In this document: positions 1 through 64,000 of the stretch, in pieces
Position numbering within the stretch: the first letter of the stretch is position 1
How the letters are laid out: every line of letters begins with the position of its first letter
Origin: Chiloscyllium plagiosum
Lineage: Eukaryota
DNA: 64,000 bases
Direction: 5' to 3'
Assembly: GCF_004010195.1 (NCBI RefSeq)
Contig: NC_057718.1
Span: 66,836,179 to 66,900,178, forward strand
Program-made: the position numbers and the translations under genes
Notes under the pieces: generated by a model
Seen by the model: only the letters and a program-made list of their open reading frames with translations
Database searches by the model: none
Told to the model about the DNA's origin: nothing

Positions 1-587
1 GTGCAGAGGATGGAATAGATGATGTGTGTGGAGGTGCAGGTGAATCTGTGGCGGATATGGAAGTGTGCTTTGGGGCCTTGGAGGGAGGTGAGGGGGGAGG
101 GGTGGGCGCGAGTCTTGCACCTCCTGCGGTTGCAGGGGAGGGTGCCGGGAGTGGAGGTTGGGTTGGTGGGGGGTGTGGGTCTGACGAGGGAGTCACGGAG
201 GGAGTGGTCTTTACGGGGTGCTGGTAGGGGAGGGGAGGGAAATATATCCTTGGTGGTGGGGTCCGTTTGGAGGTGGCGGAAATGGCGGCGGATGATGCGC
301 TGTACATGGAGGTTAGTTCCTTGGTGGTGGGTCCATTTCCTAACCTGCAATCTTCATCCCGACCTCTCCGCCCCCGCCCCCGCCTGTCCTATCACCCTCA
401 CCTTGACCTCTTTCCACCTATCACATTTCCGACGCCCCTCCCCCAAGTCCCTCCTCCCTATCTTTTATCTTAGCCTGCTGGACCAACTTTCCTCATTCCT
501 GAAGAAGGGCTAATGCCCGAAACGTCGATTCTCCTGTTACCTAGATGCTGCCTGACCTGCTGCGCTTTTCCAGCAACACATTTCCAT
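1..587. mobile_element. Penelope-like element (PLE) fragment: minus-strand coding remnant joined to an inverted pseudo-LTR
   Basis: 335-587 is the reverse complement of the pLTR seen at 8528-8810. 1-330 is a G-rich remnant of the internal region in the opposite orientation. Confidence 0.75.
495..530 (+). ncRNA. Minimal type I hammerhead ribozyme motif in a PLE pLTR
   Basis: ATTC-CTGAAGA-A-GGGC-taat-GCCC-GAAAC-GTC-GATT: conserved core, 4-bp stem II, palindromic ACGT stem III, stem I with one mismatch. Confidence 0.7.
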
Positions 588-770
588 ACCAGATTGAAGG
601 TGGCCTAACGTCTGGTTGGCTCCATGACATATTACTTCTTATGCACTCTATGAATTCATGCTGCCTGACCTGCTGCGCTTTTCCAGCAACACATTTCCAT
701 ACCAGATTGAAGGTGGCCTAACGTCTGGTTGGCTCCATGACATATTACTTCTTATGCACTCTATGAATTC
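545..770. repeat. Perfect 113-bp tandem duplication spanning a PLE end and its flank
   Basis: 545-657 is identical to 658-770 by direct reading. Confidence 0.9.
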
Positions 771-1197
771 ATGATCATAGCTATCCTTTCCAATTTGATT
801 AACCCAATCAACATGAAGATTAAAGTCACCCATAGTTGTTGCTCTACTGTTTTTACATGTTCCTATTATTTATTGATTTATAGCCTTTCCTAGAGAGTAA
901 TTACTGTTTGTGCTCTGTACTTTACTCCTACCGATGTCTTTGTTCTCTTGTTGTCTTTTTTATCTCCGCCCAAATGGACTGTACGTTATCCGAGCCTAAG
1001 TCATCCGTCACAGCTGTCCTCATTTCATTTCTTATTAACAGTGCTACCCCAACACATTCTCCAACTCTCCTTTTTCTCCATAATGGTCAAATATCCCTGA
1101 ATATTAAGTTCCCAGTTGAATCTTCTTGTAACCATGTTTCCATAATGGCTATGACATCATATTCATTTTCCTCACTTTGCACATCATTTCATCTACC

Positions 1198-1814
1198 TGT
1201 TAAGGGCCAGGCCAGACCCCCTTAAATTATTTCAAGAAAGTAGCCAGAACCCTTACTTTGCTAATCATTTTAAGCCGGTGTAAACTGAATATCTCAGGAG
1301 AGATGCAACTGATCAAACCACTTAGTTTTAAACAAAACAGAATTTATTTACAAGATTACCGAATGAAACACAAACAAAAGAGAATAGAATACTGAATAGC
1401 TTAACCTATCTGAAAACCTAACTGATTATTCCAACTTAATGATGCTGTTCCAAATTCCTGCAACAATCCCAAAATCCCTTGGCAAAAAAGGGTCAAATCA
1501 AACACAGGGTGTTATAGGAGAGAAAGAGAGAGAGAGATGACAGAGACTCAGTGTGGCAAACTTTCTTCCTAGTAGTTGTTTCTTCGACCTGCAGCCTCAA
1601 ACTAACTGACTGCCTGTTTTCAGTGAACAGCCAGACTCTAAAAACCAAACCAGAGAAAAGCTGAATTGGGAGAACTGGCCACTCCTGTTTCATTGTACAA
1701 GTTTTTTTTAAACTTGAAAGTATTCTCAAGTAGATCAACCCCAGACATTTCGGAGTCTGTGTCTTTATGACATTCTGGAAAAAACCTAACCTTGTTAAAG
1801 GAGCAGCAGTATCA
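1198..1814 (-). mobile_element. Solo LTR-like repeat
   Basis: TG...CA ends. The left end tgttaagggccaggccagac resembles the reverse complement of the right end of 24085-24712. Confidence 0.55.
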
Positions 1815-2496
1815 AAATCTTATTCCAAATGTTTCATGCATTAAGATACAAAGCCTTTAAGTTTGTTCTGTTATCAAATTTCATGCACTCTGTCCTTACC
1901 TTTTATTTTCTGGTAACAATCAACTCCATCACTAACTTGCAATCCTATCATCTCCTTTGTCTGTGATTTTCTAATCTTCCATGCAACATTACCATTATTT
2001 AGTTTAAAAATCTAGCCAGAGCCCTATTTATACGATTCACAAGTATTCTGGTCCCAGCATGATTTTGGTAGAGCCCACTTCATTGGAACACTCCTGTCTT
2101 CCCCCGATACTGATGCAAATGTTGCGTGAATTTGAACACATTTCTTCCACACCAATCTTTGAGCCACACGTTTACCTCTTTAGTCTTGTTGATTCCTGGA
2201 GATTACTACCTTTTTGGTTCTGATTTCTAATTTAGCCCTTAGCTGCTCATATTCCCTCAGCAGAATCTTCTTCCTCTTTTTACCTGTGTTGTTTCTATCT
2301 AGATGGGCAACAACAACATGGTCAATTCCCCCCATCCAACTCCAAATTTTCTGCAGCTAAGGTGTGATATCCTGAACCTAAGCACTAGGTAGTCAAAACA
2401 GCCTTTGTGACTCTTAATATTCCACAGAGAATAGTACCTATTCTCTTGACTATATAATCCCCATACCATGGTGCTATTGGACAGTTTACTCATCAT

Positions 2497-2707
2497 GTTG
2501 GAAAAGCGCAGCAGGCTAGGCAGCCTTCAAGGAGCAGGAGAATCGACGTTTTGGGCATGAGCCCTCCTTCATTTACTATAAACCGACCCACTCCCACAGC
2601 TATCTAGACTACACCTCCTCCCACCCTGCCCCCTGTAAAAATGCCATTCCAAAAAAAAACACATTTTCAGCTCTGATCTCCAGCATCTGCCGTCCTCACT
2701 TTTTCCT
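2497..2707. mobile_element. Rearranged PLE insertion (pLTR piece, RT fragment, inverted pLTR piece)
   Basis: The centre encodes YYKPTHSHSYLDYTSSHP, a PLE RT C-terminal motif. Flanked by agttt(a/g)ctcatcat direct repeats. Confidence 0.75.
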
Positions 2708-2973
2708 AGTTTGCTCATCATCCCTAGGACGCCTCCCTTCTCATCCGTACAAGGAGCAAGAATGTCAAACCTGTTAGTCAAGCTCAAGGGTTGAGGCTCC
2801 TTCAGCACTCTGACCAGGATTCCTCTATCTGCCTCACTTGTAGTCACACCCTCCTGTTCCTGACCATGGCCAAATTCGAGGTTGTTCATTTACAGAGTGT
2901 GACTGCCTCCTGAATCCAATTCACAGAATCCAGTTAACTCTCCCCCTGCCTGATGTTTCACATTTGTAGTTAT

Positions 2974-3707
2974 TGTCATGGAGAAAATGTAGAGAATCAC
3001 TAGGAGATGCAGACAGTTCTCCAAGGAGAAGGTCTTTTATTTGCAAACAAAAACCCGTGACACTCAGAAAGCAGATTCTTGAATGCCCACGAACCTCAGG
3101 GTCCGTAGTTCTTTATATCTTTTTTATCATATTTTTGTTAGCTTATCAGCATGTCCAACTGTGTCAATCAAAATTAGCTCACTCCAGCTATACAATAAAC
3201 CAGTGACGTTAGTTCCCATTATCTCTTTACTTGTGCCAATATAGTTTTTCCTACATTCTACTTAATGTTATTCTAATGTCATGATTAGATATTTAGTATC
3301 AGCTCTACAACAATGGTCTTTCATCCCAGACCCTACTTAATGTTTCTAATGCCATGATTAGATATTTTACTGTCAAGAGTCTCAAGCAGACTGACTTTAC
3401 TAACTATTAGTTAGATATTTAATGTCATGTCCCAAACATTTATTATTACAACCTGTTCCAAACCTGCCATGATGATCTTTAGCAGGCTAGGCTGCCTTTA
3501 CTAACTGTGTTATGTCATCCTGCCATCGTGACCTTTCAGCCTCAACCTTACTTTATTGATTGGTGTAAAAGCATTCCGCTATTCTTATCCCATCCTGCCA
3601 CAGTTACCTTTTGACTAGTGTAGCATTCCACAGACCCTTTGCAACAGATCGCCAGTGGTCTTCATGCTTTAACCCTTCCAACGCTTTCATGCTCTTTATT
3701 TTCCATA
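2974..3707 (-). mobile_element. Probable solo LTR
   Basis: Minus-strand AATAAA (~3035) and TATAAA (~3113), internal sub-repeats, imperfect inverted ends; shares gaatcactaggag with the ERV LTR at ~16810. Confidence 0.45.
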
Positions 3708-5026
3708 TTATGTCAAGTCATATATATGATGTTATGTAATTTGAACTCACTGACCAAATAGCTTACAAGAATAGATTCAGGAATGAGGAAGTTCAGCTTT
3801 GGAAAGATTTTATTTGATTGCCATTTTAAATTCCAGACTAGTGACCCCTGTTTCCCATACCTTAGAAAACCTGTTTAAGATTAAGGAAAGATGAAGGTAG
3901 CTCAATCAAGCAGCCAAATGCCTTTTCATATATCTGTTAATCCAGCTTATCTACTGCACCAATTCATTTATCTTTCTACTGCCTGATTATTCATACCTTT
4001 TTCCAACATTCTCCCCTTCCCTGTCCCCAATGCTTAAAATCTCCAATCTATTCTCCAACTTGACCTCCCAGCACAACATTGCTACCAACCTGTGCCCCTC
4101 CCAATCACATCACTCCCCTCTCTTGTCTCTAAAATTGCCTGTTTCATGCTGTCGCGGACCTTCCCACTGAACAGCTCATCAGCCTCAACATCTGGTTGTG
4201 ATTGGGAAACTTAAAACAAATAATTTTGATCTAGGTCTACTGTCAAATTTGGCAAGACCTGAAGGATACAATGTTTACCAGTGATGAAATGATTAACCCG
4301 CTTTTATCTGTGTCACTTCCACAAATCCTTCCCTCCCAGCTTTAAAGTTGACATTAGGGTTTGCATGTCAGATTGCTGTAAATCACCAGCTAACCCATAT
4401 ACAATGCTTTTCTCAGATATTGAAGGAATGACCAGGTTAGACAGTAGCAAGGAAATCTGATTGGATGTGATGAGTCTGAGCATGAGTGCTAGCAACCTAT
4501 TCAATCTTCTGAGCATCTAACCCATATTCGCATGTCGTCTGCTTTCACATTTTTCATCATCTACCTCAGCCCATGTGACACTGATGTCCTCATCCATGTC
4601 ATTGCCATCTCCAGGTTTTACCATGCCCATTTGGTCAGCTTCTATAAATTTAAGGGAAGCAAGACAGTTGAATCTTAAGACCTTTGTTAACATCTATCTT
4701 CTTGAAACCTTTTCACTACTCTCCAAATGTCTATAACAGCTCAATGTCTGTTTTCTTTTATACTTCTGAAATATCATGAGACATTTTTTAATGTTAATAG
4801 TTGCTTTATTAATAGTTGTATTTTGCTTATTTAGTTGCTATAATTGCAGACTTCATATTATACTCTGAAAGATGTGATGCACCCACCCGCCATTACAATC
4901 AAACCTATCTTCTGAATACTAGCTATGAATAATGAAATAGGAGATCTGTCAGTGTATATAGGAAGGAAGGAGAGCTTTTTTTTCTTCTTATGCAAAAGAT
5001 TTATATATTCTGTCAACACTATATAT

Positions 5027-5326
5027 GATTAGATTTCCTACAGTGTCGAAATAGGCCCTTTGGCCCAATAAGTTCACACCAACCCTCCAAAGAGTAACCC
5101 GCCCAGACCCATTTCACTCTGACTAATGTTTCTAACGCTATGGGCAGTTTAGCATGGCCAATTTACCTGACCTACACATCTTTGGACTGTGGGAGGAGAC
5201 CCACACAGGTACAGGGAGAATGTGCAAACTCCATTCAGACAGTCGCCTGAGGCTTGAATCAAACCCAGGTCCCCGGTGTTGCTAACCACTGAGGTAGTGC
5301 TAACTACTAAGCCACCATGCTGCCCC
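5027..5326 (-). mobile_element. HE1-like V-SINE (tRNA-derived)
   Basis: Reverse complement of the 57122-57440 copy: tRNA-like head, V domain, CR1-derived tail. Confidence 0.85.
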
Positions 5327-6139
5327 TATAATTGCATGGTTAATAAACTTGCTAAAAGGAACAATGCTTGTTGCATTTCCCACTATTTAAGATGTTCAGT
5401 TGGAACATTTTCTGGATAACATTGACACGTTATATCTTTGAGGAAAGCCCGGTAAATAGCTTACTCTTTAAATTTGTTTCATGAACTATTTGGCAACTTC
5501 CTATTTGGGGCATCGTGCAGGATGTGACCACCGAACTCTTCTTATTTTGACATTTGAATGTAGGCATAGGAGTAGACTGCTTAGCCCTTTGATCATGCTC
5601 CATCATTCATTGAAAGTATTACTGTTTTAAGATCTAACTCTTACCATGAATATTATCGTCTTTGATTAATAGAACGATCAATTTCAGATTAAAAGTTAAC
5701 AACTGATCCAATATCAGCTTGTGATTTGTGAAAGAATATTTCACTCATTACATAGCAATATGTTTCCTAACTTTACTCCTGAAAGGCCTGACTTAATACG
5801 TAGACCGTACCTCTTAGCACTAAAGGCCCCAACTAGCAGTTATTGTTCTTCTCCATCAGTCTCCCAGAACATCTTAAGAGCTGTAACCAGATCATCCTGT
5901 AGCTTCTAATTCTAAGAAGTGAAATCCTAGTTGTCTTCACCAACATTTAGAATGGTATTTTCCTGTTGAAATTTGAAATTGTATTATTTTAGTCAGTCTC
6001 ACATTTTGCGCTGTTTTGCAATGGAGAAATCCTAATTATGGCTGTGAATTTGTTGCAGCTAGAATTTCACACTGTATCTCACAAAGAATTTGTAACATTT
6101 CTGTAATCCAGGAAAGCTTAGTTGCAAGTTAGCTTTGAA

Positions 6140-6490
6140 ATCCCTTGGACAGAGTGGATGTAGGGAAGATATTTCCATTGGTCAGAGAGACTAGCACCCG
6201 AGGGCACTGCCTAAGAGTAAAAGGGAAGACTTTTTAGAACAGAGATAAGGAGAAACCTCTTCAGCCAGAGAGTGGTGAATCTATGAATTCATTGCCACAG
6301 AAGGCTGTGGAGACCATGTCATTGGGTGTATTTAAGATTGAGATAGATAGGTTCTTGATTGTCAATTGGATCAAGGGTTATGGGGAGAAAGCAGAGAATG
6401 GGGCTGAGAAACTTACCAGCCATGATTGAATAGAGGAGCAGACTCAATGGGCTGAATGGCCTAACTTGTGCTTCTATGTCTTATTGTCTT
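6140..6490 (+). mobile_element. CR1 LINE 3' fragment
   Basis: End of ORF2 (RTRGH...FFSQRVVNLWNSLP-type) followed by a CR1 3' UTR. Confidence 0.75.
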
Positions 6491-6962
6491 AAGATAGTTA
6501 GGGGTGACTTTGGAGGTGAATTAGCTAAAACCATAAATTTACCAGGACAATGAATTAAAAGGATTCCCCTGGTTATTCATACTGGGCTCCCTTGCATTGC
6601 TTTTGTGTTAATTAGGAAGAATGGTAGTTTTGATTGATGGGTTTATCCACTCCAACTCACAAACTAAGCTGAATGACCAACATCTTGATAATGTTTAGGA
6701 TTTGACATGCTTGAATTTTGGATTACTGAACCACCCACTTTGTCACACGTGTCATTTTGAAGTTAACACACTTCTAATGTTGTGTTATATTTTGTGAAGT
6801 TCTGCTCTGGAAGCTTGACCAGTTTGAAGTTTGTAAGAAATCTGCCATTTGTTTTAATTGCCTGATTTATTAGTTAATATACAAAAAAGGACAATTTGAA
6901 ATCCAGTATCTACCTATATTAGTTCATGCTAACATATATGCAGTTTTCTTTTCTTTCAATAG

Positions 6963-7070
6963 ATTATTATAATGGATCGAAAGAAGATCAAAAACCATTA
7001 TCTGAAAACTTGGTTTACCGTGGATCTGATTGGTATCATGCCTGTTGATTATGTTTTTCTGTGTGCAAAA
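6963..7070 (+). CDS. Internal coding exon of a divergent HCN-family channel (S2-S3 linker and S3 helix)
   Basis: Polypyrimidine tract ttttcttttctttcaatAG acceptor and GTAAGT donor at 7071; 108 nt, phase 0/0. Translation IIIMDRKKIKNHYLKTWFTVDLIGIMPVDYVFLCAK matches HCN [32 protein letters not shown]. Not in the ORF track; the 6924..7193 minus ORF is its antisense shadow. Confidence 0.93.
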
Positions 7071-7844
7071 GTAAGTCATAATGTATGTAAATAATCGCTC
7101 TATCCCGAGAATGGGACATTCTAGAGTGACTTCACTGATAATTTTCACCTTGATCCAATCAATAACTTTCTTGTCTCTGTTTTTGAAGCACATTGATAGT
7201 TACAGCTGAAGTCCAAAACTAGAGATAACAGAGATGGGTTAATAGCTTGAACGCTAAAATTTGATTTCCGGTTGAAAATTCATTGCAAATCTTGATAACC
7301 TTTGACCAAGAAAACAGAAAAAAAATCCAAAAATGATCAAAATGCTTAGCAGATTAGAAGGGAGCAACACAGTTAATATTTCAGGTTGATGACCTATTAT
7401 TAGAACTGAGAAAGAAATCAGAAGTGTAATAGCTAAGTTAAGATGAATGGAATATGGAAGAAGAACAAGACAAGGAATGTGATTGGTAGAAAACAGAAAG
7501 TATTAAATGACAAAAGACGTAGTGGTACAGGGCCAAAAGGAGTAGGAATGGCAGTAGTAACGAAGAAACAAAAGATGTGTCTAGAGAAGGTTTGAATGGG
7601 AGATAGATAAACATTTGTTGTTTAAAAGGGAAAGCAAGAAAATAGTGAATATTAAATGAATTTGCAAAGAGAAAGGAAACAAAATACGAGCAGAAATTAT
7701 GCTCTGGAATTGATTTGTTGAGTCCAGAGATTAGGTTCAGCTTCATTGAGACACTGCAGAAGGATAAGGACAAAAGAGGACGCGGAGAGCAAGGTGGAGA
7801 TTAGATTGGAGATCAGATAGCTCTTGACCTAAGTGTTGTTCAGC

Positions 7845-9148
7845 ATGGAGGAGTACCGATTCAACAGCTGAGGGAGGATGGTATGTGGTAATCAGTAGGA
7901 CATTTCCTTGACCATATTTCCTTGACCTCAAGCCACAAGGCTTATGAAGTCTGGAGTCAATACTGAAGACTGCCAGGGCAACTCCCTCCCAACTGTATAC
8001 CACTGTGTCACCACCTCTGCTGGGTCTGTCCTGCTGATGGGACAGAAAATATCCAAGGATGGTGAAGATGGTGCCTGGGACATTGTGTGTAAGGTGTGAT
8101 TCTGTGAGTATCACTATGTCAGGCTGTTGCTTGGCCAGTTTGTGAGACAGCTCTCCCAAATTGGCACTAGTCCCCAGATGTTAGTAAGGAGGACTTTGCA
8201 GGGTTGACAGGATTGCTTCTGCTGTTGTCTTTTCAGGTGCCTACGGTGATGCCAGGTGTTCCGTCTGGTTTCATTTCTTTGATATGTTGAAGGCATTGGC
8301 ACAATTGAATAGCTTGTTAGGCTATTTCAGAGGGCAATTGAGAGTCACCCACATTGCTGTGGGTCTGGAGTCACATGTAGGTCAGACTTCCTTCCCTGAA
8401 GACCATTAGTAAACCAGATGGATTTTTTCATGGTCATCAGTAGATTCTTAATTCCAGATTTTTTTCAAATTCCACCGTCTGCTATGGATGGTCACCAGAA
8501 CATTAGCTGAGTTTCTGGATTAATAGGAGAAAGTGAGGACTGCAGATGCTGGAGATCAGAGTTGAAAATGTGTTGCTGGAAAAGCACAGCAGGTCAGGCA
8601 GCATCCAAGGAGCAGGAGAATCGATGTTTCGGGCATGAGCCCTTCTTCAGGAATGAGGAGAGTGTGCCAAGCAGGCTAAGATAAAAGGTAGGGAGGAGGG
8701 ACTTGGGGGAGGGGGGTTGGAAATGTGATAGATGGAAGGAGGTTAAGGTGAGGGTGATAGGCTGGAGTGGGGGTGGGGGCGGAGAGGTCAGGAAGAAGAT
8801 TGCAGGTTAAGAAGGTGGTGCTGAGTTTGAGGGTTGGGACTGAGACAAGGTGGGGGGAGGGGAAATGAGGAAACTGGAGAAATCTGAGTTCATCCCTTGT
8901 GGTTGGAGGGTTCCTAGGCGGAAGATGAGGCGCTCTTCCTCCAGCCATCGTGTTGCTATGGTCTGGCGATGGAGGAGGCCAAGGACCTGTATGTCCTTGG
9001 TGGAGTGGGAGGGGGAGTTGAAGTGTTGAGCCACGGAGTGGTTGGGTTGGTTAGTCCGGGTGTCCCAGAGGTGTTCTCTGAAACGTTCAGCAAAAGGGCG
9101 ACCTGGATTAATAGGCTAATGATAATATCACTAGGCCATCACCTCGCC
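7845..9148 (-). mobile_element. 5' part of a single-ORF LINE with tRNA-like head and DeuSINE-like 5' region, interrupted by a PLE
   Basis: CKVLLTNIWGL and LSHKLAKQQPDIVILTES (APE endonuclease N-terminus; ORFs 8114..8302 and 7743..8159). Box A-like TGGCCTAGTGA near 9140-9130. Confidence 0.75.
8528..9102 (-). mobile_element. PLE 3' fragment: GIY-YIG C-terminus plus pLTR
   Basis: AQHFNSPSHS...EEERLIFRLGTLQPQGMN (8807..9034 -); 13-bp TSD ctggattaatagg at 8515-8527 and 9103-9115. Confidence 0.85.
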
Positions 9149-10859
9149 ATAATTATTCCCTGATAATTTAATTATTCTTCCTATGGATTGTTCCTTGTTT
9201 CTTTTTCCCACAGGCAAGCTAAACCTTATGATATAATGTTCACCGTCCCCTATGTGTTCTCCTGATGGCACTTGATCCACATAGTTCATCTAATTCCCGT
9301 GAATCAGTTTCAGCAGTGCCACCATGCTCATTGGACTGAAATTAGAAAATTCTACTGAACTCACTTCAGCACCTATTGCTCCTCCTTATCCATTTCACTA
9401 CTATTTGATAATTAAAATTCACCATTATGACTACTCTGTAATTCTTGCACCTTTCTAAGTTTCTTGTAAATTTGCCAATAGTTGATGGCCTGTAGATGAC
9501 ACACTGACTACTTTACCTACACTGCTCTTGTTGCTTGATTCTCCCCAAAAACATCTACCCTTCCACACTTCTCAGCACTGCAGTGTTTTCATTAATCAAT
9601 ATGGCACTTCTATCCTTTTCCTGAACACCTTATCCAGATATAACTAATGTTAAATCCTACTCTTCTTTGAATCATGACTCCAATTTAGCCACAGCGTTGG
9701 CTAATCACATATGGATGTATACACATCTTATTTATCTTGCTGTATGCATTCACATGTATGATATGCACAGTAACTAATTTATTTTAATGTTTTCTTCCTT
9801 GGTCTAATAACTTATGTTGTACCTGCCACACAGTGTGTTTAAGTTCATTAAAAGAACTGAGAGTTGACTCTTATGGACAATAATATTTGTTTGTTGAACA
9901 CAATTAATATTAGAACAATAAAGTATACTATAAGCTAACAAGAAAGTATTACAAACTATCTTATGCTTTAACTTAACGTTTTATGATCATGTACCACCAC
10001 ACTAGATCTTGGACGGGCTCCACGTGGTGATGTCTTCTTCTTCTTCCGATGGTCTTGGAGATGTTTTCTCTTTCGGTGGTTATTCTTGAATTACTGCCCT
10101 GAGTGGCATTTTGCAGCGATTCTTACCCTTCTGAGTCTTTGCGCTCTTTTGGGAGAGTCTCTAGAATCTGTCAATAGATTGATCAGATTCAATTACTCTG
10201 ATCAATCAGACCCAACCAAGTGTTTGCACATTGATGGCAGGGTGGCCCTTAGGTGTCCTTTATGGTAGGTGCTGGGTGCATGTAGCTTTCTCCAGACAAG
10301 GGTGCTAGGTGCCTCTATGTCCAGCGAATGATTCACTGCTCCTGATTGTCCTGAGGGCGTCATTCCATTGTCCCATTCAAATTCAACTTGAGGTGTGTAT
10401 TGCAGGGTCTGCACCTAGGAGAAAGTGAGGATTCCAGATGTTGAAGATCAGAGTTAAAACGTGTGGTGCTGGAAAAGTTTGTCTGCAAACCGTATGTAGG
10501 CAGCTACAGTCTGGATTCTGCAGCATATGGATTAGCATAGTCACTGCAGTTAAGGCTAGGTTCTATTTCTCCTGCATGCTTTAATCATTGTCCATCTTTT
10601 TTAATTCCATGGTACGTTTACTATTGTCTGTTATAAGTTCATTATTTTGGGTGGCCTGTCTGGCTACACTTATTTGTTCCAGTCTACTTCTGTCTGTTTC
10701 TCCCAACACAGTACTCATCTCTTTTATTAACTGTTGATTCCCACATCCTGCTTAGTTAATTTAAGCCTTCACCAATAGCAGTAGCAAAGGTGAAAACCTG
10801 TATGGGTCCTAATTTACCCTCAGCTGATTCCAGTGTCACAGGATTCTAAAATCCTTCTC

Positions 10860-11240
10860 TGTGGGTCATGTATAAATTGGTTCTGGGTAATTGCAGCCCC
10901 TTTTTAGTTATTTGAAAGATTTTTTGCTGTGCTTTTGGTTATACTTCAGCCCCATTCTTCTGATATTTGGGCATCTGGTGTGGAAGGATATGTGCAAGTC
11001 TGTGGATCTCCTTGTGGGTCTGTTCCTCGCCAAGTTAGCCATTAACAGGTCCAGGCAGTGGGCTGAAACTGTTTGCCTCTTTTCCATGGCTATGCTTGTG
11101 TACCGGTATCTTTGGAACGGGATCATGCAGTTTTCACCAATACTCTCTATGCCTTTAGAAAGAGTGGACACTGTAGGGCAAAGTGTGCTTTATTTTCCCC
11201 TCCAACAATATTTTGATTTATCTCCTTACCCCTCTCCCTA
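10860..11240 (+). mobile_element. Tx1/L1-clade LINE ORF2 C-terminal fragment
   Basis: LQPLFSYLK...FSPILLIFGH...DLLVGLFLAKLAINRSRQ resembles the Tx1 ORF2 C-terminus after the zinc finger. Confidence 0.6.
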
Positions 11241-12424
11241 ACCTTTCGATAGTTTGCATTGTCTATAATGGGCTTTGCATGTAAATATTCAATTGGCTAC
11301 ATGGGTGATTTCTGGTGGTGGTTAGTAGTTAAAAGCAAAACTAATAGTCACAGTGATTTTCTCATATAAAAACTGTTCGCTTATGTGTGATAGCACTTCC
11401 AGACATATAAGGAATGTCCTCTCACCGGCACCATCTTTCAAGCTATGCATTTATCTGCTTTATTCTCCTAATTCTATACTCACTCTTCGTATCTGGAGTA
11501 ATCTTGGATTACTATTTTTGGGATGCTACTTGCAAAATTCTTGCACAGCTCTGTAAACTCTGATTGCAGAACCACATTACTCTGTTTACCCATTTGACTG
11601 GATTTGCATAATGATGGCTGATTGTTCACCTTCACCATTCAGGGTGATCTACAGCTGTTCTATGAAATTTTTGATCTTGGGGTCAGGCCACAGAAATTTA
11701 TGTCTGTTCCCTTAAATATGAAATCTCTTTTTACTTTGCAGTTCCAGTTTTCTTTCTTCTTTCCTGTATTATGCCATTCCCACGCCAGTTAGTGAAATAT
11801 AAAACTGGACGTTAATATCAATCTTGACAATAGATTTATTTGCAGTATGCAACAACACATTTTTATGCTTCTTACTTACTATAACCGTCTTCCAGCAGTT
11901 TCTCTTTATAAGAACCCCAGAGATAGTTTTCTGATCAATCTGTTCAAAGATGTTGTTACACAACTTTGGAGCAGGTGGGACCTGAAACCAGGCTCAGAGG
12001 TAGGGACATTGCCACTGCCCACAAGACCCCTATAAGTGCCCCAGATTCTGAAGAAAATAAGGTCCCTCACCTGCTTATCTCAACAATTTAATTGATATAC
12101 CATTAACAGACTCTCCTTTCTTTAAAACAAACTATATAAACTATCAAAGACCAGCTCACACTAAGAATTATTTTCAGATTAACAGACTTCAACTCATGTC
12201 ATATAGATAGAAATCTAAGAGTCGATTGATGAGTTTGTCACAAGATGCTGCAGCAAAGGGCATGAGTGTGATTTTTCCAAACAAATTTCAGAGAGGCTAA
12301 TTGAATTAATAATCACCTCTACACTGATTAAAGCCTTTAGGAAGGATTTTCTAGGCAAGGGAGAAGGCACCTTTCCATACCATTGGCACCTTACTTGAAA
12401 ATGGATACTAACATAGTGGCAGGA

Positions 12425-12640
12425 CTGGGTACTGCAGGTGCTGGAGACTAGAGCGGTGCTGGAAAAGCACAGCAGGTCAGGCAGCATCCAAGGAGCAGGA
12501 AAATCAATGTTTCGGGCAAAAGCCCTTCATCAGGAATCATCATCCTGTTGAAGGGTTTTTGCCCGAAACGTCGATTTTCATGCTCCTCAGATGCTGCCTG
12601 ACCTGCTGTGCTTTTCCAGCACCCCTCCAATCTTGACTAA
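12425..12640. mobile_element. Inverted pair of PLE pLTR fragments
   Basis: Two opposed copies of the gctggaaaagcacagcaggtcaggcagcatc...cccttcatcagg unit meeting near 12540. Confidence 0.8.
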
Positions 12641-12897
12641 CATCGTGGCAGTCCAACAACAATTGCACTCATCAGATGCAGCCAATAAAATTGCTACTGT
12701 CAGCAAAGCGAGAAGATCTCTAACATGCGGTTTACCACAACTACTCAAAAGCTGTTTAACTTTTATTCAAATTGGCCAAGTGGCACCAAAAGGCATTGAA
12801 CACATGTGCAAGAAGCTTCCAAAAGCCAAGCCAGTCCCCAGAATAGAACAGGTGACCCACAATCCATAACAACACTACAACATTGTCAACAAGACAA

Positions 12898-15800
12898 ATA
12901 GAGTCATTGAGTCATAGAGATGTACAGCATGGAAACAAACTCTTCGGTCCAACCCGTCCATGCCGACCAGATATCCCAACCCAATCTAGGCCCACACCTG
13001 CCAGCACCCGGCCCATATCCCTCCAAATCCTTCCTATTCATATACCCATCCAAATGCCTCTTAAATGTTGCAATTGTACCAGCTTCCACCACTTCCTCTG
13101 GCAGCTCATTCCATACCCGTACCACCCTCTATGTGAAAACGTTGCCCCTTAGGTCTCTTTTATATCTTTCCCCTCTCACCCTAAACCTATGCCCTCTAGT
13201 TCTGGACTCCCTGACCCCAGGAAAAAGACTTTGCCTATTTACCCTATCCATGCCCCTCATAATTTTGTAAACCTGTATTAGGTCACCCCTCAGCCTCCGA
13301 CGCTCCAGGGAAAACAGCCCAGCCTGTTCAGCCTCTCCCTATAGCTCAAATCCTCCAACCCTGGCAACATCCTTGTAAATCTTTTCTGAACCCTTTCAAG
13401 TTTCACAACATCTTTCCGATAGGAAGGAGACAAAAATACATGCAATATTCCAACAGTGGCCGAAACAATGTCCTGTACAGCCACAACATGACCTCCCAAC
13501 TCCTGTACTCAATACTCTGACCAATAAAAGAAAGCATACCAAATGCCTTCTTTACGCTCCTATCTACCTGCGACTCCACTTTCAAGAAGCTATGAACCTG
13601 CACTCCAAGGTCTCTTTGTTCAGCAACACTCCCTAGGACCTTACCATGAAGTGTACAAGTCCTGCTCAGATTTGCTTTCCCAAAATGCAGCACCTCGCAT
13701 TTATTTGAATTAAACTCCATCTGCCACTTCTCAGCCCATTGGCTCATCTGGTCAAGATGCTGTTGTAATCTGAGGTAATCCTCTTCGCTGTCCACTATAC
13801 CTCCAATTTTCATGTCATCTGCAAACTTACTAACTATACCTCTTATGCTCGTATCCAAATCATTTATGTAAGTGACAAAAGGTAGAGGACTCAGCACCTA
13901 TCCTTGTGGCACTCCACTGGTCACAGGCCTCCAATCTGAAAAACAACCCTCCACCACCACCCTCTGTCTTCTACCTTTCAGCCAGTTCTGTATCTAAATG
14001 GCTAGTTCTCCCTGTATTCCATGAGATTTAACCTCCCATCAGTCTCCCATGGGGAACCTTATAGAATGCCTTACTGAAGTCCATATAGATCACATCTACT
14101 GCTCTGCCCTCATCAATCCTCTTTGTTACTTCTTCAGAAAACTCAATCAAATTTGTGAGACATGATTTCCCACGCACAAAGCCACGTTGACTATCCTTAA
14201 TCAGTTCTTGCCTTTCCAAATGCATGTACATCCTGTCCCTCAGGATTCCCTCCAACAACTTGCCCACCACCGAGGTCAGGCTCACTAGTCTACAGTTCCC
14301 TGGCTTGTCCTTACCACCCTTCTTAAACAGTGGCACCACGTTAGCCAACCTCCAGTCTTCGGGCACCTTACCTGTGACTATCAATGATACAACTATCTCA
14401 GCAAGAGGCCAACAATTACTTCTCTAACTTCCCACAGAGTTCTAGGGTACACCTGATCAGGTCCTGGGGATTTATCCACCTTTACCCATTTCAAGACATC
14501 CATTACTTCCTCCTCTGTAATCTGGACATTTTGCAAGATATCACCATCGATTTCCCTACAGTCTATATCTTCCATATCCTTTTCCACAGTAAATACTGAT
14601 GCAAAATACTCATTTAGTATCTCCCCATTTTCTGCAGCTCCACACAAAGTCCGCCTTGTTGATCTTTGAGGGGCCCTATTCTCTCCCTAGTTACCCTTTT
14701 GTCCTTAATATATTTGTAAAATCCCTTTCGATTTTCCTTAATTCTATTTGCCAAAGCTATCTCATGTCCCCTTTTTGCCCTCCTGATTTCCCTCTTAAGT
14801 ATACTCCTACTTCCTTTATACTCTTCTAAGGATTCATTCCTGTCTATACCTTACATATGTTTCCTTTTTCTTTACCAAACCCTCAATTTCTTTAGTCATC
14901 CAGCATTCCCTCTACCTACCAGCCTTTCCTTTCACCTTGACAGGAATATACTTTCTCTGGATTCTCGTTATCTTCCCATTTTCCAGCCGTCCCTTTCCCT
15001 GCAAATATCTGCCCCCAATCAGCTTTCGAATGTTCTTGCCTAATACCGTCAAAATTGGCCTTTCTCCAATTTAGAACTTCAACTTTTAGATCTGGTCTAT
15101 CCTTTTCCATCACTATGTTACATCTAATAGAATTATGATCGCTGTCCCCAAAGTGATTCCCCACTGACACCTCAGACACCTGCCCTGCCTTATTTCCCAA
15201 GAGTAGGTCAAGTTTTGCACCTTCTCTAGTAGGTACATCCACATACTGAATCATAAAATTGTCTTGTACGCACTTAACAAATTCCTCTCCATCTAAACTT
15301 TTAACACTATGGCAGTCCTAGTCAATGTTTGGAAACTTAAAATCCCCTACCATAACCACCCTATTATTCTTACAGATAGCTGAGATATCCTTACAAGTTT
15401 GTTTCCCAATTTCCCTCTGACTAATAGGGGGTCTATAATACAATCCCTATAAGGTGATCATCCCTTTCTTATTTCTCAGTTCCACCCAAATAACTTCCCT
15501 GGATGTATTTCCGGGAATATCCTCCCTCAGCACAGTTGTAATGCTATCCCTTTTCAAAATGCCACTCACCCTCTTCTCTTGCCTCCCTTTCTATCCTTCC
15601 TGTAGCATTTGTATCCTGGAACATTAAGCTGCCAGTCCTGCCCATCCCTGAGCCATATTTCTGTAATTACTATGATATCCCAGTCCCATGCCCTGAGTTC
15701 ATCTGCCTTCCCTGTTAGGCCCCTTGCATTGAAATAAATGCAGTTTAATTTATTAGTCCTACCTTGTCCCTGCTTGCCCTGACTGTTTGACTCGCTTCTG

Positions 15801-16247
15801 TTCTCAACTGTACCAGTCTCAGATTGATCTCTTTCCTCACTATCTCCCTGGGTCCTACCTCCCCCACCTTACTAGTTTAAATCCTCCCAAGCAGCTCCAG
15901 CAAGTTTCCCTGCCAGTGTATTAGTCCCCTTCCAATTTAGGTGCAATCCATCCTTCTTGTACCTTCACTTCTACCCCAAAGGAGATTCCAATGATCCAAA
16001 AATGTGAATCCTTCTCCCATACACCAGCTCCTCAGCCATGCATTCATCTGCTCTATCCTCCTATTCCTGCCCTCACTAGCTCATAGCACTGGGAGTAATC
16101 CAGATATTACTACTCTCTGTAATCTTCCTTCAGAATCTCAAAACCTTTTCCCTTCCTATGTCGTTAGTTCCAATGTGGATAATGACCTCTTGCTGGCCCC
16201 TCTCCCCCTTGAGAACATTCTGCACCCTCTCTGAGACATCCTTGATC
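12898..16247 (-). mobile_element. CR1 (HER1-like) LINE, nearly complete ORF2 with frameshifts plus ORF1 remnant
   Basis: PTREGAKLDLLL (EN), KSPGPDQVYPR, VDVIYMDFSKAF, SKFADD (RT), VRVWNELPEEVV; microsatellite-like tail at ~12900. Confidence 0.92.
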
Positions 16248-16249
16248 CG

Positions 16250-16505
16250 GGAGTTCAACAATTCCGGAAATCACTCACCATCAATATAAAAAAGGTCGGA
16301 GTTCAACAACTCCGGAAATCGCCCACCGTCAATATAAAAAGGTCGGAGCTCAACAACTCCGGAAATCAGCCACTGTCAATATAAAAAGTTCGGAGCTCAA
16401 CAACTCCGGAAATCGCGAACTTTCAATATAAAAAGGGTCGGAGTTCAACAACTCTGGAAATTGCCCACCATCCATATAAAAAGGTCACTTCACTTCACTT
16501 CACTT
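16250..16505. repeat. Five 47-48-bp tandem units with an internal hairpin, followed by (ACTTC)4
   Basis: Units start at 16250, 16298, 16345, 16392 and 16440. Consensus GGAGTTCAACAACTCCGGAAATC-N8-TCAATATAAAAAGGTC. Confidence 0.9.
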
Positions 16506-16509
16506 ATTC

Positions 16510-17335
16510 TTCCCCCCTTTTTTTAATATAGGGTTCTCTTGACCCTTTCCTTGCTAAGACCGATCATTTCCGGCTGGAACAGAAAATAGACAGCAAGGGG
16601 TCAGGTCGAACACTACTTGAATGAGAGGAAAACCAAACGTATATAAAGTACTCACATCTGGCCGGCCGAATTCCTTAACACTCAATAGTGAAGGACTCAA
16701 GGCTCTTACACCGCTGTCCATGATCCGTCCGTGCCAAACCACGAGTCACGGCATCCCAGAAGATCTGGATCCCCAGTAGGGGACCTCTCGGTTTCACGAT
16801 CGGTCAAAAGAATCACTAGGAGTATAGTCTGTTTACAGCAAGGTTACCAGTTTAATAAAATAAGGCAGCCTGGCACAGATTTGTCCAGCAACACAGAGGT
16901 TAAATGTTTCTGTGTTCCATGGAGAAATTGTGCAATTACAATTGAGCAATAAGCATATTTTATATGTTTTTTTTAAGGGACAGTAGGACCTTAATTACAA
17001 GTAAAGACCAATCAAATGTAATAAGGTGATATGATTGACAGCAGGTTAATCCAATAGTATTTCCTGGGAAATAGTATTGTCTTATGTACATCATCATCTC
17101 ATATTCGCAGTTCAAGGTTAGTTCGAGCGGTCAGTTTATGCCTTATGATTCATTTTTAGAAGACTGCTTTATCTCCTAATTCAGCTAGCTCAGCAAAGCA
17201 AAATGCAGGTTCACAGTGTCAAATCATAACTTGAGGCCATTTTGTTGTGTTATTTTAAATTGAAAAGCCATTTTGTGGTTAATAAAAGCCTACATACACT
17301 TGTTGCTCCTGACAAATTCAAATTTTAAATCCTCA
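16510..17335 (-). mobile_element. Endogenous retrovirus 5' LTR (16759-17335) with PBS and leader
   Basis: On the minus strand the LTR begins TGAGGATTTAAAATTTGAA, matching the solo LTR at 28161, and shares the aacctctgtgttgctgga block. It is followed by a PBS and a GTGAGT donor-like site (~16650). Confidence 0.8.
16742..16758 (-). promoter_or_regulatory. Primer binding site complementary to tRNA-His
   Basis: Minus strand TGGGATGCCGTGACTCG versus the tRNA-His PBS TGGTGCCGTGACTCGGAT (12-nt exact core), directly abutting the LTR end. Confidence 0.72.
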
Positions 17336-17559
17336 ACCACCAATATGTCAAGAGTGGCAGGTTTACCAGAATACGTAAATCTTAGCAGAGTCACAATTCA
17401 GGAGATTAAGCCACATCCACTGTGGTGTAACAGACCATATGTGAGTCAATTGAATTAGCTGAAGTTGAAGACTTTCTTGATATAGATCTGTTATACTTTG
17501 ATGAGAACCACTCTCAAAAAGTTGCAGTTGACCAAGAATGAACAATTACCAGTTATTAT

Positions 17560-18200
17560 TATTCAGGGAATGCCTGACAGTGTAAAATAAAATTTGAAAT
17601 TGTTTGCTCATTTTGGCTACACATAGACAAACTTGGTATATTTCAGCCAGTCATTTTCAAAAGGAAAACAAGTCCTAATACCAGAAGTTCTATGTCAAGG
17701 TATCATGACAATGTTACACCATGAACACATGGGTACTGAATGCACAAGAGAGCTATCATGTATACCTGTATGCTGACCAGGAATGAGTTGGGATATTCAA
17801 TGACTTCTGAATACACTTGAGGCATACAAATTGTACTAACCCTAGCAGCATAGGAGCCTTTACATCTACACAATGTTCTATCGACTCCTCAGATGAAAAT
17901 AGCAAAAAACTTACTCATAGTGAGTGGGGAAAATTACATCTTTGTAATGGATTACTTCTCCAAATTTCTCATTTTCAATGACTTAGTAACATGATAAGTG
18001 CAACCATCACAAGTATGAAGAACACTATTTTCACTTTATCCAGAACGAATAATACCTGACAATAGACTGCAGTTCACTGGCAAACTGTTTTAAGGCATGC
18101 AGTAAATGGAAAATCACCCATATCACATCCTCACTCAAAGACTTTAGGCAAACACACGGTATTATTACCAATCTATAGTTAAAACTGGCAAGCAAATAGA
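17560..18200 (+). mobile_element. Very degenerate Gypsy-type integrase remnant
   Basis: Fragments VMDYFSKF (~17945), PDNRLQFT (SDNGPQF-like, ~18056) and HITSS (~18120) in the expected order. Confidence 0.55.
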
Positions 18201-19799
18201 AAACTACCACAACTAGATATTGGGCAGAGTATGAATCAGAAATTCAGTTACAAATACTTGGTCATCATCAAAGTATTCTAAAATATGTAACCAAAAAAAA
18301 TCATAAGCAGTGATTGATCATAGCGTTATGTTGCGAAGGAATGGATGCCACCTCAAACCAATGTATGACACACCAATTATGCATAAGGAGATTGAGGAAG
18401 GAAACATCAATGATGCCTGTGCTATGTGAAAACAATCAGTAGCAAGGCAACCAAGTTATCACACAAGAGCAATCATGTGCAAGTCATCAAATAAGGGCAG
18501 GTTGCCAAACTGGCAAAAAATTACATTTAAATTTGAATTATTAGTTGTGTTAACTTTGCTTTCACTTGTTTGTGTAAATACGAAATTTACAACACATGCC
18601 TATGAACAACAATGTTTATCGGTTTGGAATTCTTTTTGTTTTTTGAAATAATGTTATGTCTCACTGTTAGTATGCAATATATCTTTAAGAAACATACATA
18701 TGATACATTACTGTATCAAAGCTTTTGATGTTGGGATATAGTGATCTGAGTCTCCAACTTAACTGGGGCTTAAAGCACAGCATGCTGGTTAAAGCTTTGT
18801 ATTAGCCCAGGCACTTGCCTGTGATAGTAGTATATGCATATACTGGGAGCTCTAATCTTTGAATCTTTCAGTCCAATTTTACCCAAGTGTATTTTTTATT
18901 TTATAGGAATGAACAAATGTATTGCCTCAACAGGTACAAATACTCTGCTGAAGGCAAAAGCCCACAACATGATGACAGATCAGATGGAACCCAAACAGAA
19001 TATCAGTAAGCAGGTTAAGATTTACTAAGTGCTGCTTGATAGCACTCTCAATTACATATTTCATTACTTTACTAATTAATAAGAATAGATTGATAGATTG
19101 TATTAATTCGGCAGGGTTGGATTTGTTCTGCTTCTTGTGGACAGGATATGTTGCTGAGTAGATGCTGACGTTGTAACTGTACCGGAACAGCTTGGGTTAG
19201 AGGCATAACTGGTGCTAGACCACAAGTCTTCAGTAAGTTTTGCATGGTCAGGAAGGAGAGATCCCAACCAGAGTGAGACACAGCCCAAGTGAGAATGGAG
19301 ATCAGGGAATTTGGAGGGAATTCAGTGCAGAAGGGAAGATATGCTTTTTGCTTGCTTTTTGTCTTGGCCCAGAAATGGTGGCGATCAGCTTCAGGAGATT
19401 TCCTTGGTCATATTTAACCTGTTACTTTGAGAATTAATGGGATAGTAAGTCAATGTTCCCTTAATTTAAAATTCCTTTTAGATTTCATAGTCATTGTTGC
19501 ACCTGCAAATCTTACAAGGTCATTTTAGAATCGACAAGATTGTATACTAGATTAGGTCAACCCAGGTATGGCTGATGGATTTTCTTCCTTGGCATTAGTC
19601 AATCTGATAGGATTTTATGGTGAACATGGTTCTTTTAGGCTATCTTTTAATTCCAGATTTATTAATTCAATTTAACTTCCACCAGCTGGCATGGTGGGAT
19701 TTGATACCATCTCTCCACAGTATAAGCCTGTGGTTGAGGATAACTAGTCCAGTTATCATTGCACATTACAGTGGGCATCTCTGAAACATTAGGCCTGGA

Positions 19800-20480
19800 G
19801 GTCTGTTAACAATGTTCATTCAATCTTTAATATTCCAAACTTGCCGTCTTCCAGATCTGCCAAAATTTATTTTATTTCTTTAGTGGCCCTATTTCCTGAA
19901 TCTGATCATCTCATTAGGCATAATTCTTCAATCTTTCATCTTCTGTAATATCGCCATATGTCCCATTTGTGTCATGAATAGCAACTTGTCCAGTCATTTC
20001 TTTAAATCATCAGATATCTGATCCAAACTATGTCTCTTTCGAAGAAACTAACTCCAGCTATGATCCAACAATTATAAAGCAATCACTAGACAAGGCATTT
20101 CCTTGAATTTCTGTAGTCTTTATTGTTGTCTACTAAACTCCATGACATACAACTCTATGGAATAACTGTTGGCCTTTCTAAATCTATCAAAACCTTGTAG
20201 TCATTTAATAGATGGTATTACTTATACATTTTATCCATGAAACTTAACAGAACATTCAAACTTTCATCCATTTCTAAGAGCTCACAGTTCACCAAACACT
20301 TTTTTGCTGCTGTTTTTAATTTTGTCAGAAAGTGAAAATGACACTGCCATAGCTTGTTTTCTCTTCATTAAAGCAGTCATCTGTATCCTCATATCGACTC
20401 TACTTTCCCAATAATCATAAAGTTTAAGTTCAAAGAACAGCACTGGGTAACTATACTTGCTTTCAGATATTTTACACATA
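19800..20480 (-). mobile_element. Degenerate LTR-retrotransposon gag-like remnant
   Basis: YDYWESRVDM...KRKQAMAVSFSL...KVFGEL (20282..20479 -) resembles gag N-termini of fish LTR elements; recognition only. Confidence 0.4.
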
Positions 20481-21479
20481 TTTCAGATTACTATTTATAA
20501 AAAAATCTTAGTTTCTAATTTTTACCTTTAGACAACCATCATCTGCTACAATATTAAGTTGACCCAAGCCAGTTCGTATAGTATCAAACTAGACAATAAA
20601 ACTTTTCCTGATAATGTATTTATTTATGAAATACAGCACTATTTATGTCTGTTCCTAATTATTAGCCCTGTGTCCAGCACACTCTCTTTATAAGTTTTCC
20701 AGATACTTAACTAAACAATTAAGCACTCTCCAGATGAACCTACACTTTCATCAGTATTCAGAACTGTATACTGATTGGAGAATAAGATGCATTCAGGCGA
20801 GTTCACAGCATCTGCTTATTTTCTTATGACCGCCTGGTGGTAACACTTGGCTGCATCTATAAACACATTCTTCACAAAGATAAACATCTTATAAGTGTGG
20901 CCCAGTGATGTCAGCTGCTGCCTCAAGCTTTGAAACCTGAAGTTTGAACTAATGATAATTCTTGTACACATGGTTACACAGGATACATGAAATGTCCTGG
21001 AGTTCCCATATAACATAGCAAGTACCCAAGATATTGGAGCTGCCTGCCAAATCTCTACGCTTGGATAATAAACTGTGCTACTATTAAAATAAACCTTACT
21101 GCTCTATTATTTCTTACTACTTAAAAATAGAGAAATACTCATCAATTACTCACTTCCTTTCAATTGATGTCACTTGCAGGTAAACTGAATGCATTATCTA
21201 ATCCTTATTGAAGCAAATAATTCACTAGTTGCTTAAACTAACTCCCTGACTTTGTAGAAAGGGAAACACAATCCCGGTACTCACCAGAAAATCAAACTGC
21301 TTTTCTGTTATGGCAGGATTTTTTTTTCACTCTTTCAAACTACGGTGTCCTTCTAGCTCTTGATTCTCTCCTCTGGTATGCCGCATTTACACAGCAATAA
21401 CCATGTTCACTGGCGCTCAGTTTGGGTTCCACCAGGTATACTTGGCTCAAAACCGTATTACAACCTTTTCTAAACATAG

Positions 21480-21666
21480 TCAAGAGTGTGGTGCTCGTAA
21501 AGCTCAGCAGGTCAGGCAGCATCCAAGGAACAGGAGAACCGATGTATCGGGCATAAGGCCTTCATCAGGAATGAGGATGTGCTTGGATGCTGCCTGATTC
21601 GCTGTGTTTTTCCAGCACCACACTCTTGACTCTGATATCCAGCATCTGCAGTCCTCACTTTCTCCC
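21480..21666. mobile_element. Inverted pair of PLE pLTR fragments
   Basis: Opposed copies; flanking direct repeat tctaaacatag at 21469 and 21671. Confidence 0.8.
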
Positions 21667-24084
21667 TTTGTCTAAACATAGGCAAAATGTCTGAATTCTA
21701 GGGTTGAAGTGAGAGTGACTGACTTTGGTATTAAATCAAAATATAACCAACTGAGGCATTAAACAGCCCAAGCAAAACTGAAGTCAAAAAGAATCTAGTA
21801 GAAAGCTCAAGACTGATTAGTATCTTGTCTAGCAGAATGAAAATGCCAGTCATCTCAACCCCAGAAAATTACTGCAAAAATTCTTTTCACTTGTGTCCTA
21901 GGCTCACTTCCTGCATCATTTACCATAAGTTCAAAATGTTCACTAATCACACAATGTTGAGACCATTCATGATTCATCAAATCCTGAAGCAGTCTGTGAC
22001 CATACACAACTATCCCTGGAAAATGTTTAGACTTAGGTTGATAAGTGGCAAGTCATATTTATGCCACAAAAGTGCCAGGCAATAATCATCCCCATCCCTT
22101 TAACCTTCTCCCCTCACTGAATCTATCAGCAGAAACATTCTGCAGGTTAACTCTGACCAGAGGTTGGACATTGTGAGGCAAGTCACTCACTTTTCCACTG
22201 TCCAAAGCCTATCTATGGTCTACAAGGCTCAGGTTAGGTGTGTGATGGAATATTCTCCATTTGAGAATGCATTTAATTAAGCATACTGGATCTTTGGCTT
22301 TATAAATAGATGATAGAGTACTAAAACAAAGAAATTGTGAAAAGTAATTATAGACAACTGTGGTATGGCCTGAATTGGTGGAAGTATCCTGTTCTGAGCA
22401 CCACACAGGAATGAGGACATTCTGTAAAGTGAATAGGTTAGAGAGGTAAGAGCTAGTCTCCATGTATGCAATGAAAAAGTTTGAGTGTTTGGTGGATGCA
22501 TTTAGGGAATTCATTACTTTGAATATATGCTGTGACCTAGACCAATATATGGACTTAAAAAGATTGAAATTCTGCTTTCAGAGTGGGACTTAACTGCAGA
22601 GTTGTGATTTGTAGAGGAAAGAACGCAAGAGGGACAATCATCGATTCTTCCGATGCTGATACTTCCAGTTCCTCCAATTTCAGGATCCCGCTCCTCCCAC
22701 TCTTGCTGCTCCTCAAGAGAAATAATCTTTGATTGTTGGAATTGTAAAGGCAGGTGGGGGAGGGGGGGGGGGGGGGCGGGGGTGTGGGAGGAACCCAAGA
22801 TGGGGGCTTAAAAGAGCAGTCATCTGGCCAGTTCCATTGCTGCTATGTGGAGAGTTTTAACTACACTGCACCAATTGTTTTTCAACTAACTGCTGCATGA
22901 CAAGGCTGAGGAGAAGCAAGCAAGAAAAAAAGAGGATGGTGTTTCAAAACCTGGAAAGTCTGTGCCAGTAATGAGACCTGGAATTGACCCCAGAGAAGCT
23001 TTTAGTCAGCCTTGTGCCAGCCTGCACCCACCTGTCTATTGGTTAGTATTGATAGATTTAAAAAAGTGAAGTCATAATAATCCTACTTCCTTATTAAAAT
23101 GAGATGAGTGATAGTAGTATAACCTAAGGATCTCCACATCTCAGGTGAGGTTGAGAAGATGAGAACTTTATAGTGACTTCAGCTGGTACAAGAATTGAAC
23201 ATTGTTGGTGTGGTACTGCTTTGCAAACCAGTTTTCCAACGAATTGAATTAACTGACCATCACTGAGAGAACGCTGCATTGTTGGATATGCAGTATATGG
23301 AAACAAGACTGAGATTAAGAAGTGAGGGAATGTAAAACTGATAATGGAGCAGTAATGTGGAGTCCAGTATTGTCAGAAGACTAGGAGTGAGAAAGCACTA
23401 CACTGTTCTCTATACACTAAAAACGTATTGCAGTATTGTGGTGAGGGTACTAAAGGTAATAAATCACTGTGCTACCAAAGAAAGAGTACTGAGGGATTTG
23501 TGCAATGTTCGAGTTTAAATATTGATCAAATGTGGCAAGGCTGGGGTGCAGTTTGCAGGGACAACTGCTGTGTCTGACTACTGCTCTGCACTCCAGTGAA
23601 GCTAGTATTAATGGTTTGGATACTCCGATAGCCAAATAGTAACTGGAGCAGCACAGATTTGGAGTTGTGCATTGGAACCATGCAGAATTTCAGGTTCTGT
23701 GGGAATTGCTTGAGAATCAGCAGGAAATCTCCTTGCCCATGTTTAACTTGATGCCATGAGACTTCAATGGGTTAAAAGTCGCAAAGGCAACTCCCTCCTG
23801 GACCATACACTACTATACCATCACCTCTGGTGAGTTTATCCTGCTGATGAGACAGGTCATACCAGACTATGATAGGTGGATATTTGACTATTCCGTGGGA
23901 CAGTTTTCCAAATGTTCAATCCCAGGCAGAGGAAGGTGGGTAGTGTTGGACAGTGGTGGCACTTCCATTACATGAAAATATGGAAATATTTGACTTTATT
24001 TTGAAAACAAAATCAGTCTTTGATTGTACTGACAAAGCCTACAGATGAAGAGGCCAAGTGCTCCAATATTGGGTTAATAGGATG

Positions 24085-24712
24085 TGTCACAAAGCTGGTC
24101 CTTTTTTCTAAAAGCTGTTCCTTTTCTCAAGGATATTGTGTCCTTGGTTTTTTCCAGAGGGTTTAGAAATCACTTAGGCTTCAAATTGACTGGTTTGGTA
24201 CAGGAGATGAAAGGCCTTTTTGTTTATATGTAAACAGATGAGACTTCAGGCCAAAGCTTTTATGGTTTTAGAAGTAACCTGTATAAGTCAAGGGGGCGTA
24301 GCCAGTTTTCTAGCAGAGCAGTTTAGTTCAGAACTTTACTTAGGAGTTCAGCAACGGGCTGTATGGAAACAGGCTGCTAGACCTCTCTCCTTCTGCCCTT
24401 ATAACTTCAACCTTTCACTCTTCGTTTCATTTTACTGTGTTTAAGGAGTTTATTTATTGGGACTGTTGTGTATATTCGGTTCAGCATAATTAAGTCTAGT
24501 TTGGATAGACTGAGTTCTGTTCTTTATTCTGTTCTTTGTGTTTCATTCCATAATTTTGTGAATAAATTTTTGTCTGTTTTAAAACCTGTTAGTCAACCTA
24601 GCTAACTTACTCTGGGTACTTTTCACTGTAAACTGACAGAAACAAATTGCAAAGTTACTGTCTGCACTGCCTGCTTAAGAATGTTTTGAGTAGTCTGGCC
24701 TAGTCCATAACA
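24085..24712 (+). mobile_element. Solo LTR
   Basis: TGTCAC...ATAACA ends, near-TSD GATG/GATC, AATAAA at 24561. Confidence 0.65.
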
Positions 24713-24886
24713 GATCACTGAGGTCATACATACATATTCAATAACGTTTCTGATGAAGTAATAAGGAAATGGGAAATAACTCCAGAGGTCGGTATCCCAT
24801 CACCAATTCACCCTTTATTTACACGTGGAGAGTCCTTGACATTGATCCAGCTCTCTTAGAGCCAGTTGGCAGAGTGAACAGAATCC

Positions 24887-26140
24887 TTTTTTTCATATTT
24901 TATTAACCAGTACAAATTGCAAACAGTTAATATTAAAAGTTGTATACAAGAAACAGCAATTTAAAGGGGAAAGAGGCAGCAAAGCCAGACCCCAAACCCC
25001 ACCGTACAATCAGTTCACAGGGAAACAAGGACGAACCTCGAAACCCACCTTACATCAATCAAGAAGGAAACAGTAAACGCAATCACATACAAACAGGCCG
25101 ATAAACCGAACAATAAAACAGTGCATACATCATAGACACCTATGGCAACCCAGCAAACCACCCATCCCTCCCACCTTCTGGCCACTCAAAGGCAGCCCAC
25201 CCCTACACCCCTTCCGGCTCTCGGTCCTCCCATGTCCCTTCCGGCTCTCGGTCTACACTGACACACCTTACAGCCACCTCTAGGACAGCCTGTCCTGCTT
25301 CCCCATTCCACCCCAGGATGACAGCGATCAAGACGACGATCCACTTTCCAGTTTCCCTAACCAGCCTCGTGCGCCTTCCGACCACGTCTAGGACAGCCCA
25401 CCCAGTACCTGCCCAGGGTTACAGTGCTGAGGACAGCCTACTTGCCATCTGGCTGTTGGTCTTCCCCTACATACCATCTGGCTCTCACCCACCCCAACAC
25501 ACCATTCGGCATGTGGACTGATTTAACACACCTTCCAGCTACCTCTAGGACAACCTATTCCCCTCCATGGAATGATGGCACACAGGGAGGCCCACAAACC
25601 ATCTGGATCTCAGCCTGCCCCTACGCACCTTCTGGCTCTCGATTGCTGCGACACACCTTTCAGCTACCTCTAGGACAACCCAATTACCACTTCCTTGGGA
25701 CGACAGTGCTCAGAACAGCCTACCCACTTTCCGGCTCTCAGGGCGACTGGCATCAGGGTGGCCTACCCACCTTCTGATTCACAGGATGGCCTACCCACCC
25801 TCCAGCTCTTGGGGTGACAGCTTTTGGGCCGACCTATTAACCTCCTAGCTCACTGTGAGGCCTGCTCAATGCAGGAAGACGCAAGGCAGTGCAGGTGATA
25901 AACCTAACAAGCAAGAAGACAAAGTCAGTTACCAACAAACAGAGTCCTTTCTGGCATACAGAATCCATTACCGTAAACAGTTCTCTTCAAAATGCAGAGT
26001 CTATTCCCAGGAACAGAATCCAGTCCAGTATGCAGAATGCATTATCAGAGATAAAGTCCACAGCCAAAGGCAGAGTCCACTCCAGGATGTAGAGTCCACT
26101 CCTGAAGGCAGAAAATGCACACCCCACAGCACACACACAC
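24887..26140 (-). mobile_element. Poly(A)-tailed retroelement 3' region with internal sub-repeats (clade uncertain, L1/Tx1-like)
   Basis: T-run plus TTTATT at the left end; repeated ggacagcctacccaccttcc-type units; second copy at 62026-62950. Confidence 0.6.
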
Positions 26141-26534
26141 AGGTTTTCAGTCTCCTTAAAGGCCTGTTTTGGGACTTTGTCTCCACAAAGACTGTGTGGT
26201 GGTCACTCCTTATGATACTGTCATGGGCAAGTGTAGGTAGATTGTTGAGGACAAGGTCAATTAATTTCTTCCATCTCATTGACTCCTATATCACTTAAAC
26301 TCAGCTTAGTCAGTAGTTGTCCTACTTATAATGATTGGCATTGCTATCCCCATCCAGAGTACGTTCGGTGCCCTTGCCACCCTCAGTGCATCCTTCAATC
26401 ACTACAATTTCAAAAAAGACAAATAATAGAAGGGTAGAAGCAAATTACTGCGGATGCTGTTTTCTCTCCTTACAGATGCTGCCAGACCTGCTGAGATTGT
26501 CCAGCATTTTCTCTTTTGAATACAAGGATAGATC

Positions 26535-26902
26535 TGAGGTTAAGGTGAGGGTGATAGGCCGGAGAGGGGGTGGGGGCGGAGAGGTCGGGAAGAAGATTGC
26601 AGATTGCGGTCTGGCTTTGACCTGCAATCTTTTTCCCGCCCTCTCCGCCCCCACCCCCTCTCCGGCCTATCACCCTCACCTTAACCTCCTTCCACCTATC
26701 GCATTCCCAACACCCCTCCCCAAGTCCCTCCTCCCAACCTTTTACCTTAGCCTGCTTGGCACACCTTCCTCATTCCTGAAGAAGGGTTTATGCCCGAAAT
26801 GTTGATTCTCCTGCTCCTTGGATGCTGCCTGACCTGCTGCGCTTTTCCAGCAACACATTTTTCAGCTCTGATCTCCAGCATCTGCAGCCCTCACTTTCTC
26901 CT
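26535..26902. mobile_element. PLE pLTR with 5' inversion
   Basis: 26535-26600 is the reverse complement of 26622-26690, followed by the rest of the pLTR with a decayed hammerhead (~26776). Confidence 0.8.
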
Positions 26903-28160
26903 AGAACCTTGATTTTAGATTTGAAGAATATTTTTCCAGAGATTTCATCATGAAACAATGACCTCAGGAAGGATAACGTTTGATAGTTCTTCTTATTCCA
27001 TGTTTTCTCCTGAATTATTCTTTTCAGGTGATCAAAACTGAACCTTCTAATAATAATCAGAAAAACAAAGATTTTTTTCTATTTGAAATAACATTGTGTG
27101 AGTCAGAACTAATTTACCTGGAAAATTACTGGATTAACATTAAATTAACCCATAAAATAAAGGAACAGAATTTCACCATTTGGTCATGATGATATATTTC
27201 TCAACCTCTTCTCCTGCCTTTTCCCCATGACCCTTACCAATCAAAAACCTGTCTATCTCATCCTTAAATACACTTAATGATTTGGCCTCCACAGCCTCTG
27301 CAACAATCAGTTCCACAGAGTCACCATCTTCTGACTGAAGAAATTCCTCCTCTTTTTCTCAGTTCGAATGGGTCATCCCTTCACTCTGAGGGGAAGACCC
27401 TTGGGTCTTAGTCTCTCCTACTCGCAGAAACATATTTTCCATGTCCACTCTATCAGGCCTCTCAGTATTCCATTGATTACAGACTCAGAATTCTAAACTG
27501 TTCCTCATATGATAAGCCAATCGTCCCCTGGATAATTCTTGTAAACCTTCTGCAGACCCACTCCAAGCTTACAGATTTTTCCTTAGAAACGGTGCCCAAA
27601 ACTACTCTCAATATTCCAAATGCAATCTGACCACAGCCTCAGCAGTACATCCCTGCTCTTGTATTCTAGCCCTCTTGAAATGAATATTAACATTGTATTT
27701 ACCTTTCTGCCAACTGAACCTGCATGTTATCCTTAACAGAATCTTGAACAAATCTCTGCAATTCAGTTTTCCGAAGCCTTTCGCCATTTAGAAAATAGTC
27801 TTTACCTCTATTCTTCCTAAGAAAGTGCATAACCCCCCCACATGTATTCTATCTGATACTTCTTTTGCCCACTCTCCTAGCTTGTCCAAATCCTTCTGAA
27901 ACACCCCCATTTCCTCAACAATACCTGTCCTACCAACTTACGTTGTGTCATCTGTAAACTTATTAACAATGCCTTCACTTGCTTTATCTAGATCGCGAAT
28001 GTATAATGCGAGCAGTCATGATACCAACATGGACCTCTGTGGAACTCCACTAGTCGCTGGCTGTAATCCTGAAAAAGACCACTCTATCCCCACACTCTAC
28101 CTTCAGACAGTCAGCCAATCTTCTATCCATGCCAGTGACTTGCTCCTAATGGCATAGGTG

Positions 28161-28741
28161 TGAGGATCTAAAATTTGAACTTGGGTTATTATTTGAAGCA
28201 ACAAGTTTATGTAGATTTTTACTAACCACAAAATGGTTGTTCAATTTAAAAGAATACAAGAAAATGGCTGAGAGTAGTGCTTGTACCCTGTGAACTGGTA
28301 CTGCTGTTTTGCAGAATTAAGCTGAAATTCAAAGATAAGAGGACAATAGAGTTTTCATAAAATGAATACTAACACATTAATTTACCATTTGAACTAACCT
28401 TGAACCGTTACAATGGCATAATGATTTATGTAAATCATTCCCAGGAAATATCATTGGATTAACATGTTGTAAATCATGCCACCTTATTATATGTGATTTT
28501 TTTTTGTAATTAAGGCTGTACTACCTCTTTAAAAGCATATAAGTAATGTGTAATTTTTGAATGTAATTGTGCAACTTCAGCACGGAACACAGAAGCTTTA
28601 ACCTCTGTGTTGCTGGATAGAATTGCGACAAGGTACCTTAATTCAATAAAGTAATGACCCTTGCTTTTGAACAGACCGCATTTGTTGATTCTTATGACCG
28701 ATCTCGAACCAAAGCCCCTCTTGAGGGGTCGTAAATCTTCA
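28161..28741 (+). mobile_element. ERV solo LTR, 581 bp
   Basis: TGAGGAT...ATCTTCA inverted termini, perfect 4-bp TSD GGTG (28157-28160 and 28742-28745), AATAAA at 28645; same family as 16759-17335. Confidence 0.88.
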
Positions 28742-28854
28742 GGTGTTCTTATCTTATTTAGCAATAGTGAGTTTTGAGAAGATGTTTAGCAATCTCCTAT
28801 CCAACATCTTGTCAAAGGCCTTCTGGAACTCCAAATAGATTATTTTTGGGTGGG

Positions 28855-29200
28855 GGGTAGAGGTTTATAAAATCATGAGGGCATGGAGAGGGTAAATAGA
28901 CAAGGTCTTTTCCCTGGGTTGGGGGAGCCCAGAACTAGAGGGCATAGGTTTAGGATAAGAGTAGAAGGATTTAAAAGTGACCTAAAGGGCATGGATGGCA
29001 TGAACTGCCAGAGGAAGTGATGGAGGCTGGTACAACTACAACATTCTAAAGGCTGGATCGGTATATGAATAGGAAGGATTTAGAGGAAATATGGGCCAAA
29101 TGCTGGCAAATGTGACTAGATTGATTTAGGATATTTGGTTGGCATGGGCGAGTTGGACCGAAGAGTCTGTTTCCATGCTGTACATCTTTATGTCTCTATG
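28855..29200 (+). mobile_element. CR1 LINE 3' fragment
   Basis: Same 3' end as 12900-13270 in the opposite orientation. Confidence 0.8.
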
Positions 29201-29577
29201 TCCACTAGTTCTAACTTGTTCATTACCTCCTCAAAGAATTATAACCAATTTGTAAGGCATGACCTCCCTTTGACGAAACCATGCTAACTTTGCCCATTTT
29301 TACCATGCACTTTCAACTGCTTTGCTATCTCATCCTGAATAGTGAACTCTAAAATCTGAGGTCAGGCTAACTGGTGTATTGATTTCTGTCTTCTGCCTTC
29401 CTCCCTTCTTTAACAGGGATGTTAAATTAGCCATTTTCCAGTTCTCTTTCACTTAAAGACCACCACCAATGCATCCATAATCTCCTCAGCTAGTTCCTTC
29501 AAAACTCTGGAGTTTAATCCATCTGAGTGATTTATTTACCTTCACACTTCCAGCTTCTCCATCCCATTTTCCTTAGT

Positions 29578-29724
29578 AGGAGAAAGTGAGGACTGCAGAT
29601 ACTGGAGATTAGAGCTGAAAAATGTGTTGCTGGAAAAGCGCAGCAGGTCAGGCAGCATCAAAGGAGAAGGAGAATTGACATTTCCTGAAGAAGGGCTTAT
29701 ACCCAAAATGTCGATTCTCCTTCT
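29578..29724. mobile_element. PLE pLTR fragment with inversion
   Basis: 13-bp TSD cattttccttagt at 29565 and 29725. Confidence 0.82.
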
Positions 29725-31288
29725 CATTTTCCTTAGTGATGACCACTATACCAACCTTTGCCTCTTGAAGTTCTGGTATGCTGCCAGTGTCTAAGACTGA
29801 TGCAAAGTACATGTTCAGTACCTCTGCCACTTCTTTGTTCTCCATTACTACTTCTTCAGCCTCATTTCCCATTGGGTCAATGTTCACTTTCGCCTGTATC
29901 TTACTTTTAGATATCTGGAAAACACTTGCAATATTCTTTTACATTAATTGCTTGCTTACTGTCATATTTCATCTTCTCCCCCCTTTTAGCTTTTCAATTA
30001 TCTTCTGATGGTTTTAATGCTTCCCAAAGCTCTTGCTTCCTACTAATCTTCATCACATTGTATGCTTTTTCTTTTGCTTTTATACTGGGCTCCCCTTCCA
30101 ATCAATTCTGGCAAGTTCCTCATTCATGCCTTTGTAGTTACCTTTCCTGATTGTTATTCCATTATATCTGATTTCAGCTTCTCCCTTTCAAACTACAGGA
30201 TGGATTCTGTTATATTATGGTCACTGTCCCCTAAGAGTTTCTTCACCTTAAGCTCCCAAATCAAGTCTGCCTAATTACAATCACTAAATCCAGAATTGCC
30301 TGTTCCTATTGTGCTCTACCACAAGCTGCTCCAATAGACTATCTTGTAGACCTTCCACAAATTCCTTTTGTTGGGATCCACGACCAACCTGATTTTCACA
30401 GTCCACATGCATATTGAAGTTCCCCATGATTATCATAGTTTCTTCTTACATGATTTTTCTGTCTACTGATTTATTTTCTGCCTACATCTTGACTTCTGCT
30501 GGGAGGCCTGTACATAACTCCCATAAGGGGCTTTTTTCCTTTTCAGTTCCTCAACTCTACTCACACAAGTTCTACACTTTCCAACTCTATATCATTACTT
30601 ACTCTAGATTTAATTTCATTTCTTACTAACAAGGCAACCCTTTCCCCTCTGCCCATCTGCCTAACCTTTCATTAGGATGCATATCCTTGCAACTTTAATT
30701 TAATACAAGGTATAAATGCAAACTGTTTGGTTCTCATTCTACACAGTATTCTAATGTAACTAACTACAGTTTTCATTTTTGAGAGCTCTTTTAAAACAAA
30801 ATTTAGATACTTACCAATTTGAGTTAAATCTAGTATAATTTTCCTTTCATCATTTGAACTTTTCAGAGATTTATATTAACAAAAAGAAAACCTGAAAATT
30901 TGCCTACAAAACAAAACTATCTGAGAAATTTGAATCAATTAATCTTCAAGGTTACTGTTTCTTCCAAAAACAGCCTTCAAACAATCAACATCTTAGGTAA
31001 TATTGGAACACATTAACTTTGAGTCACAGCTCTGAGAAATTATTTTTCTGTAGACTTTGTATTGATATATTGTTGCAACTTGTGGGTTTTCCATCAATGT
31101 AGCCCAAATTTTAAATGTATAATATTAAGTTGCTGTATTTGCGCAGTACATACAAATTCAACCCTTTAATAATGTGGTAACTACTATTTCTGCCAAGTAG
31201 CCACTTTGTCATTGAAAGTTAACAAATATTAATGCAGAGGTAAATTCAACAAATTTTAATTCCTTCTGCTGACAACCAATTTAAGATT

Positions 31289-31416
31289 TTAAAAATGTGT
31301 TGCTGGAAAAGCGCAGCAGGTCAGGCAGCATCATGATGCTGCCTGACCTGCTGCGCTTTTCCAGCAACACATTTTTAAGCTCTGATCTCCAGCATCTGCA
31401 GTCCTCACTTTCTCCT
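31289..31416. mobile_element. PLE pLTR fragment forming a perfect 90-bp palindrome
   Basis: 31289-31378 is self-complementary about catca|tgatg; 15-bp TSD aaccaatttaagatt at 31274 and 31417. Confidence 0.9.
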
Positions 31417-31702
31417 AACCAATTTAAGATTGCCAATTCTACTTGCATCATGGCACACTTTTGTGTAATGGAAGGTATATACATATGGCCGGGTTATTTG
31501 TAGACAGAAAGAACATATACATGTTCTCTGCCTATTTCAATTTAAGCAAAGCTGACAGAAATTTGCTGGTCCATTTCTCAGGGCAATGCTTTGACTGGTC
31601 AGAGTCAACCTACCTGATTTAGAATTTAAACAAAAAGCCTCAGTTTCTTGTCAATCGTTCTTAACTTGCGCATTTTCCATGGTGATGCCTCTACCAATCA
31701 GA

Positions 31703-32492
31703 ACCTACTTGCCTTTCTTCTCTCATACAGCATAAATATTGATTTTTCCTTAAATTGGTATTCTTGTGAATTCCCCAAATAAGTGCAAGATGTAAAGCTT
31801 CAACAAATGTCTTTTTTTCAGCTATACTTAAGTACTGAACTACTCTACTAGTGACCAAAAGTTTTAATCGCTGGATATTTTAAAAATATAAATTTTAAAC
31901 TCTTTTTTTGTACATTTACTTTCTGTATTTTTGTTTCTCGAGATCCAATCTTTCTTTTCCTCTCTTTTTTTTCTGTACCTGATTTGGTGTTGAATTCAAC
32001 CACTCTTATTTCCACATCCTTTTCAGTAATTAAGCTGCTAATTTTATTACACAAAAGTGAGGACTGCAGATGCTGGAGATCAGAGTCAAGATTAGAGTGG
32101 TGCCAGAAAAGCACAGCAAGTCAGGCACTATCCGAAGAGCAGGATTGTCCATGAAACTGATTACTTCAGGAGATAGCCAGTTGTTTGCCCAGTTTCCCTC
32201 ACTGTGGCACTATTGGATTGCATTTCCAATAGCTTTCCAAGTAAAATGTTAAATCCGTAAAATCCGAGGACATGTCTAGCAGCCCTTAGAGTTTAAATTT
32301 TATATTTTAAAAATATCCAGCGATTAAAACTTTTGGTCACAGTACAGTACAGTAGGACAGTACTTGAGTGTAGTTGAGAAAAAGACATTTGTCGAGGCAT
32401 TGCATCTTGCACTTATTTGGGGAATTCACAAGAATACCAATTTAAGGAAAAATCAATATTTATGCTGTATGAGAGAAGAAAGGCAAATAGGT
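31703..32492. repeat. About 200-bp inverted repeat (31703-31903 and 32288-32492) just upstream of the S4 exon
   Basis: Long identical blocks, e.g. gtgaccaaaagttttaatcgctggatattttt versus its reverse complement at ~32310-32340. Confidence 0.9.
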
Positions 32493-32632
32493 ACTGCTGG
32501 AAGTAATATCTAATATATTCCTTATACACTATGTAACATTCAATATTAGTGTCATGGGATTTATTATTGTCATGTGATTTATTTTCGACAAAAAAGTTTT
32601 AATTATTTTGAATATTGTTCCTGTCTTGAAAG

Positions 32633-32773
32633 TATGTAGGTGGTGTTGACGTCCCTCCTGTAGGATATGCTACTTCCCGATTAGTTCGCCTCATTAAACT
32701 AACTAGAATAATGAGCTTACTACGTCTGTTGCGTTTCTCAAACCTTATGAGATATGTGCGATACTGGAAAGAG
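32633..32773 (+). CDS. Internal coding exon of the same HCN-like channel (S3-S4 linker and S4 voltage sensor)
   Basis: Acceptor ttgttcctgtcttgaaAG and donor GTATGT at 32774; 141 nt, phase 0/0. Translation YVGGVDVPPVGYATSRLVRLIKLTRIMSLLRLLRFSNLMRYVRYWKE aligns without gaps to HCN [36 protein letters not shown], and the exon ends at the same intron position as in vertebrate HCNs. Confidence 0.93.
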
Positions 32774-33779
32774 GTATGTGCTATTTTACACTAAATGGTA
32801 CAAATAGCTTTGTAAATATACTTTTATCAAAATCTAGCCTGACACCTATGAACTTATAGATCAAATTGAGATATATTTAATTTTGAAATAGGCATTTGAA
32901 CTAGAACTGTATAAATTTACACCAAAAAGGTGACCATGTTGTCTTTTTTACTTGAGCAATGTAAAACCAAAGAAATTTCCCCTCCCAGGTGTGGTGTGAA
33001 CAATGAGTACAAAAGTGAGAAAGTACAGAGAATTGTCACATTATTTCAGAAGAGGCATACAGGTTTCAAATGTTAATTCTGTTTTTTTTCCCCTCACAAA
33101 TGCTGCCAGATCTGCTGAGTTTCTCCAGCATTCTTTGTTTTTATTACATCCTCTGAGAGTTTACTAACTTCCAACTTTGAGGCAGAGGTGGAGCTAGGGT
33201 TTTCTATGCTAGCATCTTTGTGGAAGTTCTCTGCCTGACTCTAATAAGAGAAGAAAGAATTAGTTGTTGAAGAGAGATAAATGTTTTGCAGATTAATAAT
33301 GAGTTAGCATTGATGTTATGGGAGAGCAGTGCAGCACAAGAAAATGAAACTTACTGGGTTCGTTTGCTGCTGGGGTCTCCTCGTCCTCACAAGAGCAGTG
33401 GTGATCATCTCTGGTTAATACGAGAAATTTTGCCTCAGTGTGAAGAGTCTGATGTCCATCAACATCTTGTGGGCCAGTTACCACTTTTACCTGCAATAAT
33501 ACATCAGGATGAAGTGAATATAATAGAAGTGTTCAGAAGAGCAGTTAATGGTGATTAAAGGGGAACAGGGGTGATGATGTGTCCCCAGTGTATGAACGGA
33601 AAGCACAGAGCGTAGAAAGGGTTAGTACCTTGGGAGGATGATGTGGATAGTAACCATTGAATAGATATGATGTATGCAATATTAAGAGTTGTAATCCATG
33701 ACATGTGAGTTAGAATGAGTGATGCCCCTGTGGGCATGAGATTCCAGGGAGAAGATAGTGGCACATAACTTTGCAGGGC

Positions 33780-34000
33780 ACAGAAGACTGGTGTTTTTCT
33801 TGCACTGATGGATGTCCCCGCTGAATTGGAACACACCATTCACCTGGGCTGTTATCTGGGTCCAGGCTGGTTTGGCCTGGTGGAATAGCTTCCTGTGGCG
33901 AGCAAGAGGTAAGACACTGGATCTACTCTCCATCAGCCCAACCACCAACACTAATATATTTCTGTCTGTGAGCGTGACTTTCTTCTGGGCCATAATGTTT
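33780..34000 (-). mobile_element. Myb/SANT-like DNA-binding ORF remnant, PIF/Harbinger type
   Basis: TLTDRNILVLVVGLMESRSSVL...AWTQITAQVN...IHQCKK fits the Harbinger Myb/SANT pattern (W..I...VN...QC.K). Confidence 0.55.
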
Positions 34001-34054
34001 GAGCACCACATTGTGAAGAATAGTTCACAGCTTGCAGCATTTGAAGTGGTGAGC

Positions 34055-34340
34055 AGATTCCCTACAGTGTGGAAACAGGCTCTTCGGCCCAACAAGTCCA
34101 CACCTCCGAAGAGTAACCCACCCAGACCCATTTCCCTCTGACGAATGCACCTAACACAATGGGCAACTTAGCATGGCCAGTTCACCTGGCCTGCACATCT
34201 TTGGACTGTGGGAGGAAACTGGAGAAACCCTCGCAGACATGGGGAGAATGTGTAAACTCCACACAGATGGTCACCTGAGGCTGGAATCGAACCTGGGTCT
34301 CTGGCGCTGTGAAGCAGCAGTGCTAAACACTGTGCCACCC
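34055..34340 (-). mobile_element. HE1-like V-SINE
   Basis: Reverse complement of 57122-57440, box B GGTTCGATTCC intact. Confidence 0.87.
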
Positions 34341-35494
34341 CTATGGCAGGTTTGTCTGGAGCCCAAACCTTTGATTAAGGCATGAGTGTTGGACACTTAA
34401 TTATATTAAGTCAAGATCTAATTTGATGTTTTTATATTTGCTTTTTAACATCCCTCCAAATTCCTACTTACCGATATGAAAGAAACTTAATCATAAAGTG
34501 CAATATCATTAAGATTTTGAAGGTTAGCTCTCCAATAAGGTACTGGTCCATTACTTTCAGGTTCACTTCTATGATTTCTGACTCAAGTAATCAACAAAAT
34601 AAAAGCCAAATGCCCAGACTTTAGATTGTCCCCACTGTTCCAGCATGAACCCAGCAGTTACCATAATAGAACTGTTGAAAACATTGGTGCTGTTGTGTCA
34701 TTAACCTGTAACTGATGTTCTGGATATGCTCATTAGATTCCATATTACTGGGGCCATTTCAGCTGGTATGAATGCTACCACAGAACACTGTAATCCAGAC
34801 GATTGGGATGATAAGGAATACTGGCCTATAATTACATTTTAGATCCAGGAAGAGCACACAACAGTATAATCATAGATTTAGACACAGGGCTGTTCGAGTT
34901 ACATTCTGCGGAATCTTATAAGGACCTGAATGACATAGCTCATGGTAAGAAATATGGCAGAATCACATAAGAAGTCCACAAGGCTTACCTTGATGTTGGG
35001 AATACTTGCTACATCTTTTCACTACCTTCCAAGCATTGAGGCAAGACTCTTACTAGGTAGCGCTGCTTTGCCTGTTAAGGGAGATTATTGCTTATTAACA
35101 TGATTACTATCTGCAGATCTCATCTCTAAGATATTTTTTTCCCTTGTAGGATGCAGGTGTTGTTGGCTGGTCGACATTTATTGCTGTTTCTAGTCACCAT
35201 TGAGAAAGTGGTAGTGAGTTGCATTCTTGAACCATGTGGTGTAAAAGACCCACAATACAGTTAGGAGGGAATTCCACGATTTTCACCAAGTGACAGTGAA
35301 GGAATGTTGACATATTTCCAAATCAAGATGGTGAGCTATTTGAAGGGTATATTGCAGTGGTGATGTTCCCATGTATATCCGGCACTTCTCAATGGAAGTG
35401 GTTGTGGATTTGGAAGGTGCTATCTAAGGATCTTTGGTGAATTTTTGTAGGGCATCTTGTCAGATGGTGCACATTGCTGAGTATTATGGAAATT

Positions 35495-37005
35495 CTGGAA
35501 TTCTGGAAAGCGTGAAAATAGATAAGTCCCCTGGGCCAGATGGAATTTATCTTAGGATTCTCTGGGAATCAAGAGAAGAGATTGCAGAGTCTTTGGCTTT
35601 GATCTTTATGTCGTCATTGTCTACAGGAATAGTACTAGAAAACGGGAGGAAAGCAAATGTTGTGCCCTTGTTCAAGAAGGGGAGTAGAGACAACCCTAGT
35701 AATTATAGACCAGTGAGCTTTACTTCAGTTGTGGGTAAAGTGTGAGAAAAGATTATAAGAGATAGGATTTATAATCATCTAGAGAGGAATAAGTTAATTA
35801 GGAATAGTCAACATGGTTTTGTGAAGGGTAAGTTGTGCCTCATAAATCTTATTGAATTTTTTATAAGATGACCAAACAGGTGGATGAGGGTAAAGCTGTT
35901 GATGTGGTGTATATGGATTTCAGTAAAGCATTTGATAAAGTTCCCCATGGTAGACTATTGCAGAAAATACGGAGGCATGGGATTGAGGGTGATTTCACGG
36001 TTTGGATCAGAAATTTGCTAGCTGAAAGAAGACAGAGGGTGGTGGTTGATGGGAAATGTTTATCCTGAGTTCAAATACTAGTGGTGTACTGCAAGGATCT
36101 GTTTTGGGTCCACTGCTGTTGTCATTTTTATAAATGACATAGATGAGGGTGTAGAAGGATGGGTTAGTAAATTTGTGGATGACACTGAGGTCGGTGGAGT
36201 TGTGGATTGTGCAGAGGGATGTTGCAGGTTACAGAGGGACAGGGATATAGATATGCTGCAGAGCTGGGATGAGAGATGGCAAATGGAGTTTAATGCGGAA
36301 AAGTGTGAGGAGATTCACTTCAGAAGGAGCAACAGGAATGCAGAGTACTGGACTAATGGTAGGACTCTTGGTCACGTAGATGAGCATACGATCTCTGTGT
36401 CAAGGTACATAGATCCCTGAAAGTTGCCACCCAAGTTGATAGGGTTGTTAAGACGACATACGGTGTATTAGCTTTTATTGGTAGAGGGATTGAGTTTTGG
36501 AACTATGAGGTCATGTTGCAGCTGTACAAAACTCTGGTGTGGCTGCACCAGTTCTGGTCACTGCATTGAAGGAAGGATATAGAAGCTTTAGAAAGGGTGC
36601 AGAAGAGATTTACTAGGATGCTGTCTGGTATGGAGGGAAGGTTTTATGAGGAAAGGCTGAGGGACTTGAGACTGTTTTCTTTGGAGAGAAGAAGGTTGAG
36701 AGGTGACTTAATTGAGACATATCAGATATTCAGAGGGTTAGATAGGATGGGCAGTGAGAGCCTTTTTTCCTCGGAAGGGTGATAGATATAGGACAGATGT
36801 CAGAGGTAGTTTCTTTATTCAGAGAGTAGTAGGAGTGTAATAGTAGTAGATTTGCCAACTTTAAGGGCATTTAAGTGGTAATTGAATAAACATATGGATA
36901 AAAATGGAATAGTGTAGGATAGATAGGCTTCAGCTTGGTTCCACAGGTCGGCGCAACATCAAGGGCCAAAGGGCCTATATTGCGCTGTAATGTTCTATGT
37001 TCTAT
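35495..37005 (+). mobile_element. 5'-truncated CR1 LINE (RT and 3' end)
   Basis: DKSPGPDGIYLRIL, VDVVYMDFSKAFDKVPH, QKRFTRML; (TTCTATG)n tail at ~36992-37005. Confidence 0.9.
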
Positions 37006-38446
37006 CAGTGGTGATCGGAATGGATGTTTGTATATGTGGTACTATTCAAGTGAGCTACCTTGTCTTGATTGGTGTCAAGCTTCTTGAGTCTTGTTGAAGT
37101 GGCACTCATCCAGGCAAATGAGGAGTATTCCAACACACTCCTGATTTTTTGCCTTGTACATGGTGGACAGTTTTAGTAGTCAGAAGGTGAGTTACTCGCT
37201 GCAGAATTCCTAGGCTCTGGCTTGCTCTGTGACCACCATATTTATGTGGTGATTCCAGTGATTTTCTGATCAATGGTATCCCCAGGATGTGTAGGATTCA
37301 GTGACGACAATGCCATTGAATGTCGAGAGGCTTTGGTTAGATTGTCTCTTACTGGTGATGATCATTGCCTGGCATTTGTGTGTAATGAATGTTATTTGCC
37401 AATTGTCAGCCTAAGCCTGCCTATTGTCCAGATCTTGCTGCATTTGAACATGGACTGCTTCACTATCTGTGGAATGCAGTCACCAGCGAATATCCCACAT
37501 CTGACCTTATGATGGAGAGAAGGTCGTTGATGAAGCAGCTGAAGATTGTTGGGGTTAGGACACTACCCTGAAGAACTCCTGCAGTGATGTCCTGTAGCTG
37601 AGATCTCCAACAATCAAAACCATCTTTCCACGTGCTGAGGGTGACTGCCTCCTGATTCCCATTTATTCCAGTTTTGCTGGGGCTTCTTGATGCCCCACTT
37701 GATTAAACATGGCCTTGATTTCAAGGGCTGTTGCTCTCACATCACCTCTAGAATTCAACTCTTTTGCCTATGTTTGAACTGTGGCTGTAATGAGATCAGG
37801 AGCTGAATGGCCCTGCCAGAACCTTTACTAAGCAGATTACTGTTGAGCAGGTGCCACTTGATAACACAAGTCTTTGCTACTGTTGCTGGAAAGGTATCAA
37901 GGCCAATAGACTTTATTGTAACTATTTCTTGATATCACATGGAATGATTCGAATTGGCTGAAGGATCACATGAGGCGGCCAAGATGGATTATCAACTTTG
38001 TAAATGCTTCAGCCTTATGCACTGAAGTGCTGGGCTCTTTCATCATTGAGGATGGTGATATTTGTGGAGCCTCCTCCTGCAGTGAGTCTTTTAATTGTCC
38101 ACCACCATTCACGAATGCGTGGCAGGACTGCAGAGCCTAGTTCTAACCCATTGGCTGTGGATCGCTTCACTCTGTCTATCACTTCCAGCTTATTCTGTTT
38201 GACACCCAGGTAGTGCTATTTGGTAGCTTCATCAGGTTGACACCTCATCTTCAGGAATGTCTGCTGCTACTCCTGACATGCTATCCTGTACTTTCCGCTT
38301 AACGAGTATTGTTCCCTTGGCATGATGGTAATGGTTGAGTGGGGATATGCCAGACATTCAGATTGTATTGGAATATGATTCAAATGCTGTTGATGATTCA
38401 CAGTGCCTCATGGATGCCCACTCTTGCATTGCTAGATTGTTTGAAG

Positions 38447-38574
38447 AGAAAGTGAGGTCTGCAGATGCTGGAGATCAAAGTTGAAACTTTATTGCTGGAA
38501 CAGCACAGCAGGTCAGGCAGCATCCAGGGAACAGGAGATTCGACGTTTCGGGCACAGGCCCTTCTTCAGGAATG
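38447..38574 (-). mobile_element. PLE pLTR fragment
   Basis: 13-bp TSD agattgtttgaag at 38434 and 38575. Confidence 0.85.
38538..38573 (-). ncRNA. Best-preserved minimal hammerhead ribozyme motif
   Basis: Minus strand ATTC-CTGAAGA-A-GGGC-ctgt-GCCC-GAAAC-GTC-GAAT: perfect 4-bp stems I and II, GUC cleavage triplet, palindromic ACGT stem III. Confidence 0.78.
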
Positions 38575-40204
38575 AGATTGTTTGAAGCCCATCCCATTTA
38601 GCACGATGATAGTGCCACACAACACAATGGTGAATATTCTCAATGTAAAGTTCATCTCCACAAGCCTCATGGATGCCCACTCTTGCATTGCTAGATTGTT
38701 TGAAGCCCATCCCATTTAGCACGATGATAGTGCCACACAACACAATGGTGAATATTCTCAATGTAAAGTTCATCTCCACAAGGTGTGTGGGGTGGTCACT
38801 CTTACCGATACTGTCATTGGCAGATGCATCTGCTGTAGATGGATTAATGAGGCTGAGGTCAAGTATGTTTTTCCCTTCTCTTGGTTACTTCACCATCATC
38901 CACAGATCCAGTCTAGCAGCTATACAGTCCTTTAGGACACAACCAGTTTGATCAGTAGTGCTGCTGCCCAGCCATTAGATATGTGGAAATCAGCAGAAGG
39001 TTTTCTTGCCCATATTTAACCTGATGCCATGAGACTTCATGCAGCCTGGAGTCACTGTTGGCCCAGGACAACTCCCTTCTGATTGTGTACCACTGTGCTG
39101 CCACATCTCCTAGGCCTGTCCTATTGGTGGGGTAGGAAATTCCCAGGAATAGTGATAATAGTATCTAAGACATTGCCTGCAATGTTTGATTCCTTGAGTA
39201 TGAATATGTCAGATATTGCTTGACTAGTCTGTGAGACAGCTCTCCCAATTTTGGCACGAACCCCCAGATGTTAATAAGGAAGACTTTGGAGTGGTAACAG
39301 GGCTGTTTCTGCTGTTGCCATTTCCAGTGCCTAGGTTGATGCTGAGCGATCCATTCAGTTTCAATTTTTTGTTGAGACTTCATAGCACTTGATACATCTG
39401 ATTGGCTCTCTCGGCAATTTCAAAGAGTAATTGAGAGTCAACATGATATCCTTCCTTGAAGGACATTAGTGAACCAGATGGAGTTTTCTGACAATCTACC
39501 GTGGTTTCATGGCCATCATTATATTCTTAATTCTAGATTTTTAAAATTAAATTCACGACTTACCAACTACTGTGGCAGGATTCAAACGTGGCTCCCCTGA
39601 ATTTTAGCTGTGTTTCTTGATTGATAGTTCTGCAGTAATACCACTAGGTCATTGCCTCCCCTAAATATGCAGCTTTATATTGTAGCACCCACTGTGACCA
39701 AGAATTCTCAATGTGTAAGTCAGAGCAGGTGTCTTTAGCTTGCGGCTTGCTAAAAGACCTCCAACCTGAAATCAGATGCCAACATTTCAGGCTACAATCA
39801 TGGGCACAACACAGGCACCTCATGCACCTGGACATTGGCCATAAGACAATAAGTAGTAGGAGCAGATAGAGGTGATTTGACCCTTTAAGTCTACTCTGCC
39901 ATTCAATAAGATCTTGGTTGATTTGAAAATCCTCAATTACACACATTCCTGCCCTATCCCCATAATCGATTAAAAATGTGTCTATCCCAACTCTGAATAG
40001 CCTCAACAATGGGGGCAATTAGGGATGATCAACCGAAGCTTATGTATTATCAAAGAATAAAAACCAAAATGTTGAAGTACAGTGGCCTTGAGGGAGCTGA
40101 GGGAGTTGCACTGTGAATCCTTGATCTATTGAGTCCCAGGGCTCAGGTCAAAGACGGGAAAGAAAACCTCCTGCTAAGATTTCCTACTGTCTGCTACCCA
40201 CACC

Positions 40205-43190
40205 CTGGAATTAAGAATCTACTGATGACCATGAAACCATTGTTGATTGTCAAGAAAACCAGTCTGGTTCACTAATGTTCTTCAGGGAAGGAAATCTACT
40301 ATCCTCACCTAGTCTGGCCTACATGTGACTCCAAACCCACAACAATGTGGTTGAATTGCAGTTATCCTCTGAAATGGCCCAGGAAGCCATTCAATTATAT
40401 CAATTGCTACGAAGTTTCAAAGGAATGAAATCGGACGGATAACCTGGCATTGACCTAGGCATCAGACAAGACAACAGCAGAAACAGCCCTGTTGACCCTG
40501 CAAAGTCCTCCTTATTAACATCTGGGGGCTAATCAAAATTGGGGCTAGTCAAGCAACAGCCTCATAGTCATACTCACTGTATCAAATCTTATAGACAATG
40601 TCCCAGACACTACCATAACCATCCCTGGGTATGTCCTGTTCCTTGGCAGGACAGGCCCAGCAGAGGTGATGGCACACTGGTATACAGAGGGGAGGCAGTT
40701 TGCCCTGGAAGTCCTCAATGTTAACGATATTTCATGGCTTCAGATTAATTATAGGCAAGGAAACCTCCTGCTGATAGCCATATACGATCCTCCTTCGGCT
40801 GATGAATTGGTACTCCTCCATGTTGAACAACATATAGGAGAAGCACTGAGAATGGCAAGGACACAAAATGGGGGATTTCAATCTCCACCATCAAGAGTAG
40901 CTTGGCAGTAGGACTACTGATTAATCTGGTCGGGTTCTAAATGAGATAACTGCTAGACTGGGTCTGCAGTAGGTGGTGAGGAAACCGACAAGAGGGAAAT
41001 ACATACTTGACCTCATCCTTACCAATCTGTCAGCTGCAGATGCATCTGTCCATGACAGTATCACTAAGACCGACCATCACACAGTCCTTCTGGAGATGAG
41101 GTCCTGACTTCAAATTGAGAAGAACCTCCATCGTGTTGTATGGCACTATCACCATGCTAAATGGGAGAGACTTCAAACAGATCTAGCAACTCAAGACGAT
41201 GCATCCATGAGGTGCTGTGGGCCATCAGCGGCAGCGGAATTGTACTCCAGCACAATCTGTAACCTCATGGTGTGGCATACCATCCACTTAACCATTATCA
41301 TCAAGCCAGGGCATCAACCCTGGTTCAATGGAGAGTGCAGGAGGCCATGCCAGGAACAGCAACAGGCATACCTGAAGATGAAGTGTCAACCTGGTGAAGT
41401 CACCAAACAGCATAAGCAGCAAGTGATAGAGTAAACGATTCCAAAACTAACAGATCAGATCTTAGCTCTGCAAACCTGCCACATCCAGTTGTGAATGGTG
41501 ATGTACAATTAAACAACTCACTGGAGGGGGAGGCTCCACAAATATCCTCATCCTCAATGATGAAACAGCCCAGCACATTAGTGGGAATGATAAGGTTGAA
41601 GCCTCTTCCAGTCGTCCCCGGCATTACAGTCTTCAGCCAATTTGATTCACTCCACTTGATATCAAGAAATGTTTGGAGATACTGGGCACTTCAAAGGCTT
41701 TGGACTCTGACAACATGTTGGCAATATTACTAAAGGCTTGTGCTCCAGAACTTGCCGCTCCCCTAGCCAAGCTGTTCTAGTATAGTTACCCAACATTGGG
41801 GAAAATTGCTCCTGTACATAAAAAGCAGAACAAATCCAACCCAGCCAATTGCTGCCCCATCAGTCTACTCTTAATCATCAGAAAAAATGATGGAAGCTAT
41901 CATCAACAGTGCTATCACACACCATCTGCTCAGCAATAACCTGCTCAGTGATGCCCAGTTTGGGTTCCGCCAGGGCACTCAGCTCCTGACCCATGACAAC
42001 CTTGGTTCAATCATGGACAAAAAAGCCAAATTCTAAAGGGAAGGTGAGAGTGAGAGCCTTTGACATCAAGGCTGCATTCAATCAATAGCAAGACTTGAAT
42101 CAATGGGTATTGGGGACAAACTCTGCACTGGTTGGGTATCGTACTAGGTCCATAGAAAACTGGGCATGGTTGTTGGAGGTCAGTCACCTCTGCTGCAGGA
42201 CATCTCTGCAAGAGTTCTTCAGAATGGTGTTCTACACTCAATCATCTTCAGCTGCTTCTTTAATGACCTGTCTTCCATCATAAGGTCAGAAGTGAGGATG
42301 TTTGCTGATGATTGCACAATTTTCAGCACCATTTGTGACTCCTCAGGTACTGACGCAATCCCTCCTGAAATGCAACAAGATCTGGACAATATACAGGTTT
42401 GGGCTGACAAGTGGCAAGTAACATTTGTGCCACACAAATGCCAGGCTATGACCATCAGCAATGAGTTTCAATCTAACCACCACCTTGACATTCAATGTGT
42501 TATCATCACTGAATCCCCCCACTGTTCACATCCTGGTGGTTATCATTGACCAGAAACTCAACTGGACTCACCACATAAATACTGGCTACAAGAACAGGTC
42601 AAAGGCTAGAAATACTGTTGCGAGTAACTCACCTCCTGACTCCCCATACCCTGTCCACCATCAACAAGGCACAAGTTAGGAGTGTGATGGATCAATCTCC
42701 ACTAGCCTGGAAGACTTCAGCTCCAACAACACTCAAGAATATTGACACCATCTAGGACAAAGCAGCCTACTTGATTGACACTACATACACAAGCATCCAC
42801 TCTCTCTACCACTGACACTCAGTAGGAACAATGTGCACTACATACAAGATGCACTGCAGAAGTTCACCAAAGATCCTCAGACAACATCTTCCAAACCCAC
42901 AACCACTTCCATCCAGAAGGACAAGGGAGCAAATGCATGGGAACACCATCACCTTCAACGTCCCCTCCAAGTCATTCACCATCCTGACTTGGAAACATGT
43001 TGCCATTCCTCCACTGTCACTGGGTCAAAATCCTGGAATTCCCTTTCTAATGGCATTGTGGGTCAACCCACAGCAAATGGACTGCAGTGGTTAAAAAAAG
43101 ATCACTATCACATTCTCAAGGGCAACTAGGGACAGGCAATAAACACTGGCCAGCCACTGATGACCACATCCCACAGATGAATATAAAAAA
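40205..43190 (+). mobile_element. Near full-length single-ORF LINE (APE + RT, CR1/L2 group) with DeuSINE-like 5' region
   Basis: Endonuclease start ~40500; IIKPGHQPWFN; FNDLSSIIRSEVRMFADDCT (42166..42549); 3' end gggcaactagggacaggcaataaa...gaataaaaaa. Confidence 0.85.
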
Positions 43191-43224
43191 CCCCTCTCTC
43201 CCTGAACTGATTAATCAGATAAAG

Positions 43225-44515
43225 TAAGGGTGACAGCCTTTGATATCACTATCACATTCGACTCAGAGTGCCATCAAGGAGCCCTAACAAAACTGGAATC
43301 AACGGATATTGGGAGCAAACTCTCCACTTGTTGGAATCATCGAGGAGAAAGTGAGCCCTTCCTGAAGAAGGCCTCATGCCTGAAACGTCGATTCTCCTGC
43401 TCCTTGGATGCTGCCTGACCTGCTGCGCTTTTCCAGCAACACATTTTCAGCTTGTTGGAATCATACTTGGCACATAGAAAGATGGTCGCAGTTGTTGGAG
43501 GTCAGACATCTTAGTGCCAGGACATCTCCGCAGGAGTTCCTCAGGGTAATATCTTTTGCCCAACTACCTTTAGCAGATGCATCAATGACCTTCCTTCCCT
43601 CATAAGGTCAGAAATCGGATGTGCGCTGATGACTGCACAATGTTCAGCACATGTCATAACTCTTCAGATAGTGAAGCACTCCATGTTCAAATGCAAAATG
43701 ATCTGGACAATACCCAGGCTTGGGCTGACAAGGGGCATGTAATATTCATACCACACAAATGCCAGGCAATGACTATCGTCAATAAGAAACAATCTAACCA
43801 CTGCCCCTAGACATTCAATGGTGTTACCATCACAAATTCCCCACTATCAACACCCTTGGGGTTACCATTGACCAGTAATCAACTGGACTCACCATATAAA
43901 TACAATATAACGGCTACAAGAGCAGGTCGGGGCTAGGAATTCTGCAGCGAGTAACTCACCTCATGACTCCCTAAACCCTGTCCACCAGTTGGAAGGCACA
44001 AGTCAGGAGTGTGATGGAATGCTCCCTACTTGCCTGGATTTGTGCAGCTCTAACATCACTCAAGAAGCTTGACACCATCTAGGATAAAGAACCCCACTTG
44101 ATTGGCATCAGCTCTGCAAACATCCACTCCCTCTACCACTGAAGCTCAGTTGCAGCAGTGTGGTCTATCTACAAGATGTACTGCAGAAATTCACCTGAGA
44201 GCCTCAGACAACACCTTCCAAATCCACCACCACTTCCAGCTAAAAGGACAAGGGGAGCAACTACATGGGAACAGCATGACTTGCAGGTTCCCCTCTAAGC
44301 CACTCACCATCCTGACTTGTACCACTGTCCCTTTACTGTTGCTGGGTCAAATTCCTGGAATTCCCTCCCAAATGGAATTGTGGGTCAACCCACAGAGGGT
44401 GGCTCTGCAGTAGTGCAAGAAGGTAGGTCACCACCACCTTCTCAAGGGCAACTAGGGATGGGCAATAAATGCTGATCAGCCAGCGATGCCCACAACCCAT
44501 GAATGAATTAAAAAC
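43225..44515 (+). mobile_element. Second, 5'-truncated copy of the same LINE family
   Basis: MCADDCTMFST...DLDNTQAWADK; same 3' end at 44450-44515. Confidence 0.82.
43341..43450. mobile_element. PLE pLTR fragment with short inversion and hammerhead core
   Basis: 14-bp TSD cttgttggaatcat at 43327 and 43451; CTGAAGA-AGGC-ctcat-GCCT-GAAACGTC. Confidence 0.82.
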
Positions 44516-45239
44516 ACTTTAGCACTCCTCCATGTCAAACACCAATAGGAGGAAGCACGGAGGGTGGAATGCCATGTTCATTAACGAGAATGGTTCAATG
44601 TCGTTGCTCCTGATTGAGTCCCAAAAGACAGAACTGCTAGATTTTGTCTGTAGAATGTAGTAAGCAAACCAACAAAAGGACAAAGTCTATTTGACCTCAT
44701 TCTCACCAATCTACTTGTCACAGATTTAGAAACAAAGATTTGTGTTCCCATGGAGGCTGGCCTTTTTTGTATTCTTTTATGTGCCACTGTATTAAATGGT
44801 TTGAAGACATACCCAGCACAAAATAAAAGGATTGTATTCTTGAATAGCAACAGTCATATCCCAGGAAACTACTATGACAAATCTGTAGTGTAATGTCCTA
44901 GACCTGAACATCCTCAGCTACTTATGATCTTCCTTGATCATAAGGCCAGAAATATTATTTGTGTTAAGAATCAATGTGTGGTATCATTCGCTACTCCTCA
45001 GATACTGAGTGGTTACTGAAATAGTCCATCTTCATTCACCATTAATTTACTCCATTCTCCATCTAATTGACAACGTTCAAGCCTGTGATGATTCATGGCA
45101 AGTAACATTTATACTACACAAGTGCCAGACAATAACTATCTCCAAAAAGAGGGAATCTAATCAATTCTAATTATTACCATTGCTAATTCTGCCATTCTCC
45201 ACATCCTTTGGTTTCAGATTGACTAAAAAACAAGTTTGA

Positions 45240-45609
45240 GGAGAAAGTGAGGGCTGCAGATGCTGGAGATCAGAGCTGAAAATGTGTTGCTGGAAAAGCG
45301 CAGTAGGTCAGGCAGCATCCAAGGAACAGGAGAATCGATGTTTCGGGCATGAGCCCTTCTTCAGCTACCACCATAAGTTTTCACTCCAACCACAGATGCA
45401 CTGAAGCTACTCTTTTAGACAGCACATACTAAAGCTGCAGCCTGTTCCATATGGAGGGAGAAGGGGAGCAGATGTAGGGAACACCACCATCTACAAGATC
45501 TCCTCTAAGCTGCACAAGGGCTGAAGAAGGGCTCATGCCCGAAATGTCGATTCTCCTGTTCCTTGAATGCTGTCTGACCTGCTGCGCTTTTCCAGCAACA
45601 CATTTTCAG
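45240..45609. mobile_element. Composite PLE insertion: inverted pLTR arms enclosing 150 bp of copied local DNA
   Basis: 17-bp TSD ctaaaaaacaagtttga at 45223 and 45610; 45367-45516 copies 46184-46333. Confidence 0.88.
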
Positions 45610-45839
45610 CTAAAAAACAAGTTTGACCAACCATAAAAGTACCATAGCTAGAAGAGCAAGTAAGAAGCTAGGAATTCTACAGCAAGTAATTCACTTCCTG
45701 AATTTCCAAAACTTGATAAGCATTTACAGAGTGTGATGGAATGCTGTCCAGTTGCCTCGATGATTGCAGTTTAACAACATTCAAGAAGCTAGACACTAAC
45801 CATGAAAAAGCAATTGATATGATTGACACCCCATTCACT

Positions 45840-46183
45840 CTGGCAGAAGATAACAGAGCATACAGTCTCTCACGGCCAGACTGTGTAACAGTTTCTTCCT
45901 CCAAGCCATCAGGCTCCTGAACACTGTATAATTGGACTCTTTTCAATCTGAAATTCTTTTGTATTGCTGCTAGAAAAATGTCTATTATCCATCATTCTTC
46001 ATCCATCATCCATTGTAACTTGGGTGCTTTGCACTTATTATGCACTTTACGCTGTGGATGATTGTGTAGTTGTGATGTCCCTGTAGCACCCTCAGTACTG
46101 GAGGAAAGGTGTCTTGTTTTTACTGTATTAGTTACAGACGGTAGAAATGACAAATAAAGCTGCTCTACTCTTTACTCTACTCG
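45840..46183 (+). mobile_element. Rex1/Babar LINE 3' fragment
   Basis: ARLCNSFFLQAIRLLN-type ORF end, AATAAA and (CTCTA)n-like tail. Confidence 0.65.
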
Positions 46184-46649
46184 ACCACCATAAGTTTTCA
46201 CTCCAACCACAGATGCACTGAAGCTACTCTTTTAGACATCACATACTAAAGCTGCAGCCTGTTCCATATGGAGGGACAAGGGGAGCAGATATAGGGAACA
46301 CCTCCATCTACAAGATCTCCTCCAAGCTGCACACTAATCAGACTTAAAATTGTTATGAACATTCCTTCATGGTTGCTTGGTCAAAATCCTGAACCTCCCT
46401 TCCTAATAGCACTGTATGTTTCCATACAACACATCGTCCACAGTGGTGGAAGACTTACAATCACCTCCAGGGCAATGAGATAGGTACAACTGTTGCAGGT
46501 CTGGCCAGTGATACACATATCTCAAGAAAGAATAAATTATTTTAAAAATGGCTGAATCTTGTGTGTTTTTAGCTAAATGCAAGTAGCATCAAGACTTTAG
46601 AGGCGTCCTCATTGCATAGCCTAGTGAGATCTCTCACCATACCATACCA

Positions 46650-47960
46650 AACTGACCTCATAGACAGGGTAACTGCTTCGCAGAACAATTAATTTCTGCC
46701 TTCAAAAAAGACCCTGAGCTTCCAGTTGCCTGCCATTTTAACACACCACCCTATTCCCTGGCCAATATCTGTTTCAGGCTTGCTGCAGTGTTCCTGCAAA
46801 GTTCAGTGCAAGCTGGAAGAACAACACCTCATTTTCCAATTGGGGACACTGCAGCCCTCTGGACTCAAAATCAAGTTCAATAATTTTAGGGCCTGAACTC
46901 CCCCATGTCCTAGCCCCCTACCATACACACCAGACCTTGTTATCACATAGTCTGCCAGTACACACTACCTGTTGTAAGCAACTAACAGTCTCTGTTAACA
47001 GATATTCACCCTCCCAGCCAGATCATTACAAAGGAACCTCAATTATCTGTACATCAATTATCTGAATATTGGATTATCTGAAGGAGATCTCGAGGTCCCG
47101 ACAGAAATATTACGTCAAAGAGTTATTTCAACTCTGATCGCATCTTTTGTTTACAGGTACAATGATTAAAAACAAACTCAGCTCACTGAAATGCTGCCAA
47201 GAACAGTCCTGGACAGTCCAGCTACTATCTCCAAATTACTGACCTCCCCCCTCTCTGTCTCCCCCCACCACTTTCCCTGGAGTTCTACACAGGGGTGTAC
47301 CCTAAATCCCCCTTCCCCAGATAATCTCTCCAACATTGTCCTGTACAGGGCAGAGTGAGATTTTGTCAAAAAGTTGCAGTAAAACGTTGTGTCCATATGT
47401 GTCTATGTGTGCAATTTGGAGACTTACCCCACAAAGGCAGCAGCAGTCTTACTGTTGGTGTACAGTCTGGCTGCCCCGGGGTGTGGGGGAAGGGGTGGAC
47501 AGGGACGGGTCGGTCGGGGAGCAGGGGTGCAGGCAGGGGTTGGTGGTGGGGGCGGTGTTGGACAGGGTTGGGGGCGGGAGTTCGCGTGCGGTGTGCTGTT
47601 GCCTAGACTCCTGAATGGGGAGCAGACTTCACAGAAAACTCCGCGCCCCAGAGGAAATCAATTAACCGAATAATCAATTATCCTAAATAGTGCCCGCCCA
47701 TCTCGTCCGAATAATCAAGGTTCCTCTGTATTGATTCCTTTGTCTGTCCAACTGTTCTTCTGTCTCTTTGGGCTCTGTTCCTACCTATAATTTACTCCTA
47801 ACACCCCCTACCCCCAACTTTTGCATATAAACCAACATTTTCTTAGCTACCATCAGTTCTGAGGACAGGTCACCGGACCTGAAACATTAACTTTAATTTC
47901 TCTTCACAGATGCTGCCAGACCTGCTAAGCTCTTCCAGCAACTTCTACTTTTGTTTCTGA
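46650..47960 (+). mobile_element. PLE 3' fragment (second family) split by a MITE
   Basis: PELPVACHFN...EEQHLIF.LGTLQPSGL GIY-YIG C-terminus; decayed hammerhead AGTT-CTGAGGA..GGTC-accg-GACC.GAAAC-ATT-AACT at ~47855-47892. Confidence 0.75.
47029..47728. mobile_element. Non-autonomous Tc1/mariner (pogo/Tigger-type) MITE, 700 bp
   Basis: TA TSDs (47027-28 and 47729-30); TIRs CAAAGGAACCTCAATTATCTG and CAGAGGAACCTTGATTATTCG; subterminal ATTATC(T/C)G repeats. Confidence 0.85.
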
Positions 47961-50798
47961 CCTCATTAACTACCTATGGCATCCCTTTAGCATTACTTAC
48001 ATCCAATTCTAGCCTCATCTTACTCAGAACAACTCACCACTGGATATCTACCAAAAAAACAGCATGTCTTGCACCTAGGGCATCTTTAAAAAGCTACTGT
48101 TCACCTGGACAAGCATTGGCGGGCAATATTGTGGTACAGCAGCCACAAAACCACACTGCTCACGACATATTCGGCAGTGTCCTCACTCATACAATCTCAT
48201 TCTCTCTCCTTTGACACTGTTTAATCATCACCCCCCAACATTGTTTACCCATCTAGCTACATCCCATCTAGCCACTTTCTCTAAGTCACCACTATTCTGC
48301 CCCTCATGTCTAGTGGGACCTGCATCTAATCATTGTCCATTTGGAAAACATGGCAATGAGACAAGCAATAGGTCAATTCTAAACTCAGCTTTTATTTACA
48401 CACACCAAAAGTGAACACAAGACAAAACTAATAGAGGCTGAAATTCACAGCTGCAATGCAGAGATCATGACCAATGACTATTTTGACGTCCATGCTGGTC
48501 TGCTACACTCAGCTGTCATCTATTGGAAGATCGGATTTTCTTGGGTTGGACCACCCAATCTCTGTCAAGGAAAGCTTCCTCCTCGCCAATATCCTCAGCA
48601 TCCTACTTGAAAGATTGCTGTCATTCTCCCAGTTTATCAGTATCACATTGCTTGCTTAAGATCAGAGCATGACAGGATGGTGCAGCACAGTGTCTGAATT
48701 ATACTGAGAGGCCATTCCGGAATGGTCTAAGCAGTGGAATTGCACCTTCGTCTGGCCTTCCTCTGTACCACCATTGTATCTATGCTCTGTATCAGTTGGG
48801 GTTGTAATTGGCATCATGAACGCATGGCTTATACCTTGTCTTCCAGTAATCAGCCTGTGGAGGCTATAGTGGTGGTCACTGCCAATACCTTTCTCTCCCA
48901 TTACTTATCAACTTTTAGGATGCTGTTCTGCCTAACCCTGGCACAACTGAAGTTTTTATCACTGTCATTGTCCCTACCATTATAAGTGTCTCTGCTTTAC
49001 CCCACCAGTCTTGACTCCTCCATCCCTACAAAGAATTTTGAACAAACAACTGACCAATCCCCAGCTCTGTGTTCACTACAGACCTCTGACTTCAGCAAGC
49101 AGCTCCTAGACATAACTAACAAGACCCTGACCATTGTGTTTGCTGCTCCCTAATTGATGAAACATGATTCCCTTAATTGTTGATGCTGGCCTTACAAGAC
49201 TAACCAATGCCCACTACCTGCACTGTTACCAGATATATTCCGAGTTGAGCCCAAACCATGAGGATAATTGAATGCATTCAAGCCCTGGACTGACTGCAGA
49301 CCTTGCTGCTGACTGATGGTACTGGAATATGTGAAAGACAACCCCTCTCACCTTGACTAGACTGATGACTAGGCCCCAACCAGTTTCTCTGATATAGCTA
49401 TTTAGTTGACCAAATGTGCGGTGTGTTTGTTACACAGGAGGCTGGCATATGCTTTAGGTACTTTGTGCACCGTGCACCAAGACATCTCCAGCCCCCATCC
49501 CATTGACAGAGACCTATTGACAAGCATAAGTAGCCTGTCTGCGGGTGCTAAAAAGCACATCAGTATGGATTACTGGCAGCCACTGGCTCTCACTCAAGTG
49601 CCATGTGTCAACACTTATGACAAGGTAAGGCAAGCAAGCCATGGATGCTGTGAACATGCAAGTATGTTGCTTATTGAGTGAGTGGTAAGAGAGCCAGTGA
49701 GCAGCCCTAAGACGTAGCCTGTCAGTCAATTGGATGCATGCCCCTGCACACAGTGTCTCAGCAGCAGATTTTCAATGCTTGTGGCCGGTATAACCTACAG
49801 TACAAGTCTGTACTTCCTATGTGAACGGCAGGTGGATAAGTTGTGATGGGTTGGCAAAAGTCAGATGCCAATGTCTGTTAGTGAGATGTGTGTGTGGCTG
49901 GAGCCTATTGATTGTGCCCTCAAATGTTCTGTACAGTGAGCAACATTCAGTCTGGTCACAGCCAACAGCAAGCTGAAGTTGCCAGGTACCTGTTCTGAAT
50001 TCCATGTCAAGAATTCTCGATGTCAAGCTTGCTTGGTGCATTTGGTAAGTTAGGAAGATGAATAGTAATGAGACAGGTTGTGGCAATGATAAGACATATA
50101 ACAAACTATAATCCCACTTAATGGGCAACTTGTCACTGTCTAGATGGTCAGCAAAAACATACAAAAACATGCAATGAGATGTCTCAAGCCATGTGATGGG
50201 TTTCACTGGACTTTGCATCCAATTCTGCCACAAATCTCACCATGGATCAAATACGTCAGACCATAAGATTGTGTCCACTCTTATTGTTTCAAACGTACTT
50301 TGTAAATATTGAGCAAACTTAATATTTTTGCCATCTCAATACTACCTATATTTTAACCCATCTATTGTTGTGGCCATACTTATGTTTCTTTTATTTTTTA
50401 TTTATTTACCTTTTTTATGTTTCTTGATTAAGTTGTGTCTTTTTTCCAGTCTTTTTTTTCTTATTATGTACTTAATGTATGTCCCTTTCTTAGCCCTCAA
50501 CTGTTTCCTTATGTCTTTGCTCACCGATGTATCCCACTGATATTTAGTTGTTCTTTCCTTGCAATGGAATATATTTTTCTTTAATTATTTCTCATTGTTT
50601 ATCAATATAGTTGCCCATTTTATTTTACCAAAATTCCATTTTCAAACTCAAAACCAGCTTTTCGGCAGTCTATTAACTTGTTTTTGTGATACTTACGTAC
50701 TATCGAGTTTAGAATATACAGTATTAGGATTTAATAATATGATAAATCATAATATAAATGTATTCCTTCTTTCTAATCAATTTGTTTCACTTCTACAG

Positions 50799-50957
50799 AT
50801 TCATGAGTGGGATGTAGGTATGACAAAAGTCTTGCATTTAATGTACTGGATTGGTATTGCAGTACTTTTTTGTCACTGGAATGCCTGTTTACAATTTCTC
50901 ATTGTGATGATACAAGAATTTCCTGAGAATAGTTGGGTGCACATTCAAGATCTTGAG
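50799..50957 (+). CDS. Internal coding exon of the same HCN-like channel (S5 helix and turret)
   Basis: Acceptor tttgtttcacttctacAG and donor GTGAGA at 50958; 159 nt, phase 0/0. Translation IHEWDVGMTKVLHLMYWIGIAVLFCHWNACLQFLIVMIQEFPENSWVHIQDLE matches HCN [49 protein letters not shown]. Lies within ORF 50559..50993. Confidence 0.93.
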
Positions 50958-51229
50958 GTGAGATATCCATTGTTCTTCAATAAACTGCCTTGATTTTTCA
51001 CTTTTTACCTTTATGATCTTTTCTATTAAACCTTGCATATTGCAAATGTTCTTTTGTTAATTGAGTGCAAGTAAAAAGAGTTTTTATGTAAGCATCATTC
51101 TTCAGTCTGGCAAATTTTGAAAATCTTCCAAATTATAGAGATTTGACATAAATTAAAGTCTTTACTTTCTAAAAATAAATGTAAATGGCCTATTTTATTT
51201 AATATAAATTATGTGAAATCATGTTTAAA

Positions 51230-52420
51230 TAAGATATTGGACTACTTTGACAAAATAATAAACATCAAAGATAAAGGTCAACCTGTAGATGTGTGATACT
51301 TAGATTCCCAGAAGGCAGCTTACAAGCAGTTGCATCAAAGATTACTATGTAAAATAAGAACTCTTGGCAAAGCGATTGATATATTAGCATGGATAGAGGA
51401 ATGGTTGTCTAACAGTAAACAGAAAATAGACAAATGGATCACTTTTAGGTTGTCAAGATGTGATGATTGGGCACCACAAGGATCAGTGCTGGGGCCTTTA
51501 CTATCCATAATTTATCTGAATGACTTAGAAGATAGGAGCAAACATATGATAGCTACATCAAAAATAAATAGAAAAGTAACTTGTGAAAAGGAGGTATGGA
51601 TATTGCAAAGGAATACCAAAAAGGTTAAGTGAGCATGAAAACATTTGGCAGATGGAGTGTAATGCAGTAAATGTGAACTTCTCCACTTTGGCATGAGAGA
51701 CAGCATATTATTCAAATGAAGAGAGTTTGCAAAACTATGAGGGATGAAGGAATCCAGGTGTCTTGGTACGCAAACACAAAAAAGTTAGTATTCAAGTACA
51801 GAGGGTGATTGAGAATTAAATGTCATGTCACTTGTTGCCAGTGGAATGAGACATAAAACAAAAATGTTTTGCTATATTTGTACAGGACATTTGTGAGATC
51901 ACATCCAGAGTATCTCCTTATTTAAGAGTTTTGACTCCTTATTTTAAAAAAGAAGTAAATGTATTAGAAACAATTGAGAGAAGGTTCATTTGACTGATAC
52001 CTGAGTTGACTGGCTGGGCCTGTACATGTTGGAGTTTAGAAGAGTATGAGGCAATCTTATTAAAACATAAAAGATCCTGAGGGAAACTGACTGAGTGGAT
52101 TCCTTTGTAAGGGAGTTTGAAACTGGGGAAATCAGATTAAAATTAGGGGATATCCCATTTAAGGCAAAGATGGGGAGAATGTTTTTTTATCTCAAAGGCT
52201 TGAGAGTCTTTGGAATTCTTTTCTGCAATGATGTGTTTGGAGGCATGGTCATTGAATAGGCAGAGATAGATAATAATCTTATAAGTCAGAAATCTAAGAA
52301 TAGGCAAAAGTATGGATTTGAGACCACAATCAGATCAATCATGATCTTATTGAAAGGCAAAGTAGGCTCCAGAATCTGATTACCTATTTCTGTTTTTAAG
52401 ACTTATGTTTGTATGTATGT
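51230..52420 (+). mobile_element. Old CR1 LINE RT and 3' remnant
   Basis: ILAWIEEWLSN...PQGSVLGPLL.IIYLNDL (51330..51632). Confidence 0.8.
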
Positions 52421-54951
52421 TCTGCATTCATAAGACCTCTTGTTTAATATCCTTTACCTTCATCCATTCCACCAGCACCTTTATGTCCTCTTGAAGTCTA
52501 TCACTATCCTCCACACAATTCCTTATGCTTTCAAGTTTTGTGTATTTTGAAAAGAACAGGAACCTATTCTTCTCTGAATTAAATATCTTATTAATTATCC
52601 TTCCAGCTTTTATTCTAAAAGTCTTGCTTATTACTGAGCAATTTGTTGAGCCCTTTTAAGCATACTGTGCTACTGTGCCATTAATTGTGATTGAACAATG
52701 GATCTATGACTTGCTAAGAATTCCAATTTTGTACAGGTCCCTGATCCTGATACTTGTTTCATTGCTAAGAAATTTGTATTCATCCAAAGATTCAAGTGTA
52801 GGCAACTATGTTGTTCAGTGTTCTTGTATATATCTAGCAAGGACTTTTTGTCAGATCTGTCTTGTCGCAGATCTGTCTTGTCACATATTAGTGACCAAGG
52901 CAGCAGAGATGACACCCAAGTCAGTTTATACTGCAAAGATCTTCTCATAGATATCTGGGGTCTTTCTCCACAATTGAGAGAGCTGTCCCATAGAATAGCC
53001 AGACAACAGCCTGAGTAAGTATACTTGCAAAATCAGGTTTTCCAGCCAATGATTCAATCAATATTCCCAGTCTGGTCTAACTAGACATTGCAACATACTA
53101 CAGTATGATTGCCTTAAGAGGGTCCAATGTTGACTCCAGACCCCATGAGATTGCATGGCATCGCATCAAAAATGGACACATGTCCATCTGTTAATCACTG
53201 CCCTTTCTGAATGGGTGAATCATACTTGATATTGAACATTACTTGAAAGAAGAAAAGTGTAGCAAGGAAATACTACATTTTGGGTGATGGACACAATGGG
53301 CAGAATTTTACAGAGATCTGAGTGATGTGGGTTATGGCAAGATTTGTGGTAGAATTGGACAATGAGCATCGTGAGGCCTATCTCAACTTTTGGAGTGTCT
53401 TGATGATCCTTTTATGTTTATACTTAGCGGCAAGGCAAGTTTCAAATGAGCAAAGAAGCCAGTTGTTGAGAAATCTTGACATGGAAATTAGAGTGGATAT
53501 CTGACACTTTCACATTGTCACTGGTTGCAAAGTGTTTCCATATTTCTTAGCACCAAATAGCATCTCAAAGCACACATCCATGGGCACCTGTTGCATTCAC
53601 CCCTCTTTGATGTATATTTGCATCCAGCATTTGCCAGCCCTTCAGAATCATCATGGCACCTCTCTGGTCCACATGTGGGACACTTTGGAAACACAGACTT
53701 GCAGTCCAGGATACGCTGGCAACTAGTATTAAAAAGCTACTGAAAGGTGATGTGAACATGAACAGGGACTCAGTTCATTCATTGGACCAGACTGTCACTC
53801 AGCACTATTCACTTTTGCTCTCAGCATTTGGTCACTTAGCACCTACCTGTGCCTTTGCAGCATTCTGCTTTGCCTTTCCATGCAAATTATCGCAGTCACA
53901 TAACCAGGTAGCTTGTCCTGCTGGTTAGCAGCATCAACCCTCAATGTCAGTCTGTACATCTGCTGTATAGCTACACATGTCAATCTCAGACCTGCATCAT
54001 ACGTCAACAGCTTATGTGGCAAACACACTACATGTGCAGCAAACAAGCAGTCTCAAAGTCCAAGGGAAATAAATTCTGAACAATATCTATGGAGGCAGTT
54101 TTCAGTTAGGAGGAGCCAGTGCAGTGAGTCCAGGGGGTTGGCCACAGTCAGGTGGCCAGTTGGTGTGTTCTAGTTCACAGAATTCATGCCTCTGCAACCC
54201 CTGGAGTGAGTCAGGGTCAGTCCTGTGGTTCCCTCATGACCACTTCGGGAGGTAGGGCTAATGTAGTGTAGGAGAAGCATAGACCACTTCTCATCTGGGC
54301 TGTTTGGTTAGGTCATTCAAGGGGGTGGGCCATGGTAAATCTGTCAGGTTCATCCACAAAAGATAAGGAGGGTGTTGATAAGGGGCTGATGCAAAAGGAG
54401 GAAGACTCAGCAACTTGTCCTTTGGGATTACGTAATACAGGCTGAGATAATGAGGGGATAACAATTGTTAGGGGGGAGGTGGGCGGGGTTGGCAAAGTGG
54501 GAATAGTAAACCATCTTCAGGCAAGATGGCACCAGAGCTGTCTACAACAGATCTTATTCTTTCATGCCACAAGCACAGAGGGATTAGAGGCCTTCCACCC
54601 TCTCGCAGGCCTGATGTCCCTGACGTCGTGGAAACCTGGAACTGAGACCTGTCTAGCATGGGAACAAGAAAATGGTGACCAATCATCATAACGGTCTGAA
54701 TGAAGTGACCACACGGCACCCCAGAATGCTCAAGGCCGTGATTAGTGCCCAGGACCACTTCAGGAGAACACTTACCTTCCAGAGCAGCAGACCTCCCTCA
54801 CCAACATCTGGGATCACCGAGGAGCAGTCACCTACCCAGGAAACGTGGGAGACACGCTGGACTTAAAGTGAATATATGGGGTTTCAAGTTTCCTCTCCCC
54901 ATCAAACCATACTCCTGGCAAATGTTCAAGCTATTGAAAACAAGATTGATG

Positions 54952-55780
54952 TGTTATAAAGCAGTGGTTGACCACTCTCTGAGAATTAAAACTAATACAC
55001 CCGAAGAGGAGCACCTCACCCTATAATTTGTAAAATGAATGTGAAAAGTTATGTAACCTGCTTTTCAGCAACTAATAGTGGTCAAATAAAGTAAATCACT
55101 GACACACACTTTAAAATCAATAAGTAATAATTTATTTAACTCTAACAGTGAACAGACTGAATAAATCCCTTCCAACTACTAATTGTTCCCAAATAAAACA
55201 AGATTCTAATGGTATGCTAATGGTTCCAGTAAATACAAGTCCTCATGAAAAAAAAAGAGCTTATTTGCTCGAAATTACAGCCAGGTTGTTTGGCTTCCAG
55301 AATGTTCTGTACCTTTTCCATTAAGTCTTCTGTCAGGAATGCCCTTTCCTCCAATTATTCAGGAATGCCTGGTTAATTGTTCTTCTGTCAGGAATGCCTT
55401 TGTGGTGCTTTCTCTAATACGTAGATTACTTAGAGTCAAACAAATTTCTCACGAGAGAGATGTGGGCCGTTAGCTCTGGTGATGGCAGTTAGCTCTGGGA
55501 TCTTTGTTCGACTTCCTTTATACCCTTGATGACATATCTTTATTTCTTATAATAGAATTGTTGTAAAAACCATCTAATTTAAATTTAATAGGTTTTTAGT
55601 ATCTAAGTGCCTGGTTCAAAATGATTCAAAACCCTGTTGTCTTGGTAAAAACTTCTGCTTGGTGTACTAACTGTATTTCGGCCATTTGCTATAAATGTTT
55701 TAGTTTAGACTCTTTATGTACTTTCATTTTAAATCTCTAAGCACAGAAAAAAACACACTATCTTTTTAAAGGGACCATGG
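54952..55780 (-). mobile_element. LTR-like repeat
   Basis: Starts TGTTATAAA; AT-rich with minus-strand AATAAA and TATAAA; organisation resembles 1198-1814. Confidence 0.4.
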
Positions 55781-56334
55781 AATGCTTTTCCCCCTAGCAC
55801 TTTACAATTTTACAAACACCAAATTTGAACTTCCTGCCTCCCAATCTACAATTACTCTACCCAACTTCACAACAGATGATGTCAAAGCTAGACTCACCTT
55901 CCAAAGAAAATTGAGAGACTGCTGTGTGTTTTGCTTCATAGAGACATGTCTCAATTCTGCCATACCTGACTGTGCCTTACAACCTGAGGGTTTCTTAGCC
56001 CACTGAATGGACTCCTCAGTGTCCACGGGCAAGACAAGGGGTGGTGGGACCTGCTTCCTGATCAACACCACCTGGTGCCAGATGTGGTGTCTCTGGCGAG
56101 TTACTCCTCCCAGGACCTAGAATATCTTAGTCAAGTGCCATCTCTACCACCTGCCATGTGAGTTCACCTCAGCTATCCTGACAGTGGCCTATGTCCCACA
56201 CCATGCAGGAGTGCACTTGGTAAAGTATACAATGCTACAATCAGTCTTGGACAGAATACCCTGAAGTCTTGATCATCGTATCTGGTGACTTCAACCAAGT
56301 CAACCTTAAAGTGCTAGCAAAACACTATCAACAC

Positions 56335-57030
56335 ATGGATGCAGGTTCATAGTTCCTTGAAAGTGGAGTCGCAGGTAGATAGGATAGTGAAGGTGGCATT
56401 TGATATGCTTTTCTTTATTGGTCAAAGCATGAGTATAGGAGTTGGGAGGCCTTGTTGCAGCTGTACAGGACATTGGTAAGGCCACTTTTGGAATATTGTG
56501 TGAATTTCTGGTCTCCCTCCTATCGAAAGGATGTTGTGAAACATGAAAGGGTTCAGAAGAGATTTAGAAGGATGTTGCCAGGGTTGGAGAATTTGAGCTA
56601 TAGGGAGAGGCTGAATAGGCTGGGGCTGTTTTCCTGGAGATTCAGAGGCTGAGGGGTTCACCTTATAGAGGTTTATAAAATCATGAGGAGCATGGATAGG
56701 ATAAATAGGCAAGGTCTTTTCCCTGGCATGGGTGAGTCCAGAACTAGATGTCATTGGTTTGGGATTAGAGGGGAAAGATATAAAAGTGACCTAAGAGGCA
56801 ACTTCTTCACGCAGGTGGTGGTGTGTGTATGGAATGAGCTGCCAGGGGAAGTGGTGGAGGCTGATACAATTAAAAACGCATCTGGATGGGTATATGAATA
56901 GGAAGGGTTTAGAAGAATTTGGGCCAAATGTTGCCAAATGGGACTAGATTAGTTTAGGATATCTGGTCAGCATGGATGAGTTGGATTGAAGTTTCTGTTT
57001 CCATGATGTACATCTCTATGACTCTATGAC
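56335..57030 (+). mobile_element. CR1 LINE 3' fragment
   Basis: LYRTLVRPLLEYCV.FWSP; (CTCTATGA)n tail. Confidence 0.88.
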
Positions 57031-57121
57031 ATCTCCTGTCACAGCAGAGGGCGGAACAACCTTGATCACTGCTATACAATCAAAGATACCTACTGCTCCA
57101 ACCCCTGCACTTTGGAAAATA

Positions 57122-57440
57122 GGGGCAGCACAGTGGCTCAGTGGTTAGCACTGCTGCCTCACAGCGCCAGGGACCTGGGTTTGATTCTAGCCTCGGGCGA
57201 CTGTCTGTGTGGAGTTTGCACATTCTCCACGTGTCTGCGTGGGTTTCCTCCGGGTCCTCCGGTTTTCTCCCACAGTCCAAAGATTGCAGGTTAGGTGAAT
57301 TGGTCATGCTAAATTGCCCATAGAGTTAGGTGCATTAGTCAGGGGGAATGGGTCTGGGTGGGTTACTCTTTGGAGGGTCGGTGTGAACTAGTTGGGCCGA
57401 AGGGCCTGTTTCCACACTGTAGGGAATCTAATCTAATCTA
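57122..57440 (+). mobile_element. HE1-like V-SINE, full length
   Basis: Box A TGGCTCAGTGG, box B GGTTTGATTCT, V domain gtggagtttgcacattctcc, CR1-type tail and (CTAAT)n. Confidence 0.9.
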
Positions 57441-59901
57441 AAACTCTGTGCTCCTCCTCCCAGTTTACAAGTCAAAATTGAAGCAAGAGGACCCGGTACA
57501 GAAAGATGTGCAGTGTGGATCTGAGGCAATGGAAGGGCTTCTACAGGACTGTTTTGAGTTGATGGACTGGTTCATATTCAAGAACTTAGCAGCTAACCTA
57601 AATGAGTATTCCACTACAGTTATGGACTTCATTAGTAGTTGTGTAGATGATTGTGTGTCAAAGATGTTAATCCAAATGTTCCCCAACTGGAAACCATGGA
57701 TGAACTCCCTACTGATGTCCATGTACAACCTTCACAAGGCCATCACACATGCCAACAGGCAATACCAAACGAAGCTTGAGATCCAGACTAACCACACAGA
57801 CACCAGTCACTTGTGGCAAAGCTTATACTGCATAACTGGTTACATAGAAAAATTGAGCAGAATCGCAGCAATAATACATCCCTATCCAATGAGCTCAATG
57901 CATTCTACACTGACTTTGAACGGAAGCACAGTGAAACAATGTTACCTGTCCCAACAGCCTCAGATGCTCCTATACCCATGGTCTCTGCCACAGACATTAG
58001 ATCGGCTTTCTTGAGAGTGAACCTGGAAAGTGACTGATCTGGATGGAGTCCCCAGCTATGCACTCAGAACCTGTCAGGCTGGCAGCAGTATTCACTGACA
58101 TCTTTGGCCTTCTAACTTTGATCTGAAGACCCTACTTGCTTCAAAAAGACCACCTTCATCCCGGTACTAAAAGAAAATCACACAATGTGCCTCAATAACT
58201 ACCACCCGGTGGCTCTAACCTCCATTATTATGAAGTGCTTTGAAAGGTTAGTCATGGCTCACATCAACTCCAGCTTACCAGATTGCCCTGATTCTTTGCA
58301 ATTCACCTACTAGCACAACAGGTCCACGCCAGATGCCATCTTCCTGGCCCTACACTCACTCCTAGAACATCTGAATAATGAGGATACCTTTGTCAGGCTC
58401 CTACTTATTGACTACAGGGCCACCTTCAACACCAGAATGCCAAACAGCTCACCTCTAAAGTCTGAGACCTAGGTCTCAGCTCTTCCCTCTGTAACTGGAT
58501 CCTTGACTTCCTGATGCATAAACAGTAAATCGGTAAGATTAGGCGACAGCACTTTCTCCACGATGATTCTCAGCACCAGTGCCCCACAAGGCCATGTACT
58601 CAGCCCCTTACTGCACTTCTTATACTCATGACTTCTTATACTCAGTGGCCAAATTCTGACCCAACTCTATTTACAAGTTTACTGATGACACCACTGTTGT
58701 AGGTTGGATCTCAAATCATGATGAGACAGAGTACAGGAAAGAGTACTTAGTGGCATGGTGTAAAGACAACAACCTCTCCGTCAATGTCAGCAAAATGAAG
58801 GAGCTGGTCATTGACTTCAGGAAGTGAGTGGATGGCATACCCTTGTCTGCATCAATAGTGCTGAAGTGGAGAAGGTGGAGAGTGTCAAGGTCCTGGTAGT
58901 AATGATGACCAACAATCTGTCCTGGTCCACCCACATTAATGTGATGGTCAAGAACGCACAAAGCGCCTCTACTTCCTCGGGACGCTAAGGAAATTTGGAA
59001 GTCCACAAAGACTCTTACCAATTTTTATAGATGCATCATAGAAAGCATCCTGTCTGGATGCATCACAGCATGATACAGCAACTTGCTCTTACCAAACAAC
59101 AACAGAGAGTCACAAACACAGGTTCAGCCTTCCATCAACCGACTCCATCTATACTTCCTGCTGCATCAGGAAAACAATCAAGATAATCAACGACCCTTCC
59201 AACCCCAGTTATACTCTTCCACCCTTTTCTGGTCAGTTAGAAGGTATAAAATGAATATACATCCGAACAGATTCAAGAACAGCTTCTCCCCTGCTGTTAT
59301 CAGACTTTTGAATGGACCTCTCAAATGCTAATGCTGATCTCTCTCTCTGCACCATCTCTGTGGCTGTAACACTATTATGCACTCTATTCTGCTAACGTGA
59401 TGCACATTCTCTGGTACAATCTGCCTGTAGAGCATGCAAACAAAACTTTTCACTTTATTTCAGTACCTGTTGCAACAATAGATTAAGGCAAATCAAATCA
59501 TGCTTGAGAAAGGGGAGATATGGGAGGGCTGTTCATTTTCAGTCAGGAGCTTGCCCTCAAGGAGGGGAACGTGTATGACCTCAATTGACATGGTCACCTC
59601 AAAAGCAGGGGCTTAGAGGAACAATGGGCCAGTGCAGACTTATGTAGATGGGTTGCGTAGGAATGTGGGGAAGTGTGAAGCCTATGGTTTCCTGTGAAGG
59701 ACTAGGAGAATATAGATATGGATGTTTGTGATCTCACTGACACAAAGACGAAGATTGCAAGCCACTGGCTGAAGAGTGCTCACTATCACCTTCGATTGTA
59801 CTAGAAATAGAAATTACACAATGGGAAAAAATAATGCTGCAACCACATTCAGAGTGGATGGGGTAAGTGATTCAAAGATTTGAATTATAAAGAAAAGCTG
59901 G

Positions 59902-61140
59902 ATAGAGTCAGAATTGTACAGCATGAAACAGCCCCTTCGATGCAACTCATCCATGCCAACCAGATATCCTAAATTAATGTAGTCCCTTTTGCCAGCACTT
60001 AGCCTATATCCCTCTAAATCCTTCCTATTCATGTATCCATCCAGATGTCTTTTAAATGTTGTAATTGTACCAGCCTCCACCACTTCCTCTGGCAGCTCAT
60101 TCCATATGTCTGTGCCTATGACAGAAGAGTCCCCTGTCACAATCGATCGCTTGGAACATGACATACCTCTCATTATATTAGAGCCATTCTCGGTACCAGA
60201 AACTTGGCTTTTCGTGTTACATTCCCCTGAGAGTCGATAACCCCCTATATTTTCCAAAACAGCATACTTGTTCTGAGATGGGGATAGCCACAGGGGACTC
60301 CTGCTTCCCCTTCCTACCTTTCCTTGACAGTAACCCTGCAACCTGACTATCTGTGGTTTTTCTCCCTTCTGAAATCCATCGCACCCCCTAGCTTCTGGAA
60401 TTTCCTTGTTGCCTCTAACTGCTGCTTCAACTGATCTGTGTGATCTAATAGTATTCACAACCAAACACACTTACTGCAGACTTAATCAGCAGTAATATGG
60501 AAATTCTCCCTAATCTCCCACGTCCGACTGAAGGCTATTTTTGCACCTTAATCTATAGAAAATAGCACAGTCTTATTGCTGTAAAAACACTGCTCCAAGC
60601 TAACTTAGTACCTATGTTTTATACTTTTTAATTTTAAATCATAAAACAGAGCTCAATAAAACATAACCAAAATGTACTCACTCTCCTTACGATTTAAAAA
60701 AAAAACAAGGTTACACTTAAAAACCATGCACTTCCCTGCTCCTGCGCTGTAAGGTCTCCTACACACATTTCTCCAAGGACAAGAGGACCTGTTTGTTAAT
60801 TTTTCTTAGACGCACTCTGATGTCCAGAAATACTTAAACTCAAACAGCAAAGGCAGCAGCTGTGCAGTTTCACTACTATGTCAGACAACAGCGTAGGTTT
60901 CTTTCTCTCTCTCTCTCTCACTGACCATGTCGTCGCTACTTTTGATCTCTTCCTCCTTTTTAAAGTGCCATTGTTTTGATATTTTTTACTCCAAAGTCCA
61001 AAGCAATGCAATAGCTTATAAAACAGTAATTACTGCTCTTGGAAGTTAAGGAAATCACCTCTTACATCTAAAATACCTCAAAAAAAAAGGAGCAGCTCTT
61101 ACAGCCATAATCCTTTCCCGTGCTCCATCTTGGCTCGGCT
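59902..61140 (-). mobile_element. Internally deleted CR1: 5' UTR and ORF1 fused to the ORF2 3' end
   Basis: ORF 59814..60470 runs from ORF1 (QNKYAVL, SIVTGDSSVIGTD esterase motif) directly into WNELPEEVVEAG; CCAAGATGG motif at the 5' end (~61132). Confidence 0.8.
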
Positions 61141-61149
61141 GGAACATTT

Positions 61150-61605
61150 TTCACTGGAGTGTCAGAAGTTGAGAGGTGACCTTATAAAGGTTTATGAAAT
61201 CAAGAGAGGTACAGATAGGGTTAATGATAGGTGTCCTTTCTTTAGGATGGGGCATCTCAAGACTAGAGGGCATATTTTTATAGTGAGAGGATTGAGATTT
61301 TAAGAAATCATGAAGAGTGAATTCTTTATACAGAAGGTGGTTCACGTGTGGAATAAACTCTGAGGAAATGGTGGATGTGGGCACAATTACAACATTTAAA
61401 AGGCACTTAGACAAGTACATGTCTAGGAGAGATTTGGAGGGATGTGGGCCAGGAGCAGGCAGGTGAGACTAGTTTCTTTTGGGATTATGAAACCACATGA
61501 GAAAATGCTGGAAAATAAAGGTTTCAGATTCCAGCATCCACAGTAATTTGCTTTTATCTTTTGGGATTATGTTCAGCATGGAATGGTTGGACTGAAGGGT
61601 CTGTG
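61150..61605 (+). mobile_element. CR1 LINE 3' fragment
   Basis: End of ORF2 and 3' UTR, with a small insertion at ~61490-61560. Confidence 0.75.
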
Positions 61606-62025
61606 AAATAACTGCACAGAGGCTGCAACCTATCATCAAGTCACCCTTTCTTTACTTGTGCACAGTACACTGGCTGTGACCAGCTAGCTGAAAGTCAGTC
61701 CTCCACTGAGGAGTTTCTAACTTGCTGGTTATATTTTTTTAAGAAAAGGAAACCAAAAACAAAGAAGAAAAAATAAGGCAATGTGTTCCAACCAAGGGAA
61801 CTCTGTTCCCCTACAGTATACTGGTTGTAGCCAGCCAGAGTCAGAGCGCCTGGTTATTTTTGTTTTCATTTTTTCTTAGAGGAGATATCTCCTGGTTATA
61901 TGCATTTTTTCTTTCTAGAAGGCAAATGTCTCCCAGTCCAGAGAACTAACTGTTTGCTGCGGTACACAGTCTATAGCCACCCAGCTCAGAGTCAATCCCC
62001 TGAACGGAGGAGATTTTAAATTTCC

Positions 62026-62950
62026 TTTTTTTATTTTATTAAACAGTACAGTTTATAAACAATTAATATTAACAGCCATATAGAGAGAAACAGCAGGTTA
62101 CAAGGGAGAGGAGTGACAAAGCCAAACCCCAAACCCCTCCATTCAACCAGTTTTCAGGGACATGAGGACAAACCACAAATTCCGCTTTCAGTCATCACAA
62201 AATAAGCAAAAACAGGTACATACAAGAAGTCCAATTAGATAAGAAACAGTGCATACAATATAGACACCCTACCCCCCAGGAGCCCAGCAAGCCTCCCATC
62301 CCTCCCACCTTCCAGCCACCAAAAGGCAGCCTGCCCCTACACCCCTTTCAGCTCTCAGTTCATCCTGGGGCAGCCTACCCCCCTTCAGGTTCACAGGACA
62401 GCCTACCCACCCTCCAGCCCTCCAGGTAACAGCTTTCAGGACAACCTATGAGCCTCCCAGCTCACAGTAAGGCCTACCAGACCCAGGGACACAAGACAGT
62501 GCAGGTGATAAGCCCAACAAGCAACAAGACAATCAATTATCAATAAACAGAGTCCCTTCTGGTACAGAGTTCATTTCTGTAATCAGTCCTCTTCAAAACA
62601 GAGTCCATTCCCAGGAACAGGGTCCACTCCAGTATATAAAGTGCATTGTGAGAAATAGAATCCACTTCAAACTGCAGAGTCCATTGCCAAAAACAGAGTC
62701 CACTACTGAGGGCAGAGTCCACTCCTGAAGGCAGCAAATGCACACCCCACAGCACTCAGGTGTTCAGTTTCCATCGAGTTTTGGCCCATCCATAGAAGAC
62801 CAGGCCCACTCACAGGAACATAGTACATTATGAAGGTGCAGTTAACTCACAGGGGTTTTGTCCACTCCCAAACTCCAGGACACAGCAAATGCTCACCTCC
62901 AAGCACGTACACAGAGACCTACCCACAGGAACAGTTCATCTGGAAAGGTG
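62026..62950 (-). mobile_element. Second copy of the poly(A)-tailed retroelement family at 24887-26140
   Basis: Collinear similarity, e.g. cagagtccactcctgaaggcag(c/a)aaatgcacaccccacagcac. Confidence 0.7.
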
Positions 62951-62954
62951 TTTT

Positions 62955-64000
62955 TTCTGGATGTGGGTTTGCTCACTGAGCTGGAAGGTTCATTTCCAGA
63001 CGTTTCATCACCATAACTAGGTAACATGTTCAATAGGCCTCCAGGCGAAGCACTGCTGATAATTCCTGCTTTCTATTTATATGTTTGGGTTTCTTTGGGT
63101 TGGTGATGTCATTTCCTGTGGTGATGCCATTTCTTGTGGTGATGTCATTACCTGTTTATTTTCTCAGGGAGTGGTAGATGGGGTCTAACTTGATGTGTTT
63201 GTTGATAGAGTTCCAATTGGAATGCCATGCTTCTTGGAATTCTCGTGTGTGTCTCTGTTTGGCTTGTCCTAGGATGGATGTGTTGTCCCAGTCGAAGTGG
63301 TATCCTTCCTTATCTTTATGTAAGGAGAAAGTGAGGTCTGCAGATGCTGGAGATCAGAGCTGGAAATGTGTTGCTGGAAAAGCGCAGCAGGTCAGGCAGC
63401 ATCCAGGGAACAGGAGAATCGACGTTTCGGGCATAAGCCCTTCTTCAGGAAGGGCTTATGCCCGAAACGTCGATTCTCCTGTTCCCTGGATGCTGCCTGA
63501 CCTGCTTATCTTTATGTAAGGATAGTAGTGAGAGAGAGTCATGTTGTTTTGTGGCTAGTTTATGTTCATGTATCCTGGAAGCTAGTTTTCTGCCTGTTTG
63601 TCCAATGCAGTGTTTGTTACATTTCTTGCAAGGTATTTTGTAAATGACATTAGTTTTGCTTGTTGTCTGTATAGGGTCTTTCAAGTTCATTAGCTGCTGT
63701 TTTAGTGTGTTGTTGGTTTTGTGGGCTACCATGATGCCAAGGGGCCTGAGTAGTCTGGCAGTCATTCCTGAGATGTGTTTGATGTAGGGGAGAGTGGCTT
63801 GGGTTTCTGGACATGTTTTGTCTGCTTGTTTGGGTTTGTTGCTGAGAAATCGGTGGACTGTGTTCATTGGGTACCCATTCTTTTTGAATACACAGTATAG
63901 GAACTATGCAGAGCAGAGGAAAATCATCTATATCTAGTATGGTGATGAAACGTCTGGAATTGAACCTTCCAGCTCAGTGAGCAAATCTACATCCAGAACC
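62955..64000 (-). mobile_element. Penelope/Poseidon-type PLE 3' part with GIY-YIG endonuclease and inverted terminal copy
   Basis: TLPYIKHIS...NVIYKIPCKKCNKHCIGQTGRKLASRIHEH (63445..63867 -); 62955-63020 is the reverse complement of 63935-64000. Confidence 0.88.
63327..63504. mobile_element. Young PLE pLTR insertion with a perfect 57-bp hairpin, nested in another PLE
   Basis: Arms 63387-63443 and 63449-63505; 18-bp TSD cttatctttatgtaagga at 63309 and 63505. Confidence 0.9.

What the first reader, a model, noticed from the sequence alone, without database searches (positions are those of the whole stretch)
6963..50957. Highly divergent HCN-family channel gene that is neither a canonical HCN1-4 nor an obvious HCNL proton channel
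Seen: three short exons 25.6 kb and 18 kb apart, all phase 0 with canonical splice sites, joining into a stop-free 136-aa S3-S4-S5 segment. Known: vertebrate HCN1-4 are nearly invariant across this segment and encode S1-S4 in one exon. Here there are many substitutions and two additional introns, one before S3 and one in the S3-S4 linker. Inference: a separate HCN paralog lineage in cartilaginous fish, possibly related to the sperm-expressed teleost HCN-like (HCNL) channels, with unknown ion selectivity and gating.
Basis: partly seen in the sequence, partly recalled or inferred. Interest (0 to 1): 0.85.

Follow-up and report, generated by a model that had tools for sequence, protein, structure and literature searches.

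The report
Shark HCN-like channel without potassium filter
The window holds three middle exons of an intact gene for a pacemaker-type (HCN family) ion channel from an unnamed branch of that family, whose potassium filter and one voltage-sensor seal residue are changed, so it probably passes ions differently from ordinary pacemaker channels.

Summary
Three phase-0 exons with AG/GT sites lie on the + strand at 6963-7070, 32633-32773 and 50799-50957. They encode 36+47+53 aa covering S3, S4 and S5.

In the window's own 3.56-Gb genome they are exons 3-5 of an intact 10-exon, 552-aa gene spanning 301 kb, with no internal stop.

In trees the gene groups with shark and skate orthologs, gar, a teleost and coelacanth in "clade I" (100/100). 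Clade I is sister to the clade holding teleost HCNL1/HCNL2 (hcn5) and lies outside HCN1-4. AU tests reject placing it with HCN1-4 (p 3e-45) or with the HCNL clade (p 0.0003).

Three extra introns are shared with the HCNL-clade paralog of the same genome. The canonical HCN paralogs of that genome that were checked lack them.

Signature here:
- filter CLDYA instead of CIGYG;
- the S2 charge-transfer Phe is Ser;
- S4 charge R5 is Asn;
- the HCNL proton-path Met is absent (Lys);
- the two main gating charges and the breakpoint Ser are kept.

Function is inferred only: a hyperpolarization-sensing channel that is not a K+/Na+ pacemaker. Expression could not be tested. No paper found describes this clade.

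The parts
1..6962 (+). 3' part of intron 2 (23,904 bases in all). The S1-S2 exon lies 16.9 kb upstream of the window start.
   Evidence: Gene model in the window's own genome. tblastn found no further exon of the gene here.
6963..7070 (+). Exon 3 of 10: 36 aa, phase 0, covering the S2-S3 loop end and S3. Both S3 aspartates (hHCN1 D225, D233) are kept.
   Evidence: AG/GT sites. 97% identity to catshark P0001, E 1e-17. Isoform P0003 of an ortholog skips exactly this exon. The clade II paralog has an exon of the same 36 aa and phase.
7071..32632 (+). Intron 3 (25,562 bases). It holds reverse-transcriptase fragments of retroelements on the minus strand at 13403-14423.
32633..32773 (+). Exon 4 of 10: 47 aa, phase 0, covering the S3-S4 linker and S4. 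In hHCN1 numbering the S4 positions read R252 R, R255 R, R258 K, K261 R, S264 S, R267 R, R270 R, S272 S, R273 N, R276 R.
   Evidence: (alignment to solved HCN1/HCN4, E 3e-7).
32774..50798 (+). Intron 4 (18,025 bases), with a reverse-transcriptase fragment at 42148-42549 (+).
50799..50957 (+). Exon 5 of 10: 53 aa, phase 0, covering the S4-S5 linker, S5 and the start of the turret. Its two borders coincide with those of the S5 exon of canonical HCN genes.
   Evidence: (89-91% identity to 3 of 3 database hits). Canonical borders come from matches in the same genome.
50958..64000 (+). 5' part of intron 5 (15,656 bases). The pore exon, which encodes CLDYA, starts 2.6 kb beyond the window end.
   Evidence: A reverse-transcriptase-like ORF lies at 51297-51632 (below Pfam's cut-off).

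Best explanation
WHAT IT IS (shown; I put this part at about 0.9).
The three exons are exons 3-5 of an intact 10-exon, 552-aa gene that spans 301 kb. It encodes a subunit with the complete HCN architecture:
- an N-terminal helical 'HCN domain';
- S1-S4 with a long S4;
- S5, pore and S6;
- a C-linker and a CNBD.

It is the elasmobranch member of an unnamed HCN-like subfamily (here 'clade I') that also occurs in gar, a teleost and coelacanth. Clade I is sister to the clade that holds the proton channel HCNL1 and HCNL2 (hcn5). Both clades carry three introns that the canonical HCN paralogs checked in this genome lack.

HOW IT WORKS (inferred; about 0.35-0.4 for the pore reading).
- The voltage sensor should still respond to hyperpolarization. 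The two charges that cross the charge-transfer centre (R267, R270), the breakpoint Ser272 and the S2/S3 acidic partners are all kept.
- The K+/Na+ filter CIGYG is replaced by CL-D-Y-A (CLDYG in other sharks), so the channel cannot be an ordinary Ih pacemaker.
- Pore helix, the filter Asp, S6 and the S6-to-C-linker motif DSSRR.Y.EK stay conserved from shark to skate.
- From this I commit to a hyperpolarization-gated central pore that is re-tuned to an Asp-lined, non-K+-selective cation path, possibly binding divalent ions.
- Gating would be altered by loss of the Phe 'plug' of the charge-transfer centre (F186 to S/T/A) and of charge R5 (R273 to N/S).
- The CNBD keeps the phosphate-binding Arg, but the next residue is Glu instead of Thr. 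Cyclic-nucleotide control is therefore likely weakened.
For: LOCATION AND GENE MODEL
- Exons and splice sites were read directly.
- Only three significant tblastn hits fall in the window.
- The full gene model in the own genome has all 9 introns GT-AG, a 1659-nt CDS and one terminal stop. It is 83%, 80% and 76% identical to two shark orthologs and one skate ortholog.

FOLD AND DOMAINS
- The AlphaFold model of ortholog P0004 has pLDDT 81.3, an S4 helix of 37 residues and three helices before S1.
- Foldseek ranks 1-24 as listed (20 rows) are all HCN1/3/4 structures (E 3e-39 to 1e-26). CNG and EAG structures come next, at about 1e-22.
- Pfam finds cNMP_binding in P0004, and Ion_trans plus cNMP_binding in P0007.

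PHYLOGENY
- The careful tree has 52 rows and 548 columns and is rooted on a sponge sequence. The elasmobranch group has 100/100 support, clade I 100/100, clade II 100/99, clades I+II together 100/100, and HCN1-4 100/100.
- AU tests reject placing the gene with HCN1-4 (dlnL 143, p 3e-45) and with clade II (dlnL 54, p 0.0003).

INTRONS
- The clade II paralog on contig 12 has introns at the same three places and phases.
- Four canonical paralogs have S1-S4 in one ORF. Three have pore+S6 in one match without a stop.

RESIDUES
- Positions were read from the alignment, with hHCN1 numbering.
- The roles of R267/R270 and S272 come from passages of PMC6904216.
- Among 354 aligned family proteins, Asp at G360 occurs 11 times, all in this elasmobranch group. 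F186 is F in 304 and Y in 7. Thr/Ala/Ser occurs 11 times, 9 of them in this group.

CONSERVATION
- Per-exon identity to shark and skate orthologs is 24-28 of 31 for the pore exon, 35-40 of 43 for S6 and 40-46 of 49 for the C-linker.
- In contrast, HCNL1-type proteins have a degenerate filter and S6 end (PMC7306766).
Against: - No current, transcript or protein was seen.
- Replacing the first Gly of GYG abolishes conduction in HCN4 and Kv channels, according to PMC7306766 (passage). This argues for a dead pore rather than a re-tuned one.
- The last filter residue varies (G in three sharks, A here and in two skates), which could mean relaxed constraint on the filter.
- The sister clade conducts through the voltage sensor, and this gene has lost the Phe plug. 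A voltage-sensor pathway is therefore nearly as likely.
- The pore, S2 and CNBD residues lie outside the window. For the window's species they rest on my own exon joining in the same genome.
- The groups used in the AU tests were named after the tree had been seen. The tests used the simpler LG+G4 model on 30 of the 52 rows.
Confidence: 0.45

Rival explanations
1. The central pore is plugged and ions, most likely protons, pass through the voltage-sensing domain, as in HCNL1. The route would differ from HCNL1's. Here the seal would be thinned by loss of the Phe plug of the charge-transfer centre (F186 to S/T/A), with R5 also lost, rather than by a Met in place of S4 charge R0.
For: - The sister clade contains HCNL1, a proton channel that conducts through its VSD with a non-conducting pore (PMC7306766, abstract and passages).
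- The first Gly of GYG is replaced, which that paper says gives non-conducting HCN4 and Kv channels.
- F186 is S/T/A in all 6 elasmobranch genes, against F or Y in 311 of the 332 proteins with a residue aligned there.
- R273 is N or S in all of them.
Against: - The defining HCNL Met position holds Lys, and R267 and R270 are intact. No gap in the charge ladder would sit in the constriction.
- Gar and eel clade I proteins keep Phe and all charges yet have also lost the first Gly. Filter loss in this clade is therefore not tied to a VSD leak.
- S6 and the DSSRR.Y.EK junction are conserved, unlike in HCNL1.
- That a small residue at F186 causes a leak is my recollection of work on other voltage sensors. 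It was not tested here.
Confidence: 0.28
2. A silent or modulatory subunit. It does not conduct on its own, but co-assembles with canonical HCN or other HCN-like subunits and damps or re-tunes their current.
For: - A CISYG filter in human HCN4 gives non-conducting, dominant-negative subunits (PMC7306766 passage).
- The tetramer-forming architecture is complete.
- The same genome holds four canonical HCN genes and a clade II gene as possible partners.
Against: - The protein is only about 40% identical to canonical HCN.
- Pfam's Ion_trans_N model does not detect its N-terminal HCN domain.
- Nothing here bears on co-assembly.
- Conservation of the filter Asp in 6 of 6 elasmobranch genes is not explained by a merely dead pore.
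Confidence: 0.12
3. A decaying or unexpressed relic (pseudogene in the making). The odd residues would reflect lost constraint.
For: - The stem branch of the elasmobranch group is very long, 0.86 changes per column.
- No expression evidence was obtained.
- Database isoforms of orthologs skip S3 or S4-S5 exons.
- Introns are very large, up to 144 kb.
Against: - All 10 exons are open with GT-AG introns.
- Identity from shark to skate is 76-83% over the full length, with similar conservation in every domain exon.
- Branches within the group are short, 0.04-0.42.
- The unusual residues are shared by six species.
Confidence: 0.05
4. A fast-evolving ortholog of one of HCN1-4, or of teleost HCNL1/HCNL2, misplaced by long-branch effects.
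For: - Database names of the orthologs read 'HCN1-like', 'HCN2-like' and 'HCN4-like'.
- Long branches are present in the tree.
Against: - AU tests reject both placements.
- The same genome has four separate canonical HCN genes and a separate clade II gene on other contigs.
- The intron pattern differs from canonical HCN.
- The HCNL Met is absent.
Confidence: 0.03

Closest known systems
HCNL1 / HCNL2 (hcn5), the hyperpolarization-activated proton channel family of fish (Wobig et al. 2020, PMC7306766)
   Same: - It is the sister clade in the tree, with 100/100 support for the union.
- The protein is short (about 550 aa) and lacks the long HCN tails.
- The CIGYG filter is lost at the first Gly, as in HCNL2 (xxSYG).
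- The three extra introns are at identical places and phases in the clade II paralog of the same genome.
   Different: - The S4 third position is Lys, not the Met that the paper calls key to proton permeation.
- The filter substitution is Asp, not Ser or a degenerate loop.
- The CNBD Arg is kept, whereas it is lost in HCNL1 (legend of Fig. S1).
- S6 and the C-linker junction are conserved.
- The charge-transfer Phe is lost here but kept in HCNL1/2.
- An AU test rejects membership of that clade (p 0.0003).
Canonical HCN1-4 pacemaker channels (solved structures 5u6o, 6gyn, 8inz and others)
   Same: - It has the same fold and domain order. The best structural matches are all HCN1/3/4.
- It has a long S4 with a Ser at position 264, the gating charges R267/R270, the breakpoint Ser272, and the S2/S3 aspartates.
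- The borders of the S5 exon are shared, and so, more roughly, are those of the C-linker and CNBD exons.
   Different: - The filter is CLDYA or CLDYG instead of CIGYG.
- F186 is S/T/A and R273 is N/S.
- The phosphate-binding cassette reads R-E instead of R-T.
- Identity is about 40%.
- There are 10 coding exons, with S1-S4 split in three and pore/S6 split in two.
- It lies outside the HCN1-4 clade (AU p 3e-45).
Clade I relatives in bony fish: gar XP_015208558 (P0012), Electrophorus XP_026879744 (P0013), coelacanth H3AFD4 (P0139)
   Same: - They belong to the same clade (100/100).
- They have Lys at S4 position R0 and short N- and C-termini.
- The first Gly of the filter is replaced by Asn in gar and eel (TLNYG).
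   Different: - They keep the charge-transfer Phe. The gar protein also keeps all S4 charges and a canonical R-T-A-S cassette.
- Coelacanth keeps GYG (SLGYG).
- The elasmobranch group sits on a long stem branch (0.86) and has Asp in the filter.
- None of these proteins has a described function in the papers searched.

Membership tests
Canonical HCN1-4 | Domain order: HCN domain, six TM segments with a long S4, C-linker, CNBD | tested here: met
   - AlphaFold model of ortholog P0004: pLDDT 81.3.
- The top 20 listed Foldseek rows are all HCN1/3/4.
- Pfam finds cNMP_binding and, in P0007, Ion_trans.
- Pfam's Ion_trans_N model does not reach E 0.01 in the shark proteins.
Canonical HCN1-4 | CIGYG selectivity filter | tested here: not met
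   CLDYA in the window's genome (pore exon 2.6 kb past the window end). CLDYG or CLDYA in 5 other elasmobranch genes.
Canonical HCN1-4 | Falls inside the HCN1-4 clade | tested here: not met
   The tree places it outside. The AU test with the two held together gives dlnL 143, p 3e-45.
Canonical HCN1-4 | Shared exon boundaries, with S1-S4 in one exon and pore+S6 in one exon | tested here: not met
   - Four canonical paralogs of the same genome have S1-S4 in one ORF.
- Three have pore+S6 in one match.
- This gene splits them into 3 and 2 exons.
- That vertebrate HCN paralogs share all boundaries is stated in a passage of PMC3487815.
Canonical HCN1-4 | Cyclic-nucleotide cassette with Arg-Thr (hHCN2 R591-T592; numbering recalled) | tested here: inconclusive
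   The Arg is kept but is followed by Glu: K-R-E-V-T here, K-R-E-A-T in orthologs. Binding itself cannot be tested with these tools.
HCNL1/HCNL2 (hcn5) | Met interrupting the S4 arginines at the third position (M169 of zebrafish HCNL1) | tested here: not met
   Lys at that position in the window (exon 4) and in all elasmobranch orthologs. The definition is taken from PMC7306766 and its SI sequence.
HCNL1/HCNL2 (hcn5) | Canonical CIGYG filter absent | tested here: met
   CLDYA / CLDYG.
HCNL1/HCNL2 (hcn5) | Falls inside the HCNL clade | tested here: not met
   It is sister to that clade, not inside it. The AU test with the two held together gives dlnL 54, p 0.0003.
HCNL1/HCNL2 (hcn5) | Proton-selective current through the voltage sensor | not testable with these tools
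   This needs electrophysiology.
HCN-like superclade (clades I + II) | Three extra introns: after S2, after S3, and after the filter (phase 1) | tested here: met
   Places and phases are identical in this gene and in the clade II paralog on contig 12 of the same genome. This was not checked in teleost HCNL1/2 or in other species.
KCNH (EAG/ERG) and CNG channels | Best sequence and structure match | tested here: not met
   CNG and EAG structures appear only from rank 25, at E about 1e-22 and 19-22% identity, against 1e-39 and 39% for HCN.

The most novel reading that the evidence does not exclude
Elasmobranchs carry a hyperpolarization-gated channel that has rebuilt both of its possible ion paths in a way not described for any voltage-gated channel. 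A ring of four aspartates replaces the K+ filter, which would give a hyperpolarization-activated Ca2+-permeable or otherwise non-K+ conductance. In addition, or instead, the Phe plug of the voltage sensor's charge-transfer centre is gone, which would open a second, independently evolved voltage-sensor leak beside that of HCNL1.
Probability: 0.25. Interest if true: 0.85.

Novelty: new variant of a known kind. Interest (0 to 1): 0.62.

Why it matters
HCN channels are the only hyperpolarization-opened cation channels of vertebrates. The discovery that their fish relative HCNL1 is a proton channel showed that small changes can re-route ion flow.

This gene shows that the HCN-like group has a second, old subfamily, present in cartilaginous, ray-finned and lobe-finned fish, that no paper found describes. 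Its elasmobranch members combine three changes not seen together elsewhere in the 354 family proteins compared:
- Asp in the filter;
- loss of the charge-transfer Phe;
- loss of charge R5.

All the residues needed for hyperpolarization sensing are kept.

This gives a direct natural experiment on what the GYG filter and the Phe plug do in an HCN scaffold. The three shared introns are a rare-change marker for dating the split of HCN-like from canonical HCN genes.

The practical value is modest until a current or an expression site is known.

Tried and rejected
EXPRESSION
- The look-up of sequencing runs with exon C listed 17 runs. Five hold the exon, and none of those is on record as RNA ('no RNA holder listed').
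Expression and splicing therefore stay untested.

TREE TESTS
- The AU test under the mixture model on all 52 rows did not finish in two calls.
- I replaced it with LG+G4 on 30 of the 52 rows.

PFAM
- Pfam on the three single exons gave no family, because the exons are too short.

PAPERS
- Table S1 and Fig. S1 of PMC7306766, which list the 49 HCNL genes, are pictures and could not be read. Whether any clade I gene was in that list rests on the paper's text: all HCNL2 carry the Met, and their pores read AISYG, QISYG or ALSYG.
- Species names of many database hits were cut off in the listings.
- I searched for the clade in print with these terms: 'HCNL1' (7 papers); 'hcn5', 'HCNL2', 'HCNL3' and 'HCN-like channel' (27 papers, none with HCNL3); HCN with elephant shark, phylogeny and genome duplication (12 papers). 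I read passages of PMC11700363, PMC7533707 and preprint 10.64898/2026.04.08.717291. None mentions a shark HCN-like gene or a third subfamily.

OTHER LEADS
- A further match on the same contig, at 39.37 Mb, is a KCNH/EAG-type S1-S3 exon and not an HCN-like gene (recognised by its motif, which is recalled).
- The ESM Atlas gave only generic HCN clusters.
- Our own findings index had nothing for this place or sequence.
- A literature search on Asp in HCN filters gave nothing I used.

Full report
OBSERVATION

- Exon A: 6963-7070 (..caatag|ATT.. to ..AAA|gtaagt).
- Exon B: 32633-32773 (acceptor AG at 32631-32632, donor gtatgt).
- Exon C: 50799-50957 (..ctacag|ATT.. to ..GAG|gtgaga).

All three are phase 0 and encode 36, 47 and 53 aa, 136 aa in all, without a stop. 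The introns between them measure 25,562 and 18,025 bases.

tblastn of seven full-length relatives against the whole 64-kb window found only these three places, with E values from 5e-31 to 9e-15. Every other HSP had E of 0.67 or worse. So the window holds three exons of the gene and otherwise intron.

Exon B alone matches the S4 of solved HCN1, HCN3 and HCN4 structures at E about 3e-7.

RELATIVES IN DATABASES

Exon C found 3 of 3 candidate proteins at 89-91% identity. All are automatic predictions named 'HCN1-like' or 'HCN2-like', and one is from a catshark.

The 563-aa ortholog P0004 was then used as query. It found six elasmobranch proteins, among them one from the skate Amblyraja. Next came a gar protein (573 bits) and an electric-eel protein (465 bits). 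The mass of canonical HCNs followed at 443 bits or less and 39-42% identity (733 proteins at E <= 1e-20, the best 120 listed).

Isoforms of the orthologs that lack exactly exon A (P0003) or exons B+C (P0011) confirm the exon borders.

THE WHOLE GENE

The window's own genome is held: 3.56 Gb, with the window at contig 9, 66,836,179-66,900,178. A six-frame search with P0004 found all remaining exons on the same strand of the same contig.

I read the splice sites and joined the exons by coordinates in a script. The result:
- 10 coding exons and nine GT-AG introns;
- 1659 nt, 552 aa, one terminal stop;
- a span of 301 kb, with a last intron of 144 kb.

The protein is 83% and 80% identical to the two shark orthologs, 76% to the skate, 46% to the gar clade I protein, 40% to gar HCN1 and 34% to a carp HCNL2.

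Identity to the shark and skate orthologs is similar in every domain exon:
- S3: 27-35 of 36;
- S4: 39-41 of 47;
- S5: 40-48 of 53;
- pore: 23-28 of 31;
- S6: 35-40 of 43;
- C-linker: 40-46 of 49.

PLACE IN THE FAMILY

I collected four sets of sequences.
- 150 representatives from an exhaustive HMMER search.
- Named canonical HCNs.
- Relatives of a Met-bearing HCN-like protein.
- Cluster members that carry names.

Bona fide HCNL2 proteins were recognised by the pore motifs and the S4 Met given in Wobig et al. 2020 (PMC7306766, passages). Some sources name these proteins 'hcn5'. HCNL1-type proteins were recognised by their likeness to the zebrafish sequence printed in that paper's SI.

A careful IQ-TREE run (52 rows, 548 columns, LG+C20+F+G4, rooted on a sponge sequence and two neighbours) gave the following.
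- Canonical HCN1-4 form one clade (100/100).
- All HCN-like proteins form another (32 rows, 100/100).
- The HCN-like clade splits into clade I (11 rows, 100/100) and clade II (21 rows, 100/99).
- Clade I holds the window's gene with three shark and skate orthologs (100/100, stem branch 0.86), gar plus two teleost-type proteins, and coelacanth plus three proteins from unnamed species. Two of those three proteins lie on contigs of 1.3 and 2.1 Gb.
- Clade II holds Callorhinchus, coelacanth, sturgeon, bowfin and all teleost HCNL1 and HCNL2.

Both clades thus have cartilaginous, ray-finned and lobe-finned members. Their split is therefore older than the jawed-vertebrate radiation.

The position of the HCN-like clade relative to tunicate HCN and HCN1-4 is only weakly resolved (93/78).

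AU tests (30 of the 52 rows, LG+G4) reject holding the elasmobranch group with HCN1-4 (dlnL 143, p 3e-45) and with clade II (dlnL 54, p 0.0003). The groups were named after the tree had been seen. The test under the mixture model did not finish.

INTRONS

In the same genome four canonical HCN paralogs encode S1 to S4 in one open frame that ends ..QWEE followed by GT. Three of them show pore plus S6 as one match without a stop.

The window's gene has three more introns:
- after S2 (..EKEE|), phase 0;
- after the 36-aa S3 exon, phase 0;
- after the filter (..LPE|G), phase 1.

The clade II paralog of this genome lies on contig 12 at 48.74-48.85 Mb. It has introns at exactly these three places and phases, including a 36-aa S3 exon.

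These shared rare changes support the union of clades I and II independently of the tree. They also argue against long-branch attraction as its cause. The borders of exon C coincide with those of the canonical S5 exon.

RESIDUES THAT MATTER

Numbering is that of human HCN1, taken from the alignment to solved chains and from PMC11189445 (figure legend).

In the window:
- S3 keeps D225 and D233.
- S4 reads R252 R, R255 R, R258 K, K261 R, S264 S, R267 R, R270 R, S272 S, R273 N, R276 R.
- According to PMC6904216 (passages), R267 and R270 are the charges that cross the charge-transfer centre at F186, and a polar residue at 272 is needed for opening on hyperpolarization. All three are kept.
- The HCNL hallmark, Met at the third charge position (R258), is not present.

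Outside the window, in the same gene:
- S2 reads D-V-I-S-I-V-D, so the charge-transfer Phe186 is Ser. It is Thr in two sharks and Ala in one shark and two skates.
- The filter is CLDYA. It is CLDYG in three sharks and CLDYA in two skates.
- The phosphate-binding cassette is GEMSILTDEKREVT, with the Arg kept and Thr replaced by Glu.

Among 354 aligned family proteins, some of them isoforms of one gene:
- Asp at G360 occurs 11 times, only in this group.
- F186 is F in 304 and Y in 7.
- Thr, Ala or Ser at F186 occurs 11 times, 9 of them in this group.

Gar and eel clade I proteins have TLNYG but keep Phe186. Coelacanth keeps GYG. So loss of the first filter Gly happened several times in both clades, while the Asp, the lost Phe and the lost R5 are elasmobranch-specific.

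FOLD

An AlphaFold model of P0004, built from a 47-sequence alignment, has mean pLDDT 81.3 and pTM 0.67. It shows three helices before S1, a 37-residue S4 helix, and a C-linker with a beta-roll CNBD.

Foldseek against the PDB lists only HCN1, HCN3 and HCN4 chains in its first 20 rows (E 3e-39 to 1e-26, 37-40% identity). CNG and EAG chains follow at about 1e-22.

HOW IT PROBABLY WORKS

What is shown:
- an intact, conserved HCN-fold subunit;
- the hyperpolarization-sensing residues kept;
- the K+/Na+ filter gone.

What is inferred is the ion path.

I favour a gated central pore lined by the conserved Asp (about 0.35-0.4). The reason is that the pore helix, the Asp, S6 and the S6-to-C-linker motif DSSRR.Y.EK are conserved from shark to skate. 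In HCNL1-type proteins, whose pore is known to be dead, these parts are degenerate.

A voltage-sensor path is nearly as likely (about 0.28). The sister clade works that way, the Phe plug is lost, and a first-Gly substitution kills conduction in HCN4 and Kv channels according to PMC7306766.

A silent modulatory subunit (about 0.12) and a relic (about 0.05) remain possible.

Comparisons with Asp-ring filters of other channel families, and with leaks caused by thinning the hydrophobic seal in other voltage sensors, are recalled and were not tested here.

WHAT IS MISSING

There is no evidence on expression.

Table S1 of PMC7306766 is a picture. Many species names were cut off in the listings.

NOVELTY

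The orthologs exist as automatic gene predictions. None of the searches and none of the passages read mentions a shark HCN-like gene, a third HCN-like subfamily, or this residue signature.

I rate it a new variant of a known kind.

Noticed in passing
own genome, contig 12, 48,742,031-48,846,664 (+); loci L028-L034, L026, L018, L027: This is the clade II (HCNL-type) paralog of this genome, with pore GNSYG. Its S4 has Tyr at R0. It also has Gln at both main gating-charge positions (R267 and R270 equivalents) and Ser at R5. Related chondrichthyan proteins (P0190, Callorhinchus) keep R267 and R270.
   Followed up: partly
window 13403-14423 (-), 42148-42549 (+), 51297-51632 (+): Broken reverse-transcriptase ORFs (Pfam RVT_1, E 1e-10 to 3e-4) of retroelements lie inside the introns. 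The third is below Pfam's cut-off.
   Followed up: partly
window 545-773: A 113-base unit is repeated exactly twice in tandem (100% match), inside intron 2.
   Followed up: no
window 16250-16486: Five tandem copies of a 47-base unit (86% match) lie in intron 3.
   Followed up: no
window 12001-16000: There is a strong strand asymmetry (GC skew -0.345 over 4 kb). It overlaps the minus-strand retroelement fragments.
   Followed up: no
own genome, contig 9, 66,953,642-67,097,846: The last intron of the gene is 144 kb, about six to ten times the size of the others (14-26 kb). I did not look at what it contains.
   Followed up: no
orthologs P0003, P0009, P0010, P0011, P0001: Database isoforms of the shark and skate orthologs skip S3, or S4+S5, or use an internal acceptor inside the S5 exon, or read through after the S5 exon. 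If real, many transcripts would encode subunits without a voltage sensor.
   Followed up: no
own genome, contig 9, 39,374,523-39,374,843 (-); locus L016 988-1410: An S1-S3 exon of a KCNH/EAG-type channel lies on the same chromosome, 27 Mb away. It is not part of the HCN-like family.
   Followed up: partly
protein P0341 (coelacanth, clade II): This clade II protein still has a canonical CIGYG filter but already has Leu at S4 position R0. Sturgeon proteins likewise combine GVGYG with Leu. This suggests that in clade II the S4 change came before loss of the filter.
   Followed up: no

Follow-up and report, generated by a model that had tools for sequence, protein, structure and literature searches.

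The window analysed here, a stretch of 64,000 nucleotides from the genome of Chiloscyllium plagiosum, encodes an S4 voltage sensor of the HCN type in which a lower arginine of the charge ladder is replaced by asparagine. To what kind of channel does this sensor belong, and is the substitution likely to alter voltage dependence or to open a path for ions through the sensor itself? On the plus strand, frame 2 of the window reads YATSRLVRLIKLTRIMSLLRLLRFSNLMRYVRYWKE, followed by a GT donor. The S4 stretch at 32666..32773 aligns without gaps to residues 248-283 of human HCN1. This bears out the assignment to the HCN family in the preliminary description of this DNA, along with the ladder given there: where HCN1 has K249, R252, R255, R258, K261, S264, R267, R270, R273 and R276, this sequence has A, R, R, K, R, S, R, R, N and R. 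Two of nine charges are gone (K249 to Ala and R273 to Asn) and the central Ser is retained. The codon at 32696-32698 encodes Lys, again as first described, at the site where Met defines HCNL channels (the third S4 position, R258; PMC7306766). The coding exon, the fourth of the gene, has phase 0 and exceeds the stretch initially noted; it ends in YWKE rather than the QWEE of HCN1 (i.e., E282 is Lys). The features of the window are as follows.

6963..7070, plus strand: coding exon 3, encoding the S2-S3 link and S3, countercharge D225 retained; phase 0 at both ends, 97% identity to P0001/P0005, AG/GT ends
32633..32773, plus strand: coding exon 4, encoding the S3-S4 linker and the S4 voltage sensor; AG at 32631-32632, in the frame of the orthologs
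32669..32671, plus strand: Ala where HCN1 has K249, the outermost residue of the ladder; the site varies in alignment A3
32696..32698, plus strand: Lys at HCN1 R258, the HCNL Met position; charge retained, HCNL signature absent
32714..32716, plus strand: central ladder Ser (S264), retained by the HCN1 alignment
32723..32734, plus strand: R267 (32723-32725) and R270 (32732-32734), both retained by the HCN1 alignment
32738..32740, plus strand: helix-break Ser (S272), retained by the HCN1 alignment; role from PMC6904216, cited in part
32741..32743, plus strand: AAC, Asn replacing HCN1 R273 (R5), from the alignment and reads
50799..50957, plus strand: coding exon 5, encoding the S4-S5 link, S5 and turret, with R297 replaced by His and N300 by Tyr, from the ortholog alignment

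The preliminary description allowed for the Asn being a sequencing error, an explanation ruled out by the AAC codon at 32741-32743, which is identical in 6/6 covering contigs from three organisms (X3 and X9 from organism A, X10 and X15 from organism B, and X19 and X20 from one sample of organism C). Two of the eight runs (X18, X24) do not cover the codon. Exon 4 differs among the covering contigs at three sites: two synonymous differences in S4, at 32698 and 32759, and a Pro-to-Ser difference at 32654 in the S3-S4 linker. Contig X9 is unspliced. In the one RNA run used, of which ~2% was read, 0 reads fell on exon 4.

Orthologs were located in Scyliorhinus, Amblyraja and further entries, and a profile search together with an HCNL-type query added bony-fish, coelacanth and other vertebrate relatives. 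With ortholog P0005 as a query on the genome that contains the window, we identified ten exons that span ~300 kb of contig C9; three lie within the window. All ten are open, with AG/GT bounds where inspected and 60-97% identity to P0005 for the exon-length matches, which rules out a pseudogene. The pore, S6 and CNBD exons are all present; the pore and S6 matches extend into introns, and where aligned these exons have 75-94% identity to P0005. Exon 2, outside the window, carries S2, where the charge-transfer Phe F186 is replaced by Ser (in the alignment this Ser falls on the Cys introduced in the F186C HCN1 structures). The gene retains the acids D183, D189 and D225. The selectivity filter is encoded by exon 6, also outside the window (C9:66902789 onward, L030), and reads CLDYA, with Asp at the first Gly of GYG. 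Exon 10, likewise outside, encodes the nucleotide-binding cassette, in which the key Arg is retained and the next Thr is replaced by Glu. Among the orthologs, skates share the CLDYA filter of this gene, other sharks have CLDYG, and bony vertebrates have TLNYG, TLSYG or SLGYG (L030, L018). Five database models of this gene (P0004, P0012, P0013, P0014 and P0158) have in-frame exon skips, either real isoforms or model errors, and S4-S5 is among the segments skipped in the Acipenser model and in one entry of skate type.

The traits of an HCN channel in the wide sense are all present (six helices, a long S4, the central Ser, a C-linker and a cyclic-nucleotide-binding domain). The cNMP_binding profile scored above cut-off in orthologs P0005 and P0006; Ion_trans did not reach its cut-off. 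We made a fold model of the skate ortholog P0006, which has the same Asn and the same CLDYA filter and stands in for the protein of the window. The model has a pLDDT of 84.6 and an S4 that is an unbroken helix (212-249), and the top 21 structural matches listed are all HCN1/3/4 structures.

Databases label the orthologs HCN1-like, HCN2-like or HCN4-like. We built a tree of 42 rows (LG+G4, quick search), in which orthologs serve as proxies for the window's own protein; 13 rows of a 55-row set were left out (P0003, P0017, P0069, P0138, P0144, P0152, P0182, P0187, P0291, P0295, P0297, P0319 and P0331). All HCN-like proteins form a single clade (SH-aLRT 100). Clade A (SH-aLRT 100) contains the elasmobranch orthologs, Latimeria, Acipenser, gar, teleosts and entries that we take to be amphibian. 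A second clade (99) is that of HCNL/hcn5, in which two cartilaginous-fish proteins are basal; it was recognised by Met258 and by AISYG, QISYG or ALSYG filters, zebrafish HCNL1 itself not being among the rows. AU tests, run under the same model (LG+G4) on hypotheses named after the tree was seen, rejected the placement of the shark orthologs with HCNL alone (p 3.9e-6) and that of clade A with HCN1-4 (p 1.7e-8). The elasmobranch branch has a length of 0.57 changes per column, and long-branch attraction may have influenced the LG+G4 tree.

The same genome has four canonical S4 loci and another HCN-like gene, on contig C12. All 10 exon loci on C9 have shark clade-A proteins as best matches, and all 8 loci on C12 match the other shark group. 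CFAP91 follows the C12 gene on the same strand at a distance of ~57 kb, and a fused sturgeon HCNL-CFAP91 model has this order too. Given the tree, the split of best matches and the CFAP91 linkage, the sequences identify the C12 gene as the shark HCNL ortholog and the gene of the window as a sister paralog of HCNL. Orthology of the window's gene to HCNL is ruled out by the tree, the first AU test and the linkage of CFAP91 to the C12 gene; a divergent HCN1-4 is ruled out by the tree, the second AU test and the four canonical loci elsewhere in the genome. S1-S4 are spread over three exons in both the C9 and C12 genes, and occupy one exon in each of the four classic loci of this genome. We found no synteny with the electric-eel locus, which lies beside TERF1 (fused model P0132): the two Myb-domain matches are on C4 and C17, not on C9, and the teleost orthologs are therefore without synteny support. 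None of the matches is a holocephalan ortholog of this gene.

Several features of the HCNL group were recorded. The shark HCNL ortholog (G000:C12:48742082-48846653; L006, L038-L048) has GNSYG as its filter, Tyr both at 186 and at the site of the HCNL Met, and Ser at 273. In the assembly of this genome it also has Gln at both R267 and R270, where P0161 and P0194 keep both Arg, so its sensor may be largely uncharged. In the early-branching HCNL proteins P0312, P0174 and P0346 the Met is replaced by Leu and the GYG filter is intact (VGYG, CIGYG); they are possible intermediates having both pathways. In the HCNL-type proteins P0331 (Electrophorus) and P0335, Ser, Ser and Thr at 252-258 replace the outer charges and the Met.

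How unusual are the changes at 273 and 186? In alignment A3 (65 rows; numbering checked against the F143, M153, I160, F186, D189, D225, D290, N300 and K412 of published work), position 273 is Arg or Lys in 59/59 rows outside the cartilaginous-fish HCN-like proteins and neutral (Asn, Ser or Thr) in 6/6 inside. Among orthologs it is basic in 7/7 from bony vertebrates (Arg or Lys in the bony fishes) and neutral in 4/4 from elasmobranchs. Asn is present in two skate-type proteins and Ser in the shark entries P0001, P0005 and P0009. The conserved feature is neutrality, not Asn. The earlier expectation of a change common to sharks and rays thus stands for the loss of charge, seen in all six rows, and falls for the Asn itself. 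Position 186 is Ala or Thr in 4/4 elasmobranch orthologs and Phe or Tyr in the 61/61 other rows. In a wider count (357 proteins collected, of which 299 passed anchors), 273 is basic in 280/299; 13 of the 19 neutral proteins are cartilaginous-fish HCN-like entries, isoforms counted, and the other six are distant exceptions. Joint loss of R273 and F186 occurs in nine entries of this gene and in one distant protein of 1373 aa, P0249. No reversion to a basic residue at 273 was seen among the cartilaginous-fish sequences. On the tree, parsimony (two steps versus three) favours separate losses of R273 in the two shark HCN-like paralogs.

Loss of K249, which the preliminary description had counted as part of the altered ladder, is ordinary: the position is basic in only 0/7 bony-vertebrate orthologs, 4/12 HCNL rows and 8/29 rows outside the vertebrate groups of A3, and we discarded it as a signal. 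Tyr at N300 is present in 4/7 bony-vertebrate orthologs and is older than the Asn. Between the first Arg of S4 and the Ser before 273, the shark and skate proteins are at most one conservative residue apart. The S1-S3 neighbours in the shark branch are more hydrophobic, with Ile at N179, Ile or Met at S229 and Met at 153 (Thr in the bony orthologs). Among the other vertebrates of clade A, P0168, P0186, P0285-P0287, P0190 and P0167 have lost outer S4 charges, with Asp, Glu, His or Pro at 252-258; they retain R267, R270 and a basic 273, and have the filters VGYG, ISYG and IGYA.

The channel resembles classic HCN1-4 (human HCN1, HCN3 and HCN4 structures) in the fold predicted for skate P0006, in the long S4 with S264 and S272, in R267/R270, D183/D189/D225 and W281, and in the C-linker and CNBD with its phosphate-binding Arg; identity of the orthologs to HCN1 is ~40%. 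It differs from them at R273 (Asn/Ser), F186 (Ser/Ala/Thr), E282 (Lys), R297 (His) and N300 (Tyr), in its CLDYA/CLDYG rather than CIGYG filter, in having S1-S4 in three exons rather than one, and in forming a separate clade. With HCNL1/HCNL2 (hcn5 of bony fishes; PMC7306766) it shares the joint HCN-like clade, Arg at 261 and an altered filter, and its exon layout is that of the shark HCNL ortholog; however, the canonical filter is lost via Asp, rather than via Ser or degeneration, and Met at 258 is absent. HCNL rows keep Phe or Tyr at 186 (12/12) and a basic 273 (12/12), unlike this gene.

We tentatively favour the view that the charge-transfer centre is remodelled in an intact shark and skate HCN-like channel by loss of R273 and F186, so that the up state is likely destabilised and, at voltages less negative than for HCN1-4, an open or partly open channel is predicted. 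During hyperpolarisation of HCN1, R270 and then R267 pass F186 (PMC10317503, PMC11189445 and PMC6904216, each cited in part); R270, there numbered R4, crosses F186 as the channel opens, and R273 is numbered R5 (PMC11189445, in part). K5 occupies the charge-transfer centre in the up-state structure of Kv (PMC3149438, in part). With S4 up, R273 would likewise be the nearest charge beneath F186, and would probably pair with D189 and D225; the closeness of residues 186 and 273 is taken from published descriptions of HCN1 and Kv, not from the P0006 model. Without R273 and the Phe barrier, the acids D189 and D225 may capture R270 one step earlier. The up state would be destabilised and the barrier lowered, such that the sensor would move more easily and gating would shift to positive voltages. 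In Hv1, F150A alone gives faster opening and no leak (PMC6754559, in part). The changes at the coupling residues (N300 to Tyr, E282 to Lys and R297 to His) would act in the same direction. They resemble mutants of sea-urchin HCN that fail to close at positive voltages, where hydrophobic residues at the N300 equivalent leave ~50% of the conductance and E356A leaves ~10% (PMC7078272, in part).

The sensor should still sense voltage, because R267, R270, S272, D183, D189 and D225 are intact. Current would pass through the central CLDYA pore, which is unlikely to prefer K+, with no sensor pore of the HCNL1 type. The product would be a fast, weakly voltage-dependent channel, open near rest, that conducts, if at all, through a non-canonical pore. 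The altered voltage dependence proposed in the preliminary description is thus judged likely, as a prediction from the loss of R273 and F186. The shark HCNL ortholog is a counter-point, since it lost R273 and keeps an aromatic residue at 186, and the two changes are therefore not obligately coupled. Their co-occurrence in this gene represents one branch of the tree, not repeated events, and some of the changes may be tolerated drift, given the long elasmobranch branch. A further counter-point is the equivalent Arg-to-Gln change in mouse HCN2, which reportedly harms mainly folding or trafficking; our literature search found no paper on an HCN2 Arg-to-Gln series.

It is rather unlikely, in our view, that the protein is instead a non-conducting or modulatory subunit, or that its sensor drives something else, in which case sealing and precise gating would matter differently. 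Such a role would fit the Asp at the first Gly of the filter, the Thr-to-Glu change adjoining the nucleotide-binding Arg, and the isoform models P0012-P0014, which skip S4-S5 exons in frame. Kir3 pores in which the first Gly of GYG is replaced by Ser or an acidic residue are non-selective but not dead. Ser at this Gly renders HCN4 subunits non-conducting, and HCNL2 with its xxSYG filter gave no functional expression (both PMC7306766); by analogy, the CLDYA pore may not conduct at all. A silent subunit would not account well for an S4 that varies by at most one conservative residue up to the Ser before 273 across sharks and skates, for retention of both mobile Arg and all three acids, or for the fact that both S4 differences among the three organisms are synonymous.

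Loss of the plug Phe makes a further, up-state pore possible. In this unlikely scenario protons or cations would flow through the sensor while S4 is up: an Hv1-like Arg-Arg-Asn series, with a small residue where the Phe plug was, would leave the constriction with no charge sealing it, the CLDYA pore would be dead, and the tetramer would have a polarity opposite to that of HCNL1, a second independent route to a conducting sensor within the HCN family. Hv1 has Asn one step past its last mobile S4 Arg, and replacing that Asn by Arg or Lys abolishes outward proton current (N214; PMC5065317, in part; PMC7306766). The likeness is an analogy only, however, as the equivalence of N214 and R273 is an assumed register; Hv1 retains its Phe (F150), relies on an Asp in S1 and lacks a pore domain. 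There is no mid-helix Asp or Glu in S1 of the window's gene, in the register that we presume for the acidic selectivity residue of Hv1 (D112), although HCNL lacks a mid-S1 acid too. Protons leak through Hv1 double gasket mutants in which F150A is one of the two changes, but not through the single F150A mutant (PMC6754559, in part). The sister clade HCNL conducts via its sensor (PMC7306766), the same Arg is lost in both shark HCN-like paralogs, and the canonical filter is gone in this gene; on the other side, the hydrophobic residues at N179, S229 and 153 may rebuild the seal, and the pore and S6 exons are 75-94% identical to P0005, unlike the unconserved filter of HCNL1 (PMC7306766).

That loss of the Arg is simply tolerated, with a small effect and gating much like that of the bony-fish orthologs, appears improbable. 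Asn, Ser and Thr are all found at 273, and in the cited parts of PMC6904216, PMC10317503 and PMC11189445, R273 is not among the main gating charges. Arguing against tolerance, the position is basic in 280/299 proteins and in every non-chondrichthyan row of A3 (59/59), the cartilaginous-fish sequences seen have no reversion, and a near-invariant Phe is lost as well.

A hyperpolarisation-opened proton pore of the HCNL1 kind at a new site, which the preliminary description had entertained, would be consistent with the sister relationship to HCNL and with the gap in the Arg series, but is very improbable because position 258 is Lys, R267 and R270, the charges that enter the constriction by passing F186, are intact, and the Asn at 273 starts below the plug and moves away from it (PMC10317503 and PMC11189445, each in part), never reaching the constriction on hyperpolarisation.

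Our literature search, with subscription papers outside its scope, returned HCNL1/2 only, and no third HCN-like lineage or shark HCN-like channel (including in PMC11700363, PMC7533707 and the part of bioRxiv 10.64898/2026.04.08.717291 consulted). The present analysis adds the joint loss of R5 and of the plug Phe, together with the parallel loss of R5 in shark HCNL. Few parts of a voltage sensor are better conserved than the charge-transfer Phe and its up-state partner. The shark and skate lineage is thus a natural double mutant in an intact channel, and tests the role of this centre in hyperpolarisation-gated channels, with the gar and coelacanth orthologs, which retain Phe and Arg, as natural controls. 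If the sensor does conduct, it would be a native gating-pore channel of polarity opposite to HCNL1, and would bear on how Hv1-type sensors pass protons. The parallel Arg loss in both shark HCN-like paralogs hints at a pressure common to cartilaginous fishes.

The introns of the window (e.g., at 13263-15868, 35856-36779, 55770-58034 and 63448-63973) contain broken pieces of LINE-type reverse transcriptase/endonuclease and of Penelope-type elements, recognised by eye in the translations.
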